64,000 bases of DNA from Spirochaetota bacterium (GTDB taxonomy: Bacteria > Spirochaetota > UBA4802 > UB4802), in assembly GCA_029907515.1 (NCBI GenBank), contig JARYLT010000005.1:7106-71105 (forward strand), in the 5' to 3' direction. The notes under the pieces are model-generated. The model ran no database searches. It was not told the DNA's origin and saw nothing but the letters and a program-made list of their open reading frames with translations. Shown here in pieces: positions 1 through 64,000 of the stretch; the first letter of the stretch is position 1; each line of letters starts with the position of its first letter. The position numbers and the translations under genes were made by a program.

Positions 1-8
1 TTAGTTTT

Positions 9-452
9 ATGCTAAACTATATGAAAATTACCAGCCAAAATTTTATATATTCTTTATCACGGATCAGACACCTGGCGCATACGTTTTTAAGTGAAGAGCT
101 GGAAAAAGTTTCAATTATAGATATACCGCCTTCATTTGGCGATGTATTTGTTATCGTAACCCATAAGGGGTCAATTTCATTAAAAGACATATCCTCATAT
201 ACCTATAAAGATAAATCAACAATCACTCTTATTGTCAAACATATGGAAGAACATGGCTATTTTAAACGCATTGTCAATCCACAAGACAAACGGAGTTATT
301 TAATTGCCCCTACAGATAAATCCCTGGCTTTAAAAAAATCTTTTAAAACTATCTCTGAAAAAATGAATAAAAAGCTTTTTCATAATTTATCAGAGCATGA
401 ACAACAACATCTTTTTATACTCTTAGAAAAGGTTATGACAAATATTAAGTAG
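9..452 (+). CDS. MarR family transcriptional regulator
   Basis: 147 aa winged HTH: 'KDKSTITLIVKHMEEHGYFKRIVNPQDKRSYLI' matches the MarR wing motif DxR. Confidence 0.9.
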   Translation: MLNYMKITSQNFIYSLSRIRHLAHTFLSEELEKVSIIDIPPSFGDVFVIVTHKGSISLKDISSYTYKDKSTITLIVKHMEEHGYFKRIVNPQDKRSYLIAPTDKSLALKKSFKTISEKMNKKLFHNLSEHEQQHLFILLEKVMTNIK

Positions 453-642
453 CATTTAATCAATTTCTTAAAGATATATTCATATCTCTCCTAGAGGTTC
501 TCATAAAGAATGAAAATAGTTATTAACACATGTTACCCTGAATATATTTCAGAATCTTTTTCTGACATGATATGCTTAAAACAAGTCTGTCTCCACTAAA
601 GCTTGGATTTATACTTACCATTATATTTTGAGGAGGTTCCAT

Positions 643-1725
643 ATGGATAGTTATGATACATTACAGCAGATACTTGATTCACACCCATCCACAGCCCCAA
701 AAACCAGAACATTTATGGAGATTTTACACATATTGTTTACGCCACAGGAAGCCCAACTTGCAACTCATTTGAGCTTTAAAGGAAAAAGTGTCAAAGATAT
801 CGCAGGGGCTTCACACATGGATATGGAATCAGCACACCAGATACTGGAACAAATGGCAAATAAAGCAATTATTTACACTGCAAAAAAAGATAATGAAGTC
901 CTCTATGGGCTTGTACCAACCATTCCTGGATTATTTGAATTTCCCTTTATGAAAGGAATGATAACCGAAACACATAAAAAGCTTGCACAACTGTGGGAAA
1001 AGTACCATCATGAAGCATTGGGCAACTCATTCAGTGGCAACCCCACACCGCTGATGCGAGTATTACCCGTTGACACAGCTATAGAACATGGCATTGTGAT
1101 TCATCCCTTTGAAGAAGCACGGAAACTCATTGAAAAAGCCCATTATATTGCACTTACCAACTGTGCATGTCGCGTAAGTGTCAATAAATGTGATAAACCA
1201 CTTGATGTATGCATGATATTTGATGGCGCTGCTGAATTCCTTATTGACCGTGGATATGCATGGAAGGCAAGTGTTGACCAAACCATCAATGCGTTAATAA
1301 AAAGTGAGGAAGCTGGCCTGGTCCATACCAGCAATAACAGCAAGGACCGTGCTACGGTTATATGCAATTGCTGCCCATGTTGCTGTACTGTGCTCAGGGG
1401 AAGAACTCAATTAGGGAATATCCATGCATTCAGTACAAGTCGCTTTGAAGCAAAAATTGATATACACAATTGCTCTAGCTGTGAGGCATGTGCAAATGGT
1501 CGATGCCCTATGAATGCTATAACTATGGAAGGTGGGATAGCTTCAGTAGATGAATCACAATGTATTGGCTGCGGCCTTTGTGCAAGTGTCTGCAGTTCAA
1601 ATGCAATAACATTAATTGAAAGAACATCAACACCCGATATCCCAGCTACAGTGACAGATATGGGAATTACAGTGGCACAGGAAAAGGGAAGATTAGATAG
1701 ATTTATTGAAGTGATGAAGAAATAA
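643..1725 (+). CDS. 4Fe-4S binding protein (N-terminal HTH-like region, Cys-rich core, C-terminal 2x[4Fe-4S] ferredoxin domain)
   Basis: CACR, CNCCPCCC, CSSCEACANGRCP and CIGCGLCASVC motifs. GAGGAGG RBS precedes ATG 643, so the start is moved from 628. Confidence 0.85.
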   Translation: MDSYDTLQQILDSHPSTAPKTRTFMEILHILFTPQEAQLATHLSFKGKSVKDIAGASHMDMESAHQILEQMANKAIIYTAKKDNEVLYGLVPTIPGLFEFPFMKGMITETHKKLAQLWEKYHHEALGNSFSGNPTPLMRVLPVDTAIEHGIVIHPFEEARKLIEKAHYIALTNCACRVSVNKCDKPLDVCMIFDGAAEFLIDRGYAWKASVDQTINALIKSEEAGLVHTSNNSKDRATVICNCCPCCCTVLRGRTQLGNIHAFSTSRFEAKIDIHNCSSCEACANGRCPMNAITMEGGIASVDESQCIGCGLCASVCSSNAITLIERTSTPDIPATVTDMGITVAQEKGRLDRFIEVMKK

Positions 1726-1730
1726 CAGTA

Positions 1731-1774
1731 TGCATGTAAACTCTGCTCCTTGATGTCAGCAGAGCTTACATGCA
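1731..1774. terminator. Long imperfect hairpin between convergent genes
   Basis: TGCATGTAA-A-CTCTGCT...AGCAGAG-C-TTACATGCA lies between the stops at 1725 and 1787. Confidence 0.6.
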
Positions 1775-1786
1775 CTTTTCATTCAA

Positions 1787-2347
1787 TTACATACCCAACA
1801 TTGCCTTCTTCAGGCTTTCCTGAACAGGCTTTGGTCCAAGCCATATTGCAAATAATGCTTTCTTAAGGTCAAGCCCGGCAACAGAACCCAATGTGGTTGT
1901 TTTCTTTGTTGCAGACGCAGTAAATACTGCTGTAATTCCTGTTTTTGGAGCATATCCCAATTGAATCACATCACCTTTTTTGAATTCAACAGCATCAAAA
2001 AGTTTTAAGAAAGCGTCCTGTTTGGCAGTTGCATAACCACTTGATGCAGCCTGTGCAAAACCCTCTTTTGTAGCTTCAAGGAATCTTTCTTTATTAAGAA
2101 GCACAGAGTCAATCACCAGCACAACAGCCATTGGCTCATCAGCTTCTACTATTGCCTTTGCATCGGCTGTTTTAAGGCTTTCAGGTACCCACAATGTTGC
2201 ATAATACACTGTACCTAAAATCCCCTTTGTTCTTTTGCCAGTACCTTTCTTCACCAGATCTTTTCCTCCAAGACTCAGCGAAAAAACATCAGACATCATG
2301 CAAACAGCAACCAGTAATGCTATAACAACTACTACACTTTTACGCAT
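1787..2347 (-). CDS. Secreted chalcone-isomerase-like (CHI-fold) protein
   Basis: N-terminal signal peptide; C-terminal 'ALFAIWLGPKPVQESLKKAMLG' is typical of the bacterial Chalcone_3 family. Confidence 0.8.
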   Translation of the reverse strand: MRKSVVVVIALLVAVCMMSDVFSLSLGGKDLVKKGTGKRTKGILGTVYYATLWVPESLKTADAKAIVEADEPMAVVLVIDSVLLNKERFLEATKEGFAQAASSGYATAKQDAFLKLFDAVEFKKGDVIQLGYAPKTGITAVFTASATKKTTTLGSVAGLDLKKALFAIWLGPKPVQESLKKAMLGM

Positions 2348-2434
2348 GTTTAACCTCCTTGCGTTATGGTAATTTTTTTATTACATATAGTTGATGGTCA
2401 TAGAGTACATACATTGTATTTATGCAATAGTCAA

Positions 2435-3088
2435 TTAAAAATTTTCCTGTTCAATTATAATTGACAGTGTATCCATAACATCAAAAAAATCATCCCATTC
2501 ATAGTATTCTTTATCTTCAGGCAAAAACTTTTTCAAAAGACCCCTGGCAAACACAATATCAGCATACTTTGCCATCTCAATATCGGTTGGTCCATCGCCT
2601 ATGGCTATTTTACATGTGTGGCGATAGTTACTCATAATGTTAGCCTTTGCCACCAGCTCACCTTCATGCTCATAATCAGAATACACTTTGAGATATTCAC
2701 CGCTAGCATCAATTTTTGCTGCATAGATTGCCGTAACCTTATTTTTCAAATTGCCTAATTTTCGGACCACGCTATCGTACAATCCGCCTGATATGATAAT
2801 AACAGGGATTGATCTGTTATTGCAATATTCCAGAAACTCCTCAAATCCTGGCCGTATTTCTTTATCATCAATATAAGCAAGCATGTCTGAATATAATGAA
2901 GAAGGCAACGATTCAAGTAGCTGTCGCACACCCTGCCTGATGGTAAGCTCCTTATTCCACATCTTTTTGCCAATTTCATCAAATAAACCTGGAGCAAAGG
3001 TTTTACACATACCAACAAATGTCTCAACGGTGGTTATCGTGCCATCAAAATCACAGAATATACAATATGTAGTATTGGTATGTTGCAT
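2435..3088 (-). CDS. HAD-IB family phosphatase (MtnX-like)
   Basis: Motif I 'CDFDGTIT', motif II 'IISGG', motif IV 'IGDGPTD...ADIVFAR'. Confidence 0.85.
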   Translation of the reverse strand: MQHTNTTYCIFCDFDGTITTVETFVGMCKTFAPGLFDEIGKKMWNKELTIRQGVRQLLESLPSSLYSDMLAYIDDKEIRPGFEEFLEYCNNRSIPVIIISGGLYDSVVRKLGNLKNKVTAIYAAKIDASGEYLKVYSDYEHEGELVAKANIMSNYRHTCKIAIGDGPTDIEMAKYADIVFARGLLKKFLPEDKEYYEWDDFFDVMDTLSIIIEQENF

Positions 3089-3116
3089 TATTTGATGGTT
3101 CTTTCGTTACGTTATG

Positions 3117-4703
3117 TTATATAGTATCCAATGAACTATCGCCCCGCGATTTTTCTAAAAGCGCTGTTGCATTATCCAAAATACTTCGGGAAGTGTGTGC
3201 CAGCTGCTGTATCTCATCAACCATCTGGGAAACAACTTCATTCATATGTTCAATGGCCTTTGCGCTTGCTTCAATTGCTGCTTTTTGTTCTTCAGTGCCA
3301 GCACCAATGTTTTTTGCCAGTTCAACGTTCTTTTCCATCTGGTCAATAATATTTTTTATATACTTCTCTTCAACGGTAACACTATCCTGCAGTATTTTAA
3401 TCTTTGAGGAACTTTCGGCCATACGGGCAATCAGATCCTTTAACATTTCAGCAGTTGTCCTGATAACCTCAACACCAGTTTCAGTGGTTTTTGTGCTCTG
3501 TATCAGCACTTTTTCAATATCTTTGATGCTCTCCGATGTTTGAAATGCCAGCTTCCCAATTTCATCCGCAACCACTGCAAATCCCCTGCCATACTCGCCT
3601 GCACGCGCAGCCTCAATGCTGGCGTTGAGTGACAGTAAATTTATCTTATCTGCTATATCAACTATTACGTTTATAGTGTCACCAATTTTCTGACTTTGCT
3701 CCCGTATCTGATTGATGGTTGCCTCAACCTCTTTGATTCTTTCGTTAGCATTGCCTGTACGCGCAACAACATTTTCAACTTCTTGAATTGTTTTATCTAA
3801 ATTTTGCCGCGTTTCGTTTTTTATAACTTTGAACTCACTGACAATCGTTTCCATCATTTCATTACCGCCCACCTGCTCTTCGGAAATGCGTGCTATGCTT
3901 TCCGCTGAGCCCAGCAGTTCTTCCAGTGTTGCTGATATCTCTTCAAATGTTGATGCCTGATTCTGCATCTTTTCGTTAAATTTTATAGTGAGTATATCCT
4001 GCTGTTTTACCTGTTCCAGTAAATCTGCTACCTTTTCCTTTATAGTTTCGTTGAGCTGTCTCTGCATATCCGATTGCTGCTGAATAACAGAAAGTTGTCT
4101 GGTGGAGCGATCATCATATTGCTGTACTACTTTTATATTGCGTGAAGCTAATATTCCAAACACCGCTGTAATCATGATAAAGAAAATCTCGCGAAATATA
4201 ATAAAGCCGTGGACTGGCTTGCCATCAAGTGTTGCATCCCAGTGTATAACCGCTCCATGAGCTATCGCCACCAATAAAAATGCAGTCCATGTTACTACAG
4301 TATAGCCAGTGTAAAAGGCCATAAGCCGTCGGTTGAAGTACAGTTGCAACATAACCAGTAATATAACCATAAGAACTGAACTGTTATACGACTCAAGTGC
4401 AAATGTCCAGTCATACTTTTGCGCATAGGCAAACTTGGCTACTAAAGATATATTGACACTGATAAATCCCAGAATCCATTCAAATACGCCAGTTGCTTTC
4501 AGTAATTTTTTTCTTTTATAAATAACATATGCCAGTATAACACAGATAGTGCTGATTAAGGATAATCGTAAAATTTCCAGAATATCCACTTCCGCCACTA
4601 TCTGGAATATGTGAGCAATTCCAGCCATTATAATAAATATAATAATATATGTTTCACTTGATTTTATTTCCAGAACCTGACGGGCTGTATAGTTTGTTTT
4701 CAT
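3117..4703 (-). CDS. Methyl-accepting chemotaxis protein with multi-TM sensor
   Basis: About 6 N-terminal TM segments; '[33 protein letters not shown]' signalling hairpin. Confidence 0.95.
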
Positions 4704-5342
4704 AGGAACCTCACAAAATGTTATTCAAAGGCTCTCAGTACTTATAGTATATGATGTAGATAGCAACGTCAATAATAATACTTTAGTGACAATAAATTGC
4801 TGTAAAATATCACCATGTTATCAGTACAAATTAGCATAATCATATTTTACATTATATATAATATAGCTCATACCGTCCAATTATCCTTATATTTTAGTTG
4901 AAAAAACTCAAGCTATATTCAGTCCTTTCACACAATGTAATTACTGCTATATTCAAACCAGCGGATATCCTGTATCCTGGCATCCATAATGAAATTTGCA
5001 CAGTGTTATCCTCCTAACTATAATATGGAAATTATATATACCAAATAATGGTCTATTCTTGTAATATCCGGATGTACATTGCCAGAAAACATGTGATATA
5101 CACTCCTGTCGCTTTTGGTGGCGAGGTAATATTACAATTTTTACCTGGAAAAAGTTAAGTAAAAAATACTGAAAATTTTTCATAAAAACATTTGCATTTT
5201 TATGTTACTTGTAACCTGCTATGTGTGAATATTGTTACAAATTATTCTTTATTAAACGTTTACAGTATCAATCTGCATTCCTTGTTCTCTATGGTTAAAA
5301 AAAAGTGAATTACACTATGTGTATTGATCAAGGTAGCTTATC

Positions 5343-6605
5343 ATGAACACCATTAACATTGCACCATTAAACAAAAAACGCTATCTTCATGTATTGCTCC
5401 CCCTTTTTGTTGGCTCAATTATTGCATATTTAGACCGGGTCAATATTGCCTATGCCGCACTTACCATGAATAAGGATTTAGGCTTTTCGGCCGAGATCTT
5501 TGGCATGGGTGCCGGTATTTTTTTTGTGGGCTATATACTTTTTGAAATTCCTGGCGCAATCATCGCGGAAAAATGGAACCCCAAAGGATGGCTCATGCGT
5601 ATCATGATTACCTGGGGTATTGTATCATTTTTCATGGCATTTATTACCAAACCATGGCATTTTTATCTGCTGCGCTTTTTACTGGGTACTGCTGAAGCAA
5701 GCTTTTACCCGGTATTATATGCAAGCATGATACCGCGCTGGTTTACACCAGAAGAACGCCCAAAAGCTATTGCCCTTATGCTGACATCACTTCAGGTTTC
5801 AGCAATTATTGGATCGCCTCTTGCGGGCTTTTTACTGGATATATCAGCATTTGGCCTTAAAGGCTGGCAGCTTTTATTTGTATGCGAAGCAATACCAGCA
5901 GTGTTATTTGGAATACTTTTATATTTTATTCTTTCAAATGACCCATGGCAGGTTACATGGCTTACTGATGCAGAAAAGAAATATTTATCAGATACGTTAT
6001 CTCATGAATTAAAACAAAAAGGGCAGCATTACACCGTATGCCAGGCACTCAAAGATAAAGAAGTATTGAAACTGGCACTCATCTATTTTCTATGGATAAC
6101 TGGCTTCTGGGGTTTCAATTACTGGATGCCAACTGTCATCAAAGAATTATCAGGCTGGTCAAATATTGCCATTGGCCTTCTTTTTGCCATACCCATGACA
6201 TTGTCTCTGATTGTCATGGTGTATATTGGTCACTCATCGTCAAAAACCGGTGAAAAGCGCCTGCATGGCGCCCTACCACTTGTAATTGCTTCCATTGGGC
6301 TTGGTGTGGGTGTTTTTATCAAAGACCCTGCAGTTAACATGATTTTTGTATGTCTGGCAGCAATTGGTGTCTTTGGTCCTTTTGGTGTGTGGTGGTCATA
6401 CCCCACAACGTTTCTGTCCGGGGCAGCAGCTGCAGGAGCTATCGGCCTTATCAATTCATCCGGAAATATTGGCGGGTATGTTGGCCCATATCTTATAGGC
6501 ATCATTAAAAACATTACCAATTCATTTGAAGTATCATTTGTAATACTTGCATGTATGGTGCTGACATCTGGCATCATGATGCTCACGCTGAAGAAGAAGG
6601 TGTAA
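5343..6605 (+). CDS. MFS transporter, ACS family (tartrate/aromatic-acid TtuB/HpaX-like)
   Basis: 'AYLDRVNIAYAALTMNKDLG', 'FFVGYILFEIP', 'LRFLLGTAEA', 'AAGAIGLINSSGNIGGYVGP'. Confidence 0.9.
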   Translation: MNTINIAPLNKKRYLHVLLPLFVGSIIAYLDRVNIAYAALTMNKDLGFSAEIFGMGAGIFFVGYILFEIPGAIIAEKWNPKGWLMRIMITWGIVSFFMAFITKPWHFYLLRFLLGTAEASFYPVLYASMIPRWFTPEERPKAIALMLTSLQVSAIIGSPLAGFLLDISAFGLKGWQLLFVCEAIPAVLFGILLYFILSNDPWQVTWLTDAEKKYLSDTLSHELKQKGQHYTVCQALKDKEVLKLALIYFLWITGFWGFNYWMPTVIKELSGWSNIAIGLLFAIPMTLSLIVMVYIGHSSSKTGEKRLHGALPLVIASIGLGVGVFIKDPAVNMIFVCLAAIGVFGPFGVWWSYPTTFLSGAAAAGAIGLINSSGNIGGYVGPYLIGIIKNITNSFEVSFVILACMVLTSGIMMLTLKKKV

Positions 6606-6607
6606 CC

Positions 6608-7126
6608 ATGAAAGGTTTTGTGCAATGTTATACCGGCAATGGCAAAGGGAAGACAACCGCAGCCATTGGGCTTGCTATCCGAGCGGCTGGCTGGGGCAAG
6701 CATTCAATTATCATTCAATTTTTAAAGGGACAAAAGTCAGGTGAACAAATAGCACTCAAGCGGTTTAACGATTTAATAACAATTGAAACATATGGAAGCA
6801 AAAACTTTTATATCCCTGGTAATAATGATACTGAACATAAAGCATTAGTGCACAAAGCATACAACCGCTGCATAGAAGTGTGTGGCGATAGTTCCTATGA
6901 TATAATCATCTGTGATGAAATACTTACTGCGCTGCATTTCAAACTTATTGCAATTAACGATATTATTGCGTTGACACAAGCCAAACGAATTGACGCTGAA
7001 CTTATTCTGACAGGAAGACAACTACCAAAAAAACTGTATCCATACTGTGACCTCATAACAGAGATGAAAGATATTAAACATTATTATGAAAAGGGAATCA
7101 GTGCACGGAAAGGAATAGAATGGTGA
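6608..7126 (+). CDS. cobO: Cob(I)yrinic acid a,c-diamide adenosyltransferase (CobA/CobO/BtuR)
   Basis: 'YTGNGKGKTTAAIGLAIRA', 'IQFLKG', 'ELILTGR', 'ARKGIEW'. Start is ATG 6608 after GAAGGTG. Confidence 0.92.
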   Translation: MKGFVQCYTGNGKGKTTAAIGLAIRAAGWGKHSIIIQFLKGQKSGEQIALKRFNDLITIETYGSKNFYIPGNNDTEHKALVHKAYNRCIEVCGDSSYDIIICDEILTALHFKLIAINDIIALTQAKRIDAELILTGRQLPKKLYPYCDLITEMKDIKHYYEKGISARKGIEW

Positions 7127-7132
7127 GTATAT

Positions 7133-7168
7133 AATCTAACGGCGAAGTTTAAGCTTCGCCGTTAGATT
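7133..7168. terminator. Hairpin between convergent cobO and acs (bidirectional terminator-like)
   Basis: Perfect 15-bp inverted repeat AATCTAACGGCGAAG / CTTCGCCGTTAGATT. Confidence 0.75.
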
Positions 7169-7178
7169 GGTATTTCGT

Positions 7179-9161
7179 TTACTTGCCCTGAAGTTTCTTT
7201 GCATCATTGATGAGTGTATCAACAACAGTTGGGTCTGCCAGTGTTGAAGTGTCACCCATACCTGATTTATCAAATTCTCCTGCTGCAATTTTCTTTAAGA
7301 TTCGACGCATAATCTTACCTGAACGGGTCTTGGGAAGTACATCTGCCCACTGAATCATTTCAGGTGTTGCAATCGGTCCAATCTCCTTACGGACGTGAGC
7401 AACAAGCTCTTTCTTGAGTTCATCAGATTTTTCCACACCAGTCTTAAGGGTTACAAACGCATAGATTGACTGACCTTTAATTTCGTGTGGATAGCCAACA
7501 ACTGCAGATTCAGCAACTTTTGGATGGGCAACAAGTGCAGATTCAATTTCAGCAGTACCCATACGGTGGCCGGATACGTTGATAACATCATCAACACGGC
7601 CAGTGATCTGGTAGTAACCGTCTTTGTCACGCTTACAGCCGTCACCGGTGAAGTACTTGCCAGGGAACTGTGTAAAGTATGTATTGAAGAATCTTTCAGG
7701 ATCCCCATATACACCTCGCATCTGTCCTGGCCATGACCGCTTGATACACAGATTACCAGAACATACACCTTCTAATTCAGTACCATTATCATCAACAATA
7801 CATGGCTCAACGCCAAAGAATGGAACAGTTGCCATAGCTGGCTTAATGTCAATTGCACCTGGTAGTGGAGTGATGAGGATTCCACCGGTTTCTGTCTGCC
7901 ACCATGTATCAACTATTGGACACTCACCCCTACCTATCTTGTTATAATACCAGTTCCATGCTTCTGGATTCAATGGTTCGCCAACTGAACCCAACAACTG
8001 AATGGATGAAATATCATGCTTGTCAACCCAGCTGTCACCTTCTTTTGCCAGTGCACGGATAGCGGTTGGAGCGGTATAGAAAATATTAACTTTGTATTTT
8101 TCAACGATTGCCCAGAATCTACCAAAGTCTGGATATGTAGGAACACCTTCAAACATAATGGTGGTTGCACCATTTGCCAATGGACCATAGACAATGTAAG
8201 AGTGCCCTGTTACCCAGCCAATGTCAGCGGTACACCAGTAGATATCACCATCATGATAGTCAAAAATTATTTTGTGTGTGAATGCAACATAGGTTAAATA
8301 ACCACCGGTTGTGTGCATTACACCTTTTGGCTTTCCAGTTGAACCAGAAGTATACAGAATAAACAGTGGATCTTCTGCATCCATCTGCTCAGCTGGGCAG
8401 TTGGCATCAACCTTTGCCATTTCTTCATGATACCACTTATCCATCTTGTTATCCCAGTTAACCTGGATCTTGTCGCCAACCCGTTTTACAACGATGTGCA
8501 GGCGAACAGTTGGACATTCAGCAATAGCTTTATCAGCATTGTCCTTCTGTGGAACTGCTTTTGCACCACGGAAGGTTCCGTCGCAGGACACAACAACTTC
8601 TGATTTACAGTCCTGAATTCGGTCACGAAGCGCTTCAGCTGAGAATCCACCAAATACTACCGAGTGAACAGCACCAATTCGTGTACATGCCAGGATACCA
8701 ATAGCAAGCTCAGGAATCATTGGGAGGAAGAATGTAACACGGTCACCTTTTTTAACTCCATTTGCCTTCAATACATTGGCAAATTTACATACCTGCTCGT
8801 GCAGTTCTTTGTAGGTGAACTTTTTGTCTTCGGTTGGCTCATTGCCTTCCCAGATCAAAGCAACCTGGTTGCCGCGTTTTTCAAGATGCCTGTCCAAACA
8901 GTTGTATGAAACATTAACCTTAGCATTGACAAACCATCGTACCCACAAATCCTTTGCTGTGGTACCATAGTTGCAATCCATTACCTTGTCCCATTTCTTG
9001 AACCAGGTAACATACTCTTCGGCAATCTTTCCCCAGAAACCTTCTGGATTTGCCAGTGATTCTTTCCACATCTTTTCGTACTCTTCCCGGCTCTTTATAT
9101 ACGCTTTCTTGCGGAATTTCTCAGGAACCGGGTAAATCTCTTTTAATGTAACTTCTGCCAT
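7179..9161 (-). CDS. acs: Acetate--CoA ligase (AMP-forming acetyl-CoA synthetase)
   Basis: '[12 protein letters not shown]', '[10 protein letters not shown]', '[15 protein letters not shown]'; 660 aa. Confidence 0.97.
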
Positions 9162-9227
9162 CTATTACCTCCGATGTTTATATTGTAATATGCACATTAT
9201 GGGCACCGCTAGAGTGCGGTGTAACCC

Positions 9228-9827
9228 CTACGCATTCCTGTATTGTTCTTTCAAATATGCAGCTATCATTGCATCATAGCCTGATGTCAACTCAAAAACC
9301 TTAATTGCCAGCCTGAAATTTGTCTTTTCTGATACAGCACCGTTATTAGCTTCCATCTCTTTAAGTACTGTTTCATAATCAGATGGGTCAACAATGACCG
9401 TTACATATTTATAATTTTTAGCCGATGAGCGAAGCATTGCCGGCCCGCCAATATCTATATTTTCTATTGCTTCCTCCAGTGTGCATCCTTTTGCAACTGT
9501 CTGCTTAAATGGATATAAGTTGATAACCACCATATCAATGGGAATGATACCATGCTTCTGCATTGCCGCAACATGTTCAGGATTATCACGCAAACCCAGA
9601 AGAGCCCCATGTATCTTTGGATGTAGCGTTTTAACCCTGCCATCCATCATCTCAGGAAAACCAGTGTAATCTGAAACTTCAGTAACAGCAACACCAGAAT
9701 CGCGCAAAAGCTTTGCTGTTCCTCCAGTAGATAAAATATCAACACCAAACGCTTTAAGCTTTGAAGCAAACGGTACTATCCCTGATTTATCTGACAAGCT
9801 TATTAATGCTCGTTTAATTACTGACAT
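9228..9827 (-). CDS. purH: IMP cyclohydrolase (stand-alone N-terminal MGS-like domain of PurH)
   Basis: '[11 protein letters not shown]', 'STGGTA', '[12 protein letters not shown]', 'IENIDIGGP'. Ends at 199 aa without the AICAR transformylase domain. Confidence 0.9.
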
Positions 9828-10514
9828 TTTAACCTTATTTAACTATTTTAATTATAATAAAATTGTCTTTTATTATCATACTACGGTTATGACCATTTGA
9901 ATAAGCACCTGAAAAAATACAAGCATTTTTTAAATATGAACAAAACCACTGTGTTTTAACAATAATCAAGACAACGGATAGCATAATTTTGTGTATGTTA
10001 TTATTAAGATAACTATCAATTCTTCCTCATTATTGATATATTTATAATAGTTAATGTGTTACACAATGAAACTAAGCATTGAATACCCTTATTTCACTTT
10101 TCTCTACATTATTACATACTGCTCTGCCCCCCTTCTCGTTCCGTGTGCGCTCTGCGATCCCTGCATTCTTTGCAAGATCCATTCTTTTATCTAACATAGA
10201 GTTTGCTGCGAGTACATACTTTTATCACATATTGCTCTGACACCATTATCGGCTCCCATTTCTATACTTTCATTTTCTGCATGAAACACAATATTTGACG
10301 TCGAGGCACAGTGATCGAGGCTATAAGACTTTGACCCTTCATTAAGCAGGCCTACAAGCGTTTGAGTGCCTGCAATTGTTGATTTACTACGGACGCCATC
10401 CTATTGATGCTCTGACCACCACATAGTCTTTTTTACCGATAACTATCGCACAGAATTAAAAAAATTTGATAATTATTGAAAATTTTTGTTGTCACACAGC
10501 AAAAATAATAGTAT

Positions 10515-10537
10515 TTTTATACTAAAATAGTATAAAA
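10515..10537. promoter_or_regulatory. Putative TetR operator
   Basis: Inverted repeat TTTTATACTA-aaa-TAGTATAAAA just upstream of the TetR start codon. Confidence 0.55.
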
Positions 10538-10549
10538 GTATAAAATATT

Positions 10550-11122
10550 ATGACTAAACGAAAACAACAACAGATTTTAACCACAGCCGAGGCGATGTTT
10601 AACCGTTTTGGCATAAAAAAAACGGCTATTGATGATATTGCCCGTGGTGCCCGGGTTGCTAAAGCCACTATCTACAATTATTTTGGCAACAAGGAAGGCT
10701 TGCTCAAGGCCTTAATTACACAAAAAATACAGCACTTTGAATCGGGCTTACTGAATATCGCTGAAACAGCCATAAATCCTGTTGATGCAATCAAATCATT
10801 AATCCAGGAACATATACGCCTTTTTACCAGCAACCCTTTCATTAACGACCCAGCGCTGCAGGATAACGAATTAAAAGAAGAACTCAACCAAAAGGAAGAA
10901 CATCTGCTACAAAAAATAGTACAGCACGCATCACGTAAGGGTTTATTACAAAGCGGCGACAGTAACCAGATAATCAATACGCTGCTATTACTGATCAAAG
11001 GACTGGAATCATCCATTAAAAATATCTCTTTTTCAATGGATTCATTGAATAACAGCATCAATTTTATTTCAGAGACATTCTTTAAAGATAAGGCAAAGGA
11101 GGGACATAATGGCACAGCTTAA
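10550..11122 (+). CDS. TetR/AcrR family transcriptional regulator
   Basis: 'FGIKKTAIDDIARGARVAKATIYNYFGNKEGL' HTH. Confidence 0.93.
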   Translation: MTKRKQQQILTTAEAMFNRFGIKKTAIDDIARGARVAKATIYNYFGNKEGLLKALITQKIQHFESGLLNIAETAINPVDAIKSLIQEHIRLFTSNPFINDPALQDNELKEELNQKEEHLLQKIVQHASRKGLLQSGDSNQIINTLLLLIKGLESSIKNISFSMDSLNNSINFISETFFKDKAKEGHNGTA

Positions 11123-11849
11123 GGTGATGCTGTTTGAATTCATTGTTTTTTCAGTTGCAGGATGGATATTAGAGGTTATTTACCGCTCACTTACCAATAA
11201 ACGGTTTGTAAATCCTGGCTTTTTGACAGGTCCATACCTGCCTATCTATGGAACTGGCGCTCTGATTATTACCTCTATTGCGTATGCTACCATACATATT
11301 CCTGTAGTCTATAAATTTGTTATTTATTTTGTAGCATTAAGCCTGCTTGAATACATCACCGGTGTTATTCTGTATACAACGACTGGAAAACGATACTGGG
11401 ATTACACTGATGAACCCCTTAATATACAAGGACATGTATGTCTGCCTTTTTCGTTTATATGGGGCATGTTAGCATTAGCATTTGAATACGCTGGTCTGCC
11501 ACTGTATGGCTATTTTGTTTCATCAATGAATACTGTTATCATTAATACTCTAATAAGCCTTGGCATGATACTCATGTTTACCGATTGCGTCCTGACACAC
11601 AATATTGTACAAAGATTACTGCATGCCCGATTGCCTGTATTGAATCCCACACAGTACAGGTTAGGATTTATTAAATTTCAGAATGATACACTCATTTCAT
11701 TGCGTGGCTTTATGGATACTGCTCTTTCATACAGAAAAAAATTTTCTACTATAAAGCCCCTGAACGCAAATAAAATTATTCGATTATTCAAAAAGAGATA
11801 TACTGCACTAATCAGCACCATTCGTAATAAAAACGAAAATCACAAGTAA
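11109..11849 (+). CDS. Putative ABC transporter permease (CmpB-like membrane protein)
   Basis: 'GWILEVIYRS..NKRFVNPGFLTGPYLPIYG', 'YWDYTDEPLNIQGHVCL'. Confidence 0.8.
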   Translation: MAQLKVMLFEFIVFSVAGWILEVIYRSLTNKRFVNPGFLTGPYLPIYGTGALIITSIAYATIHIPVVYKFVIYFVALSLLEYITGVILYTTTGKRYWDYTDEPLNIQGHVCLPFSFIWGMLALAFEYAGLPLYGYFVSSMNTVIINTLISLGMILMFTDCVLTHNIVQRLLHARLPVLNPTQYRLGFIKFQNDTLISLRGFMDTALSYRKKFSTIKPLNANKIIRLFKKRYTALISTIRNKNENHK

Positions 11850-11869
11850 TACCAACATACAGGAGAATT

Positions 11870-12394
11870 ATGGAAAATAAAAGGTTGTTCTTATTGCCAT
11901 TTTTACAGGATATACTTCACAATGAGGATTTTCAATCACTACGGCGTTACACACATCATGGCACAACAACATGCTATCACCACACACTGGAGGTAGCATG
12001 GTTAGTGTATAGATTAGCTGTGGCTTTAAAACTTGATTATGTTGCCGCAACACGCGGGGCATTGTTGCATGATTTCTTTATGTACAACTGGCGCACAGGT
12101 GGCCCACGGCTTCATGGATTCAGGCACCCACGCATTGCACTCAATAACGCATCAAAACATTTTGTGTTGAGTCCAAAGGAAAAAGACAGTATCCTGCGCC
12201 ACATGTGGCCGCTTACGCCACTTCCACCCCGCTATCCTGAATCATGGATAGTAACAGTAGCTGATAAGATAGTATCAACCATGGATTACTTTCGCTTTGT
12301 AAAAAGCAAATTAGTCTTTATGTATAATACCATACACACCTGCATGTGGTTACCATTGCTATCGCGATTCAATCGTCAGAAGCAGTATTCTTAA
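11870..12394 (+). CDS. HD-domain phosphohydrolase
   Basis: 'HH...H..EV', 'GALLHDFF', 'HGFRHP', 'HMWPLT', 'ADK'. Confidence 0.85.
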   Translation: MENKRLFLLPFLQDILHNEDFQSLRRYTHHGTTTCYHHTLEVAWLVYRLAVALKLDYVAATRGALLHDFFMYNWRTGGPRLHGFRHPRIALNNASKHFVLSPKEKDSILRHMWPLTPLPPRYPESWIVTVADKIVSTMDYFRFVKSKLVFMYNTIHTCMWLPLLSRFNRQKQYS

Positions 12395-12490
12395 ATCACT
12401 TTATTGCTTACTGGTTTGTTAAAACGCACGTGATCTCTCATGTGGCATCATAGCAGCCTGGATGATATTTACACGCAACAATAGCAGGTA

Positions 12491-13648
12491 CTATCGCCCC
12501 CTGTTGGCTATTAGGGCAGTAACCGGCAGGCCTCCATGGCTAAAATGTATTTCCTTATCAGCAGGGATGGTACATATGTGTTTAATCTCTGAAGGGATTA
12601 ATACACAAAAACTCCATGCTGGATACCATTCTTTAAAAATTGACCCAAGGCGTTTATATAGTTGTATAGTATCATCAGTATGAATACGCTTCCCATAGGG
12701 TGGATTGATAGTGCATAGAACCTTACCGCCTTCAACTACTTTTTTTTCTTTTAAGAAATCTCCAGTATATGTATGTATTTGGGCACCTGCTTTAATGCTG
12801 TTTTGCTGTGTTATAGCTACCATATCAGGGTTACTGTCTCCAGCTATAATAGTTATATCCTTGTGCTCCTCTGGCTTTTTACGCATAATACCAGTGAATA
12901 CACGCTTACGGAATGATGGCCAGTTCATAAAGGCAAATGTACGATTAGCTCCCGGTGGGATGGCATGAAGCATGCACCACGCCTCAATGGGGAATGTACC
13001 ACTGCCGCACATGGGATCAATGATGATATCGTAGTCATACACATTACATTCATATAATAGTGCTGCAGCCAGTGTTTCTCTTAGTGGTGCATCACTGATA
13101 TGCTGCTTATATCCACGCTTGTATAACGGCTGTCCGCTTGAATCCAAACTTATCATGCATTCGTCACGGTCAAAGCGCACAAATACCTTTTGCACTAAAC
13201 TATCATAGTTTGGTATGGCAAACATGGACAGGCGCTTTTCTATTGCTTTTACTACTTCCTGGCCAATTCTTTCAGTATGATGCAGTTTTGATTTATGCAC
13301 ACTCACATCAACATCAATTGTATATCCCTGTATATATAGTTCCCACGGAAATTCTTTGAGTGTGCGATAGATCTCATTAAAATGATACGCCCTGAAATGA
13401 CACAGCCGCATCAGTATCCGTGTTGCAACCCGTGAATAGTAGTTTGCCGTGTAACAGTGCTCTAACGTTCCCCTGAATGTAACTCCACCTTTTGTAACAG
13501 TACATCCCTGTATACCTGATAGCTCTAGTTCTTTTTTGGCCGTTTCTTCAAACCCAGGCTGTACTACTGCAAAAAACGTATGATGCTTCTTGATTATATG
13601 CTGAAAAATTCGGCGCTGTATGGCTTTTTGTGAAGTGCTGAAATTCAT
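12491..13648 (-). CDS. THUMP-domain rRNA methyltransferase (RlmL-like)
   Basis: 'LYKRGYK..APLRETLAAALL', 'DPMCGSGT', 'NPPYGKR'. Confidence 0.88.
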   Translation of the reverse strand: MNFSTSQKAIQRRIFQHIIKKHHTFFAVVQPGFEETAKKELELSGIQGCTVTKGGVTFRGTLEHCYTANYYSRVATRILMRLCHFRAYHFNEIYRTLKEFPWELYIQGYTIDVDVSVHKSKLHHTERIGQEVVKAIEKRLSMFAIPNYDSLVQKVFVRFDRDECMISLDSSGQPLYKRGYKQHISDAPLRETLAAALLYECNVYDYDIIIDPMCGSGTFPIEAWCMLHAIPPGANRTFAFMNWPSFRKRVFTGIMRKKPEEHKDITIIAGDSNPDMVAITQQNSIKAGAQIHTYTGDFLKEKKVVEGGKVLCTINPPYGKRIHTDDTIQLYKRLGSIFKEWYPAWSFCVLIPSEIKHICTIPADKEIHFSHGGLPVTALIANRGR

Positions 13649-13650
13649 GG

Positions 13651-14790
13651 TTACTTTCTTTCAAACACTGCAAGCAGTTCTACATGAGGTGTTTGGGGAA
13701 ACATATCATACGCTTTGCACCATAGTAAGGAATATCCATCACCAAGTAGTATTGCATCCTGTGCAAAGGTAACAGGATTACATGACATATACACAATCCT
13801 TTGTATATCTGCATGCAACAATTTGTTCACAACTTTGGGTCCAAGACCTGTTCGCGGTGGATCAACTATTGCTACATCATACTTCACTGTAGTACCGCTT
13901 ATATACTCAAGCGCATCACCCTGCACAAACAATACATTGTTAATTCCATTGAATGTGGCATTGTGCCCTGCTACCGTAACAGCTTCATGGTTTGCTTCAA
14001 CACCAGTAACAGATTCCGCCTGTTTAGCAACAAAAAGGCTTATGCTCCCCACACCACAGTACATATCAAGCACATTGCCATAGACTTGTTTTGCAATTTC
14101 TCTGTACATTACTTGTGTTATAGATGTATTTGCCTGAAAGAATGAATTGGGTGTTATTCGGTAGATGATACCATCCAGCGACTCTTCAATATATCCCTTC
14201 TTTATATCCTCAAATACTTTCCCATAACTTACATCTGCCATCCCATCACTCACAATAAGCGAAATGGAATCAACATCATCATATATAGCATTAATAACTG
14301 ATTCAAGATTGTTCTCCTGCTGTGCCACTAAAAAATTTACCATGACCTGCCCTGTATTAAATCCCTGCCGCAATACCACATAGCGCAGGTACCCTTTGTG
14401 GACCAGATAATCATAATCCTGTACACCTGAAAGTTTTTCACGTATTGTGGCAAATATACGCCTGCTGGTATCCTGTAAAAGAAGACAATCGTGCAGATCA
14501 ACAACATATTTAAAGCTTCCCCTTCTTCGCAAACCAAACTTCCCAAAAGCCGTAACATAATCCATGCGATTTCTATACCCAAGGGGTATAGAAGGTTCTA
14601 TGGCATCAATAGTAGCTACAGTATTCAGCAGGGTATTACAATACTCCTTCTTTATTTCAAGCTGTGTACTGTAATCAACAAGCTGCAGTGCACAGCCACC
14701 ACAGTTGCCTGCATACATACATGGTGGCTCAATGCGTTTATCAGCAAACCTGTCAGCAATAGACAATAAAAGCTTAAGCTGTTTTTTCAC
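13651..14790 (-). CDS. rlmD: 23S rRNA (uracil-5)-methyltransferase, RlmD/TrmA family
   Basis: 'CGGCALQ', 'SFFQAN', 'DMYCGVG', 'VDPPRTG', 'YMSCNP', 'DMFPQTPHVE'. Confidence 0.88.
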   Translation of the reverse strand: MKKQLKLLLSIADRFADKRIEPPCMYAGNCGGCALQLVDYSTQLEIKKEYCNTLLNTVATIDAIEPSIPLGYRNRMDYVTAFGKFGLRRRGSFKYVVDLHDCLLLQDTSRRIFATIREKLSGVQDYDYLVHKGYLRYVVLRQGFNTGQVMVNFLVAQQENNLESVINAIYDDVDSISLIVSDGMADVSYGKVFEDIKKGYIEESLDGIIYRITPNSFFQANTSITQVMYREIAKQVYGNVLDMYCGVGSISLFVAKQAESVTGVEANHEAVTVAGHNATFNGINNVLFVQGDALEYISGTTVKYDVAIVDPPRTGLGPKVVNKLLHADIQRIVYMSCNPVTFAQDAILLGDGYSLLWCKAYDMFPQTPHVELLAVFERK

Positions 14791-14796
14791 GTGCTG

Positions 14797-16374
14797 TTAC
14801 TCCAGTCCTGTAACCTGTATAGATTCAGGATATTCTACAGCAAAGTGTATTGTTAATTCTTTTTTCTGATTGGGGGAAAGCTGTACCTGCCATGTTGCTT
14901 TTCCTTCGTTATCAATGACAGCACCAATACTGTTTTTGTTAACAAGAGTAACCGTTATCTTTTCATTTTGCGAAACAGGAATGGCATCCTGGACGGTAAC
15001 GGTAACATCACGCTTTTTACCGTTGGCAAGTTTTATGGAATATACATATTCAATGCGTTTTGTTTTACTCACCAGCCCTTTATATTCGGTCTTTTTGCTT
15101 AAAAGTTTTCTCTCAACCATAAGGCTTTCATCAACACCCAGTGCCACTGTTATTAAATCTTTTGGTACGTACAGTTTATTAACATTGAAAGAATTGACAA
15201 ATTTGCCATCCAGGTATACATTCAAGTTCCCACCCTGCATGGGGAAATCAAAAGGATTGGGGAATTCACCTTCAAGCATAACATACGGAAGCACTTTAGG
15301 AACCGTTGCATAGCGCACGGTACAATCTGTTGTTGCCTTTGCCACAGGTATTTTATATGCATTGCCATCGGATGGTATTGTCTTTGTACCCTTTATTTGA
15401 AATGAAAATGCAATACGCTCTTCCTGCATTACAGGCATTTCTTCAGCTTCCTGCGGTGCTTCAGCAGCGTCCTGACTTCTGAGTGCCATACTTTTGGGTG
15501 ATTCCTTATAATAATGCGATGGCTGGTAAACATCTAAATACCATGGGTTAAGCACAGGCTTCTGGGTTGCAACAAACGGCTTTGAGGTCGATAGTTCTAA
15601 AGAAACATCCTTCCAGTCTTCACCAGTCCTTTGATACACACGGGCATTACATACCACTTCAACCGTTTGTGCTTCAGTATTTGCACGGGCTTCATATTCC
15701 ATTTTCCAACCTGCATCCCCTGTAATATACTGAATCATCACTATTGCACTATCCTGACCGGTATGCACAACAACAAGCTGTAATGATTTTGTTGCCTCAC
15801 CAGTATTGAGAAGCGACAGCTCTTTTTCTAAGCGTTCCTTTTCCTCTTTAAGTTTTTGCAATGCCTGTTGCAACGTGGCTATCTTTTTATAGCTCTGGCT
15901 ACTATGTTGTTCAATTAACTGCAGTATCGATTGCATCTGCGCTGCTGTCATGGCAACCGTAAATGGCGATGTGCTGCCTTTTTTTATATATTCAAGAACG
16001 GTGTTCAACGCCTGTATATCATTTTGTTTTGCATTAATCTCGTTATTGATTGATTCAAGTTTTTCTTTGAGTGCGTTAATGCGCTGCACATCACCTTTTT
16101 TAAGATAGGTTGTTTGCACAGAAACATCACGCACCATAGCACCTTTTGTAACCACCTGAACTGATTCATTAACCATTGATGCAGGCAGTCCCTCTATGGT
16201 AATCACATTTTCACCTTTATGCAAGTTTACATTAGCTTCTTTTTTAACCAGTGCACTGTCATAATATACAATAACGTTACTAATTTCAGGTTTAACTGTT
16301 TGTGCATAAATTACAGTAATGCTTGTAACAACTATCGCCAATGTAAATATTGTTTTTTTCATACAGTTTTTCAT
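14797..16374 (-). CDS. DUF4140/DUF4139 (MuiA-like) exported protein
   Basis: Signal peptide, coiled coil, 'VYQRTGEDWKDVSLELSTSKP', 'TIPSDG'. Start chosen after GGAAGG. Confidence 0.8.
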   Translation of the reverse strand: MKNCMKKTIFTLAIVVTSITVIYAQTVKPEISNVIVYYDSALVKKEANVNLHKGENVITIEGLPASMVNESVQVVTKGAMVRDVSVQTTYLKKGDVQRINALKEKLESINNEINAKQNDIQALNTVLEYIKKGSTSPFTVAMTAAQMQSILQLIEQHSSQSYKKIATLQQALQKLKEEKERLEKELSLLNTGEATKSLQLVVVHTGQDSAIVMIQYITGDAGWKMEYEARANTEAQTVEVVCNARVYQRTGEDWKDVSLELSTSKPFVATQKPVLNPWYLDVYQPSHYYKESPKSMALRSQDAAEAPQEAEEMPVMQEERIAFSFQIKGTKTIPSDGNAYKIPVAKATTDCTVRYATVPKVLPYVMLEGEFPNPFDFPMQGGNLNVYLDGKFVNSFNVNKLYVPKDLITVALGVDESLMVERKLLSKKTEYKGLVSKTKRIEYVYSIKLANGKKRDVTVTVQDAIPVSQNEKITVTLVNKNSIGAVIDNEGKATWQVQLSPNQKKELTIHFAVEYPESIQVTGLE

Positions 16375-16601
16375 ACAGAACCTTCCTTTTGCATCGAATA
16401 TAGTAATAAATGGTATTGTCTTTAATCTTAACATAACAGGCTCAATGGCCACACTGTATTTTTTGAAATGGCACAGGCAGAAATGTTACCTTAGATTTCA
16501 TAAAGAATGAACTACCAAGGCAGTGAACATTCACCAGTAACTATTGCCACTATAATACCATGTACGATAGCTCATACTAAAAGCTTTTGCCATGAAATAA
16601 T

Positions 16602-17390
16602 TTATTTCTGAATACGCACCTGTGCTATCTGCCGCGATATTGATACAAGCCTGTTGTCATCCCACATTTCGCCATCTGTTTCAAGCATACCACAGGTAAT
16701 AAATCTGGTGCGCGTGTAAAACCGCAACCATTTAGATTGCGGCATATTCCTGATATTGATTGTCAATTCTATGGTTGGTACCCAGGCAACCAGACCTAAG
16801 CTTACAAACACAGCAGGTGGTATAACATCTGACATTAAGAGCAAAGCAGGTATGTCATATTCTCTTTCCTGCCTGAATGAAATCCATCCTTTTTGTATAG
16901 ACTCATCGCGCAGTTTCCCCTGCATCCATCCTGCTGAATACGGATCAAGCCTTATATCAACGTAAGAAGATAATGTAAAATTGGGCACTTCAGGAATTGC
17001 AACGCATTCCTGCAACTCAGCAACTTGGGGAACTGGCGTTTCATATTTATCAATATCACATTCAATCTTTTCATTTGCAAAGGTGCCCCAGCAGCGTATT
17101 TTTTCCTTGCCTTCCTGATAAAGGATAGCCTGATAACGGTTAAACTGTGCAGACTGCGCAAAACATTCAACGTGAATTTCACAATCGCCTGGCTTACACC
17201 GCGATATATAATTTGCCGTTACTATTGGTGTTGTTTTTTTATCGCTGTGCATTGCCATTGCATTCCCTAACAATGCAATAAGATAGCCGCCATTGGGTAT
17301 CTCACCCACAAGCCAGTTTTGCGAAATGGTACCTTTATATTTCTTTGGACGTAACTCAATAAGATGTATATCATTATCAAACACATGCAT
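16602..17390 (-). CDS. Thioesterase family protein (double hot-dog fold)
   Basis: 'PNGGYLIA', 'D..PP', 'WVPTIELTINIR', 'ETDGEMWD..LVSISRQ'. Confidence 0.85.
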   Translation of the reverse strand: MHVFDNDIHLIELRPKKYKGTISQNWLVGEIPNGGYLIALLGNAMAMHSDKKTTPIVTANYISRCKPGDCEIHVECFAQSAQFNRYQAILYQEGKEKIRCWGTFANEKIECDIDKYETPVPQVAELQECVAIPEVPNFTLSSYVDIRLDPYSAGWMQGKLRDESIQKGWISFRQEREYDIPALLLMSDVIPPAVFVSLGLVAWVPTIELTINIRNMPQSKWLRFYTRTRFITCGMLETDGEMWDDNRLVSISRQIAQVRIQK

Positions 17391-17544
17391 ATAGTACCTC
17401 TGATAATACGTTTTCTATAACAATACATTGTACATACAAAGAATTCAAACACTTTATATTTTTTTAATTTTAAAAATGAGCAATTTTCCTTAAGCTCCAC
17501 AATAGGTTTTAAGGGTATAATACATTGATACACGGATATTATAT

Positions 17545-17573
17545 TTGACAATTTATAGTTTTCCAGGTACTTT
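17545..17573 (+). promoter_or_regulatory. Putative sigma70 promoter of nhaC
   Basis: TTGACA-17 nt-TACTTT. Confidence 0.45.
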
Positions 17574-17656
17574 ATCATACTTTCTTATGGCCATTGATAA
17601 ACCCATGTTTTTGCTAAAACAGGACGGGATATATTGTTCAGGTACAAAAATTTATC

Positions 17657-19036
17657 ATGAAAAAAACATTACCATCATTTTTTGACTGCATTGCACTCTT
17701 AACCATTACTATAATTCTTTTGTTTACAGGAACAGTACTGTTTAAAATACCCATACCGCTACTGCTTATCATTGCTGCAATGCTGGCAGGTATTAAAAGC
17801 TATTTATTGGGACACAAATGGTCTGAGATTGAAGGCAGCATTGTCAATGGCATAAAAGGCACATTGCCTGCCATCATGATTCTTTTGACAGTAGGGATAT
17901 TGTCAGGAAGCTTCATCGCATCAGGAACTATTCCTCTGCTTATAGATTATGGTTTGAAGCTTATTCACCCAATATGGATTCTTCCGGCAGCATACATTGT
18001 GTGCTGCATAAGCAGCCTTGTCATTGGAAGTTCATGGACAACCGCTGCAACCATTGGTGTGGCACTTGTTGGCATGGCCGGTGCCATGCATGTATCACCT
18101 GCTATCTGTGCAGGAGCTGTTATTTCAGGCGCCTATTTTGGCGACAAGCTATCACCGTTATCTGATACAACAAACTTGGCGCCAGGTGTTTCTGAAACTG
18201 ACCTCCTTTCACATATACGGGCACTTATGGCAACCACAATCCCGGCATGGTTAATTGCTTTAATTGGCTTTATTGTGTTAAACATATACATAGTACCTAA
18301 TACTACTACCCGTATAGAACACATTGAATCATTATTACAAACCTTAGAATCATCTTTTAATCTTCACCCGGTGACCATACTCCCGCTGGCAGTAGTGTTC
18401 ATTATGGCACTAGTGCGTTTTCCGGCTGTTGTTATATTACTATCAGGAAGTACAGCAGCAATACTGGTGGGATGGCTGGCACAATCACAAAGCTTACTTT
18501 CGGTACTTCAGTATGCATATTCAGGGTATACCATACATACCAATAATGAAATCATTAACAACCTTTTGAACCGTGGCGGTATAGTCAGTTTTTTAGAGAC
18601 AACGCTTATTATTCTATGCGCTACAGGTTTAGGTGGTATATGGGAAAGCGGGGGTTACATAACATCGCTACACGACAATCTGCTTCATAAAATTAAAACC
18701 AGCAGAATGCTCATCATTTCAACGGTTATTACCGCTGTTATTTCTAATATCATTATGGCTGAACAATATTTATCCATTGTTATGACAGGAAGAATTTATA
18801 AAGATGCATACAAGCGGAAAAAACTTCAGCCTTTTATGCTTTCCCGTTCGCTGGAAGATGGTGGAACTGTCACGTCCCCACTGGTACCGTGGAATTCATG
18901 CGGAGCATTTATGAGTTCTGCGCTGGGCGTGCCTACATTACACTATCTTCCCTTTGCGTTTTTTAATCTTGTGATGCCGGTTGTTGCAATTGTGTTGACA
19001 GCTTTTGGCCTCTTTATTTACAGAAAGAATGATTAG
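17657..19036 (+). CDS. nhaC: Na+/H+ antiporter NhaC family
   Basis: 'GSSWTTAATIG', 'ISGAYFGDKLSPLSDTTNLA', 'LSRSLEDGGTVTSPLVPWN'. Confidence 0.92.
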   Translation: MKKTLPSFFDCIALLTITIILLFTGTVLFKIPIPLLLIIAAMLAGIKSYLLGHKWSEIEGSIVNGIKGTLPAIMILLTVGILSGSFIASGTIPLLIDYGLKLIHPIWILPAAYIVCCISSLVIGSSWTTAATIGVALVGMAGAMHVSPAICAGAVISGAYFGDKLSPLSDTTNLAPGVSETDLLSHIRALMATTIPAWLIALIGFIVLNIYIVPNTTTRIEHIESLLQTLESSFNLHPVTILPLAVVFIMALVRFPAVVILLSGSTAAILVGWLAQSQSLLSVLQYAYSGYTIHTNNEIINNLLNRGGIVSFLETTLIILCATGLGGIWESGGYITSLHDNLLHKIKTSRMLIISTVITAVISNIIMAEQYLSIVMTGRIYKDAYKRKKLQPFMLSRSLEDGGTVTSPLVPWNSCGAFMSSALGVPTLHYLPFAFFNLVMPVVAIVLTAFGLFIYRKND

Positions 19037-19066
19037 AACAATACTTTTTTACGGTGAGATAGTACT

Positions 19067-20884
19067 ATGCAAAAAAATGCAAAGCAGATACCTGCACGCA
19101 ATGAAATACCAGCTGAACATACATGGGATTTAACGCCATTGTTTGTGTCCGATAGTAACTGGGAAGAAGTCTACAGTAACACAGAACAATTAATTCCCAG
19201 ATATAAAAACTATGAAGGGAAGCTGGCAGATTTCTTTGATGTATTTTTACAGGCAATTGAATTTGACCTTTCCATAGCACGTGATATTGACAGGCTCTAT
19301 ACATACGCTCATCTAAAAAGCGATGAGGACACTACCAACCAGAATGCTCAGGCAATGCTGCAGAAAGCTCATTCGTTAGCCCAGCGTGCAGCTGAAGCCT
19401 CAAGCTTTTTAGTACCTGAAATTCAATCACTGCCTGAGGCTGTTATCAGTAACTATCTGACAAACACTAACATTTCTCAGTATGTCTTTTATATAGAAAA
19501 GATTCTTCGCTACAGGGAACACACATTATCCAAAGAAATTGAAGAAATTTTAGCCATGGCTCATGAGGTTGTCATTGCACCAATGGAATTTTTCCGAAAA
19601 CTTGACAATGCCGACATGCGCTTTGGTACAATTACCGATGAACAGGGTAATACCGTTGAGCTAAGCCATGGGAACTTTATAACATTTTTAATGAGCTATA
19701 ATCGGGATGTTAGGAAGAATGCTTTTCACACCTATTATAAAGCCTACGACAATCACAAATACAGCATTGCACAGTCACTGGCAAGCTCTGTAAAGAAAGA
19801 TGTATTTTTTTCACGTGTGCGAAAGTTTAAAAGCTGCCTGCATCAGGCACTGTTTCCTGATAATATACCTGACACTGTGTACCATACATTGATTGAAACA
19901 GTATCTTCTAACCTGCAACCACTGTTTAAATATCTTTCATATCGTAAAGAGGCATTGGGGCTTACTGAATTGCACTTCTATGATACCTACGTTCCTCTTG
20001 TTGCCGATGTGCCATTTAGCATGGAATATGAAGAAGCCTGTGACGTATGCGCGCAGGCCCTGCACATACTTGGTGAAGAATACATTTCTACGTTGCATAC
20101 GGGGCTGCTTGGTGGCTGGGTTGACCGCTATGAAAACAGAGGAAAGGTTAGCGGTGCTTACTCATCAGGCTGTTATGATTCACCACCGTATATTCTTTTA
20201 AACTATGATGCCAATACCATAAATAGCCTGTACACACTGATACATGAAGCAGGACACTCCATGCATTCATACTATTCACGGAAAAATCAGCCTTACGTAT
20301 ATCATGAGTACACTATATTTGTTGCAGAGGTTGCATCCACACTCAATGAAATTCTTTTAAGCCATTATCTTTTGCAGCAGTACAGTGATAATCCGCGAAT
20401 GCAGGCTTACATTCTTAACCGTGAGATAGACGAAATCCGTGGCACACTATTCAGGCAAACCATGTTTGCCGAGTTTGAGCTACTGGTGCATACCATGGCA
20501 GAAAACAACAAACCTTTGACATTTCAAACAATGACTGATACATACACAAACCTGTTACACAAGTATTTTGGTAACACCATTGTTATTGATACCGATCTAT
20601 TCCTGGAATACCTGCGTATTCCACATTTTTATTCAGCGTTTTACGTGTACAAATATGCAACAGGGATTGCTGCCGCACTTTCATTAGCCAAACAGATTAT
20701 AAACAATCCCAATGCATCACATCGTTATCTTAAATTCCTGTCATTAGGTGGCAGTGCATTCCCTTTAGAAGAACTTCGCATTGCGGGTGTTGATATGGAA
20801 TCACCAGAGCCTGTTATTGATGCGTTACAGTATTTTGACAGTCTTGTAGACAGGTTTATTGATGTTCACAAAAAAATTCATTAA
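19067..20884 (+). CDS. pepF: Oligoendopeptidase F (M3B)
   Basis: 'GKVSGAYS', 'HEAGHSMH', 'FVAEVAS', 'PHFY..FYVYKYATG'. Confidence 0.95.
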   Translation: MQKNAKQIPARNEIPAEHTWDLTPLFVSDSNWEEVYSNTEQLIPRYKNYEGKLADFFDVFLQAIEFDLSIARDIDRLYTYAHLKSDEDTTNQNAQAMLQKAHSLAQRAAEASSFLVPEIQSLPEAVISNYLTNTNISQYVFYIEKILRYREHTLSKEIEEILAMAHEVVIAPMEFFRKLDNADMRFGTITDEQGNTVELSHGNFITFLMSYNRDVRKNAFHTYYKAYDNHKYSIAQSLASSVKKDVFFSRVRKFKSCLHQALFPDNIPDTVYHTLIETVSSNLQPLFKYLSYRKEALGLTELHFYDTYVPLVADVPFSMEYEEACDVCAQALHILGEEYISTLHTGLLGGWVDRYENRGKVSGAYSSGCYDSPPYILLNYDANTINSLYTLIHEAGHSMHSYYSRKNQPYVYHEYTIFVAEVASTLNEILLSHYLLQQYSDNPRMQAYILNREIDEIRGTLFRQTMFAEFELLVHTMAENNKPLTFQTMTDTYTNLLHKYFGNTIVIDTDLFLEYLRIPHFYSAFYVYKYATGIAAALSLAKQIINNPNASHRYLKFLSLGGSAFPLEELRIAGVDMESPEPVIDALQYFDSLVDRFIDVHKKIH

Positions 20885-23121
20885 TGCTTCAGCTTCTGTA
20901 ACAGCTTTTGCGCCTTGATATTGCCAGGATCAGCTTCAAGTATTTTGTTACAGTATTCTATGGCGTCACTGGTTTTATGTAAGGAAGCACAAATAGCAGC
21001 CATAACATAAAGCGCTGGAATGTATGATGGCCGTAAGGCAAGCGAGTGAGTTGCAGCTTTATATGCTTCTTCATAATTGTGTAACTTATACTGAGCTATC
21101 GCCAACAAATATTGAGCCATACTGTCATCAGGTTTTTTTGCCACATACTCAGTTAAGTGAACCACAGCATTACTGTAGCGGCGTGTGTAAATATATGAAC
21201 GGGCTAACAGCAATAATGAGGTCATATCTTCTGGATTCATAATGACCCCCCGCTTCAGTTCATCTATTGCAAGAGTGTATTTCTTTTGGGCGTAAAGTTC
21301 CTGCCCTTTTTCACGATGCTGCAGTGCACTATGCATGATGGGATCAAGTTCAAGCAGCACAAATGTCATGTCATCCCGTGGTGGTGTGCCACCCAAAAAT
21401 TTTTCCCATTGCTCAATTATGTACTCCTTTGCATCATCAATGGGCATATCAAGAGTTTCCAGAAGAAGTTTTTCAACCCGTTCATCGCCAAACTCTTCAT
21501 TGTTCCAGTTACGTGATTCCGGAAGCCCATCAGTATACAAAAATACCCTGTCACCAGGTTCCAGTATCCCAAAATTATCCTCAAAAAGCCCTCCAATCTC
21601 TTCATTGGGAAGAGCACCTAAAAATATTCCACCAGTATCCCAGTATTCCAGACGACCGCTATTGCGTTTACACACAAGCGCTTTACGGTGTGATCCATTT
21701 GCATACATGACGTCATAGGTGGGAAATATTACCATGAAAAATACTGTTGCGTATTCCTGTGTGCGGATAATATTGACAAGCTGATTATTGACATCAGCAA
21801 ATATGCGTCGTGGAAGCATGTATTTACGGCATGATTCATGGAAGCTAATTTTAACCATGGTGCTGATAAGTGCAGCGGGAATACCATGACCGGACACATC
21901 GGCAATTAAAACCCCTAAGCAGTCGTTGGGCATGCGTATGATATCATACAAATCACCGCCAATATCACTGGAAGCACGGTTGTATGCAAGAACCTTTATT
22001 GCATTAAACACAACCGGTGTTTGCGGCAATATTCCCTGCTGAATGCTTGCAGCTATTTTTAACTCTTTTGCAATTAAATCATTTTTTTCCTTCAATGCTA
22101 TCAGGGCCTGATTCAATTCTTTTGTCCGCTCTTCAACCTTTTGTTCCAGATTTCTACGTATGTCATTAACCTCATACGCAGCAGCTAAAAAGCCTTTGCT
22201 GGTGTTGATAAGTTCTTTATCTAGATAGGGAAGAAACAATGAACCGCTGCCGCCCCGCGCAAGATCTATTGCAGCAGACTCAATTTCACTCAATGATTCT
22301 TCAATTGACAGCAGGTAAAAAAACAAAATAACAAATACAATAAATCCTGTGATAACGATAAACAAAATGGGTATTGGTGAAAATATGTCATAATTATTAT
22401 AGTATATCATAAGTCCTAACTCAAGCATTGCTACCAGAACCATGATGTTAATGAATATAAATTTTCCCCGTATACTTAAGATATAGCGTTCATTAAATGA
22501 AATGCCACGCTTTACCAAAAGCCACTTTACCTTACGGCGCATCCTTCCTGATAAAAGTTCGGCAACAATATAGGTTAAAAATACATAGATGAATATTGCT
22601 GAAGAAATACCAAGCAAAAGAAATAATGCATTAGTAAAAGCTCCTTTTATGGCTTCATACACACATACTCCTGCCATCACAATTGAGGGATAAATTAATG
22701 CTGCCGTCATATTATCACGTGGCAGATGTTCAAGAGCTTCCAGCAATCGTACTGCTTCAGTATCATCAATTGTCTGATGAAGCGTATTATGTACTATATA
22801 CGTATTAATGAGAGAAAGCCGTTTTGTAAAACAGGGAACTCCTGCGTTATACAATAATCCAAAATGTATATAGTATAAGGGAGCATAGATAAAAAGCGTC
22901 ATACCTGAAAAAAGGATTACGAAATTCTGGCCTGTATTGCTCACATCAAACCTGACAGTAGCATACAAAAAAAGTGCTATGTACGCTGCAATAATAAAGC
23001 CACCCAAACTTGTAGTAAATGCTATAGCAAAGGTATAGGTAATCCGTTCGCTTATAAAATTAAATATGGCAAAAAAAGGCTTAATTGCCCATGTTTCAAA
23101 TTTTTGTATGGATATCATCAT
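20881..23121 (-). CDS. Membrane-bound SpoIIE/PP2C phosphatase with C-terminal TPRs
   Basis: About 6 TM segments, coiled coil, 'GGDLYD', 'ADVSGHG', 'YTDGL', 'DDMT', then TPR repeats. Confidence 0.88.
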   Translation of the reverse strand: MMISIQKFETWAIKPFFAIFNFISERITYTFAIAFTTSLGGFIIAAYIALFLYATVRFDVSNTGQNFVILFSGMTLFIYAPLYYIHFGLLYNAGVPCFTKRLSLINTYIVHNTLHQTIDDTEAVRLLEALEHLPRDNMTAALIYPSIVMAGVCVYEAIKGAFTNALFLLLGISSAIFIYVFLTYIVAELLSGRMRRKVKWLLVKRGISFNERYILSIRGKFIFINIMVLVAMLELGLMIYYNNYDIFSPIPILFIVITGFIVFVILFFYLLSIEESLSEIESAAIDLARGGSGSLFLPYLDKELINTSKGFLAAAYEVNDIRRNLEQKVEERTKELNQALIALKEKNDLIAKELKIAASIQQGILPQTPVVFNAIKVLAYNRASSDIGGDLYDIIRMPNDCLGVLIADVSGHGIPAALISTMVKISFHESCRKYMLPRRIFADVNNQLVNIIRTQEYATVFFMVIFPTYDVMYANGSHRKALVCKRNSGRLEYWDTGGIFLGALPNEEIGGLFEDNFGILEPGDRVFLYTDGLPESRNWNNEEFGDERVEKLLLETLDMPIDDAKEYIIEQWEKFLGGTPPRDDMTFVLLELDPIMHSALQHREKGQELYAQKKYTLAIDELKRGVIMNPEDMTSLLLLARSYIYTRRYSNAVVHLTEYVAKKPDDSMAQYLLAIAQYKLHNYEEAYKAATHSLALRPSYIPALYVMAAICASLHKTSDAIEYCNKILEADPGNIKAQKLLQKLKH

Positions 23122-23291
23122 CAACTATCCTGATAGTACAAGTATTTTAGATATTTAGTATATTCTTGTAAATTGTAGTATATCATACTAAAAAAATCAA
23201 TTAAAAAAATTTTTATATTTCACAGTACTTACCTCCATGGCAGCCACTATTTGTTTTTATTGTTTATAAAATAATTTATTTGATTTTACTA

Positions 23292-23321
23292 TTGACTCAG
23301 TAATCTTTTTAGTGATATACT
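23292..23321 (+). promoter_or_regulatory. Putative sigma70 promoter
   Basis: TTGACT-18 nt-TATACT with a TG extended -10. Confidence 0.5.
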
Positions 23322-23362
23322 TATGATATTGAATATTTTTAAAAAAATCTGGTTATATTTAA

Positions 23363-24961
23363 ATGCAACAAATCTCACATACTAAATCATCAATTGCAGT
23401 ATTAGTGGTAGATGATGAAGAATCAATCAGAACCATATTATCCCGCTATCTTGCACTGAAAGGGTATACAGTACTTACCGCTCCTGACGGTAATCAGGCA
23501 ATGGAGATTCTTCATTCACAGCCAGTTGACCTTGTCCTTACCGATTTAATGATGCCCAATGTTAACGGCCGGGAGCTTCTTCAGAAGATGGCAGAGCTTT
23601 TCCCTGAAATCCCTAAAATAGTGTTAAGTGGCTACGGCACCAATGAAGACATGCTTGTAGCTCTGAAAACAGGAGCGTATGACTTTATCCAGAAGCCGCT
23701 TACCGATTTTGAAATACTGGATAAAGCCGTTGAACGTGCTGTTGAAAGTAAACTCCTCAAGGAAGAGCGTGATCGCTACATACAACAGTTAACCTATCTT
23801 AACGATATCATTGGATTTTTAAATAAAGGCGTTTCACTTGAACAAATCTTTGACATCATTGCCAGCCGTATGAAAAAGGCTATCCCTTTCAATCGTCTGG
23901 CGATAGCTCTTATTAATGATGCAGGGCTGGTAGAGACCACACTGGTTTCTTCTGATAAACCAGTGTTAATTAAACCTGGTGCAACTTTCCCCTTAGAAGA
24001 ATCATCACTGGTACTGGTAGCACAAACAAAAAAATATGATATTATCAGTGATTTAGAGGAATATAGTAAAAAACACAATTCTGAAAAGGCCAGACTACTA
24101 CTGCAGGAAGGCATGCAATCGACCATGACAGTACCACTTGTAGTCGGAGGCAGGCTCAAAGGCTTTTTACTGTTTGCATCGTGCAACAAAAATGCATTTG
24201 CACCGGAGCATGTTCAATTTGCTGAAACAATAAGTGGCCACATTGTTTTCAGCCTCCAACGGGGAGAACTGTTGCATCAGCTTGATATGTACAATAAAAA
24301 GTTAGAAGAAATAGTTAAGATACGTACCCATCAGTTATTAAAAACACAAAAAGCCACAATATTTGCATTGAGCAGTTTAGCAGAACTTCGCGACCCTGAA
24401 ACAGGCTATCACCTGGAGCGCATCCGTGGGTATTGTATGTTGCTGGCACAAATTGCCAAATATACTGGTGGATTTTTAGAAATTAACAACCAGTTTTTAC
24501 GCGACCTGTATGATTCTTCAATTTTACATGATATTGGCAAAGTTGGTATTCCTGACAATATACTATTGAAACCAGGCAAGCTGACCCATGAAGAATTTGA
24601 AATAATTAAAACACACACTACTATTGGCTATAATTCGTTAAAACGGGCTTCTGAAGAAATGGGGCGCGATTCATTTCTCAATATGGCAATGGACGTAACA
24701 TTGTACCATCATGAAGCATGGGATGGTTCTGGGTATCCCCACGCACTATCGGGAGAAGACATACCACTTGCTGCCCGCATTGTAACCATTGCTGATGTAT
24801 ATGATGCCCTTACAACCGTGCGCCCATATAAGGCAGCCTTTGACCATCAAAAAGCACTTTCTATTATGCAAGAAGAGGCTCATCGCTACGATCCTAAACT
24901 CTTTGAATTGTTTATACAAAATGCAGACGATTTTGATGAAATTCGCAATAAGTATCAGTAA
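23363..24961 (+). CDS. REC-GAF-HD-GYP c-di-GMP phosphodiesterase response regulator
   Basis: REC 'VVDD...TDLMMP', GAF domain, 'HDIGK', 'HHEAWDGSGYP', 'ADVYDAL'. Confidence 0.92.
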   Translation: MQQISHTKSSIAVLVVDDEESIRTILSRYLALKGYTVLTAPDGNQAMEILHSQPVDLVLTDLMMPNVNGRELLQKMAELFPEIPKIVLSGYGTNEDMLVALKTGAYDFIQKPLTDFEILDKAVERAVESKLLKEERDRYIQQLTYLNDIIGFLNKGVSLEQIFDIIASRMKKAIPFNRLAIALINDAGLVETTLVSSDKPVLIKPGATFPLEESSLVLVAQTKKYDIISDLEEYSKKHNSEKARLLLQEGMQSTMTVPLVVGGRLKGFLLFASCNKNAFAPEHVQFAETISGHIVFSLQRGELLHQLDMYNKKLEEIVKIRTHQLLKTQKATIFALSSLAELRDPETGYHLERIRGYCMLLAQIAKYTGGFLEINNQFLRDLYDSSILHDIGKVGIPDNILLKPGKLTHEEFEIIKTHTTIGYNSLKRASEEMGRDSFLNMAMDVTLYHHEAWDGSGYPHALSGEDIPLAARIVTIADVYDALTTVRPYKAAFDHQKALSIMQEEAHRYDPKLFELFIQNADDFDEIRNKYQ

Positions 24962-24981
24962 TGTCTTTATAGGAGAATTGT

Positions 24982-25830
24982 ATGCAATCATATTATCACT
25001 TTGGCAGCGCTATTACTCCATCAGTAAAAAAAATAATTATATTTACATCCATTATTTATATTATACAGCTTATTGGGAATATCATTACCCCAGGATTTGT
25101 TGAAACTACATTCGGTATAAATCACATTGGTTTTATTCATCAGTTGAAACTATGGCAACCTTTAACCTACATGTTTCTTCATGGTAATTTCTTCCATATA
25201 TTTTTTAACATGTTTGCCCTGTGGATGTTTGGTGGTGATTTAGAAGAACTTTTTGGCAGTAAAAATTTTACCAAATATTACCTGTACAGCGGGATAGGTG
25301 CAGGTTTATGTATAGCACTTATGAATTATTATATTTTTGACAGCTATGGATACAGCCCCATTACCATAGGAGCCTCAGGCGCAATATATGCACTACTTCT
25401 TGCATATGGCATGATATGGCCAGAAAGGGAGGTGCTTTTATACTTTCTATTCCCTATCAAGATGAAATATCTGTTATTAATATTTGGGGGCATAGAATTT
25501 TTTGGCACATTAGCTTCAGCATCGGGGGCAGGTGGGAACATCAGTCATATTGGGCATGTAGGTGGACTTATCACCGGATTTATCCTATTAAAATCAAAAT
25601 TCTGGTACAAACGTGTTTCCTTAAACCCCTTTGATTCACTGTTCAGGAACTATCGCTTAGCACGCCACAAAAAAAGAATTGAAGAGCGCATAAAAGCCAA
25701 AGAGATCATTGACACACTCTTAGATAAAATTACCCGCTATGGCTATGGGTCATTATCTCCTGAAGAAAAGCGCCAGTTAGAATGGGCCCGCAAACACTTC
25801 TATCCCAGCAATAATGACATCATCCATTAG
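24982..25830 (+). CDS. Rhomboid family intramembrane serine protease
   Basis: 'HIFFNM', catalytic 'GASG', 'HIGHVGG', C-terminal soluble 'IDTLLDKI..YGYGSLS' extension. Confidence 0.92.
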   Translation: MQSYYHFGSAITPSVKKIIIFTSIIYIIQLIGNIITPGFVETTFGINHIGFIHQLKLWQPLTYMFLHGNFFHIFFNMFALWMFGGDLEELFGSKNFTKYYLYSGIGAGLCIALMNYYIFDSYGYSPITIGASGAIYALLLAYGMIWPEREVLLYFLFPIKMKYLLLIFGGIEFFGTLASASGAGGNISHIGHVGGLITGFILLKSKFWYKRVSLNPFDSLFRNYRLARHKKRIEERIKAKEIIDTLLDKITRYGYGSLSPEEKRQLEWARKHFYPSNNDIIH

Positions 25831-25922
25831 GTATTGGCGATAGTAACCGGGGATAAATTACTTCTTGACAACAAGCTCTGTTGTGGCACCATCGTTGTAT
25901 TATTTTTGCCATGAGGTGCCCC

Positions 25923-27218
25923 ATGTACTGGAACAAGGATATTGAAACAATAAGCCGTAAAGACTTAGAAGCGTTGCAACTCAAAAAATTGCATAAAGCA
26001 TTGCAGGCTACAAGTACTACACCATTTTATAAAAAGGTTTTTGAAGAAAATCACATCAATATTGACGCCATAAAGACACTTGAACATATTAAAGACCTGC
26101 CATTCACCTCAAAGAATGATCTTCGTTTGAGCTATCCTGATGGCATGGTGGCTGTCCCCAGGAAAGAAATAGTTCGCATGCACGCATCATCGGGAACAAC
26201 CGGCAAATCAACAGTTATATTCTATACTGCAAAGGACATAAAAGATTGGGCTGACTTAGTTGCACGATGCATGGTTGCAACCGGTGCAACACCTGACGAT
26301 GTATTCCAGAATATGATGGGATACGGGCTTTTTACTGGTGGGCTGGGCTTACATTATGGTGCAGAGCTGTTAGGTTGCATGGTCATCCCAGCAGCTTCGG
26401 GAAATACGCTGCGCCAGATTCAACTGATGCAGGATTTTGAAACAACTATCATCCATATTACCCCTAGCTATTGCCTGCACCTGGTGGAAGTAATCCGGGC
26501 TGAAGGTATTGATCCGTATGCAATGACCGTCAAAAAAGCATACCTTGGTGCGGAACCCTATTCAGAAGCAACCCGAAAAAAGATTGAAGAGCAGTTTGGC
26601 ATTGATGCGTATAATTCATATGGCTTAAGTGAAATGAATGGCCCGGGTGTTGCGTTTGAGTGCACCTATAAAAATGGTATGCACATCTGGGAGGATTACT
26701 ATATTGTTGAGATAATTAATCCTGATACTGGCGAAGTACTCCCACCCGGCGAAGAAGGAGAACTGGTACTTACGCACATCAATCGTGAAGCAATGCCCAT
26801 CATCCGCTATCGCACGCGAGATCTTACCCGTCTTATACCTGAGCCATGCCCATGTGGACGCACCCATTACCGCATTGACCGCATTAAAGGACGTACTGAT
26901 GATATGCTGATAGTGAGCGGTGTAAACGTATTCCCATCACAGATTGAAACGGTACTCATGAAATTCCCTGAGGTTGGCAACAACTATCAAATAATCCTGG
27001 ACAGAGAAAATAACCTGGACAGGATGCATATTAAAGTTGAGCTGTATTCAAAGCTTTTCCATGGCGATATTAAAGAAATTGAACGGATTAAAAACAGGCT
27101 TAAAGAGGCATTGAAAGCGCTGATCACCATTAATCCCCGCATTGAGCTTTTAGAACCGGGTTCGCTGCCACCAAGCGAGGGGAAAGCAAAACGTGTTATT
27201 GATAACCGTACGCTATAA
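25923..27218 (+). CDS. paaK: Phenylacetate--CoA ligase family protein
   Basis: 'HASSGTTGK', 'YGLSEMNGPG', 'RYRTRD', 'GRTDDM'. Start chosen after GAGGTG. Confidence 0.9.
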   Translation: MYWNKDIETISRKDLEALQLKKLHKALQATSTTPFYKKVFEENHINIDAIKTLEHIKDLPFTSKNDLRLSYPDGMVAVPRKEIVRMHASSGTTGKSTVIFYTAKDIKDWADLVARCMVATGATPDDVFQNMMGYGLFTGGLGLHYGAELLGCMVIPAASGNTLRQIQLMQDFETTIIHITPSYCLHLVEVIRAEGIDPYAMTVKKAYLGAEPYSEATRKKIEEQFGIDAYNSYGLSEMNGPGVAFECTYKNGMHIWEDYYIVEIINPDTGEVLPPGEEGELVLTHINREAMPIIRYRTRDLTRLIPEPCPCGRTHYRIDRIKGRTDDMLIVSGVNVFPSQIETVLMKFPEVGNNYQIILDRENNLDRMHIKVELYSKLFHGDIKEIERIKNRLKEALKALITINPRIELLEPGSLPPSEGKAKRVIDNRTL

Positions 27219-27239
27219 TACTGTAAGGGGAGGTATCAT

Positions 27240-27668
27240 ATGGCATTCCAGGTATCAGTATTTGCTGAGAATAAACCCGGCAAAATTGAAAAAATAACAA
27301 GTATACTGGCAAAGCAAAATATTAATATCAGGGCTATCACCATAAATGATTCAGGTGATTATGGTATTATCAAGCTGCTATTGGACAGGCCCGAAGATGG
27401 ATGCACTGCTCTGAAAGAAGAAGGCGTTGCCGCCACGTTGAAAGAGATAGTAGCTGTGAAAATAGGCGATAAACCCGGAAGCCTTCATAAAGTAGCAGCC
27501 ATTCTTAAAGACCATGCAATCAATGTTGATGATGCCTATGGCTTTACAGTTAAGCCTCATGAAGAATCTGTATTTGTATTCCAGGTTGATAATCCAAAAG
27601 CAGCTGAAAAAGTCCTTAAAGATGCAGGGTATCAATTACTGGCTGACAAGGAATTATATTTGTTGTAG
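27240..27668 (+). CDS. Tandem ACT-domain protein (usual paaK neighbour)
   Basis: 'QVSVFAENKPG' and 'DKPGSL' ACT repeats. Confidence 0.88.
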   Translation: MAFQVSVFAENKPGKIEKITSILAKQNINIRAITINDSGDYGIIKLLLDRPEDGCTALKEEGVAATLKEIVAVKIGDKPGSLHKVAAILKDHAINVDDAYGFTVKPHEESVFVFQVDNPKAAEKVLKDAGYQLLADKELYLL

Positions 27669-27784
27669 ACAGTGTTTTCTTTCAGGTAGCAAGATTCTTC
27701 AGTCGTCCCGGTGAAACCGGGGATACTTAACAATTATATTTATATCAATTTCAATTTTTTACATTTTAATAAGGAGGAGCTTAC

Positions 27785-28150
27785 ATGAAACAATATATTT
27801 CTATATTATTTTTTATTAGCTTTGCCTTTATCCTGCTTTCATGTTCACAGCAGATCAGCATACAGGGAAAGCCGGATGTACTGATAAAAAAATACCTTAA
27901 AGATGACTCAACCTATGTCATTATGTGTAAGGGATATCCAAAACCCGATACAACAGGCATTCAGGCAACTGAAACAGCCAAAGAAGCAGCACTACTCAAT
28001 GCCCAGTATATTGCCCGTGGTATTTTTTCTGAAGAAGTTGATGTTATCAAAGATGGTATTGTAGATGGCTTTTCAATCAATCCAGATTATGTAGTTATCA
28101 CATATTCAATACGTCATCCCAATATTAAGCGATATATACGGGATGAATAG
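27785..28150 (+). CDS. Hypothetical lipoprotein
   Basis: AGGAGGAG RBS; lipobox 'ILLS-C'. Confidence 0.75.
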   Translation: MKQYISILFFISFAFILLSCSQQISIQGKPDVLIKKYLKDDSTYVIMCKGYPKPDTTGIQATETAKEAALLNAQYIARGIFSEEVDVIKDGIVDGFSINPDYVVITYSIRHPNIKRYIRDE

Positions 28151-28171
28151 TATCTTTAAGGATTATGCCTT

Positions 28172-28215
28172 AAAAATAAAAAGGGGGATGTTTTTAACGT
28201 CCCCCTTTTTATTTT
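28172..28215. terminator. Bidirectional intrinsic terminator
   Basis: AAAATAAAAAGGGGGATG...CGTCCCCCTTTTTATTTT between convergent genes, with a U-tract in both directions. Confidence 0.9.
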
Positions 28216-28229
28216 GAATGTAAGTGTAA

Positions 28230-28382
28230 TTACTTCTGTGCTGGAGCTTCTGCTGGAGCCTGTTCTGCTGGCTGTTCCTGAACCTGCTGCTCAGGAGCTG
28301 GAGCTTCTTCTTTCTTGCAGCCAACAAATGCTACAGCAACTGCGAAAACAGCAATAAGAATAAGAGATGCGAATTTCTTCAT
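28230..28382 (-). CDS. Small (50 aa) Ala/Pro/Glu/Gln-rich lipoprotein, missing from the ORF track
   Basis: Manual translation MKKFASLILIAVFAVAVAFVGCKKEEAPAPEQQVQEQPAEQAPAEAPAQK*. AAGGAG RBS, lipobox FVG-C, terminator directly downstream. Confidence 0.88.
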   Translation of the reverse strand: MKKFASLILIAVFAVAVAFVGCKKEEAPAPEQQVQEQPAEQAPAEAPAQK

Positions 28383-28472
28383 GGCGTTACTCCTTTTATA
28401 ATATTAAAAATTTATTGTGTTTGAGTATGGCTACACCAATAAACACAGCCATATAAAAAAATCAAGTATATA

Positions 28473-28868
28473 TTAAAAAAATTTTTTCTGGTATGTTGAA
28501 CGGCATGTTGCTGATTCCCATACCGTCACGCTGAGTACATTAATGTTCGTTGCATGATTTTGAGAATATTGTTTTAACATTTTTTCAATTTTCTGATATA
28601 TAATTTTAGATAGCAATTCTGAACTGGGGTTCTGGTGAGCAAACTCTTGTATATCATTTAAATTTTTGTGATCAAACTCCTGTAATACTGTTTTCAGCAT
28701 GTCTTTCAGATCATGGAAATCAATTAATATTCCTATATCATTAAGTTTATGCCCATACACCGATACTTCTACTTTCCAGTTGTGGCCATGAATATTCTCA
28801 CATTTCCCCTTGTACCCTTTTAACTGATGGGCTGCTGAAATATAATCTTCTATTGTTAAAATGTACAT
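28473..28868 (-). CDS. queD: 6-carboxytetrahydropterin synthase
   Basis: 'SAAHQL..YKGKCENIHGHNW', 'DHKNLN', 'NPSSE', 'WES'. Confidence 0.92.
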   Translation of the reverse strand: MYILTIEDYISAAHQLKGYKGKCENIHGHNWKVEVSVYGHKLNDIGILIDFHDLKDMLKTVLQEFDHKNLNDIQEFAHQNPSSELLSKIIYQKIEKMLKQYSQNHATNINVLSVTVWESATCRSTYQKKFF

Positions 28869-28890
28869 TCCTGTGCTCCTGATCAATCGT

Positions 28891-29925
28891 TTATGCAAAC
28901 ATAGTCAACACCCTGCTTACTTTTTCTATCTCACGTTTGGTAAGTGTGGGGTAGATGGGCAACGAAAAAAGTTTTTTTGACAATCTGTCACTGTGTGGAT
29001 AATCCAGATTCCTGAGTTTACAGTACTGATGCAAAGGAACTTCAACAGGATGGAATATCTCAATGCCATTCTTTTTAAAGAATTTTTCTGCTATATCAGG
29101 TTGTGCATCAAAGAGTACCGGGAAAGCCTGATACGTGCAGTGATCGTTATATGCATATACTGTGGTATGATGTGTTTTGTTCAATGCATCATAGTATATA
29201 CGGGCAATATCACGTCTTCGCCTGACAAAATCTTTTAGTTTAAGCAACTGGTTTAAGCCAAGAGCAGCATGGAGGTCGCTCATGCAATATTCAAACCCGG
29301 GAATATGAGAATGCGGCACACCATTTCGAACATCACGTATGTATGAATAATGGCGCGAATTATTGGTAAATACCATTGCGCCCATTTCTGTTGTAATCAT
29401 CATCGATGGCGAAAATGATGCAATTGCAATCGATGGTGATGGCAGGAAGATGTCAGCAGTGTCCATACCTATGGCATGTGATATATCAAGGACTACTGGA
29501 ACGGAACTATCGCCCAAATCAAAACCAAGTGGTATGCCAAACATGTGGCCCAACACAATTGCTTTAGTTTTTTGTGTAATAGCCTTCTGGATTAATTCCG
29601 GTGAAGGATGATATGCGCCTTCAGCAATATCAATTAATACCGGTGTTGCACCAACCAGATGGCATGCCTTTAATGGCGCTTCATGAAAAAAAGATGGCAT
29701 TATGATCTCATCACCCACTGTAACACCCAGCGCCATAAAGGCACAGTGATATGCCGCAGTAACTGAATTGGTTGCCAGAGCATACTTCATTCCCAATAGA
29801 TTTCCCAGTGCCTGTTCAAATTGCTTCACAACAGCACCGGATGCCAGAGTATCCTGAATAAGACAATCAAGTACGCCTTCCAGTTCCTTTCGTGTAATAG
29901 TTGGTTTGCTTGAAACTATTTTCAT
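28891..29925 (-). CDS. DegT/DnrJ/EryC1/StrS aminotransferase-like protein lacking the PLP lysine
   Basis: Fold motifs 'GATPVLIDI', 'TKAIV..HMFG', 'SLPIYPTL' are present, but the canonical SF..TK is SFSPSM. Confidence 0.8.
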   Translation of the reverse strand: MKIVSSKPTITRKELEGVLDCLIQDTLASGAVVKQFEQALGNLLGMKYALATNSVTAAYHCAFMALGVTVGDEIIMPSFFHEAPLKACHLVGATPVLIDIAEGAYHPSPELIQKAITQKTKAIVLGHMFGIPLGFDLGDSSVPVVLDISHAIGMDTADIFLPSPSIAIASFSPSMMITTEMGAMVFTNNSRHYSYIRDVRNGVPHSHIPGFEYCMSDLHAALGLNQLLKLKDFVRRRRDIARIYYDALNKTHHTTVYAYNDHCTYQAFPVLFDAQPDIAEKFFKKNGIEIFHPVEVPLHQYCKLRNLDYPHSDRLSKKLFSLPIYPTLTKREIEKVSRVLTMFA

Positions 29926-30086
29926 GGTTCTCTATTGCCTACTATATAATATTCAAATGAAACGTACATGTGCGTATTATTAAAAATTGGTCAAGCATCA
30001 TTTGGCAAGAATAAAAATTAAATCAAGCAACGGGTACGTTATTCCGATACTACACATAGTATAGGTATTATCAAAGGAGGCATTCA

Positions 30087-30914
30087 ATGCGTAAATTTTT
30101 ATTAGTACAGGTGGCGATAGTCGTTGTAGCAGCTTTTGCTATTTCATGTGCACCTAATAATGTCATGACCAAGCGTGACGAAACATATACATTTGACCAG
30201 ATGAGCGCACAGGATGAGACCCCTGTATATTCTGATATGGAACCAACTCAAATATCATCAAATAGTAGCGATAGCTCATATTATCAGGTAGGCATAGCAA
30301 GCTGGTATGGACGCGAGTTCCAGGGAAGGCTCACCGCATCAGGAGAACCATTTGATATGAACAAATATACTGCAGCGCACCGCACCCTTCCATTTGGCAG
30401 TGTTATACTTGTCACCAATCTTGAAAATGGTAAAAAGGTAAAATGTACTGTTAATGACAGAGGACCATTCAAGAAAAACCGCGTTCTTGATGTATCATAT
30501 AAGGCTGCAAAGGATCTGGATATGCTTACTACTGGCGAAGCTAAAGTGGGCATTACAGTTCTTTCATACGGCAACAATACACAGCCAGGAACAAAGTCAC
30601 ATGATGTTGGAGTATTTGGCCAGCCTGTTGATAATGACAATGACAGCTCAAACAATGCAGGCATGGAGTCAAAACAATTCACTGGACTGGCATTGCAAAC
30701 AGGTGCATTTTATTCAAAAGCTAATGCGTTAAAACTTAAAGAAAAGATTGAAGGACTTATTGACAAGCCCGTTACTGTAGTACAGGAAGGCTATTATTAT
30801 AAAGTCCGCATCACCAATATGAATGAAAATGAAGTTTCACGTTATATTAAAGTTTTGAAAAAAAATGACATTCCTTCATATAAAGTAACAATTAATGAAA
30901 GCATGAATGATTAG
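30087..30914 (+). CDS. rlpA: Septal ring lytic transglycosylase RlpA lipoprotein with SPOR domain
   Basis: Lipobox AIS-C, 'GIASWYG', 'TAAHRTLPFG', 'VNDRGPF', C-terminal 'LQTGAF'. Confidence 0.92.
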   Translation: MRKFLLVQVAIVVVAAFAISCAPNNVMTKRDETYTFDQMSAQDETPVYSDMEPTQISSNSSDSSYYQVGIASWYGREFQGRLTASGEPFDMNKYTAAHRTLPFGSVILVTNLENGKKVKCTVNDRGPFKKNRVLDVSYKAAKDLDMLTTGEAKVGITVLSYGNNTQPGTKSHDVGVFGQPVDNDNDSSNNAGMESKQFTGLALQTGAFYSKANALKLKEKIEGLIDKPVTVVQEGYYYKVRITNMNENEVSRYIKVLKKNDIPSYKVTINESMND

Positions 30915-30922
30915 ATACATAC

Positions 30923-31072
30923 GGGGCTGTCCCAAAAGTCGTTTCGATACAAATTTCGCAACGCTCATTGAGTAATTTTGCCAGATTTTGTGGCAAAATT
31001 GTATCGAAATGAGCGAGTATTACGATATAATGTTTGCAAAATTTACTCAACGACCTCTTTGGGGACAGTCCC
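30923..31072. mobile_element. About 150-bp MITE-like element with nested palindromic units
   Basis: Imperfect terminal IRs GGGGCTGTCCCAAAAG / CTTTGGGGACAGTCCC, nested internal stems, no ORF. Confidence 0.7.
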
Positions 31073-31345
31073 TTGTTTTTTAAAAAAGCTGATGTAGTAA
31101 CGTTACAGCTTTAACAATAAAAAAGTACTTATCCACAGCAAGACCTTAAAATTTCCCTACACATTATCTCCTGTATAATTTTTTAGCATTGTCAATGTAT
31201 TCAGAATAATTATTGATTTTTACAGCATATATTCCGACTGGTATACATTTATGATTGGTACATGCCTTAGCTGGTAGCATTTAACCAAATATGTATGCAC
31301 TATGGCAATCGTGCGCCAGTAGATTTCTGTATTAACGCACATACT

Positions 31346-32473
31346 ATGAACAGTAAACGAATAGTTCACATCGATTATCTGAAAACATGGGCAGTCATTG
31401 TTATGATAGAAGTCCATGTTGTTAATTGTTTCCTCAATCCATCATTCAAAACTGCATGGTGGTTCCATATAGTAAATTTCATAAACGGACTGGTGGCTCC
31501 AGTTTTTATCTTTACTGCAGGTTTTTCATTTGTCTTTTCAGTAATGAAAAAGCGAGAAGAACTTATCAGTTTATCAGATTTATTTTTTAGAAGAACAGGC
31601 AGAATACTATTAATTGTTCTTGTGGGCTATCTTATCCATATCCCCTACTTCTCATTAAAAAATATTATTATTTATGCTTCACCTGCTGAGCTTAAATCCT
31701 TTTATTCAGCAGATGTTCTCCAATGCATTGGATCAGGTTTGCTGGTTTTACTATTTCTACGAATGGCAATCCCGTCAGATACGCTATACCATAGAATCAT
31801 CACCGGCATCGGTTTGTTGATTGTTTTTATAACACCCTATATATGGGAGATTGACTTCAACCAATGGTTCCCATTGCCAATTGCTACATATTTCAATGAA
31901 ATGCATGGATCATTATTCCCAGTATTTCCATGGCATGGATTTTTGTTTTTAGGCGCATCATATGGGGTTTTTCAATTGCACCATAACACTAATATCCATG
32001 CAGACAAATCTTTAAATACATTTGCAGCAATTTCTTTTATTATTAGCATTGCTGGCATTATTTCTATGCATTTCTTATCCCAAAACCCCGCATATACTAT
32101 AAAGACAAGTGCAATCTTTTTTATAACACGGTATGCACTCGTCATAGTGCTGCTGCATTGCTGCCAGTGGTATCTTCATATAAAAAATAATCAGGGCGGA
32201 TTATTCATCAATATAGGTAAAGAATCACTGCTTGTTTACTGGTTACATCTTCAGATATTATACAGGCATATTTTCAATGGGAAATCACTTGAAAGAATTG
32301 TTGCTCAGAAATTTAGCTTTGCAGAGTGTTTGACAGCTTTTCTTTTGCTGGCAGCCTTGATGTTTGCAGTAGCAATTATGTGGAATACATTAAAACAACA
32401 TTTTCCCGATATTTCCCGAAAAATATTTATTGGAACAATACTAATTGGATTAATAAAATTTTTATCTTTTTAA
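31346..32473 (+). CDS. Membrane acyltransferase-like protein (DUF1624/HGSNAT-like)
   Basis: 'RIVHIDYLKTWAVIVMIEVH', 'APVFIF..G', 'DVLQCIG', 'FPVFPW'; multi-TM. Confidence 0.75.
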   Translation: MNSKRIVHIDYLKTWAVIVMIEVHVVNCFLNPSFKTAWWFHIVNFINGLVAPVFIFTAGFSFVFSVMKKREELISLSDLFFRRTGRILLIVLVGYLIHIPYFSLKNIIIYASPAELKSFYSADVLQCIGSGLLVLLFLRMAIPSDTLYHRIITGIGLLIVFITPYIWEIDFNQWFPLPIATYFNEMHGSLFPVFPWHGFLFLGASYGVFQLHHNTNIHADKSLNTFAAISFIISIAGIISMHFLSQNPAYTIKTSAIFFITRYALVIVLLHCCQWYLHIKNNQGGLFINIGKESLLVYWLHLQILYRHIFNGKSLERIVAQKFSFAECLTAFLLLAALMFAVAIMWNTLKQHFPDISRKIFIGTILIGLIKFLSF

Positions 32474-32475
32474 TC

Positions 32476-33291
32476 TTAAACTGCTTTTGTGGCCTTTACA
32501 AGGTACTGTAACGCAGTTTGATTGTTCCCCACAAATAAATGGCACAGACTTAACGATATGAATGCCTGTGGTGTAGGCTCTTTCTGTATTTCCTGCTCTA
32601 ATTGCTGTATCTTGGTATCGATAGTCCCCTTGCTGTCATTGAAAATGGTGTGAGGTATTGTTGAAATATATTCATTAAATTGCCTGAATCCCTTTTTCTG
32701 CAATGAATGGGATATAAGCTTTTCATCATTATACCGTGCACACTGTAAAATTATATCTGAAGTAATTTCCCTGAACCTGAATGAGTCATGGTACCTATCA
32801 TATTGTTGTAAATAGCGTAAGGCATCGCTATAATTTTTTTGTTCATAATATAAAAGTATAATTGCGGTCAGGGCAACTTTATTTGCAGGGTCATTCTTAA
32901 TAACTTCCTTAAAACATCCAAGAGCAGCTTTATAATTATTAATTTTGCTGAAAGCTATACCTTTAACCAGGAGAGCAATATAAAAATCTGGGTTAGATGT
33001 ATTACACTTATTCAGGATAATAATAGCTTTTTTATATTCACCCAACCTGAAATAAAGGCTTCCAATGTTGAATAAAACAATATAATCTTCTTTCAGTTGC
33101 AGTGCACGTAAAAAACAATCAAGAGCATGATTGAATTGTTTCATGCGATAATACAATGAACCTAAATTGATTAATGCAGCCCTGAAAGAATTATCAATTT
33201 GGAGTATCTGTATATATAGTTGCAATGCTTCAGTAACATTACCCTGCTCTTCCAGCCGGAGTGCTTCTATAAATTGTTCCTGTATAGTCAT
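32476..33291 (-). CDS. TPR repeat protein
   Basis: Repeated 'NLGSLYY', 'NIGSLYF' and A..C/Y helices. Confidence 0.85.
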   Translation of the reverse strand: MTIQEQFIEALRLEEQGNVTEALQLYIQILQIDNSFRAALINLGSLYYRMKQFNHALDCFLRALQLKEDYIVLFNIGSLYFRLGEYKKAIIILNKCNTSNPDFYIALLVKGIAFSKINNYKAALGCFKEVIKNDPANKVALTAIILLYYEQKNYSDALRYLQQYDRYHDSFRFREITSDIILQCARYNDEKLISHSLQKKGFRQFNEYISTIPHTIFNDSKGTIDTKIQQLEQEIQKEPTPQAFISLSLCHLFVGNNQTALQYLVKATKAV

Positions 33292-33342
33292 TCAATCAAC
33301 CTTTCCAAACAAATAGGCATTCTATTGCTTACTATCGGCATT

Positions 33343-34407
33343 TTATTTGGCAAGCGCAACTTTATTTCGTCCCATCTCTTTTGCCTTATATAACGCTTTA
33401 TCAGATCTGCCTACAAATTCCTTTATAGAAGTATCTCTTGCAGGATCATACTGAGTAACTCCAATGCTTATAGTAACATGCAACGTACTGTCCTGCCCCT
33501 TGAATGGATGCTGTTCAACAATCTTACGCAAGCGTTGTGCCACAATACCTGCCTGATCCAGTCGTGTCTGGGGCAATATCACCGCAAACTCTTCGCCTCC
33601 GTATCGGCAGGGTATATCCATTTTACGAAGGTCTTTCAGAAATATTGCAGCAACTTCTTTCAGTACACTATCGCCCTGCAAATGCCCATAGGTATCGTTG
33701 AACCGCTTAAAATGGTCTATGTCACACATCAACAGTGAAAGGGGTGCATTATATCGCTGACTTCGTTTCATTTCCTCAAACAATCGTATTTCAAAATAAT
33801 GGTGAATATACAACCGTGTCATTCTATCCAGTGTTGACATTAAATACAGCCGTGAATTTTCAACTGCCACCGCGCCAAACCGTGCTACATAATGTAAAAA
33901 TTCCTTTTCTGAATTTGAAAAACCGCCACCGGTTATTTTTTCCCCTAAAAGGAGAACACCCATCAGTGAATTTTTTGATTTTAAAGGTACTACTATGTAT
34001 GGATTTAAAAACGCTATCAATTTGAGGTCGTCAGCCAGGTCGGGTAACTCCAGGAGTGTTTCATATTCAATTGGGTATGGATTATTTTCTAAAAATCCAA
34101 CGAGTGGACTTGTTTCCTGCAATATCACATTTTCCTCAAAATCACTGTCATACCCTTTGGCCATATGTATATAAAAATCATTCACATCAATGTCTTTTTG
34201 CAACAGCAGCGCTACCTGTTCAACAAACATCTGGCCAATACAGCTGTATAAAAGGGATTCAACCAGGCTTTCAAACTGCAAATTTGATGAAAGACTTATT
34301 CCTAACTCAAGCAGGTTGCGCAGGTCATAAATCTTTTTTTCCAGGCCTTCTATGCCTTCCGGTGTTGGTTCAGTTTCATCAAAAAAAGTTAACCCATTAT
34401 CATCCAT
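33343..34407 (-). CDS. GAF-GGDEF diguanylate cyclase
   Basis: GAF domain, 'DIDHFKRFNDTYGH', RxxD I-site 'RKMD', 'RYGGEEF'. Confidence 0.93.
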   Translation of the reverse strand: MDDNGLTFFDETEPTPEGIEGLEKKIYDLRNLLELGISLSSNLQFESLVESLLYSCIGQMFVEQVALLLQKDIDVNDFYIHMAKGYDSDFEENVILQETSPLVGFLENNPYPIEYETLLELPDLADDLKLIAFLNPYIVVPLKSKNSLMGVLLLGEKITGGGFSNSEKEFLHYVARFGAVAVENSRLYLMSTLDRMTRLYIHHYFEIRLFEEMKRSQRYNAPLSLLMCDIDHFKRFNDTYGHLQGDSVLKEVAAIFLKDLRKMDIPCRYGGEEFAVILPQTRLDQAGIVAQRLRKIVEQHPFKGQDSTLHVTISIGVTQYDPARDTSIKEFVGRSDKALYKAKEMGRNKVALAK

Positions 34408-34520
34408 ACATACCCTGTAAAATAATTCTTGCGTTTTTATTACTATTACCTGTTTATGACGTTATATGCTGTATCATCAATATATATACATGTAAAAATG
34501 CATAGCAGATTTTTATACTA

Positions 34521-34549
34521 TTTACAAAAAATGTCAATAATTATATACT
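34521..34549 (+). promoter_or_regulatory. Putative sigma70 promoter of dut-rnj-uppP-ftsK
   Basis: TTTACA-17 nt-TATACT. Confidence 0.5.
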
Positions 34550-34586
34550 AATTGTATCAGTTATTTAATAAATTGTTATTATTACC

Positions 34587-35021
34587 ATGGAGACAATAAA
34601 AGTAAAATTACAACCGGGCGCTAAATTACCCGATTATCAAACCATACATTCATCAGGTGCTGACCTTTATGCATTACTGGATACACCGGTCACCTTGCAG
34701 CCACTGCAGCGTGCGCTCATACCCACTGGCATTTCTATTGAACTTCCCCCTGGCTATGAAGCACAAATAAGACCACGCAGCGGTCTTGCCATTAATCACG
34801 GGATTACTCTTCTTAATACTCCCGGCACCATTGATGCTGATTATCGTGGAGAAATTAAAGTAATTGTGATAAACTTAGGTGATAAACCATTCACAATTGA
34901 AAACAATATGCGGATTGCTCAGATGGTCATTGCGCATACTTTGCAGGTAACATTTGAAGTAGTTACAGAATTAACCCCCACAAAACGGAATGACGGAGGC
35001 TTTGGACATACAGGCTTATGA
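34587..35021 (+). CDS. dut: dUTP diphosphatase
   Basis: 'GADL', 'RPRSGLA', 'GTIDADYRGE', 'RIAQ', 'RNDGGFGHTG'. Confidence 0.97.
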   Translation: METIKVKLQPGAKLPDYQTIHSSGADLYALLDTPVTLQPLQRALIPTGISIELPPGYEAQIRPRSGLAINHGITLLNTPGTIDADYRGEIKVIVINLGDKPFTIENNMRIAQMVIAHTLQVTFEVVTELTPTKRNDGGFGHTGL

Positions 35022-36664
35022 AAGAAAAGAAAATACGAATTATACCAATAGGTGGCCTTCATGCTATTGGCGGTAACATGATGGCCATTGAATATGACAA
35101 TGAAATGATCATAATAGACTGCGGCATTACCTTCCCCAATGGTGAAACACCTGGTATTGATTTTATGATACCGGATTTCAGCTTTATACTTGAGAATAAA
35201 ACTAAAGTTAAAGGAATCATCATTACCCATGGCCATGAAGATCATATTGGGGCAATACCCTTTTTACTGCAAAAGATAAATGTACCGGTATATGCCACAA
35301 AACTAACCCTTGGGTTGGTAACAAGCAGGCTTGCCGAACGGCCGGTAAATGCACCTACATTCATTGAAATAGAACCACGTGATGTAATACATATTGGTTC
35401 ATTTGTCATTGAATTTTTGCGTGTGAATCATTCAATCATTGATGGCGTTGGGCTTGCCATAAAAACTCCCATTGGCACTATCATACACACTGGCGACTAT
35501 AAAATTGACTACTCGCCTATTGATGGTAATGTTGCTGACCTTCACCGCTTTGCTGAATATGGCCAGCAGGGCGTGCTGCTCCTCATCAGTGACAGCACCA
35601 ATGCAACCAATCCCGGTTATACACCATCTGAAATAGTTCTGAAAAAGAAGCTCCTGGAAATATTTGCAAAGTCAAAGGGACGTATTTTTGTCGCAAGCTT
35701 TGCTTCTAACATACACAGAATCCAGCAGGTTCTGGAAGCTTCACAGAAATATAATCGTAAAGTTGTTATTTCCGGAACCACCATGCAAAAAAATATTGAG
35801 ATAGCAACTGAACTGGGATACCTGAAATACAAAAAAGACCTGATTATAGATGCAAAGGATATTGGCAAGTATACCCATAAAAAACTGGTGGTTCTGTGTA
35901 CCGGTTCTCAGGGTGAACCCATGTCAGCTCTTTCCCGTATGGCTACCGGCACGCACAAGCATTTCAGGATAGGAGCAGGGGATACCGTTATCATTACCGC
36001 TTCGGTTATTCCAGGAAATGAACGCATGGTGTACAGTGTTATCAATTCCCTGATGCAGATGGGGGCAGATGTATTTTATGAACAGGATGAAGAAATTCAT
36101 GTGTCAGGGCATGCGTCACAGGAAGAACTTAAGCTTATGATTACTCTGACTCAGCCAAAATACTTTTTACCGGTACATGGCGAATACCGACATCTTAAAG
36201 CACATGCCTCACTGGCAGAATCACTCAACATAAAACCACAGAATATCATTGTTGCCCAGAATGGCGATATAATAGAGCTAACACCAAACCGTTTTGAAAA
36301 GAAGGGGAATATACCTCTTTCTACCGTATATGTTGATGGTTCCTATATTGGCGATATCACTGATGACATCATTGCTGAACGTAAAACATTGGCATCTGAT
36401 GGTGTCATTGTTATCAGCATTGTTATAGGTGATGGGTTGCTACTGTACCCACCAGTTATTATAGCCAGGGGTTTTATTGGCATAAAGAATGATAGATTTA
36501 TGCAGGTGCTTCAAAAGGAACTATCGAACACTATTGAAAAGCAGCTTTTACAGAATGCCTCACCTGAACACCTGACAGTCGCAGTAAAAAAGCTTGCCAA
36601 AATGATTGCCCATCGGTTTACCAACAATACGCCACTCATTGAAACTATCATCCAGGAGATTTAA
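35018..36664 (+). CDS. rnj: Ribonuclease J
   Basis: 'THGHEDHIG', 'HTGDYK', 'TGSQGEP', 'HVSGH', 'PVHGE'. Confidence 0.95.
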   Translation: MKEKKIRIIPIGGLHAIGGNMMAIEYDNEMIIIDCGITFPNGETPGIDFMIPDFSFILENKTKVKGIIITHGHEDHIGAIPFLLQKINVPVYATKLTLGLVTSRLAERPVNAPTFIEIEPRDVIHIGSFVIEFLRVNHSIIDGVGLAIKTPIGTIIHTGDYKIDYSPIDGNVADLHRFAEYGQQGVLLLISDSTNATNPGYTPSEIVLKKKLLEIFAKSKGRIFVASFASNIHRIQQVLEASQKYNRKVVISGTTMQKNIEIATELGYLKYKKDLIIDAKDIGKYTHKKLVVLCTGSQGEPMSALSRMATGTHKHFRIGAGDTVIITASVIPGNERMVYSVINSLMQMGADVFYEQDEEIHVSGHASQEELKLMITLTQPKYFLPVHGEYRHLKAHASLAESLNIKPQNIIVAQNGDIIELTPNRFEKKGNIPLSTVYVDGSYIGDITDDIIAERKTLASDGVIVISIVIGDGLLLYPPVIIARGFIGIKNDRFMQVLQKELSNTIEKQLLQNASPEHLTVAVKKLAKMIAHRFTNNTPLIETIIQEI

Positions 36665-36665
36665 C

Positions 36666-37496
36666 ATGGCCTATAGTATTGTTATTTTCTGCATCCTGGG
36701 GATCATCCAGGGTGTAACTGAATTTTTGCCTGTATCATCATCAGGGCACCTTGCACTGTTAGAGGCAATACCACAGGTTCACACTATCTTTGGTACAATG
36801 GATACGGGCGCTAAACTTTTTTTTAACGTTGCACTGCACCTGGCAAGCCTGGTAGCAATAATCATATTTTACTATAATGACATCATTAAGCTTGTTACCG
36901 GAACTATCGCCGAAATTACAAAAAAACACTATGGTATAAACTGTAAGTTTGCATGCAACATAGTGATTGCCTCAATACCTGCTGCGCTGGTTGGTTTGTT
37001 TCTCAACGACGTTGTTGAAGCATCAATTTCCAGCCCTGCACTTGTTGCAGGTCTTCTTATAATTAATGGTATCATGCTCATAGTATCTAATAAATTACCC
37101 AAAAAAAGCCGAAAATGTGAAGAGATGGGAATACTGCAGGCATTGCTTATTGGGCTTTTCCAGGCAGTTGCAATTTTGCCGGGCATATCACGCTCAGGTA
37201 GCACCATTGTTGGAGGTCTTTTAACAGGATTAAAGCCTGAAGAAGCTGGAAAATTTTCGTTTTTAATGGCAATACCGGTTATTGCCGGGGCAGGACTGCT
37301 TGAATTGCGGAAATTGGGCACCATTAATGCCTTTGAATTTGGTATTCCCGTTGTGATTGCTATGGCTATAACATTTATTGCAGCACTTGCCTCATTGAAG
37401 CTGCTTGTGGCAATGCTCAAGTCGCTGCACCTGCACTATTTTGGGTACTATACCATTATAGCGGGGGTGGCAGCATTATTTATTTTACTGGTATAA
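36666..37496 (+). CDS. uppP: Undecaprenyl-diphosphate phosphatase
   Basis: 'QGVTEFLPVSSSGH', 'PGISRSGST'. Start is ATG 36666 after AGGAG. Confidence 0.95.
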   Translation: MAYSIVIFCILGIIQGVTEFLPVSSSGHLALLEAIPQVHTIFGTMDTGAKLFFNVALHLASLVAIIIFYYNDIIKLVTGTIAEITKKHYGINCKFACNIVIASIPAALVGLFLNDVVEASISSPALVAGLLIINGIMLIVSNKLPKKSRKCEEMGILQALLIGLFQAVAILPGISRSGSTIVGGLLTGLKPEEAGKFSFLMAIPVIAGAGLLELRKLGTINAFEFGIPVVIAMAITFIAALASLKLLVAMLKSLHLHYFGYYTIIAGVAALFILLV

Positions 37497-37525
37497 AATT
37501 ACAGGTACAGGATTAGCAAACGTGT

Positions 37526-39961
37526 ATGTCCAATCGTGTCACTGAAATACTGTGTGTTATACTGTGGGGGTTTGCTGTTATTGTCTTTCTTTCACTGGCA
37601 ACATTCCACATATCTGATTATGATACTCTGGGCACCATGCCAGTACAAAACATACTTGGACCTGCCGGAGTGATACTTGCTCAGATACTCAGAATATCGT
37701 TTGGCATAGCATCATATTTTGTTGTTGCAATATTGCTTTTAACCGGATGGGGGCTTGTCAAATATAAATCGCTTGAACCTGTCCTGGAACATATCTTTGC
37801 CATAACCTTTGCAATGGTTTCGACTTCACTTCTTGTAACCATTATACAACCGGAAACTATTGCACCTTTTGCAGGTGGAGTGGTTGGCATGGCATTATAC
37901 CACGTGTTTACTTCAGTAATGGGTTTGACTGGTGCATGGATAGCCACAATACTTCTGGTACTTATTTCACTTATACTGCTTGGCATAGTGTCATTAAGCT
38001 ATTTCTTTGATAGCCAGCGGTTTACCTCTTTAGCAAACGTTGCTGCGTTGCTGTATAGAAAGATTGTGCTTTTTAAGCACAGGGATTCCATACCTCTTAT
38101 TGACATTACATCATTCAATGCTGAAAAAAAGATACCCTGGATCACAAGAACCAAAATTACCCTGTATGGGAAAACACCAGTGCGCAAACCAAAGCTCATT
38201 GAATATGATAACATACTCACGTATAAGGGCGATAGTTCCTATTATAATAAAAAAGACCATACAGATGACCTGCAGATAATCACTACACATACTACACCTA
38301 CTGAAAATAGCATACTGGATAATTCAGATTCTTCTTCCATGAATACCGCTGATACTGAAAGCAAAGAAGCTGCCCCACAGGTTGTTGCCGTAACCAATGC
38401 GGTGATTGAACTGCCACAGGAAGACAGTATCCAGAAAGAACATGAGCCCACAGTGAGTACAAAGGAAATCAGTGACATTGATGAACATTATGACGAAGAG
38501 GATGAATATGATGATGCAACAGATAATGAAGAAGACATGGTTGCCCGTAACGTTTTTGAGGAAATACCAATCAATCAGAAGTACAGCATACCTGTAGACT
38601 TTTTAAAGCAATACACCGTGCATGATGAAACAGGCTATAAACAGGAGATAGCAAAAAATTCTGAACTTCTGGTCAACACATTGCGGGACTTTGGCATTGA
38701 ATCAAAAGTTGTTAATGTTAACCGTGGACCGGTTATTACATTGTATGAATTGCAGATAGCTCCGGGTATAAAAGTCAACCGTATTGTTGGGCTTGCTGAC
38801 GACATTGCCATGGCACTTGCCGCTTCCCGTGTTCGAGTGGTAGCACCAATCCCTGGCAAAAAGGCCATTGGCGTAGAGATACCCAACAAAGTACGTGAAA
38901 CAGTAACATTAAAAGACATCATTGCCTCTCCTGAGTATACCCATCAGCAGGGGCGCCTGAAAGTAGGTCTGGGCAAGGATATCATGGGCAAACCTGTGGT
39001 AATTGATATTAAAAAACTACCGCACCTGCTTATTGCTGGTGCAACAGGTGCCGGTAAATCTGTATGTGTTCATTCTATCATAACAAGCCTGGTGTACAAC
39101 TATGATCCCAACTATGTGCGCTTTATCATGGTTGATCCAAAACTTGTTGAACTGCAGATATACAATGGCATCCCACATCTACTAACCCCGGTCATTATTG
39201 AGCCATTCATGGTACCAAAAGCGCTGAAGTGGACCATGATGGAGATGGAACGGCGCTACTACCTCCTTTCAGAATATAACACACGCGACATTGACCGCTA
39301 CAACCAGATGGTTGAACGCAACAAGAATGGCGAATACCTGCCCTATATTGTCATCATCATGGATGAGCTTGCCGACCTCATGATGGTTGCCGCAAAAGAA
39401 ATAGAAGGCTACATAACCCGTATTGCACAGAAAGCACGTGCAGTGGGCATTCACCTGGTACTGGCAACCCAGCGCCCATCAGTAGATATCATTACCGGCA
39501 TCATCAAGGCAAACTTCCCTGCCCGTATTGCATTTCAGGTTGCCCAGAAAACTGACTCACGTACTATTATTGACCAGAATGGGGCCGAAAAGCTGCTTGG
39601 CAAAGGCGATATGCTGTACCAGTCACCAATGAGCTCATTCCCCATACGAATTCAGGGAGCTTTTATTTCTGAGGATGAGCTCTCATCAATTGTTGCTTTC
39701 CTTAAAAAAATAGCAAAACCACGGTATGTTGATATTGAACAAAGCCTGGTGGAATTTGAAGATGATGATGAAGAAGGTGAAGATGAACTTTTCATTGAAG
39801 CGGTGAAGATAGTTGAAACCACAAAAAAAGCTTCAGCTTCATACCTTCAGCGCAGGCTTTCAATTGGCTACAATCGTGCCGCACGTATCATTGAACGCAT
39901 GGAAGAGTTGGGGTACATTGGGCCACAACAGGGAAGCAAGCCCCGCGAAGTATATATATAA
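37526..39961 (+). CDS. ftsK: DNA translocase FtsK
   Basis: N-terminal TMs, acidic linker, 'PHLLIAGATGAGKS', 'DELADLM', 'LATQRPS', gamma domain 'LQRRLSIGYNRAARI'. Confidence 0.97.
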   Translation: MSNRVTEILCVILWGFAVIVFLSLATFHISDYDTLGTMPVQNILGPAGVILAQILRISFGIASYFVVAILLLTGWGLVKYKSLEPVLEHIFAITFAMVSTSLLVTIIQPETIAPFAGGVVGMALYHVFTSVMGLTGAWIATILLVLISLILLGIVSLSYFFDSQRFTSLANVAALLYRKIVLFKHRDSIPLIDITSFNAEKKIPWITRTKITLYGKTPVRKPKLIEYDNILTYKGDSSYYNKKDHTDDLQIITTHTTPTENSILDNSDSSSMNTADTESKEAAPQVVAVTNAVIELPQEDSIQKEHEPTVSTKEISDIDEHYDEEDEYDDATDNEEDMVARNVFEEIPINQKYSIPVDFLKQYTVHDETGYKQEIAKNSELLVNTLRDFGIESKVVNVNRGPVITLYELQIAPGIKVNRIVGLADDIAMALAASRVRVVAPIPGKKAIGVEIPNKVRETVTLKDIIASPEYTHQQGRLKVGLGKDIMGKPVVIDIKKLPHLLIAGATGAGKSVCVHSIITSLVYNYDPNYVRFIMVDPKLVELQIYNGIPHLLTPVIIEPFMVPKALKWTMMEMERRYYLLSEYNTRDIDRYNQMVERNKNGEYLPYIVIIMDELADLMMVAAKEIEGYITRIAQKARAVGIHLVLATQRPSVDIITGIIKANFPARIAFQVAQKTDSRTIIDQNGAEKLLGKGDMLYQSPMSSFPIRIQGAFISEDELSSIVAFLKKIAKPRYVDIEQSLVEFEDDDEEGEDELFIEAVKIVETTKKASASYLQRRLSIGYNRAARIIERMEELGYIGPQQGSKPREVYI

Positions 39962-40285
39962 AAAAATTTAAGTGACTTTTTTTATTCCATATTTTATTAT
40001 ATCTTTATAGTATAATATTATCACTTTTAAAAGTGATAGCATGTGCATATTATTGGATGTATTTACATGTATATGTGCTTGCGATCTATGCAATATAATA
40101 ATTATTTTCAGAGATGAAAATGTTTTTACCATTACCCTTAATACTTCTTCCTTATAAACAGATAGTTACTGAGCCTTTCTTCAAGTTCAGAGAGAGGTTT
40201 TTGAAGGAAGGGGTGAGTGAGGTAAAGATATATTTTTTTACGAAGTAGTTGCACGATGTTCATTAAATCATATGTGAGGCGCTAT

Positions 40286-41947
40286 ATGAAATATACCAAA
40301 CAAACCACTTTTATTGTCATTATTATCATGGCAATAGCTCTTTCTGTCAGTGCAATACCTGGCAAGAAAGTAATAGGTGTTACTGCATTTACCAATCTGT
40401 CAAAAGATACAACGTTTGACTGGCTCTGTATTGGTATTGCTGATACCATATCCTACAAACTGCGTAACGTGCAGGAATATATACTGGTGGATAGGGTCAA
40501 TGTTGATAAACTCATTGGCGAATTACAGCTATCGCAATCCGGTCTCATTGATGAAAACACCGTTGAAGCCGGCAAAGCATTGGGTGCCAATATTCTTGTT
40601 GTTGGCAATTTCCAGAAATTTGGCAACCAGATACGCATTACAGCAAAAATAGTTGATGTACAATCACACGCCGTCATCAATCAGGTTCAGGTTACCGGAT
40701 CATTGAATGATATATTCAACCTGCAGGATTCGCTGGCACTGGGAATCATTGAAAAGAATGATACTGCCATAACCACCGAAACAAAAACAAAAATTGTACA
40801 GAACGATACCAATAATATAAGTGCATACGAATACTTTGTTCGTGGGCAAAAGTTTTTACTGTATCAATTAGATTATTCCAAAGCTATTGAAATGTATCAG
40901 AAAGCAATATCAATAGATCCCAACTATGCAATAGCATACGCAGGACTGGGGAAAGCGTATTCACTGCGTTCATGGGAACTCAGAGAATACCATAATACCA
41001 CCGACCCTACACTAATTGAAAAATCATTCCAGAGCAGTAAAAAAGCATTATCACTTAATCCAAATCTGGATGAAGCACATTTATCATTGGCGCGCTACTA
41101 TCAGGAAGTTGACCAAAATAAGGTGCCCAATAAATGGACATTATGTGAAGATGAAACACGAAAGGCACTTGAAATAAACCCCAATAACGGCGAGGCATAT
41201 CTGCTATTAAGCAAAATATATGCCTATGATATCCCCAAATCAGAAATGTATTTAAAGCAGGCAATTGAAAAGAACAAGTTCCTGGTAGATGCACATAATA
41301 ACTTAGGGATTATTTATTTAGACCGTGGAGATTTGGACACAGCGTTTGCATACATCAAAAATGCCATCGATATTGATGAAAACTATGTCATTGGCTACAT
41401 GAACCTGGGTGTTATTTATGAAAAACGCGGTCAGTATGATAAGGCACTGGAAATGTATAAAATGGCTGTTTCAAAATACCCCAACTATATTCTGGGCTTG
41501 CGTAACCTGGGAATAGGCTACCGTAATTTGAATAGACTTGATGAAGCCCTTGATGCGTTTTTTAAAGCATTAAAACTAAAAAAAGACGATGCACAAACAT
41601 TGAGTGAGATTGGGTATGTGTATCTGCTAAAAAACGATTACAACAAAGCTATCAATTATTTCAAACAGTCGTTACAATACGATCCTTCGTACCGTTACAG
41701 CCTTGCTAATTTAGGGTGGTGTTTGGTACAGCAGGGCAAATATAATGATGCAATCCCGTATTTAGAGAAAGCACATAATGACAACAGAGATTATGCATGG
41801 GCGGCAGGATATTTGGGCTGGTTATATGAAAACAAAATCCAGGATTACAATAAGGCATTGTACTGGTATGGCGAAGCACTAAAGCGTGATCCTAATAATC
41901 AGGACTATCGCAATTCATATAACCGTTTATCAGGTTACTATCGCTAA
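40286..41947 (+). CDS. Exported CsgG/FlgO(TolB-N)-like domain plus TPR repeat protein
   Basis: Signal peptide, 'FTNLS....DWL..GIADTI', 'GNQIRITAKIVDV', multiple TPRs. Confidence 0.8.
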   Translation: MKYTKQTTFIVIIIMAIALSVSAIPGKKVIGVTAFTNLSKDTTFDWLCIGIADTISYKLRNVQEYILVDRVNVDKLIGELQLSQSGLIDENTVEAGKALGANILVVGNFQKFGNQIRITAKIVDVQSHAVINQVQVTGSLNDIFNLQDSLALGIIEKNDTAITTETKTKIVQNDTNNISAYEYFVRGQKFLLYQLDYSKAIEMYQKAISIDPNYAIAYAGLGKAYSLRSWELREYHNTTDPTLIEKSFQSSKKALSLNPNLDEAHLSLARYYQEVDQNKVPNKWTLCEDETRKALEINPNNGEAYLLLSKIYAYDIPKSEMYLKQAIEKNKFLVDAHNNLGIIYLDRGDLDTAFAYIKNAIDIDENYVIGYMNLGVIYEKRGQYDKALEMYKMAVSKYPNYILGLRNLGIGYRNLNRLDEALDAFFKALKLKKDDAQTLSEIGYVYLLKNDYNKAINYFKQSLQYDPSYRYSLANLGWCLVQQGKYNDAIPYLEKAHNDNRDYAWAAGYLGWLYENKIQDYNKALYWYGEALKRDPNNQDYRNSYNRLSGYYR

Positions 41948-41971
41948 ACTATACAGTATCATTACACTGTT

Positions 41972-42970
41972 ATGAAAGAAGCATTGTATTATACAAAACA
42001 CAGTGAGGATGCGGTACAGTGTGTGCTGTGTCCTCACAACTGTATCATCAAGGAAGGAAAGAGTGGTATTTGCAATGCTCGACAGAATAAAGGGGGCGTA
42101 CTGTATTCGTTAATTTATGAAAAGCCCTGTGCTACCCATGTTGACCCAATAGAAAAAAAGCCCCTGTACCATTTTTTGCCGGGAAGCAGGTCCTTTTCCC
42201 TTGGCACTGTGGGCTGTAATTTACAATGCATGCACTGCCAGAACTGGGAACTGTCAACAAGCTCCCCCAACGACGTGTTTTGCCATACGCTCACAGCAGA
42301 TGGCTGCGTTAAACTGGCAATTCAGTATGAATGCCAGTCAATATCATACACCTATAATGAACCCAGTATAAACATAGAGTACGTTCTTGAAACAGCCATC
42401 AAAGCTCATGATAAAGGCATTAAGAATGTCATGGTCACCAACGGATTTATCAACGAAGAACCCTTGCGACAGTTATATAAGCATATTGATGCAGCAAACG
42501 TTGACCTGAAAGCTTTTGACGATGAATTTTATAAAAAAATATGCAAGGCACGGCTGGAACCAGTACTGAAAACATTAACCATTCTTAAAGAAATTAATGT
42601 ATGGATTGAGGTTACAAACCTGGTTATACCTACACACAACGACGATGTAACCATGATTCAAAAGCTTGTGGACTGGTTTGTTCACAATTTAGGTACCGAT
42701 GTTCCACTTCATTTTACAGCCTTTTACCCTGCACACAAACTAACAAATGTCCCCCCTACACCACTCAGGGTGCTGAAACAGGCGTATGACATTGCATATA
42801 AAGCAGGTATTAAATTTATATATTTAGGCAATGTCCGTGAACGCTCAGTAACCCGCTGTCCCTCATGCGGTCGTGATCTTATTGTTCGCAGCGGATTCAG
42901 CGTGATGCGCACCAATCTTCATGATGGAAAATGTATATGCGGCTACTCTATTCCCGGAGTGTGGCGATAG
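41972..42970 (+). CDS. amrS: AmmeMemoRadiSam system radical SAM enzyme
   Basis: 'CVLCPHNC', 'DPIEKKPLYHF', 'GCNLQCMHCQN', 'YTYNEP'. Confidence 0.92.
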   Translation: MKEALYYTKHSEDAVQCVLCPHNCIIKEGKSGICNARQNKGGVLYSLIYEKPCATHVDPIEKKPLYHFLPGSRSFSLGTVGCNLQCMHCQNWELSTSSPNDVFCHTLTADGCVKLAIQYECQSISYTYNEPSINIEYVLETAIKAHDKGIKNVMVTNGFINEEPLRQLYKHIDAANVDLKAFDDEFYKKICKARLEPVLKTLTILKEINVWIEVTNLVIPTHNDDVTMIQKLVDWFVHNLGTDVPLHFTAFYPAHKLTNVPPTPLRVLKQAYDIAYKAGIKFIYLGNVRERSVTRCPSCGRDLIVRSGFSVMRTNLHDGKCICGYSIPGVWR

Positions 42971-42973
42971 TTA

Positions 42974-43258
42974 CTACGAATGAGCTTCAACCTGGTACAA
43001 TTCATCCTTGACGGGCAGTGCTTTCCGTAGATTTTTTATATACGGATAAAGATCCCCAGCTTCAACATAATAATCACATTCATCCATTGTGCGCCGTGCA
43101 ACAGTGAAATATTTATGAACTTTTTCCTCCCCTGAGCGTTTCAACCACTGCTTCTTGTTGCATCGAACACGCAATACAAATGTTTTGTTATCGCCTTCAT
43201 AATGTCTGAATACTGTGCAGTGCATACAATTGGCACAAAAGACCTTATTTTCTTCCAT
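42974..43258 (-). CDS. Small Cys-rich conserved hypothetical protein (spirochete-type)
   Basis: GGAGA RBS; CANCMHC...RVRC...W..RSGEEK...C pattern recalled from spirochete hypotheticals. Confidence 0.75.
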   Translation of the reverse strand: MEENKVFCANCMHCTVFRHYEGDNKTFVLRVRCNKKQWLKRSGEEKVHKYFTVARRTMDECDYYVEAGDLYPYIKNLRKALPVKDELYQVEAHS

Positions 43259-43359
43259 GTATAATCTCCTGTTAGGTATAGTATCTGTATCTATGAGTAC
43301 ACTACAACCGGTATGATGTAGCTATTATAGCATAATTAATGAAAAAATCAAGTAGTATG

Positions 43360-43820
43360 TTGTGGTTTATGACAATTGATATCATACATTATTTTTGCAA
43401 GCATTTTTTAGAGGTAACCACAAATCATAGATACTTTTCTACTATACTCAATTGCAGCAATCTCACATTGTGGTGTTTGGTTTACCAATATATCTTGATG
43501 GGATCACAGCTCAGCTTAAAACAGTTATTGACAGGATAGTCTGCTGCATGAAGCCCTTTTTGTGGACGGATGTCTTTGGCTTTAGCCGTCATTCATTTTC
43601 TTTGGAATTTACTAAAGATATTATAGCAGTGAGTACGTGTGGATTTCCTGAATATGAAACATTTACACCTTTGATTAGTTATTTTAACGCATTATCAAAA
43701 AACCTTAATTCCCGTCTTGTAACCACAACGTTTATCTGGGGTTCAATAGCAATACAGGTAAGGATAGAGTTACTGGATTTTAAAATTGAAACTTATTGAA
43801 TCTGCAGCTTATGAATATGG
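43360..43820 (+). pseudogene. Degraded flavodoxin / NAD(P)H-dependent FMN reductase
   Basis: 'HIVVFGLPIYLDGITAQLKTVIDR' and 'VSTCGFPE' are present, but there is no intact N-terminus or Cys motif. Boundaries are approximate. Confidence 0.65.
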
Positions 43821-43930
43821 CTAAACGGTTGTATTGACAACAGGATGAGATTATATAAATAAACCAATAAGTGTTGTAAACTTAATCAGAAATATATAAA
43901 CTAAAAACTACTGTGTAGCAGCAGTACTAT

Positions 43931-45630
43931 TTAATTCAACGCAGGCAAATAAATTTCGAAACGAGAACCCTTGCCAGGTGCAGATTCAATATGAATATAT
44001 CCGTTCATCTCCTCAACAAGATGAAATACCATTGCCAATCCTAAACCTGTCCCCGTATTTGCATCCTTAGTTGTAAAAAATGGCTTGCCAAGATTTTTTA
44101 TCGTTTCTTCATCCATTCCTACACCTGTATCAGTAATAATAACTCCAAACATTCTTCCCTTATTTTCATCATATTTTTCAATTATATCAATAAATAATAT
44201 ATTATCATGTGGACTTTTTTCTTTATCTCTCATAATTGTCATAGCATGGATAGCATTAATACATACATTTAACAATATCTGCATAATTGATGTGCTATCA
44301 CCACATATAAATTTTTTCTTATTATCCATATTGATAGTATGGTTATTTTTTTTCCATAAGCTGTTTTACATATTTGAGCAATTTCATCAACAGCTGTATT
44401 TAAATCTATTTGCGTGAATGAGTTATTCTTTTTTTGATTCAATGATCTCAATCGATTTAATATATCAAATGCACTATCAAAAGAGTTCTTTATTAAAACA
44501 AAATATTTTTCTAATTGAGACGCTTTATCGGGAGCAAGATTGACAATTTCTTTATGTAATAATGACACAGGACCCGTTATCCCCATTAAAATATTATTAA
44601 AATCATGAAGCATGCCCCGTGATAGAATGCCTAACACTTCTGCTCTTTGTGCCTGAGCTAAAAGCTGCTCTGTTTTTCTACGAGCCAGAAGTTCTTTTTC
44701 AAGCTCCTGGGTTTTGATCATAATTGTGTGTTTCAATGATCTGTTTATAAAAGATATAACTAGAATAATTATTGCTGCTATAATTATTAAGGTCATTATT
44801 GCTGTATAAAACCGCCAGTCTTTCAACATATTATATGATTCTTCAACGAGCCATTTACGTTTCATTTCAAGTAAATCATCCTCTGTAATTAATGAGATCC
44901 CCTCATTGACTACATTAAGTAAATTTACATTATTTTTAGGGACCCCTGCATGAATATCCTCTTCGGACAAGATGCTTATTATTTTAAATTCACCAAGAAT
45001 ATGATAATTTGACAGATAATATCGAGCACTTGGTTCATCTTCGGAAAAAGCATCAATTTCTCCATTTGCTGCCGCTTCAATTAGCCTGGCAGTATCCTCA
45101 TAAACTTTAATATGAATCCATGGAAATTTTTCTTTTAAGAATAGATATGCACCGGTATCATATTGTGCTCCAATTTTTAGTGAACTATCATGTAAAATTA
45201 CATTGAGAGGATTATCAATATTTGACCGCATAAAAAGGGACGTTTTGATTGTAAAAAATTTTTTGCTGAAATCCATATACATACTTCTATCTTTCGTAAT
45301 GAATAATCCACTATGTATATCTGCTCTTTTTTCCTTAATCATGTTAATACTTTCTTTCCACGGAGCATGAATTATTTTTACAGGAATTCCGGTTTTTGCC
45401 GACCATAGATTCCAAAAATCAATAATCATTCCACGCAAAATTCCACTTTTATCAATATAAGAAAATGGCGGAAATCCTTAGGAAGTTACTATAATAAGAG
45501 GCTTCTCAGCACTATATATCTGTGTAACAAAAAAAATATTAATTAACATCACTAATAATATTAACAATTTAATATCTTTTATTTTTGTATCTTTTATTTT
45601 CGATATTTTTTCTGATAAATTTTTTATCAT
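43931..45630 (-). pseudogene. Disrupted SBP_bac_3-HisKA-HATPase sensor kinase
   Basis: In-frame TAA at 45478-45480 (IVTS*GFPPFSY). A frameshift near 44335-44345 separates 'HDFNNIL' from 'QILLNVCINA..DTGVGM..FFTTK..GTGLGL'. Confidence 0.8.
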
Positions 45631-46013
45631 TTCACGAATGCCTCTATTCTCATTACAACATAGGATAGTAATTATTTATAGATAAAATACTTTTATTACA
45701 AAGTTTATTCTTTTGCAAATGATTAACAAAACAAACTAAAGGAGAAAACCTTCAACAATAATCATAAGAATTAGTAAAAATGTCCACTCATAAATAACTT
45801 TTAATAATAATTAATACACAATGAAATCTTCTCTACCAAAAATAAACAATTTTAAATTGAGTAAAAAATATTATTGAAATAACAATCTTTTGTTCATAAA
45901 TTTTTATTGAAACATAGTATACACTATAACACTTTGAAAGAAAATTATACAGAGCATCCTGAACAATAAGAGTGTTACTAACTTAAAAAATATATCCACA
46001 TAGGAGGCTACCT

Positions 46014-46691
46014 ATGACACAATTACATACTATCAACAACTATGGTACAGCAACTATCACCCGTCATGATGCTCTGCTGGTTATAGATATGCAGTATGAC
46101 TTTATCCCTGGTGGCTCATTACCAGTTGCCGAAGGCGACACTATAGTAAAGCCCATAGCACACTTAATGGAACAATTCTTTATAAAAGGTGCAACCGTTG
46201 TATGCACACAGGATTGGCACCCCAGCGGTCACCGTTCATTTGCATCAACTCATGGAAAACATCCTTATGATCCCATTAATGAACCTGGTATTGGACCAGT
46301 GCTGTGGCCAGATCACTGTGTTATAGGCACAAAAGGGGCAAGTCTTCATGACAAGTTGCCTGCACACTTTTGTCATGCAATAGTGCGCAAAGGCTACAAC
46401 ATAAACATCGATAGCTATTCGGCATTTCTTGAAAATGATAAAAAAACAGCAACGGGGCTATCGGGATACTTTTCAAACCGAGGCGTAAAACGAATATTTG
46501 TATGCGGACTTGCGTTTGACTACTGTGTTCATTTTAGTGCAGTTGATGGCGCCAGTGCTGGATTTGAAGCTGTAGTTATCACCGATTGTTCTAAGGCAGT
46601 CAACTCACCAGCTACAAGCGTGGATGATGCCATTGCTAATATGAAAGCCCACGATGTCACATTTTGCTCATCAGCTGACCTTTCATTCTAA
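46014..46691 (+). CDS. pncA: Nicotinamidase/pyrazinamidase
   Basis: 'IDMQYDF.PGGSL', 'QDWH', 'WPDHC', 'DSYSAF', 'GLAFDYCV'. Confidence 0.95.
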   Translation: MTQLHTINNYGTATITRHDALLVIDMQYDFIPGGSLPVAEGDTIVKPIAHLMEQFFIKGATVVCTQDWHPSGHRSFASTHGKHPYDPINEPGIGPVLWPDHCVIGTKGASLHDKLPAHFCHAIVRKGYNINIDSYSAFLENDKKTATGLSGYFSNRGVKRIFVCGLAFDYCVHFSAVDGASAGFEAVVITDCSKAVNSPATSVDDAIANMKAHDVTFCSSADLSF

Positions 46692-47945
46692 TGGCAACTC
46701 AACGGTAAACTCAGCATATTGTCCCAACACTGAGTTTGCATAAATTCTGCCACTGTGCAGGTACACAATATTCCATGACACAAAAAGCCCAATGCCTGAC
46801 CCTTTGCGGGCAAGCAGTTCATCAGTTTCAATGCGCGAAAACCGCTTGAACAGTTTATGTTTCTCTGATTCAGGAAACCCCGGGCCAGTATTCCACACGC
46901 TGATTTTACATATAGTGCCTTCTTTTTTTACGGTTATACGCACAATCCCGTTATCACTATTATACTTGATTGCATTGCTTAAGAGGTTATGCATCACAAT
47001 CTTCATGGCGTCGGGATCGCACTTTAGCTGTACATCCTCATAATCTTTTTCAACGGTTATATGTTTTGCATCAGCCTGGGGCTGCACAATGGCAAGTGCA
47101 GGTTCAATAATATCATGTGCGATAGTTACTGTTGATTTGCGTACTGGCATTGAACCAGTCTCAAGGCGGGCTAAGTTCAAATACTCATTTACTATCGTTA
47201 ACAGATATTCTGCCTGCGCAAGAATTCGATCAATGGTGTTTGTGCAATGCTCAGGGATTTCTCCAAAGTATCCCTGCTTTAGTGTGGTACCTAATGTTAC
47301 TATAGATGATAAAGGGCTTTTTAGTTCATGAGTTACAAATGATAGCATCTCCATGTACGCGTTGATTGCCTGGGTTAACTGCTCAATGCGGTATGCTTTT
47401 TCAACAGCCTGGCTCAATCGCTCAGCAATAGCCTGATGCAGTGCTATCTCACGTGAACTATACATATTCTTTTTACGGGAACTCCTGAACAATACACCTA
47501 CAATGCGCCCTTCCACATATAGTGGGCAGGTCATGCTTGACATAACACCTTCTTTCAAAAGCAGGCGCGTTGATTCACTTGATGGATTATTTTTGTAATA
47601 CTCCTCTAAATCATTAATAATACGCGGTGTTTCATTGCTGAATATTGTTTCAAGAGAACTCCCCTTAAGGTCAGCAGTATATCCTTTATCCAAATAAAGA
47701 GGGCTGTATGAGGCTACAACGTGGTACAGCGTTAAGCGCTTGCCATCATCAGAAAATGCAATACCAATTCTATCACAGGGCATGATATGTTGTGTTTCTT
47801 TAAATAAATATTCTATGATGTCAATCAGTGACTGCCCTGAAGCTATTTTCTGATTAATGGTATCTAGTGTTTTAATTTCTTCTGGTGTTAAAACAACTTC
47901 TGCACCTTTACCCTGTACATAGGAAATTGTATCACGTTTGTCCAT
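46683..47945 (-). CDS. Cytoplasmic GAF sensor histidine kinase
   Basis: GAF domain, 'HELKSPL', 'NLLSNAIKY', 'NTGPG', 'GSGIGL'. Confidence 0.92.
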   Translation of the reverse strand: MDKRDTISYVQGKGAEVVLTPEEIKTLDTINQKIASGQSLIDIIEYLFKETQHIMPCDRIGIAFSDDGKRLTLYHVVASYSPLYLDKGYTADLKGSSLETIFSNETPRIINDLEEYYKNNPSSESTRLLLKEGVMSSMTCPLYVEGRIVGVLFRSSRKKNMYSSREIALHQAIAERLSQAVEKAYRIEQLTQAINAYMEMLSFVTHELKSPLSSIVTLGTTLKQGYFGEIPEHCTNTIDRILAQAEYLLTIVNEYLNLARLETGSMPVRKSTVTIAHDIIEPALAIVQPQADAKHITVEKDYEDVQLKCDPDAMKIVMHNLLSNAIKYNSDNGIVRITVKKEGTICKISVWNTGPGFPESEKHKLFKRFSRIETDELLARKGSGIGLFVSWNIVYLHSGRIYANSVLGQYAEFTVELPLE

Positions 47946-48111
47946 GCATCATTCCTCATTACATTTACCATGAACAAGTTTACAGTATCCATACAATTAT
48001 GCAAGGTTTTTATGTAGTATCATTTTCATTGTATTTGTAATGCTAACTACCAATATCTGTAATATTAAAAAAGGTATATTAAGGAATATCATAAATGGAA
48101 GCTTGAAAGGT

Positions 48112-48280
48112 TTCACCGTGCATGGATGCACGGTGAATTGGGATGCGGGCGATGACCTGAACGGATGCTATTCCGCAGCCCGCCGTGGAAAGATTCATCT
48201 TTATCAATAAGGCACGCCGCCGCTTGAGGCGCGCTTTGGGGGTTGGTAAGGGGGCATTTAGCGCATAAATGCCCCCTTAC
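48112..48280. repeat. GC-rich multi-hairpin intergenic element (ncRNA or REP/MITE-like)
   Basis: Perfect 12-bp IR at 48112-48137, GCGGGC/GCCCGC stem at 48145-48183, perfect 15-bp IR at 48246-48280, all in AT-rich flanks. Confidence 0.55.
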
Positions 48281-48487
48281 AAGAATATACAAGATTGAAT
48301 TGTTTGAAAAAATAGCAGGAAACAAGATGTTTTTTACTGAACAGAAGGTATACAAGAGCAAGTCGGTATAAACTAAGTAGTTAGAAAATATAAAAGTGTA
48401 AGCAAGAATGAAACTTATTACGGAAAGTGTTACATATTAAAGAAAACCCTTACACCAGTAACTATCGCACAAAAACTACTCAATTAT

Positions 48488-49660
48488 TTATACGTTTAAA
48501 GGTACTGGTGCGGTATCCATATAGTGCTTTGCTATGATGAGGCGTTGTATCTCACTTGTTCCTTCGTAGATGGTGGTGACGCGCACATCACGGTACAAAC
48601 GCTCAACCGGGTACTCTCTGGTATAGCCGTAACCTCCCAGTATCTGCATGGCATCGTAACAGGCTTTGTTTGCAGCCTCTGTTGCAAAGAGTTTTGCCAT
48701 TGAGGCTTCTTTCATAAACGGCATACCATTTTCTTTTTTAAAGGCAGCCTGAAGTAACAGCAAGCGTGCAGCTTCAAGCCGTGTATAGTTATCGGCAATC
48801 ATCCACTGTATTGCCTGATTGTGTATAATAGGTTTGTCAAATTGTATGCGCTCTTTTGCATAGCTGGTTGCATAATCCATAGCAGTAAGCCCAATCCCCA
48901 ATGCCATGGAACCAATGCCAATTCGCCCGCCACCTAACTCACGCACCGCTATCCTGAATCCATCATTGAGTGTTCCTAGTAGATTTTCTTTTGGAACTTT
49001 GCAGTTATCAAGAATTATCTCGTTGGTAGAGGAGCCCAGTTGCCCCATTTTATGTTCATCCCTGCCAACAATAAATCCTTCAAAATGCGGTTCCACCAAA
49101 AATGCACTGATACCCCTGCCTTTGGCTGCGTGTTTATTGGTAACAGCCCACACCACAAAAACTCCTGCATACTCCGCACTGGTTATGAATAGCTTTTTCC
49201 CATTGAGTATCCACCAGTCCCCACCATCTGTTGCCGTTGTCTTCATTGCCGCGGGGTCAGAACCTGCCTCTGCCTCAGTCAGGCCAAAGCTTCCTGCATA
49301 AAAGGTACCATTGCAAAGTGGTGGAATGTACCGCTGTTTCTGGTCTTCTGTCCCCACCGATTGTATAACCTCGGCCACCATATTGGTTACCGATGTTGTT
49401 ACAGCAGTGGCTGCACAGGCTTTACCCAGTTCTGTCATCACCAGTGAAAACGCAACGCTGCCAGCACCCGTGCCTCCATACCGCGGGTCAACAGCAATGC
49501 CGTTAAAACCTAACGCTGCCAGTTTTTTCAGGTTGGATTTTAATATGTTTCTGTCTTTTGTTGTATCCAGTGTGGAAGCAACCGGCTCAAGTTCCTGTTT
49601 TGCAAATTTAGCGGCTGTTTCCTGAATGATTTGCTGTTCCTGTGTTAAACTGAAATTCAT
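48488..49660 (-). CDS. Acyl-CoA dehydrogenase (short-chain/butyryl type)
   Basis: 'LTEAEAGSD', 'GGRIGI', 'GGYGYTREYPVERLYRD', 'IYEGTSEIQR'. Confidence 0.93.
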   Translation of the reverse strand: MNFSLTQEQQIIQETAAKFAKQELEPVASTLDTTKDRNILKSNLKKLAALGFNGIAVDPRYGGTGAGSVAFSLVMTELGKACAATAVTTSVTNMVAEVIQSVGTEDQKQRYIPPLCNGTFYAGSFGLTEAEAGSDPAAMKTTATDGGDWWILNGKKLFITSAEYAGVFVVWAVTNKHAAKGRGISAFLVEPHFEGFIVGRDEHKMGQLGSSTNEIILDNCKVPKENLLGTLNDGFRIAVRELGGGRIGIGSMALGIGLTAMDYATSYAKERIQFDKPIIHNQAIQWMIADNYTRLEAARLLLLQAAFKKENGMPFMKEASMAKLFATEAANKACYDAMQILGGYGYTREYPVERLYRDVRVTTIYEGTSEIQRLIIAKHYMDTAPVPLNV

Positions 49661-49674
49661 TGGCATCACCTCTT

Positions 49675-50535
49675 TTATGTGTAATCGTAAAACCCTTTTC
49701 CGGTTTTGCGCCCCAACCAGCCTGATTCAACATAGCGCCTGAGGAGCGGACATGGCCTGTATTTTGAATCCTTAAAACCATCATACAGGGTTTCCATAAT
49801 AGCTAAACATGTATCAAGCCCAATAAGGTCCGCCAATGCCAGTGGCCCCATAGGGTGGTTCATTCCTAATTTCATAACTGTATCTATGGACTCACGAGTT
49901 CCTACGCCTTCGTACAGGCTGTATATGGCCTCATTAATCATTGGCATGAGTATACGGTTGGAAATGAATCCAGGATAATCATGAGCCTCAGCCGGTGTCT
50001 TCCCTAATTTGAGCGATAGTTCCCAGGTTACATCAAATGTTTCCTGCGATGTGGGTAGTGCCCGTATAATCTCAACAAGCTTCATGACAGGCACTGGATT
50101 CATAAAATGCATCCCAATAACCTTATCAGGACGTTTTGTTGCTGCGGCAATTCGACCTATGGGAATTGAAGAAGTATTGGTAGCACATATTACCTGTGGC
50201 CTGCAGATGGTGTCTAAATCCTTAAATATTGTTAACTTTATATCCTGATTTTCGGTGGCAGCTTCCACAACAAAATCAGCATCTGCAAGCTCATGGAACC
50301 TACACGTTGCTCTGACTCTCTCCATTATGCGTTGCTTTTCATCCTGCGTTATTTTCCCTTTTGCAACATCTTTGGAAAGCACCCCGTTTATATACGTTAC
50401 ACCTTTTAAAGCCAATGCTTCTGTTAAATCATAGAGAATAACAGTGAATCCGCTTACTGCTGCAACACAGACAATCCCTGAGCCCATCTGTCCTGCACCT
50501 ATAACACCTATTGTATTAATGGTATCTGCTTTCAT
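49675..50535 (-). CDS. hbd: 3-hydroxybutyryl-CoA dehydrogenase
   Basis: 'GAGQMGSG', 'VEAATE', 'NTSSI', 'GMHFMNPVPVM', 'HPMGPL'. Confidence 0.92.
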   Translation of the reverse strand: MKADTINTIGVIGAGQMGSGIVCVAAVSGFTVILYDLTEALALKGVTYINGVLSKDVAKGKITQDEKQRIMERVRATCRFHELADADFVVEAATENQDIKLTIFKDLDTICRPQVICATNTSSIPIGRIAAATKRPDKVIGMHFMNPVPVMKLVEIIRALPTSQETFDVTWELSLKLGKTPAEAHDYPGFISNRILMPMINEAIYSLYEGVGTRESIDTVMKLGMNHPMGPLALADLIGLDTCLAIMETLYDGFKDSKYRPCPLLRRYVESGWLGRKTGKGFYDYT

Positions 50536-50558
50536 ACACATTTATCTCCTAAAATACA

Positions 50559-51728
50559 CTATCGTTTCACAATTAATGCAACTGCTTCGCCGCCACCCAA
50601 ACACAGCGATGCCAAACCTATACGTTTATTCTGGCGTATCATTTCATGAAGCAATGTTACCAGAACACGCGCTCCACTTGCACCAATGGGATGCCCCAGT
50701 GCAACGCTTCCTCCATTGACATTGACCTTTAAACTATCAAGACCCAGTTCTTTCAGCACACCAACTGTTGATCCACTGAATGCTTCGTTGATCTCATAAA
50801 GGTCTACATCCTGCAATGATATCCCTTCTTTTTTAAGGCATTTAGGGATGGCAAGTATTGGCGCCATCAGGACATATTTCATATCAATGCCAGCTGAAGC
50901 CTGTGCACCAATCGTTGCCATAATGCGGCACCCCAACTCTTCGGCCTTTTTCTGTGACATCACCACCAGCGCTGCAGCACCGTCACTGATAATGGAAGCA
51001 TTGCCCGCAGTGGTAACACCATCTTTTTTAAAAGCAGGCTTCATTGTTGCCAGAATTTCATACGGTGTTGGCTTTGGGCATTCATCGGTATCAAAAATTA
51101 TTTCCTTTTGTTTATGGGCGATAGTTACCGGAACTATCTCCTCCTTAAATTTCCCTGCCTGGATAGCATGTAGAGTTCTTTCATATGAAAGCGCAGCATA
51201 CCTGTCCTGCTCTTCCCTGCTCACATTATACTTTTCACAGCACAATTCGTTTGAGATACCCATATGAAAATCGTTGACCACATCCCATAATCCATCATGA
51301 ACCATATGGTCTTTGAGTTGACCATCACCCATGCGGTACCCAAACCGTGCTTTTTCCAGATAGTAGGGGGCCATACTCATATTTTCCATGCCACCAGCTA
51401 CCACTACATCAGCATCGCCACACTGTATTGCCTGTGCTGCAAGCATAACTGCCTTTAAACCAGAGCCACATACTTTATTTATTGTTAAACATTCCACTTC
51501 CCAGGGAAGATGTCCCTTTATTGCAGCCTGCCGTGCCGGATTTTGCCCATAACCACAGGGAAGCACCTGCCCCATAATAACTTCATTGACATCTTCTTTT
51601 GAAATTCCTGCGCGATTAATGGCTTCTTCAATGACAATGGCTCCCAGTTGCGTTGCGGGTATGGAAGACAAGGAACCGTTAAAATTACCCAGAGCAGTTC
51701 TTACAGCACTGACAATAACAGCTTTCAT
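50559..51728 (-). CDS. Acetyl-CoA C-acetyltransferase (thiolase)
   Basis: 'NKVCGSG', 'NEAF', 'GHPIGASG', 'CLGGG'. Confidence 0.95.
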   Translation of the reverse strand: MKAVIVSAVRTALGNFNGSLSSIPATQLGAIVIEEAINRAGISKEDVNEVIMGQVLPCGYGQNPARQAAIKGHLPWEVECLTINKVCGSGLKAVMLAAQAIQCGDADVVVAGGMENMSMAPYYLEKARFGYRMGDGQLKDHMVHDGLWDVVNDFHMGISNELCCEKYNVSREEQDRYAALSYERTLHAIQAGKFKEEIVPVTIAHKQKEIIFDTDECPKPTPYEILATMKPAFKKDGVTTAGNASIISDGAAALVVMSQKKAEELGCRIMATIGAQASAGIDMKYVLMAPILAIPKCLKKEGISLQDVDLYEINEAFSGSTVGVLKELGLDSLKVNVNGGSVALGHPIGASGARVLVTLLHEMIRQNKRIGLASLCLGGGEAVALIVKR

Positions 51729-51982
51729 TGGCAACCTCCATTTTTGTATATCAATAATACATAAACAAAACTATTCATTATATAGCCAAAATGTCAAAAA
51801 TATTTAATGGTAAATGTTAAAATTTTCAAATGTACCAGAAAATCTATGTATACATACTGTATTTTCATTATATTCAGCTATGTTTGTTCATTTTCTGTGT
51901 TGCTTAAAACAATTTTGCTTGCAAAATACTTTATACTACCTTAATCATAATACTATAAAATATAAACTTTGGAAGGATAGTT

Positions 51983-52453
51983 ATGAACATTGAAACAACC
52001 ACATGTATTTCACATGAACATCTAGAACTACTTACATTACATGCCAACAATCATTCAATGTCACTGAGAACGTTTATCTCTTGCCTCATTAGCTTTGCTG
52101 CACATTGTGATACTGTTCAGGTACAATATTTCAAACAGGTAAAATACAGGAATAGAAATAGTGGCAATTGGAAGAGGTTTCACTTAGTACTCTATAACGA
52201 TGAGTATGAATTCTTTATGGATGTCAAAAAGTTATGGAAGATGTCACTTGCTCGGATTATTGAGTATTGTTTAGACAATGTGCTGGATGATTTTTTAAAA
52301 TTTTTAACAAAAGCTGAAGAAGATGAAGATTACTATACCGATAACTATCGGTATGGAGGTTATGCTTTTGAGACAGGCACTAAGGAAAATATATTTTATA
52401 TAACATTGTATTGGGGACCACACCCCGAAATACTCCAAAAAGCTATGACCTGA
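51983..52453 (+). CDS. Hypothetical protein, DUF1564-like (possible ribbon-helix-helix repeats)
   Basis: GGAAGG RBS; 'WKRFHLVL...EYEFF.D.KKL.KMSLARII' resembles the Leptospira DUF1564-type family. Confidence 0.55.
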   Translation: MNIETTTCISHEHLELLTLHANNHSMSLRTFISCLISFAAHCDTVQVQYFKQVKYRNRNSGNWKRFHLVLYNDEYEFFMDVKKLWKMSLARIIEYCLDNVLDDFLKFLTKAEEDEDYYTDNYRYGGYAFETGTKENIFYITLYWGPHPEILQKAMT

Positions 52454-52726
52454 TAACGTAAAAACACTATTCACGTAATACATCATTAAGTTTCTAAAGA
52501 CAAATAGAGATAAACAGTTTTTCTCATGGATAAAATTATATATAGGTAGGGGCATACTATTTCTTTTTTTAATTTTTAAATTGACTAATTTAAAAATAGC
52601 ACTTCATATTTAAATAGTAGTAATATAAATATTTCATTTTGCATGGTACATTGTTGTACTGGATTACTGTTAGTTGTATCGATAGTATAATGATATTAGT
52701 AAAATTAACATTTTTAAGGAGTAATA

Positions 52727-53464
52727 ATGATGGCAAAAAAGTATAAAGCAGTTACTTGTATTGTTTTGGTACATATAGTGTTTATATTAATATCATGTAC
52801 ATCTGTTGAGTTTGTTAAAACTGGTGAAGAATATCCTGCACTCAATGAAACTGATGAAGTTCAGGTTTTGCTTACCATAGATAAAAACCAATATGATGAG
52901 ATAGGCATCGCTGATATTGGCGGAGTATCATTGCCCGTACGTATTGAAAAAGCCAAACAGATTGCCCGCAGCAAAGGCGGTAATGTGATTGTCCCAGTGA
53001 CAATGTGTACTGAAGAAGCCCAGAAGAGAATGCGCAGCGGGTATATTATTCAGAGCTTTTATATACTCAAAACAAAAACGGAAGCTATCGCCCCCAAAGA
53101 GGCAATTGAATCAAAACAGATAACTCCACCAGTTGAAGAAGAATTTATACCCGAAAAGCAAGCTGCAACATTTCAACAACTGTTACAACACTATCCGTCA
53201 TTGCAGGGACAGCCATTTACAAATACTATGGTACCACTGAGATTTTACAAAATTCCTCCATCACTTCTTGTATATGGACTGTCAGACTATAAACTTTGTT
53301 TAATGCAGTTTGACACTGATAATACTGTACTGGTATTTATTCCCAAAGAAAAAATCACTGTTATTAAAAACTCTATTGATACGAGGAGTACTATAGCTAT
53401 TGATTTTACACCTTTAGGTGTTTACAAAGGAAAATATCCCGTTTTAAAAATGCTGTCAGAATAA
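52727..53464 (+). CDS. Hypothetical lipoprotein
   Basis: AAGGAG RBS; lipobox 'ILIS-C'; 'AKQIARSKGGNVI' resembles a YbjQ/DUF4156-like fold. Confidence 0.7.
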   Translation: MMAKKYKAVTCIVLVHIVFILISCTSVEFVKTGEEYPALNETDEVQVLLTIDKNQYDEIGIADIGGVSLPVRIEKAKQIARSKGGNVIVPVTMCTEEAQKRMRSGYIIQSFYILKTKTEAIAPKEAIESKQITPPVEEEFIPEKQAATFQQLLQHYPSLQGQPFTNTMVPLRFYKIPPSLLVYGLSDYKLCLMQFDTDNTVLVFIPKEKITVIKNSIDTRSTIAIDFTPLGVYKGKYPVLKMLSE

Positions 53465-53483
53465 TATAAATAGGCACTGCATC

Positions 53484-56400
53484 ATGGTACAGAAAGTTTT
53501 TACCCAGAGTAGCCTTTGCAGATTTACTCTCAATGATGAGGAAAAATTATCCGATGAAAGGGTAAAAGAAGAAATACGCAAAGCTTTTCAAGAGCTCAGA
53601 GCATTCCCCTTTGTTGTAAATTCAGGTATTATCGATTCATTAAAAAAAGGTGCCGACCCCTCATCGTTAAAAGATTTATTTGTAGCTATCCGAAATGATA
53701 TATTTGCTGCAATTACCGATAGTCCCCAGGCAAAGGAAAAAATAATATCCGACATCAGATTGCAGGAGAGAATTTTAAATGCAATTATCACAATCCACAG
53801 TGCTATAGCAAAGGGCGATTTTACTTCAATAATAAACCGCCGTTTTGTGCTTATCAAGGAACGACCTGCCTGGCCAACACTATATTACATTTCACCTCAA
53901 AGTGCCGTACTATCCCATGTTGGGCAGGGTCCACAGTGGACTGAAATTCCTACAATTTATCTGGGTCTTAATATATTCAATGTGCTTGCCCTTGATAAAG
54001 ACCAAAAATTTGACAAAGCATTTTACTGGTTATTACGGGTTGAAGAGCGTGCGATAGAAACTGGATATTCGCATATTGAAGTGTACCCGCCTCATGTATC
54101 ACGTGCTCTCAATGAATTGCTTGATGAAGTCATACGCATTGCAACTATCTCAGAAGTTGAATTCAAAGAAATCCCTGCCCGTAAAAAAATACGTGCTTTT
54201 ACAATCCGTAACCGTGAAAGCTTTTTAAAGATGCTCAATGCCCGTCGTGATGATGGAAACTTTGATTTTGAAAAAAACTTAAAAGCAATACGATCACTGG
54301 AAAGGCTGGCACGCCGTTACAAAAAAGGCTACAACTTCAATTCGCTGCGTGAAATTGTACGTCTTCTGGTGGCCGCATCAGGCCATGATATCCATGAAAT
54401 ACGAAATAACGCCAACATTTTACTGGAACGCATATTTGCACCAAAGGAGTTTGATGCACCGCTGGCTACTACTTTTGTCAACTGTGCTGCTGGTAATATT
54501 CATACTTTTGAATTTTCCATCCCGGAAGAAGGGAACTACTTTGTACGTATATTTTACAATGCAGGCACAAACCCTTACCCTCTGGAGCAGGACATTGCAT
54601 ATAGCGACATTGATCTGGCCTTTGATGAAACAAAAGGAGTCTATACTGCACACTATACATTCAACGAATTAGGCCACTATGATTTCCTTGTCTACAGAAA
54701 ACGAAAAAAACGCTCTCAGTGGGTAGCATACGAAGGTTGCAGTGGTAGGATTAACGTTATCCCTGATGTGCGCGGTGAAATTGTTCTTGAAATATTTCCC
54801 GATATTCACGGGCATACTCGTATCTACTGGATGGATGAAGAACATCCGGGATTGGTGTACAATGAGCATGGAGAAGTAATTCGTTTAGGCCGTTTTAGCG
54901 ACATCACTGCTCATCTAGAGGATTTAAAAGAGCGCTATCACATCACTGCTCTGTACCTTTTGGGTGTCCAGAAGCGTGGTACCAACCGTGAAGACTGGGC
55001 ACCTGAAGCTACATCACCTTCACCATTTTCACCAGTCAGTTTAGTTGAAATTGAAGACTTTTTAGGCGGTGAAAACGAATTTCGTGAGCTTGTATCCAAA
55101 GCTCATGCAATGGATATAAAAATTATTATTGATGTGGTACCCCACCTTAATCGCCGTAGCACTGAGCTTCCGGATGAGTACGCTGTCAAATGTTACGACG
55201 ACAGTGGCAATCTGGTTATTCGTGCTTCAACTGATGGTCGTTACGGAAGCTGGAATGACGGCAAACTGTTAAACTATCGCAAACTTGAAGTATGGGAATG
55301 GCTGATCAACAGTGTTGTTACATTAATTGACAAATATGATATTGACGGCATTCGCTTTGATTCAGCTCATGCTGTTCCCATCATGATGAAGAAGAATAAC
55401 TATCCGTTTATATGGGGGCAGTATCGTTCACTGGAATCCCTTGTTGAAGGTGAAATTATTGTCAATGACCGCGAAGATGGGCATTTTATCACAACAGGTT
55501 ATTTTGACAGTGCCTGCAGGGATCAGATAGCTATCCCTTTCCATCATCTTCTGATGTGCCGCATTGCACAAAAGCTGAAGGAAAAGAATAAAACATTTTT
55601 TGTGCATTTAGCCGAATGTTACTGGGGTCATGAGCGCTATCTTACCCGCAGCGGAATTATTCCCTATAATTCGGCCCTTTTTAAGATATGTGAAGGGATC
55701 ATCCATGGCACCACTGATGTCCGTGAAGTATACCATTTTTACGACAACTATCTCCCATACGCTTTACCACCGGGTACTGAGCTTTTAGGTATACTGGGTA
55801 ATCATGACGAACGGCGCGCACTCAATACGTTTGGGCACCGGGGACTGCGGGCTGCTATTGGACTTACTATATTTATGAATAACATCATTATGGATTATGA
55901 GGGAAGTGCCGAAGGCGAAAGCTGGAAAGTATTTCTGGATAACATCTATGTAAACTGGAATCAATTTGAGTATGCTGCTCACCGCAGCCTGGAGTCATTT
56001 TACCGACAATGGTATCGTTTCCACCGCATCAATAAAGGCAAGGGATATTTGATATGGGCTAATAACACTCAGGTTGCAGCATCCATTAAATTTACCGAAC
56101 ATACTATATGGATTGGCATTTTTAATTTTGCCGATAGCTCTCAGAATGTGGCATTGCAGTTTGACAACCCGCGATTGCCCATTGCTGATGATACATACTT
56201 TAAAGTAGTTGATCCTGTATATTCACCTATCACAAAGCATTACAGTTACTTTACAGGGAAAGAGCTTAAGGCTTCAAAAATTTATTCGGTTGTTTCATAC
56301 ACTGACAGGATCAAGCTTTTAAAATTAGAACCGGTTAGCGATGTTGCACCACTGTACAGTGAATTCCTGCGCGATTCACTTTTCAGATTATATTCAATCA

Positions 56401-58325
56401 GCAATCCCGAAAACTTTAAATCAAATTTCATGTTCCTTGAAACCATTGCACATTCTTCCACTTTTGAAGCATTTCTTACATTTTTAAAGAATCACATCAT
56501 TGCACAATTTTATCCGCAGTATAAAAATTTCATTGAGATAGGTTTTAAACGAATCCTCTTCTACATGTTTAAGTTTGGATTCAAATCTGGCAATGACATT
56601 GTGCAATTAATTGATGACCTTGCAGAACATGATGATACCAATATATCCGACCTTGGTAAAAGCATTAAGTTTCATAACCGTCCAGGCCCCATTATATTTG
56701 TATCAGCCGAAGCGGAGCCATTTTCCAAAAGTGGAGGTCTTGCTAACGTTGTGTACGAGTTGCCACGTGAACTTGTAAGTCTGGGTGAAGAAGTAATTGT
56801 AATAACCCCTAAATATCGCCATGGCGATGAAAAGGCCATGGAAAAGATGAACAATGCATTAAAAAAATACAATGTACAGTACACTGGTAAAAATGTGCGC
56901 TTCATGATAGAACATGCTACCTATGAAGCTGGTGTACATTATGCACAGGTTGATGGCATTCATTATTATCTACTGGATCATCACGAGTTCTTTGATGGTT
57001 TGTACTGGGGATATACCGGTCAGGAAAAGTTACGGCGCCGCATTGCATTTGCCCGTGCCACAGCGGAGCTTATCACCACCTTTGGCCTGTACCCACTTTT
57101 TGTCATCACCAATGATGCATATACCGGTATTTTCAATGGCATTGTCCGCAGTGACCATGTGTACTACGATAACCCAAACTTCAAAAGAACATCGTTCTTT
57201 CATATAATACACAATGGTGGCTGGCAATATTTTGATTCATATCACCGGTATGAAGATGGCAAAGACCTGTTCTCTTTATTTAATCTTCCGCACTGGCGCT
57301 ATACTGATTTTTCTGACCCCAATGATTACAACAAGATAAATTGTATGGCTACCGGCATACGATTTGCCGATAGAGTCATTACAGTAAGCCCTTCATATGC
57401 AAAGCAGATTGAAAAAGCCTGTGATGGTCTTGAAAAAATTCTGCACAATGTTATAGGTATAAGCAATGCGCTGGGAGTTGATTTTAAAAACCGAATTCTC
57501 ATGCGTTTTCACAATTCAGGTTTTATTGATGAATATTATCCCAGAATGGTTGACGCATTAACATCCAGCACAGCAATGTATACAAAAATAACACAGCGCT
57601 ATCCTGAAATACTTGAAGGCATACGCAATTGTGAAAAGATTACCGATCCTCTGCGCAGGGAGTATGTAACCCACATCCGTAACAAACTCTGTTTGCAATG
57701 TAAATTGGGTTTTGAAATTAATCCAGATATAATGTTGTTTTCCATGATTCACCGTATAGCCGAGCAGAAAGGTTTTCAGCTTCTTCTGGATGCTTCATAT
57801 GGGATATTTACTACACTGGGATTTCAGGGGGTTATTGGCGGTGCAGTAGCATGGGGGGACCAGCGTGGTAGTGAATTAGCTACAGGCTTACTTCATTTGC
57901 AAAACTACTATCCAAAAAATGTGAACGTAAACTTAGGCTTTCAGGATATCAGCATCCCGCTTTTGTGCAGTGATGTGTTTTTAATGCCATCATTACATGA
58001 ACCTGGCGGCATTTCACAGCTTGAAGCACTTGCATGTGGATGTTTGGTTGTTGCACGTGCAACAGGAGGTCTGCGTGACACCGTAATTCCCATACGCATG
58101 AAAGATTCATCTGTTGAAGGTAATGGATTTTTATTTTCTGATTTTACTCCTGTATCGTTCTATGATGCTATGCAACGCTGTGCAGAATTCTTCCGTACCA
58201 GCGATGATACAACAAAAGCACTGGCACGAAAAAATGCCATGCAATCAGTCTATTACTGGGATAAACCGGCAAAAGAATATATTGATGTCCTGTATTCACA
58301 TAAGGAAATTGTAAGGGTAGTATAA
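53484..58325 (+). CDS. 1613-aa fusion: unknown N-terminus + GH13 alpha-amylase-family domain + GT5 glycogen/starch synthase
   Basis: GH13 'DVVPH', 'GIRFDSAH', 'LAECYW', 'GNHDE'; GT5 'AEPFSKSGGLANV', 'RIAEQKG', 'PSLHEPGGISQLEALACG', 'TGGLRDTV'. Confidence 0.88.
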   Translation: MVQKVFTQSSLCRFTLNDEEKLSDERVKEEIRKAFQELRAFPFVVNSGIIDSLKKGADPSSLKDLFVAIRNDIFAAITDSPQAKEKIISDIRLQERILNAIITIHSAIAKGDFTSIINRRFVLIKERPAWPTLYYISPQSAVLSHVGQGPQWTEIPTIYLGLNIFNVLALDKDQKFDKAFYWLLRVEERAIETGYSHIEVYPPHVSRALNELLDEVIRIATISEVEFKEIPARKKIRAFTIRNRESFLKMLNARRDDGNFDFEKNLKAIRSLERLARRYKKGYNFNSLREIVRLLVAASGHDIHEIRNNANILLERIFAPKEFDAPLATTFVNCAAGNIHTFEFSIPEEGNYFVRIFYNAGTNPYPLEQDIAYSDIDLAFDETKGVYTAHYTFNELGHYDFLVYRKRKKRSQWVAYEGCSGRINVIPDVRGEIVLEIFPDIHGHTRIYWMDEEHPGLVYNEHGEVIRLGRFSDITAHLEDLKERYHITALYLLGVQKRGTNREDWAPEATSPSPFSPVSLVEIEDFLGGENEFRELVSKAHAMDIKIIIDVVPHLNRRSTELPDEYAVKCYDDSGNLVIRASTDGRYGSWNDGKLLNYRKLEVWEWLINSVVTLIDKYDIDGIRFDSAHAVPIMMKKNNYPFIWGQYRSLESLVEGEIIVNDREDGHFITTGYFDSACRDQIAIPFHHLLMCRIAQKLKEKNKTFFVHLAECYWGHERYLTRSGIIPYNSALFKICEGIIHGTTDVREVYHFYDNYLPYALPPGTELLGILGNHDERRALNTFGHRGLRAAIGLTIFMNNIIMDYEGSAEGESWKVFLDNIYVNWNQFEYAAHRSLESFYRQWYRFHRINKGKGYLIWANNTQVAASIKFTEHTIWIGIFNFADSSQNVALQFDNPRLPIADDTYFKVVDPVYSPITKHYSYFTGKELKASKIYSVVSYTDRIKLLKLEPVSDVAPLYSEFLRDSLFRLYSISNPENFKSNFMFLETIAHSSTFEAFLTFLKNHIIAQFYPQYKNFIEIGFKRILFYMFKFGFKSGNDIVQLIDDLAEHDDTNISDLGKSIKFHNRPGPIIFVSAEAEPFSKSGGLANVVYELPRELVSLGEEVIVITPKYRHGDEKAMEKMNNALKKYNVQYTGKNVRFMIEHATYEAGVHYAQVDGIHYYLLDHHEFFDGLYWGYTGQEKLRRRIAFARATAELITTFGLYPLFVITNDAYTGIFNGIVRSDHVYYDNPNFKRTSFFHIIHNGGWQYFDSYHRYEDGKDLFSLFNLPHWRYTDFSDPNDYNKINCMATGIRFADRVITVSPSYAKQIEKACDGLEKILHNVIGISNALGVDFKNRILMRFHNSGFIDEYYPRMVDALTSSTAMYTKITQRYPEILEGIRNCEKITDPLRREYVTHIRNKLCLQCKLGFEINPDIMLFSMIHRIAEQKGFQLLLDASYGIFTTLGFQGVIGGAVAWGDQRGSELATGLLHLQNYYPKNVNVNLGFQDISIPLLCSDVFLMPSLHEPGGISQLEALACGCLVVARATGGLRDTVIPIRMKDSSVEGNGFLFSDFTPVSFYDAMQRCAEFFRTSDDTTKALARKNAMQSVYYWDKPAKEYIDVLYSHKEIVRVV

Positions 58326-58439
58326 AATAAAAGAGCCTTCCACAAACACCATCAGTACAAGTGGGAGGCCCTGGAGTGTAAAATGATCTGGTAATTTAAT
58401 CGGAAGGGTAATGGTAAAACTTGAATGTTTTATTGTGTT

Positions 58440-59012
58440 ATGAAAAAAAAATATATTATTGCAGTAATTTCATTATGGATACTATCCTGCGCCTCAAATG
58501 ATAAAGCAGAGTTGGGGAATATTGTTGGCTCTATCAATGGACAGCCGGTTATACCCTATGCTGCTAACAAACTCTACATTTCACCATTTACGAATCAGAC
58601 CGGTATCCCGGGCTATGAAGAAAAGATAAAACAGCGTATAATGGAAAAAATAATAACAGGTGGCAGGTTAGCGATAGCTCCAGTACAGGCTGATAGCGAT
58701 GTAATATTGACAGGCACCATTCAGTCATTTCAGGTGCAGCCAATTGTGATTGACAGTGCAGGAATAATTAAAAAAAAGCGATTATTACTAATTACTGTGA
58801 TAAGTTTAATCAATGCACAGACAGGAAATTACATTTTTCGCAGTATCACCGTACAGGCATTTAAAGAGTTTTCGGACATTGAAGCACCTGTTACACCAAT
58901 TACCATTGCTCAGGATGAGGTGGAACAGGTTTTAGCTTCACGGATTGCTTTACAGGTTGAAACAGGCTGGTACACTTCTCTTAAAACAGGAGTGGAAAAA
59001 GGAAGGAAATGA
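58440..59012 (+). CDS. lptE: LptE-like LPS assembly lipoprotein
   Basis: Lipobox ILS-C, 'YISPFTNQT', 'DVILTGTI'; directly upstream of holA. Confidence 0.7.
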   Translation: MKKKYIIAVISLWILSCASNDKAELGNIVGSINGQPVIPYAANKLYISPFTNQTGIPGYEEKIKQRIMEKIITGGRLAIAPVQADSDVILTGTIQSFQVQPIVIDSAGIIKKKRLLLITVISLINAQTGNYIFRSITVQAFKEFSDIEAPVTPITIAQDEVEQVLASRIALQVETGWYTSLKTGVEKGRK

Positions 59013-59013
59013 T

Positions 59014-60021
59014 ATGGCATCAAAGGCGCTCATGGCTAACGACCTGAAATCTGTCATTCAAAAAGAGCTATCACATTTATACTGTTTTTGTGGAAACGAT
59101 GAAAACCAGAAAGAAGAAGCGGTTACACTCATTGCATCACAACTCTGGAAAAATAGTAAACCTCAAGATTATAAAATTACCACATACTTTGCTGAAGATT
59201 CGCTTGAACAGGCTCTTGCTGCCATAGCATCCGTTTCCCTTTTTGACGATACTGTTTTATATATAATCAAACATTGTGAGCAGGTAAGCGGTTCAAAAAA
59301 AATTCATACTATGGTACTTGACTGCATTAATAATCTGCCCAACTCAGTCTTCGTTATTTTTGATACTCAGGAGAACAAGCTGCCCTCATTGCTTCCTTCA
59401 CAAATCCATCCACACATTCCCCTTATTCAGTTTTACAGACCATTTGAAGAAAACTGCAAATCTTATATACTGAAAAAGTGTAAGGATTTATCATTAACTA
59501 TCTCACATGAAGCAACAGAACGTCTTGTTGAATTAACTGCAAGTAACATTAAAGAGATTGATGATATTCTTACCACCATATCATTTTCTGGACATACTGA
59601 TATCTCAAAAGAATTCCTTGAAGGTTTTGTCATTAATGAAAGAGAAGCAATAGAGTTTGAATTCGTTGATTGCTTCTTTTTAAAAGATAAACGTGCGTGG
59701 GACCTTCTTTTAGAAGCCATTGAACGTAATATAAGTCAAATTTTGTTAGTATCCCTTTTATTTAATCATGCACAAAAATTAGAACATTTTCATATACAAA
59801 CAGCAAAAGGCGTTCAGTTTGAGTCACTTATGAAAGAATTGAAGATATATGGAAAAAGGCAAAAAGTGTTTGCCAAACAGGCATCTATCTATACCCTTGA
59901 TAATGTTAGAAAATTAATCGCAATGTTATATACTTATGATATACAGCTTAAAAGCTATCACTCAGGAGGCTTTCCTCAGGAAAATCCCCTATTAGACCTT
60001 TTATTGCAAATTTCTATGTGA
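59014..60021 (+). CDS. holA: DNA polymerase III subunit delta
   Basis: 'LYCFCG.D', 'SVSLF', C-terminal 'DIQLKS'; lptE-holA synteny. Confidence 0.8.
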   Translation: MASKALMANDLKSVIQKELSHLYCFCGNDENQKEEAVTLIASQLWKNSKPQDYKITTYFAEDSLEQALAAIASVSLFDDTVLYIIKHCEQVSGSKKIHTMVLDCINNLPNSVFVIFDTQENKLPSLLPSQIHPHIPLIQFYRPFEENCKSYILKKCKDLSLTISHEATERLVELTASNIKEIDDILTTISFSGHTDISKEFLEGFVINEREAIEFEFVDCFFLKDKRAWDLLLEAIERNISQILLVSLLFNHAQKLEHFHIQTAKGVQFESLMKELKIYGKRQKVFAKQASIYTLDNVRKLIAMLYTYDIQLKSYHSGGFPQENPLLDLLLQISM

Positions 60022-60034
60022 TGGCACTGTATCT

Positions 60035-62758
60035 ATGGATCTGCTCCAAACAATAATTGAAAATAAGGAAAAATTCATAGCGTTTAACAACGAAAAGTTT
60101 AAGCGCTTTCAACAGCTTATTCCCAATCCCGCAATGCGTCGAATTGTAAACACCATCCCTTTTTTACTCTGCATCAATAATAAAAAGATGCCCGGTTACG
60201 TTGAAGGTGACGTCCCTTTAGGAATAAAAAATTTCAAACTTGATGAAGACACCAAACGCTATTTGCATGGACGTTATCCTGGTATTACCTTCCACGATTT
60301 TGAACGTGGCGATTTTATCAAGATGTTTGCTGTTATGGGTAGTGTTGGCACAGTAGCATATAATAAAAAATCAGACCTTGACTACTGGGCATGTATTCAT
60401 AAAAACACTGTATCAAAAGAAGCATTCGATAATTTTAGAAAGAAAGTAACCCTTGTACAGGAATGGGCTTCAAAAGAATTAGAAGTGCCCGTACATATAT
60501 TTATTAACGATATTGAAAGCGTTAAAAATAATATCTTTGCTGAAGACGAAGAAGAAGCATTTGGCACTACTGTTGGCGCAGTTCTGAAAGATGAATTTTT
60601 CCGAAGTTCAATTATCATTGCAGGCAAAATTCCTTTCTGGTGGGTTGTTCCAAGTTTCATCAAGGATGATGAATATGAAGCATTGTACAATCAACTCCCT
60701 GATGAAATGAAAAGGGATGATTTTATTGATCTGGGAAATCTTTATGAAATATCCAAGGAAGATTTTCTGGGCGCTGCTCTTTTTCAGATAATAAAATCGC
60801 TGGGTAACCCTTTTAAATCCATTTTAAAAATTGGAGTTCTGGAAAAATATCTGTTTGGAAAAAGTGATTCACCACTGTTAAGCCAGAAGGTTAAAATGCA
60901 TGTACTGCTCAGCCGTCTTACCAATTCAATACTGGATGCCTATCTTTTGATGTTTGATGAAGTTTATGATTACTATAGCCAGACAATGAATGACCCTGCC
61001 ATACTTCAAATATTAAAGCAAAACCTTTATTTAAAAATTGACCCGCAGCTATCCAAATATGTGGGGATAAAAGATAAAAAGAATATTCCCTATAAAGTAG
61101 CTGTAATGTTCAAGTATGTCCATGACTGGAACTGGAATATTAAGGTTATTCAGGATATGGATAACTTTGACAACTGGGACTTCCAGCGAGTAATGCATTT
61201 CTGGGATGCAGTAAAAAAATTCATGCTGATCAGTTATCAAAAAATATCATCACAGTTCAGTACCCTTAATCTGAAACAACAAATATCTGAAACTGATTTT
61301 ACATTATTATCACGAAAAATAAAATCACATTTTTCGGTAGAAGAAAATAAGATTGATAAGCTTATAACATTCAAAGACACTCCTGCCGAACCAATTTTAT
61401 ATATTGAACCCGTTAACGAAGGTATACGTGAAGTTAAGTGGCGGCTATTTAAAAGAAACCGCAGCGAAAAAAATGTGTTCACTACCACCACATTGCGTAC
61501 TGAAAGCGATCTGGTTAAGCTATTAGTATGGTTAACGGTAAATAATGTTTATGACCATTCAGTGACCCGAGTTAATATTCAGTCCGGATATGTACGCATT
61601 AACCAGAATCTTGTTGTTGAACTGCTAAACCAGCTATCACAATTTTTTTCCGAAAAAGGGAAAATTAAAACCAAATACTATCTCAAACCAGCTTTTAACA
61701 TGCTGCAATGTATTATTCTCAACTTTAATAATGATGCTGCGGAACATTTAGATTCATTATACCATGTCTATTCAACAAGCTGGGGCGAACAGTACATCAA
61801 ACAATACTTCAATATCATTGATATTGCACACATACTTCAAAATATCCTTAAAGACGGTCTTGAATTAAAACTCCCCTTTGACGATTATTGCCTGATAAAC
61901 AGCCCGGGTACCCACAAACGCTTTTGCAAAAATTTCATACAGCTTTTTAGAGAATCATATAACGCCATAGTTCACAGCCCTACCCCACACAGCCGTTTTA
62001 TTGGCGAGCTTGAAGGCCTGTATTTTACTGCATTACGTAACAATACCATTGAAGTTCAGGCATTTGATCATATTGTAAAGGTATTAACAACACTGACATT
62101 AAAACCAGGTATAGAAGCTCATTATACATTCTATGGTGATTCATACCATCTGCAGGTGCTGCAGGCATTGTATAACAAACGACTTAAAAAAGGGATTACA
62201 ATTGGTTATCTTGAAGACAGTGATAAATTGCATGTTTATGTAATTAATGAAAAAGGTAATATTTTTACTTTCTTTGCACCAAAAAATATAAAAAGCGTCT
62301 TTCTATATCATATCTATGGATTTTGCACAAACGTCCTCAAACGATTGCCAAGCAGTGTAAGGGAAAGCGAGTCCAGCATCATCTGCTATGGTGCTCAGGC
62401 CGACCGTAGAGGTGGTATCAGCCTTATTGATGAAACCGGTAAAATACATGGTGATTATCTACTGAATTTTACAAAATCCAAAGCTCTTCGTGTTCAGATA
62501 GCTCGCCATATGGGGAATGAAATTTTTTACAACTTTATATTTCCCGACAATGTAACTTCCGGATTTATGACAATTAAAGAACTTTACAGCGTAAAACGTA
62601 AAATTATTGAGTTAAAAAATATGGGAATGCCGGTATATCCTTATATTGGTGAACTTGTCTTTAATGATCTGAATCAAAAAGAAATATTATTAGGATCAAG
62701 CATATATTTTGTGGAAAAATATAAAATAGAACTCATGCTGCAGCGAACAAAAGCATAG
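60035..62758 (+). CDS. cyaA: Class I adenylate cyclase
   Basis: 'MGSVGTVAYNKKSDLDYW', 'LKDEFFRSSIIIAGK', 'DLGNL..ISKEDFLGAALFQIIKSLGNPFKSILK' align by eye to enterobacterial CyaA blocks. Confidence 0.85.
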   Translation: MDLLQTIIENKEKFIAFNNEKFKRFQQLIPNPAMRRIVNTIPFLLCINNKKMPGYVEGDVPLGIKNFKLDEDTKRYLHGRYPGITFHDFERGDFIKMFAVMGSVGTVAYNKKSDLDYWACIHKNTVSKEAFDNFRKKVTLVQEWASKELEVPVHIFINDIESVKNNIFAEDEEEAFGTTVGAVLKDEFFRSSIIIAGKIPFWWVVPSFIKDDEYEALYNQLPDEMKRDDFIDLGNLYEISKEDFLGAALFQIIKSLGNPFKSILKIGVLEKYLFGKSDSPLLSQKVKMHVLLSRLTNSILDAYLLMFDEVYDYYSQTMNDPAILQILKQNLYLKIDPQLSKYVGIKDKKNIPYKVAVMFKYVHDWNWNIKVIQDMDNFDNWDFQRVMHFWDAVKKFMLISYQKISSQFSTLNLKQQISETDFTLLSRKIKSHFSVEENKIDKLITFKDTPAEPILYIEPVNEGIREVKWRLFKRNRSEKNVFTTTTLRTESDLVKLLVWLTVNNVYDHSVTRVNIQSGYVRINQNLVVELLNQLSQFFSEKGKIKTKYYLKPAFNMLQCIILNFNNDAAEHLDSLYHVYSTSWGEQYIKQYFNIIDIAHILQNILKDGLELKLPFDDYCLINSPGTHKRFCKNFIQLFRESYNAIVHSPTPHSRFIGELEGLYFTALRNNTIEVQAFDHIVKVLTTLTLKPGIEAHYTFYGDSYHLQVLQALYNKRLKKGITIGYLEDSDKLHVYVINEKGNIFTFFAPKNIKSVFLYHIYGFCTNVLKRLPSSVRESESSIICYGAQADRRGGISLIDETGKIHGDYLLNFTKSKALRVQIARHMGNEIFYNFIFPDNVTSGFMTIKELYSVKRKIIELKNMGMPVYPYIGELVFNDLNQKEILLGSSIYFVEKYKIELMLQRTKA

Positions 62759-62764
62759 AAAAAC

Positions 62765-63298
62765 TCAATATTCTCCACCAGGGAAATTATCCTTAAAAAA
62801 GCGTATTTTCTTTTTCTGGGTTTCAACTTCCTGCTTATTGATTGTACCTTTTTCCAAAGCTATATCCAGTAATTTTACTGCTGTATCGTCCTCATCTTTT
62901 TTTGCTTTATCTTCATCATCCTTCTGTAACGTTGCTATCTTTCTATCAATATCATCCTGCGTTAACATCGAAAATTCCTGTTCTTCCAGTTCTACTACTG
63001 TGTCTTTAATTTTATTTTCCTTTGGCTCTTTCTTTTTGGAGGTTTTCTTTTTTGGTTCAGCAATTAAAGCTTCACTAACTTCTTCCTCTTCTGGTTGCAA
63101 ATTGGCTGGTGGATTTGCTATTTTTAACTCTAAAAGTTTTATGCGTTCACCCAATAAAATGTTTATCTGCTTTTCAATGGTTATAAATATAGGCTGAGTA
63201 AATGATTTATTCCTTTGCAAAGACTTTTCCAATTTTCTGAGTTCACGAATATCCTGGTCTATCATTTCAATTCTTTTAAGCACATGGATAACTTTCAT
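62765..63298 (-). CDS. Hypothetical charged/coiled-coil protein
   Basis: GAGGT RBS; helical N-terminus and Lys/Glu/Asp-rich C-terminus. Confidence 0.7.
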   Translation of the reverse strand: MKVIHVLKRIEMIDQDIRELRKLEKSLQRNKSFTQPIFITIEKQINILLGERIKLLELKIANPPANLQPEEEEVSEALIAEPKKKTSKKKEPKENKIKDTVVELEEQEFSMLTQDDIDRKIATLQKDDEDKAKKDEDDTAVKLLDIALEKGTINKQEVETQKKKIRFFKDNFPGGEY

Positions 63299-63469
63299 AA
63301 TCAAACCTCAAAAGTAATGTTAAGTTATTTAGTCTGTAACACAATCACCGGCAACACCATTGTGGTTGTTATACGCTGTGCATTAAAAAGTTTATAATAC
63401 ACCGCTAAAGTAATGTACATTAATTATAACATTAATGTCAATAAACTTTTAATACTGGAAAAGATTTTA

Positions 63470-64000
63470 CTAATTAAAATAAACAGTCTGGTCATCATCC
63501 ACTGCAAACTGCAACCCGCAATCAGGGCATTTAAATTTACCTGGTGAACTTATCCGTACCATTGTTCTACAATCAGGACATTCAATCACCAATGGATGTT
63601 CAAACACCATGGAGGTCATGGCAACTGGTTTTGTTTCCGTATATGTTTCTTTTTTTGGGCTTTCTTTTGATGACACCGGTTTTTCAATAATTTTTACGCC
63701 TGTATCTTGTACTGCTTCCATTGCTTCATCCAATGAATTATACCGTTTTACCGGAAGTGCAATGATATCAATCAATGTCATTATCTCCTTATTACAATAG
63801 CAGAGCACCACCACACCGCCACCAGATTCAACCACCCTTTGTGCATACATTAATGCGCCAAACCCTGTTGAACTGATATAGTTGAGCTTTGAACAATCAA
63901 TGATTATAGCATTGAATTCCTTTTGAAGTGTTGCAATATACTCTTCAAACTGCACTGCATTGGTATGATCAATGTACCCCTCAACAGTAACTATCGCTAC
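63470..64000 (-). CDS. STAS anti-anti-sigma domain + C-terminal zinc ribbon (5' end beyond the window)
   Basis: Frame is open to the edge (VAIVTVEGYIDHTNA...); 'IDCSKLNYISSTGFGAL'; CPDC-x-CPDC. Confidence 0.85.
   Translation of the reverse strand, partial: VAIVTVEGYIDHTNAVQFEEYIATLQKEFNAIIIDCSKLNYISSTGFGALMYAQRVVESGGGVVVLCYCNKEIMTLIDIIALPVKRYNSLDEAMEAVQDTGVKIIEKPVSSKESPKKETYTETKPVAMTSMVFEHPLVIECPDCRTMVRISSPGKFKCPDCGLQFAVDDDQTVYFN

Follow-up and report, generated by a model that had tools for sequence, protein, structure and literature searches.

A short asymmetric genome word in an uncultured spirochete genus resembles bacterial DNA uptake tags

Introduction

The DNA uptake sequences (DUS) of Neisseriaceae occur in dialects and are described as being read by the minor pilin ComP (PMC3630211, PMC3868556). 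The USS of Pasteurellaceae has been described as distorting codon and peptide usage (PMC2817400), and the report cited here presents its receptor only as predicted (PMC12616744). A third comparison is offered by HIP1 (GCGATCGC) of cyanobacteria, which is reported to be 15- to 300-fold enriched within and between ORFs and to be conserved at orthologous positions beyond expectation; these reports describe it as long without known function and as recently proposed to be an uptake-related tag (PMC5861425, PMC13756078).

Here we analyze a stretch of 64,000 nt (the window, meaning the whole stretch at its full length) from a spirochete genome of 3.49 Mb in 193 contigs that is 98.6% complete. The members of this genus are known solely as metagenome-assembled genomes. 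An original prediction, made from the letters of the window, held that a dispersed word resembling a DNA uptake sequence recurs in it.

Results

The word under study is the 9-mer AACTATCGC, with CTATCGC as its 7-mer core and GKAACTATCGC as its 11-mer form. In the window the 11-mer occurs 12 times compared with 0.01 expected from 100 dinucleotide shuffles, and the recount reproduced all coordinates and strands of the 12 copies that had been predicted. The 9-mer is present 16 times (0.24 in shuffles) with the nine plus and seven minus orientations already claimed, and the core 33 times (3.31 in shuffles, with a shuffle maximum of 8). The chance expectations given earlier, 0.5 for the 9-mer and 5 for the 7-mer, were slightly too high, while the GC content judged by eye to be 37% agrees with the 36.97% measured genome-wide. 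The variants AGCTATCGC and TACTATCGC are also present, although their positions had been given approximately and were in some cases up to 20 bp off. Their cores start at 4262, 21096, 23900, 30268, 40529, 53085 and 58671 (AGCTATCGC) and at 12491, 25837 and 41938 (TACTATCGC). The 33 cores of the window are as follows.

2621 to 2627, minus: core CTATCGC in the full word GTAACTATCGCC; within an ORF, sense
3136 to 3142, plus: core, TGAACTATCGCC; antisense in an ORF
4262 to 4268, plus: core, TGAGCTATCGCC; variant with G at position -1
6885 to 6891, minus: core, GGAACTATCGCC
10443 to 10449, plus: core, ATAACTATCGCA; intergenic
12359 to 12365, plus: core only, ATTGCTATCGCG
12491 to 12497, plus: core, GGTACTATCGCC
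13364 to 13370, minus: core only, AGATCTATCGCA
16332 to 16338, plus: core, ACAACTATCGCC
21096 to 21102, plus: core, TGAGCTATCGCC
23900 to 23906, minus: core, AGAGCTATCGCC
25650 to 25656, plus: core, GGAACTATCGCT
25837 to 25843, minus: core, GTTACTATCGCC; intergenic
26807 to 26813, plus: core only, TCCGCTATCGCA
29507 to 29513, plus: core, GGAACTATCGCC
30114 to 30120, minus: core, ACGACTATCGCC
30268 to 30274, minus: core, TGAGCTATCGCT
33668 to 33674, plus: core, TACACTATCGCC
36904 to 36910, plus: core, GGAACTATCGCC; identical in G005, G003 and G008
38229 to 38235, minus: core, GGAACTATCGCC; TGAGCTATCGCC at the same place in G008 (dialect)
40529 to 40535, plus: core, ACAGCTATCGCA; two-substitution gain in this species, AGCTTTC[C/G]C in the other four species
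41905 to 41911, plus: core, AGGACTATCGCA
41938 to 41944, plus: core, GTTACTATCGCT
42964 to 42970, minus: core, GTAACTATCGCC; retained in G005, G008 and G001
47119 to 47125, minus: core, GTAACTATCGCA; retained in G005, G003, G002 and G008
48462 to 48468, plus: core, GTAACTATCGCA; intergenic
50013 to 50019, minus: core, GGAACTATCGCT; GAGCTATCTC at this place in G008
51118 to 51124, minus: core, GTAACTATCGCC; identical in 6 of 6 species compared
53085 to 53091, plus: core, GAAGCTATCGCC
54051 to 54057, minus: core only, GTTTCTATCGCA
55274 to 55280, plus: core, TAAACTATCGCA
58671 to 58677, minus: core, GGAGCTATCGCT; intergenic
63991 to 63997, plus: core, GTAACTATCGCT

The genome-wide logo gives the consensus with flanks TTnnCAGkA(A/G)CTATCGCCcA, or in bracket form TTnnCAG[T/G]A[A/G]CTATCGCC[C]A, in which the core CTATC(G)C is almost invariant. 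Weaker preferences, partly A/T-rich, flank a core of about 9 bp. The word is asymmetric and hence no palindrome.

Throughout the genome we found 813 copies of AACTATCGC (400 plus, 413 minus) compared with about 22 under an order-3 Markov model, and 1657 copies of the core compared with 222 expected. Two 12-mers of the word reach 183 and 126 copies where about 0.3 and 0.2 are expected, and the commonest 14-mer of the genome lies within the word. Variants with one mismatch in the CTATC core occur 0-2 times each, which is the chance level. The copies are not confined to the window, nor are they parts of one longer repeat, because similarity between their flanks stops beyond about 20 bp.

According to a crude self-made ORF set, 340 copies of the 9-mer are sense and 283 antisense to ORFs and 190 lie outside, so that 77% fall within ORFs. 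All reading frames are used save the antisense frame that gives TAG. Synonymous-codon shuffles left 33±5 copies of the 9-mer in ORFs compared with 623 observed; two further counts in ORFs were 287±18 and 8.4±3 in the shuffles compared with 1410 and 359 observed. The tripeptide NYR is encoded as AAC-TAT-CGC in 71 of 140 cases compared with 3.5% by codon usage, peptides compatible with the word are over-used 1.2-1.75 times, and the logo is identical for coding and intergenic sites. The use of many frames and of intergenic DNA, first noticed in the window, is thus borne out genome-wide. Neither the Markov nor the codon-shuffled null explains the count, in agreement with the earlier claim that selection or drive acts on the DNA and not on the protein.

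The 9-mer is present in 423-950 copies in all nine genomes of the genus, which represent nine species, compared with 8-14 copies in all four genomes of the sister genus and 9-43 in 18 other genomes of the order. Moreover, RCTATCGCC reaches 566-799 copies in 8 of 8 genus genomes, and no enrichment above the control level was seen in 393 other genomes of the phylum. A search for dialects among relatives had been proposed, and position -1 does vary: A and G account for 70 and 23% in G000 and for 43 and 46% in G008. The word is a genuine genus-specific genome signature, formed and maintained at the level of the DNA.

In a comparison of two species with 80% identity, CTATCGC ranks first in conservation among 3253 7-mers. 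The orthologous core is retained at 102 of 163 sites, compared with 24% for the median 7-mer, and the identity per site falls from 0.88-0.95 in the core to about 0.81 in the flanks. Differences at orthologous sites are substitutions, with indels touching 9 of 162 and 8 of 171 sites, and one gain of a site via two substitutions is documented. New copies originate in situ through point substitutions, in any readable frame, in genes or spacers and on either strand, and no other 7-mer is retained nearly as well thereafter.

A prophage is devoid of the word, with 0 copies in 30.5 kb compared with about 14 expected from the genome density. Species-specific segments are sparse in it as well (0.17 per kb in DNA unshared with G008 compared with 0.47 per kb in shared DNA), which is the depletion in acquired DNA that was to be checked. 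A cytoplasmic binding site or a biased repair process would likewise lead to conserved sites and to their depletion in foreign DNA. Besides, two further stretches are motif-free, one a housekeeping region and the other a polysaccharide/ATP-synthase region.

Among the competence genes whose search had been suggested, ComEC (Competence domain only) and DprA are present, and both occur order-wide. A secretin, pseudopilins and a type II secretion system (T2SS) were found. A single T2SSE-type ATPase was detected in this 98.6%-complete genome, the GspE of a canonical GspC-D-E-F-G...K-L cluster, and hence no PilB/PilT type IV pilus was found. Likewise, ComP_DUS had no match and VirB4 or a type IV secretion system was not found in the same genome, nor was a canonical ComEA, as no HHH_3/ComEA match exceeded the Pfam cut-off. 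Genomes throughout the order encode a porin-like beta-barrel protein of the outer membrane that carries a fused ComEA-like (HhH)2 domain; the best match of its (HhH)2 fold is 8dss_B, with a probability of 0.98 but E = 0.81. ComEC, DprA, the secretin with the pseudopilins and the beta-barrel protein would be compatible with DNA uptake. The sister genus, which is motif-free, likewise has ComEC, DprA, the beta-barrel protein and an orphan methyltransferase. We found no competence-related gene or receptor that sets the genus apart from this sister genus and, short of a full gene-content comparison, no genus-specific DNA-binding protein.

Discussion

Judged by analogy, the spirochete word behaves like DUS and USS, or like HIP1. 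As in Neisseriaceae, it is short and non-palindromic and occurs hundreds of times per genome, in both orientations, within genes and spacers; it is common to related species, shows dialect-like variation in its flank and drops to background level in mobile DNA as well as in the genomes of the sister genus. Unlike the DUS, it has another sequence and belongs to another phylum (Spirochaetota), in a genome in which neither a ComP_DUS domain nor type IV pilus ATPases were found. With the USS it shares a core of about 9 bp with weaker A/T-rich flank preferences, the use of several reading frames and the distortion of codon and peptide usage. It differs from the USS in the word itself, in that a competence regulon and pilus were not found, and in its inner-core variants with one mismatch, which stay at the chance level; this cut-off is probably sharper than that of the USS. 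Pairs of copies less than 50 bp apart are convergent in 22 and divergent in 8 cases, and the close inverted pairs are not terminators, since ORFs contain 15 of the 22 convergent ones, which is unlike DUS and USS. Convergent spacers also have the lowest density of the word among intergenic regions. In the suggested checks, namely Markov and codon-shuffled nulls, a logo with flanks, polarity, relatives with their dialects and acquired DNA, the original inference holds for a dispersed, non-palindromic and unpolarised word that is maintained at the DNA level, and both conditions named as refuting it fail. Its reading as an uptake signal stays an analogy, and the alternative offered in the same prediction, a chromosomal site bound by a protein, is open to the same extent.

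Our tentative reading is that the word tags self-DNA for recognition by a protein, with DNA uptake as its likeliest role. One sequence-specific DNA-binding protein would read the word and thereby mark DNA as the genus's own, and binding and import by the cells would favour DNA of relatives that carries the motif. Recombination of the imported fragments would then spread and restore copies by molecular drive, as in the DUS of Neisseriaceae and the USS of Pasteurellaceae. Import could proceed via ComEC and DprA, with an outer-membrane step that would need to be non-canonical, such as a T2SS-type pseudopilus or the order-wide beta-barrel with its ComEA-like (HhH)2 domain.

A chromosomal binding or modification site comparable to HIP1, occupied by an abundant nucleoid-associated protein or by a methyltransferase together with a reader, is a somewhat unlikely but serious alternative. 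The word would then serve chromosome organisation, repair or the marking of self-DNA under ordinary selection and not under uptake drive. The sharp footprint of the best-conserved 7-mer speaks for such a site, as does the chance level of one-mismatch core variants, which strict protein recognition predicts, and no canonical uptake machine was found in the genome searched. Moreover, the density in intergenic regions peaks in divergent, promoter-bearing spacers (0.74 per kb) and is lowest in convergent ones (0.47 per kb). Like HIP1, the word is enriched in genes and spacers and its orthologous sites are conserved above background; in the cited work the conservation of HIP1 is read as selection and a nucleoid role is proposed (PMC5861425). 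Unlike the spirochete word, which is asymmetric and confined to a single genus, HIP1 is described as a phylum-wide palindrome that includes the target sites of two orphan methyltransferases.

In all nine species, housekeeping genes do surround an orphan N6-adenine methyltransferase whose specificity domain is TaqI-like. The distribution of this enzyme does not track the word: the sister-genus copy has 47-48% identity, other families carry the gene as well, and between the two genera few parts of the enzyme are as well conserved as the specificity domain (0.51-0.67 identity). As the sister genus is motif-free and this domain is conserved, the enzyme, which is not genus-specific, does not account for a word found in one genus alone. 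A C5 methyltransferase was detected in one of nine genus genomes, which argues against a modification site as well as against a biased process, and the lack of a genus-specific DNA-binding protein in our search weighs against such a site. At short range, the gaps between copies follow a Poisson process (CV 0.96) and hence give no sign of selection for even coverage, a point against the uptake reading as well. Finally, few precedents are known among nucleoid proteins for hundreds of strict sites within genes whose upkeep is costly for codon and peptide usage.

It is improbable that the word is a functionless by-product of genus-specific biased mutation, repair or gene conversion, for example of a mismatch-processing enzyme that converts near-matches. 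The creation and alteration of sites by point substitution in place would fit such a process, and so would the scarcity of one-off core variants (through back-conversion), the absence of the word from foreign DNA of short residence and its restriction to one genus, for which one lineage-specific enzyme could suffice. Against this, no repair bias is known to give a 40- to 700-fold enrichment of a 9-12-mer. The process would need a specificity of about 12 bp on both strands and therefore it, too, calls for a recognition protein of its own.

A polar signal for recombination or segregation that RecBCD/AddAB or FtsK would recognise is very hard to reconcile with the data. Like Chi and KOPS/AIMS, which are read by DNA-processing proteins, the word is short and over-represented on the chromosome, and a length of 7-9 bp with about one copy per 2-4 kb is in the range of Chi- or KOPS-like signals. 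Against such a signal, its enrichment is far above that of Chi. Unlike these signals, which are co-oriented with replication, it has one of the lowest polarities among the octamers of the genome. The G-rich and C-rich strands carry 510 and 492 copies (z = 0.57), which is the 14th percentile of 6101 octamers, whereas the most polar words exceed z = 10. The counts are even in bins of positive skew (284 plus, 281 minus) and of negative skew (211 plus, 225 minus), and no flip of orientation across the skew switch was seen on a 400-kb stretch of G008. These results contradict a Chi- or KOPS-like signal and agree with the unpolarised word of the original prediction.

Apart from the high copy number, nothing suggests that the copies derive from a miniature mobile element or a longer family of repeats, or that they are artefacts of the assembly or of codon usage, and these readings, which the data contradict, are the least credible: unlike in REP/MITE-type repeats, the information lies within about 20 bp, 77% of copies are in ORFs and orthologous sites differ by substitutions and not insertions, while codon shuffles fall short of the count and orthologous sites recur in independent assemblies of nine species.

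The genus thus carries a short word in many hundreds of copies per genome which resembles the self-recognition tags that serve other bacteria in DNA uptake. Taken at its strongest, the reading as an uptake tag would make this the first DNA uptake sequence outside Proteobacteria, in a naturally transformable spirochete genus that selects its own DNA with a 12-bp tag and without a type IV pilus, where DNA may be captured at the outer membrane via the beta-barrel-ComEA-like protein or a T2SS pseudopilus; this is conceivable, if rather unlikely. If true, uptake without a type IV pilus would represent a new kind of sequence-specific uptake machine.

Results

Abundance and target of the word

The original prediction described a dispersed word resembling a DNA uptake sequence, and all of its counts were reproduced in the window: 12 copies of the 11-mer GKAACTATCGC, 16 of the 9-mer AACTATCGC (9 plus, 7 minus) and 33 of the 7-mer core CTATCGC. 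Dinucleotide-preserving shuffles predict 0.01, 0.24 and 3.3 copies, respectively. The window corresponds to C149:7106-71105 of an assembly of 3.49 Mb (193 contigs, 37.0% GC, 98.6% complete), in which the 9-mer occurs 813 times (400 plus, 413 minus) and the 7-mer 1657 times, compared with about 22 and 222 copies expected under an order-3 Markov model. The two 11-mers are present in 276 and 210 copies (about 1 expected for each) and the 12-mers GTAACTATCGCC and GGAACTATCGCC in 183 and 126 copies (about 0.3 and 0.2 expected). Moreover, the commonest 14-mer of the genome, CAGTAACTATCGCC with 88 copies, contains the word.

For a codon null, synonymous codons were permuted within each gene, preserving the protein and the codon usage of that gene (20 permutations), using a crude, self-made set of 2982 ORFs of at least 100 codons that covers 87.5% of the genome. 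Within these ORFs we observed the 9-mer 623 times versus 33±5 under permutation, the 7-mer 1410 times versus 287±18 and the 11-mers 359 times versus 8.4±3. Neither null accounts for the genome-wide frequency of the word, and a codon or Markov model is thus ruled out as its source.

The occurrence in many frames and between genes that had been noticed in the window also holds for the genome, as the 9-mer lies in sense orientation 340 times, in antisense 283 times and outside ORFs 190 times in this crude set, and is found in every frame that makes no stop. In peptides compatible with the word, its codons are 8-33 times as frequent as predicted from codon usage; NYR, for instance, is spelt AAC-TAT-CGC in 71 of 140 cases versus 3.5% expected. 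The same peptides are themselves over-represented 1.2-1.75-fold. The target of the word is DNA and not protein, and the codon and peptide excesses mean that the word bends codon choice and, mildly, the proteome. One account of uptake sequences describes a similar bending (PMC2817400).

Anatomy of the word

When all copies were aligned, information was confined to about -9 to +11 around the core, with the consensus TTnnCAG[T/G]A[A/G]CTATCGCC[C]A and then an A-rich stretch. Since the flanks are unrelated beyond this consensus, the word is neither part of a longer repeat family nor a miniature mobile element. The logo is identical for sites within and outside ORFs. One-mismatch variants of the inner CTATC occur at chance level (0-2 copies each), whereas substitutions at the edges are tolerated, namely T>G at -3 (126 copies), A>T at -2 (53), C>A/T at +7 (56/36) and G>T/A at +5 (21/13). 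The GTAAC form, which holds a stop triplet, dominates outside ORFs with 112 of its 276 copies located there; the GGAAC form is the one used within genes, with 15 of 210 copies outside ORFs.

Polarity and spacing

The word had been described as unpolarised, and this was borne out. Bins of 10 kb with positive GC skew hold 284 plus and 281 minus copies and those with negative skew 211 and 225, although skew in this genome tracks gene strand (rho 0.74) and such bins are an imperfect replichore proxy. With respect to the G-rich strand, orientation is 510 versus 492 (z = 0.57), which places the word at the 14th percentile among 6101 octamers, the most polar of which reach z > 10. In a relative (G008), word orientation does not flip across a contiguous 400 kb with a clear skew switch. 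Replichore polarity was therefore rejected, and there is no support for interpreting the word as a Chi- or KOPS-like signal. Even spacing was likewise rejected because the gaps between sites fit a Poisson process (CV 0.96). Among inverted pairs lying close together, convergent ones (22) outnumber divergent ones (8), yet 15 of the 22 convergent pairs lie inside ORFs, and they are therefore not terminators.

Distribution and dialect

The enrichment was recovered in related genomes. All nine species-level genomes of the genus carry 423-950 copies of the 9-mer, with 26-44 copies of the word read backwards as a control; 8-14 copies were counted in four genomes of the sister genus and 9-43 in 18 further genomes of the order. 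The phylum was scanned for RCTATCGCC in 401 genomes of 153 genera. The eight genus members among them hold 566-799 copies versus 27-44 for controls, and all of the remaining 393 genomes are at control level. Two relatives, G007 and G008, have fewer copies of AACTATCGC but not of RCTATCGCC. At position -1, A and G account for 43% and 46% of G008 sites compared with 70% and 23% in the window's own genome (G000), and GAGCTATCGC is the top 10-mer of G008. This shift is a dialect. A replacement dialect in the sister genus was rejected, as 400 kb of its genome G009 (43.8% GC) held no dominant word other than GGGGTCAGAGCC. Among the 14-mer matches listed, the recurrent public records that align to G000 at 72-89% identity are metagenome-assembled genomes, labelled by their submitters as Leptospira or Spirochaetota/Spirochaetia.

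Evolution of sites and depletion in foreign DNA

We compared sites over 365 kb of G008 aligned to G000 at 80% identity. Of 163 core sites, 102 were kept at the orthologous position, which ranks the core first among the 3253 7-mers that occur at least 40 times (median retention 24%, 99th percentile 46%). Identity per site is 0.88-0.95 over the seven core bases versus about 0.81 in the flanks. Sites present in one species only differ by 1-4 substitutions, and indels affect 9 of the 162 and 8 of the 171 sites. In the window, site 51118 is the same in six species, site 40529 was gained in the window's species via two substitutions and site 38229 shows a dialect change in G008. The word thus arises by point mutation and is retained better than any other.

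ORFs carry 0.46 sites per kb, compared with 0.74 in divergent, 0.57 in tandem and 0.47 in convergent spacers. Depletion in acquired DNA was confirmed. Two of the four longest motif-free stretches are prophage, with 0 copies in 30.5 kb:

G000:C164, whole 17,960 bp: prophage head module (portal, head protease, major head protein), 0 copies of the 7-mer core
G000:C150:9333-21855: prophage tail module (sheath, tape measure, tail fibre), 0 copies of the 7-mer core

Another is a polysaccharide island with an ATP synthase. DNA of G008 with no counterpart in G000 has 0.17 sites per kb versus 0.47 in shared DNA.

The fourth of the longest motif-free stretches consists of 19.4 kb of housekeeping genes (G000:C116:2493-21888; pyruvate phosphate dikinase, beta-oxidation, LeuRS) with 0 core copies. 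This is unexpected in native DNA and might reflect recent replacement or a region under unusual constraint.

Other repeats

A second over-represented word, (G)GGGTCAGAGC(C), occurs genome-wide in 157 copies versus about 1.3 expected and shows no flank homology (for example near 5537 and 5635 of G000:C130 and near 1340 and 1477 of C167). It is clustered, with 34 of 89 neighbour distances below 200 bp, and roughly half of the copies fall outside ORFs. It is found across the order but patchily, with 110-208 copies in the genus, 61-110 in its sister and 0-3 in two families. On these grounds GGGGTCAGAGC was rejected as an instance of the same phenomenon. It is tandem with a 19-bp period in contig C22 of another genome (G016) and may be operator-like or a small repeat element. 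One repeat with a period of about 65 bp forms CRISPR-like arrays of 34, 10 and 14 copies at G000:C93, C101 and C187:47-893. In the window, a dispersed repeat of about 180 bp with a G+C-rich hairpin at its end (48107-48287) lies within a gene-free stretch of 1.7 kb. G000 carries 3-5 copies (C106, C182, C180, C129), and many matches of 74-90 bp occur in the relatives G001 and G008. The repeat has no Rfam match and is not a tRNA; neither the Rfam nor the tRNA scan of the window gave a hit.

Candidate machinery

The competence genes expected for DNA uptake were found in part. G000 encodes ComEC, consisting of the Competence domain only, and DprA with a paralogue. This ComEC profile is described as dominant in Spirochaetes in one survey (PMC6299819). 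ComEC (G000:C129:13440-15365 and relatives) has 641-646 residues in the genus and 653-800 in most of the remaining order, with one of 622. A type IV pilus, ComP and canonical ComEA were not found: in this 98.6% complete genome there was no match to ComP_DUS, no VirB4, no second pilus ATPase and no HHH_3 above Pfam's cut-off. The sole secretin/ATPase/pilin set is a canonical type II secretion system:

G000:C168: GspC-D-E-F-G and pseudopilins
G000:C146: continuation with pseudopilin, GspK and GspL

Weak HHH_3 matches were GspK, a radical-SAM protein and a beta-barrel protein:

G000:C17:3530-4768 (locus L196:1501-2739): beta-barrel-HhH protein, 413 residues

The model of the latter comprises a signal sequence and a 14-stranded outer-membrane barrel together with an (HhH)2 module and a helical tail. 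The modelled barrel matches OmpG (E = 1.4e-8) as well as PorV- and FadL-like chains. By fold, the module best matches ComEA 8dss_B (probability 0.98 but E = 0.81), and its target TM-score against 2duy is 0.74. Of 31 order genomes, 29 encode the protein, which evolves quickly (identities of 49-84% inside the genus and 30-33% against the sister genus), and its neighbours have no Pfam match. It is a candidate outer-membrane DNA receptor, and we propose no more than that. ComEC and DprA occur throughout the order, and these, the DprA paralogue and the beta-barrel-HhH protein were rejected as genus discriminators because all are present in both genera.

The search for methyltransferases did yield a conserved orphan enzyme, but one that does not track the word:

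G000:C160:61306-63060 (locus L181:9306-11063): solitary N6A DNA methyltransferase with N6_Mtase, Eco57I and TaqI_C domains

It is set among housekeeping genes (hypA, a MoCF-type gene and rsmG), is syntenic in all nine species and has no adjoining nuclease. It is also found in the sister genus and in several of the order's families; between the two genera, the specificity domain is well conserved. A C5 methyltransferase occurs in only one of nine genus genomes, and a methyltransferase link was therefore rejected. Upstream of the N6A enzyme, at a distance of 4 kb, is a small permuted N6_N4 methyltransferase (L181:4458-5201).

Discussion

The word is a real, genus-specific and unpolarised word of 9-12 bp that has been imposed on coding sequences and is absent from foreign DNA. 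Its features are collectively the hallmarks of the DUS and USS uptake words; HIP1 of cyanobacteria shares them, except that our word is not a palindrome. These hallmarks imply one sequence-specific reader. We tentatively rank self-recognition in DNA uptake first as the process that this putative reader would serve, because it is the only mechanism known to us that yields asymmetric, unpolarised and frame-blind words. The main weaknesses of the uptake reading are that type IV pilus, ComP and ComEA are missing and that no competence gene separates the genus from its sister.

A cytoplasmic binding or modification site ranks second and is somewhat less likely; the orphan N6A enzyme is conserved across the genus but also shared with the sister genus. 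HIP1 has recently been put forward as an uptake-related tag (PMC13756078; 10.1101/2024.09.10.611283), a proposal that brings the two leading readings closer together. A functionless bias of repair or conversion, placed third, is improbable.

A literature search for the motif strings in the articles themselves returned unrelated papers only and no described genomic word. A search combining uptake sequences with Leptospira or Spirochaetes likewise turned up no account of the word, nor of any sequence-specific uptake within the phylum. To our knowledge, hyperabundant DNA-level words are known from very few lineages, namely Neisseriaceae, Pasteurellaceae and cyanobacteria. Each of these cases has informed how bacteria tell their own from foreign DNA. 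The present case is a clean one, as the word is restricted to one genus, a motif-free sister genus is available for comparison and dialects are already visible. Therefore, the questions it raises, namely what reads the word and whether Spirochaetota take up DNA sequence-selectively, are directly testable. On the practical side, the word offers a sensitive marker for binning and for spotting foreign DNA in these genomes, and it may possibly be useful for making members of the genus transformable.
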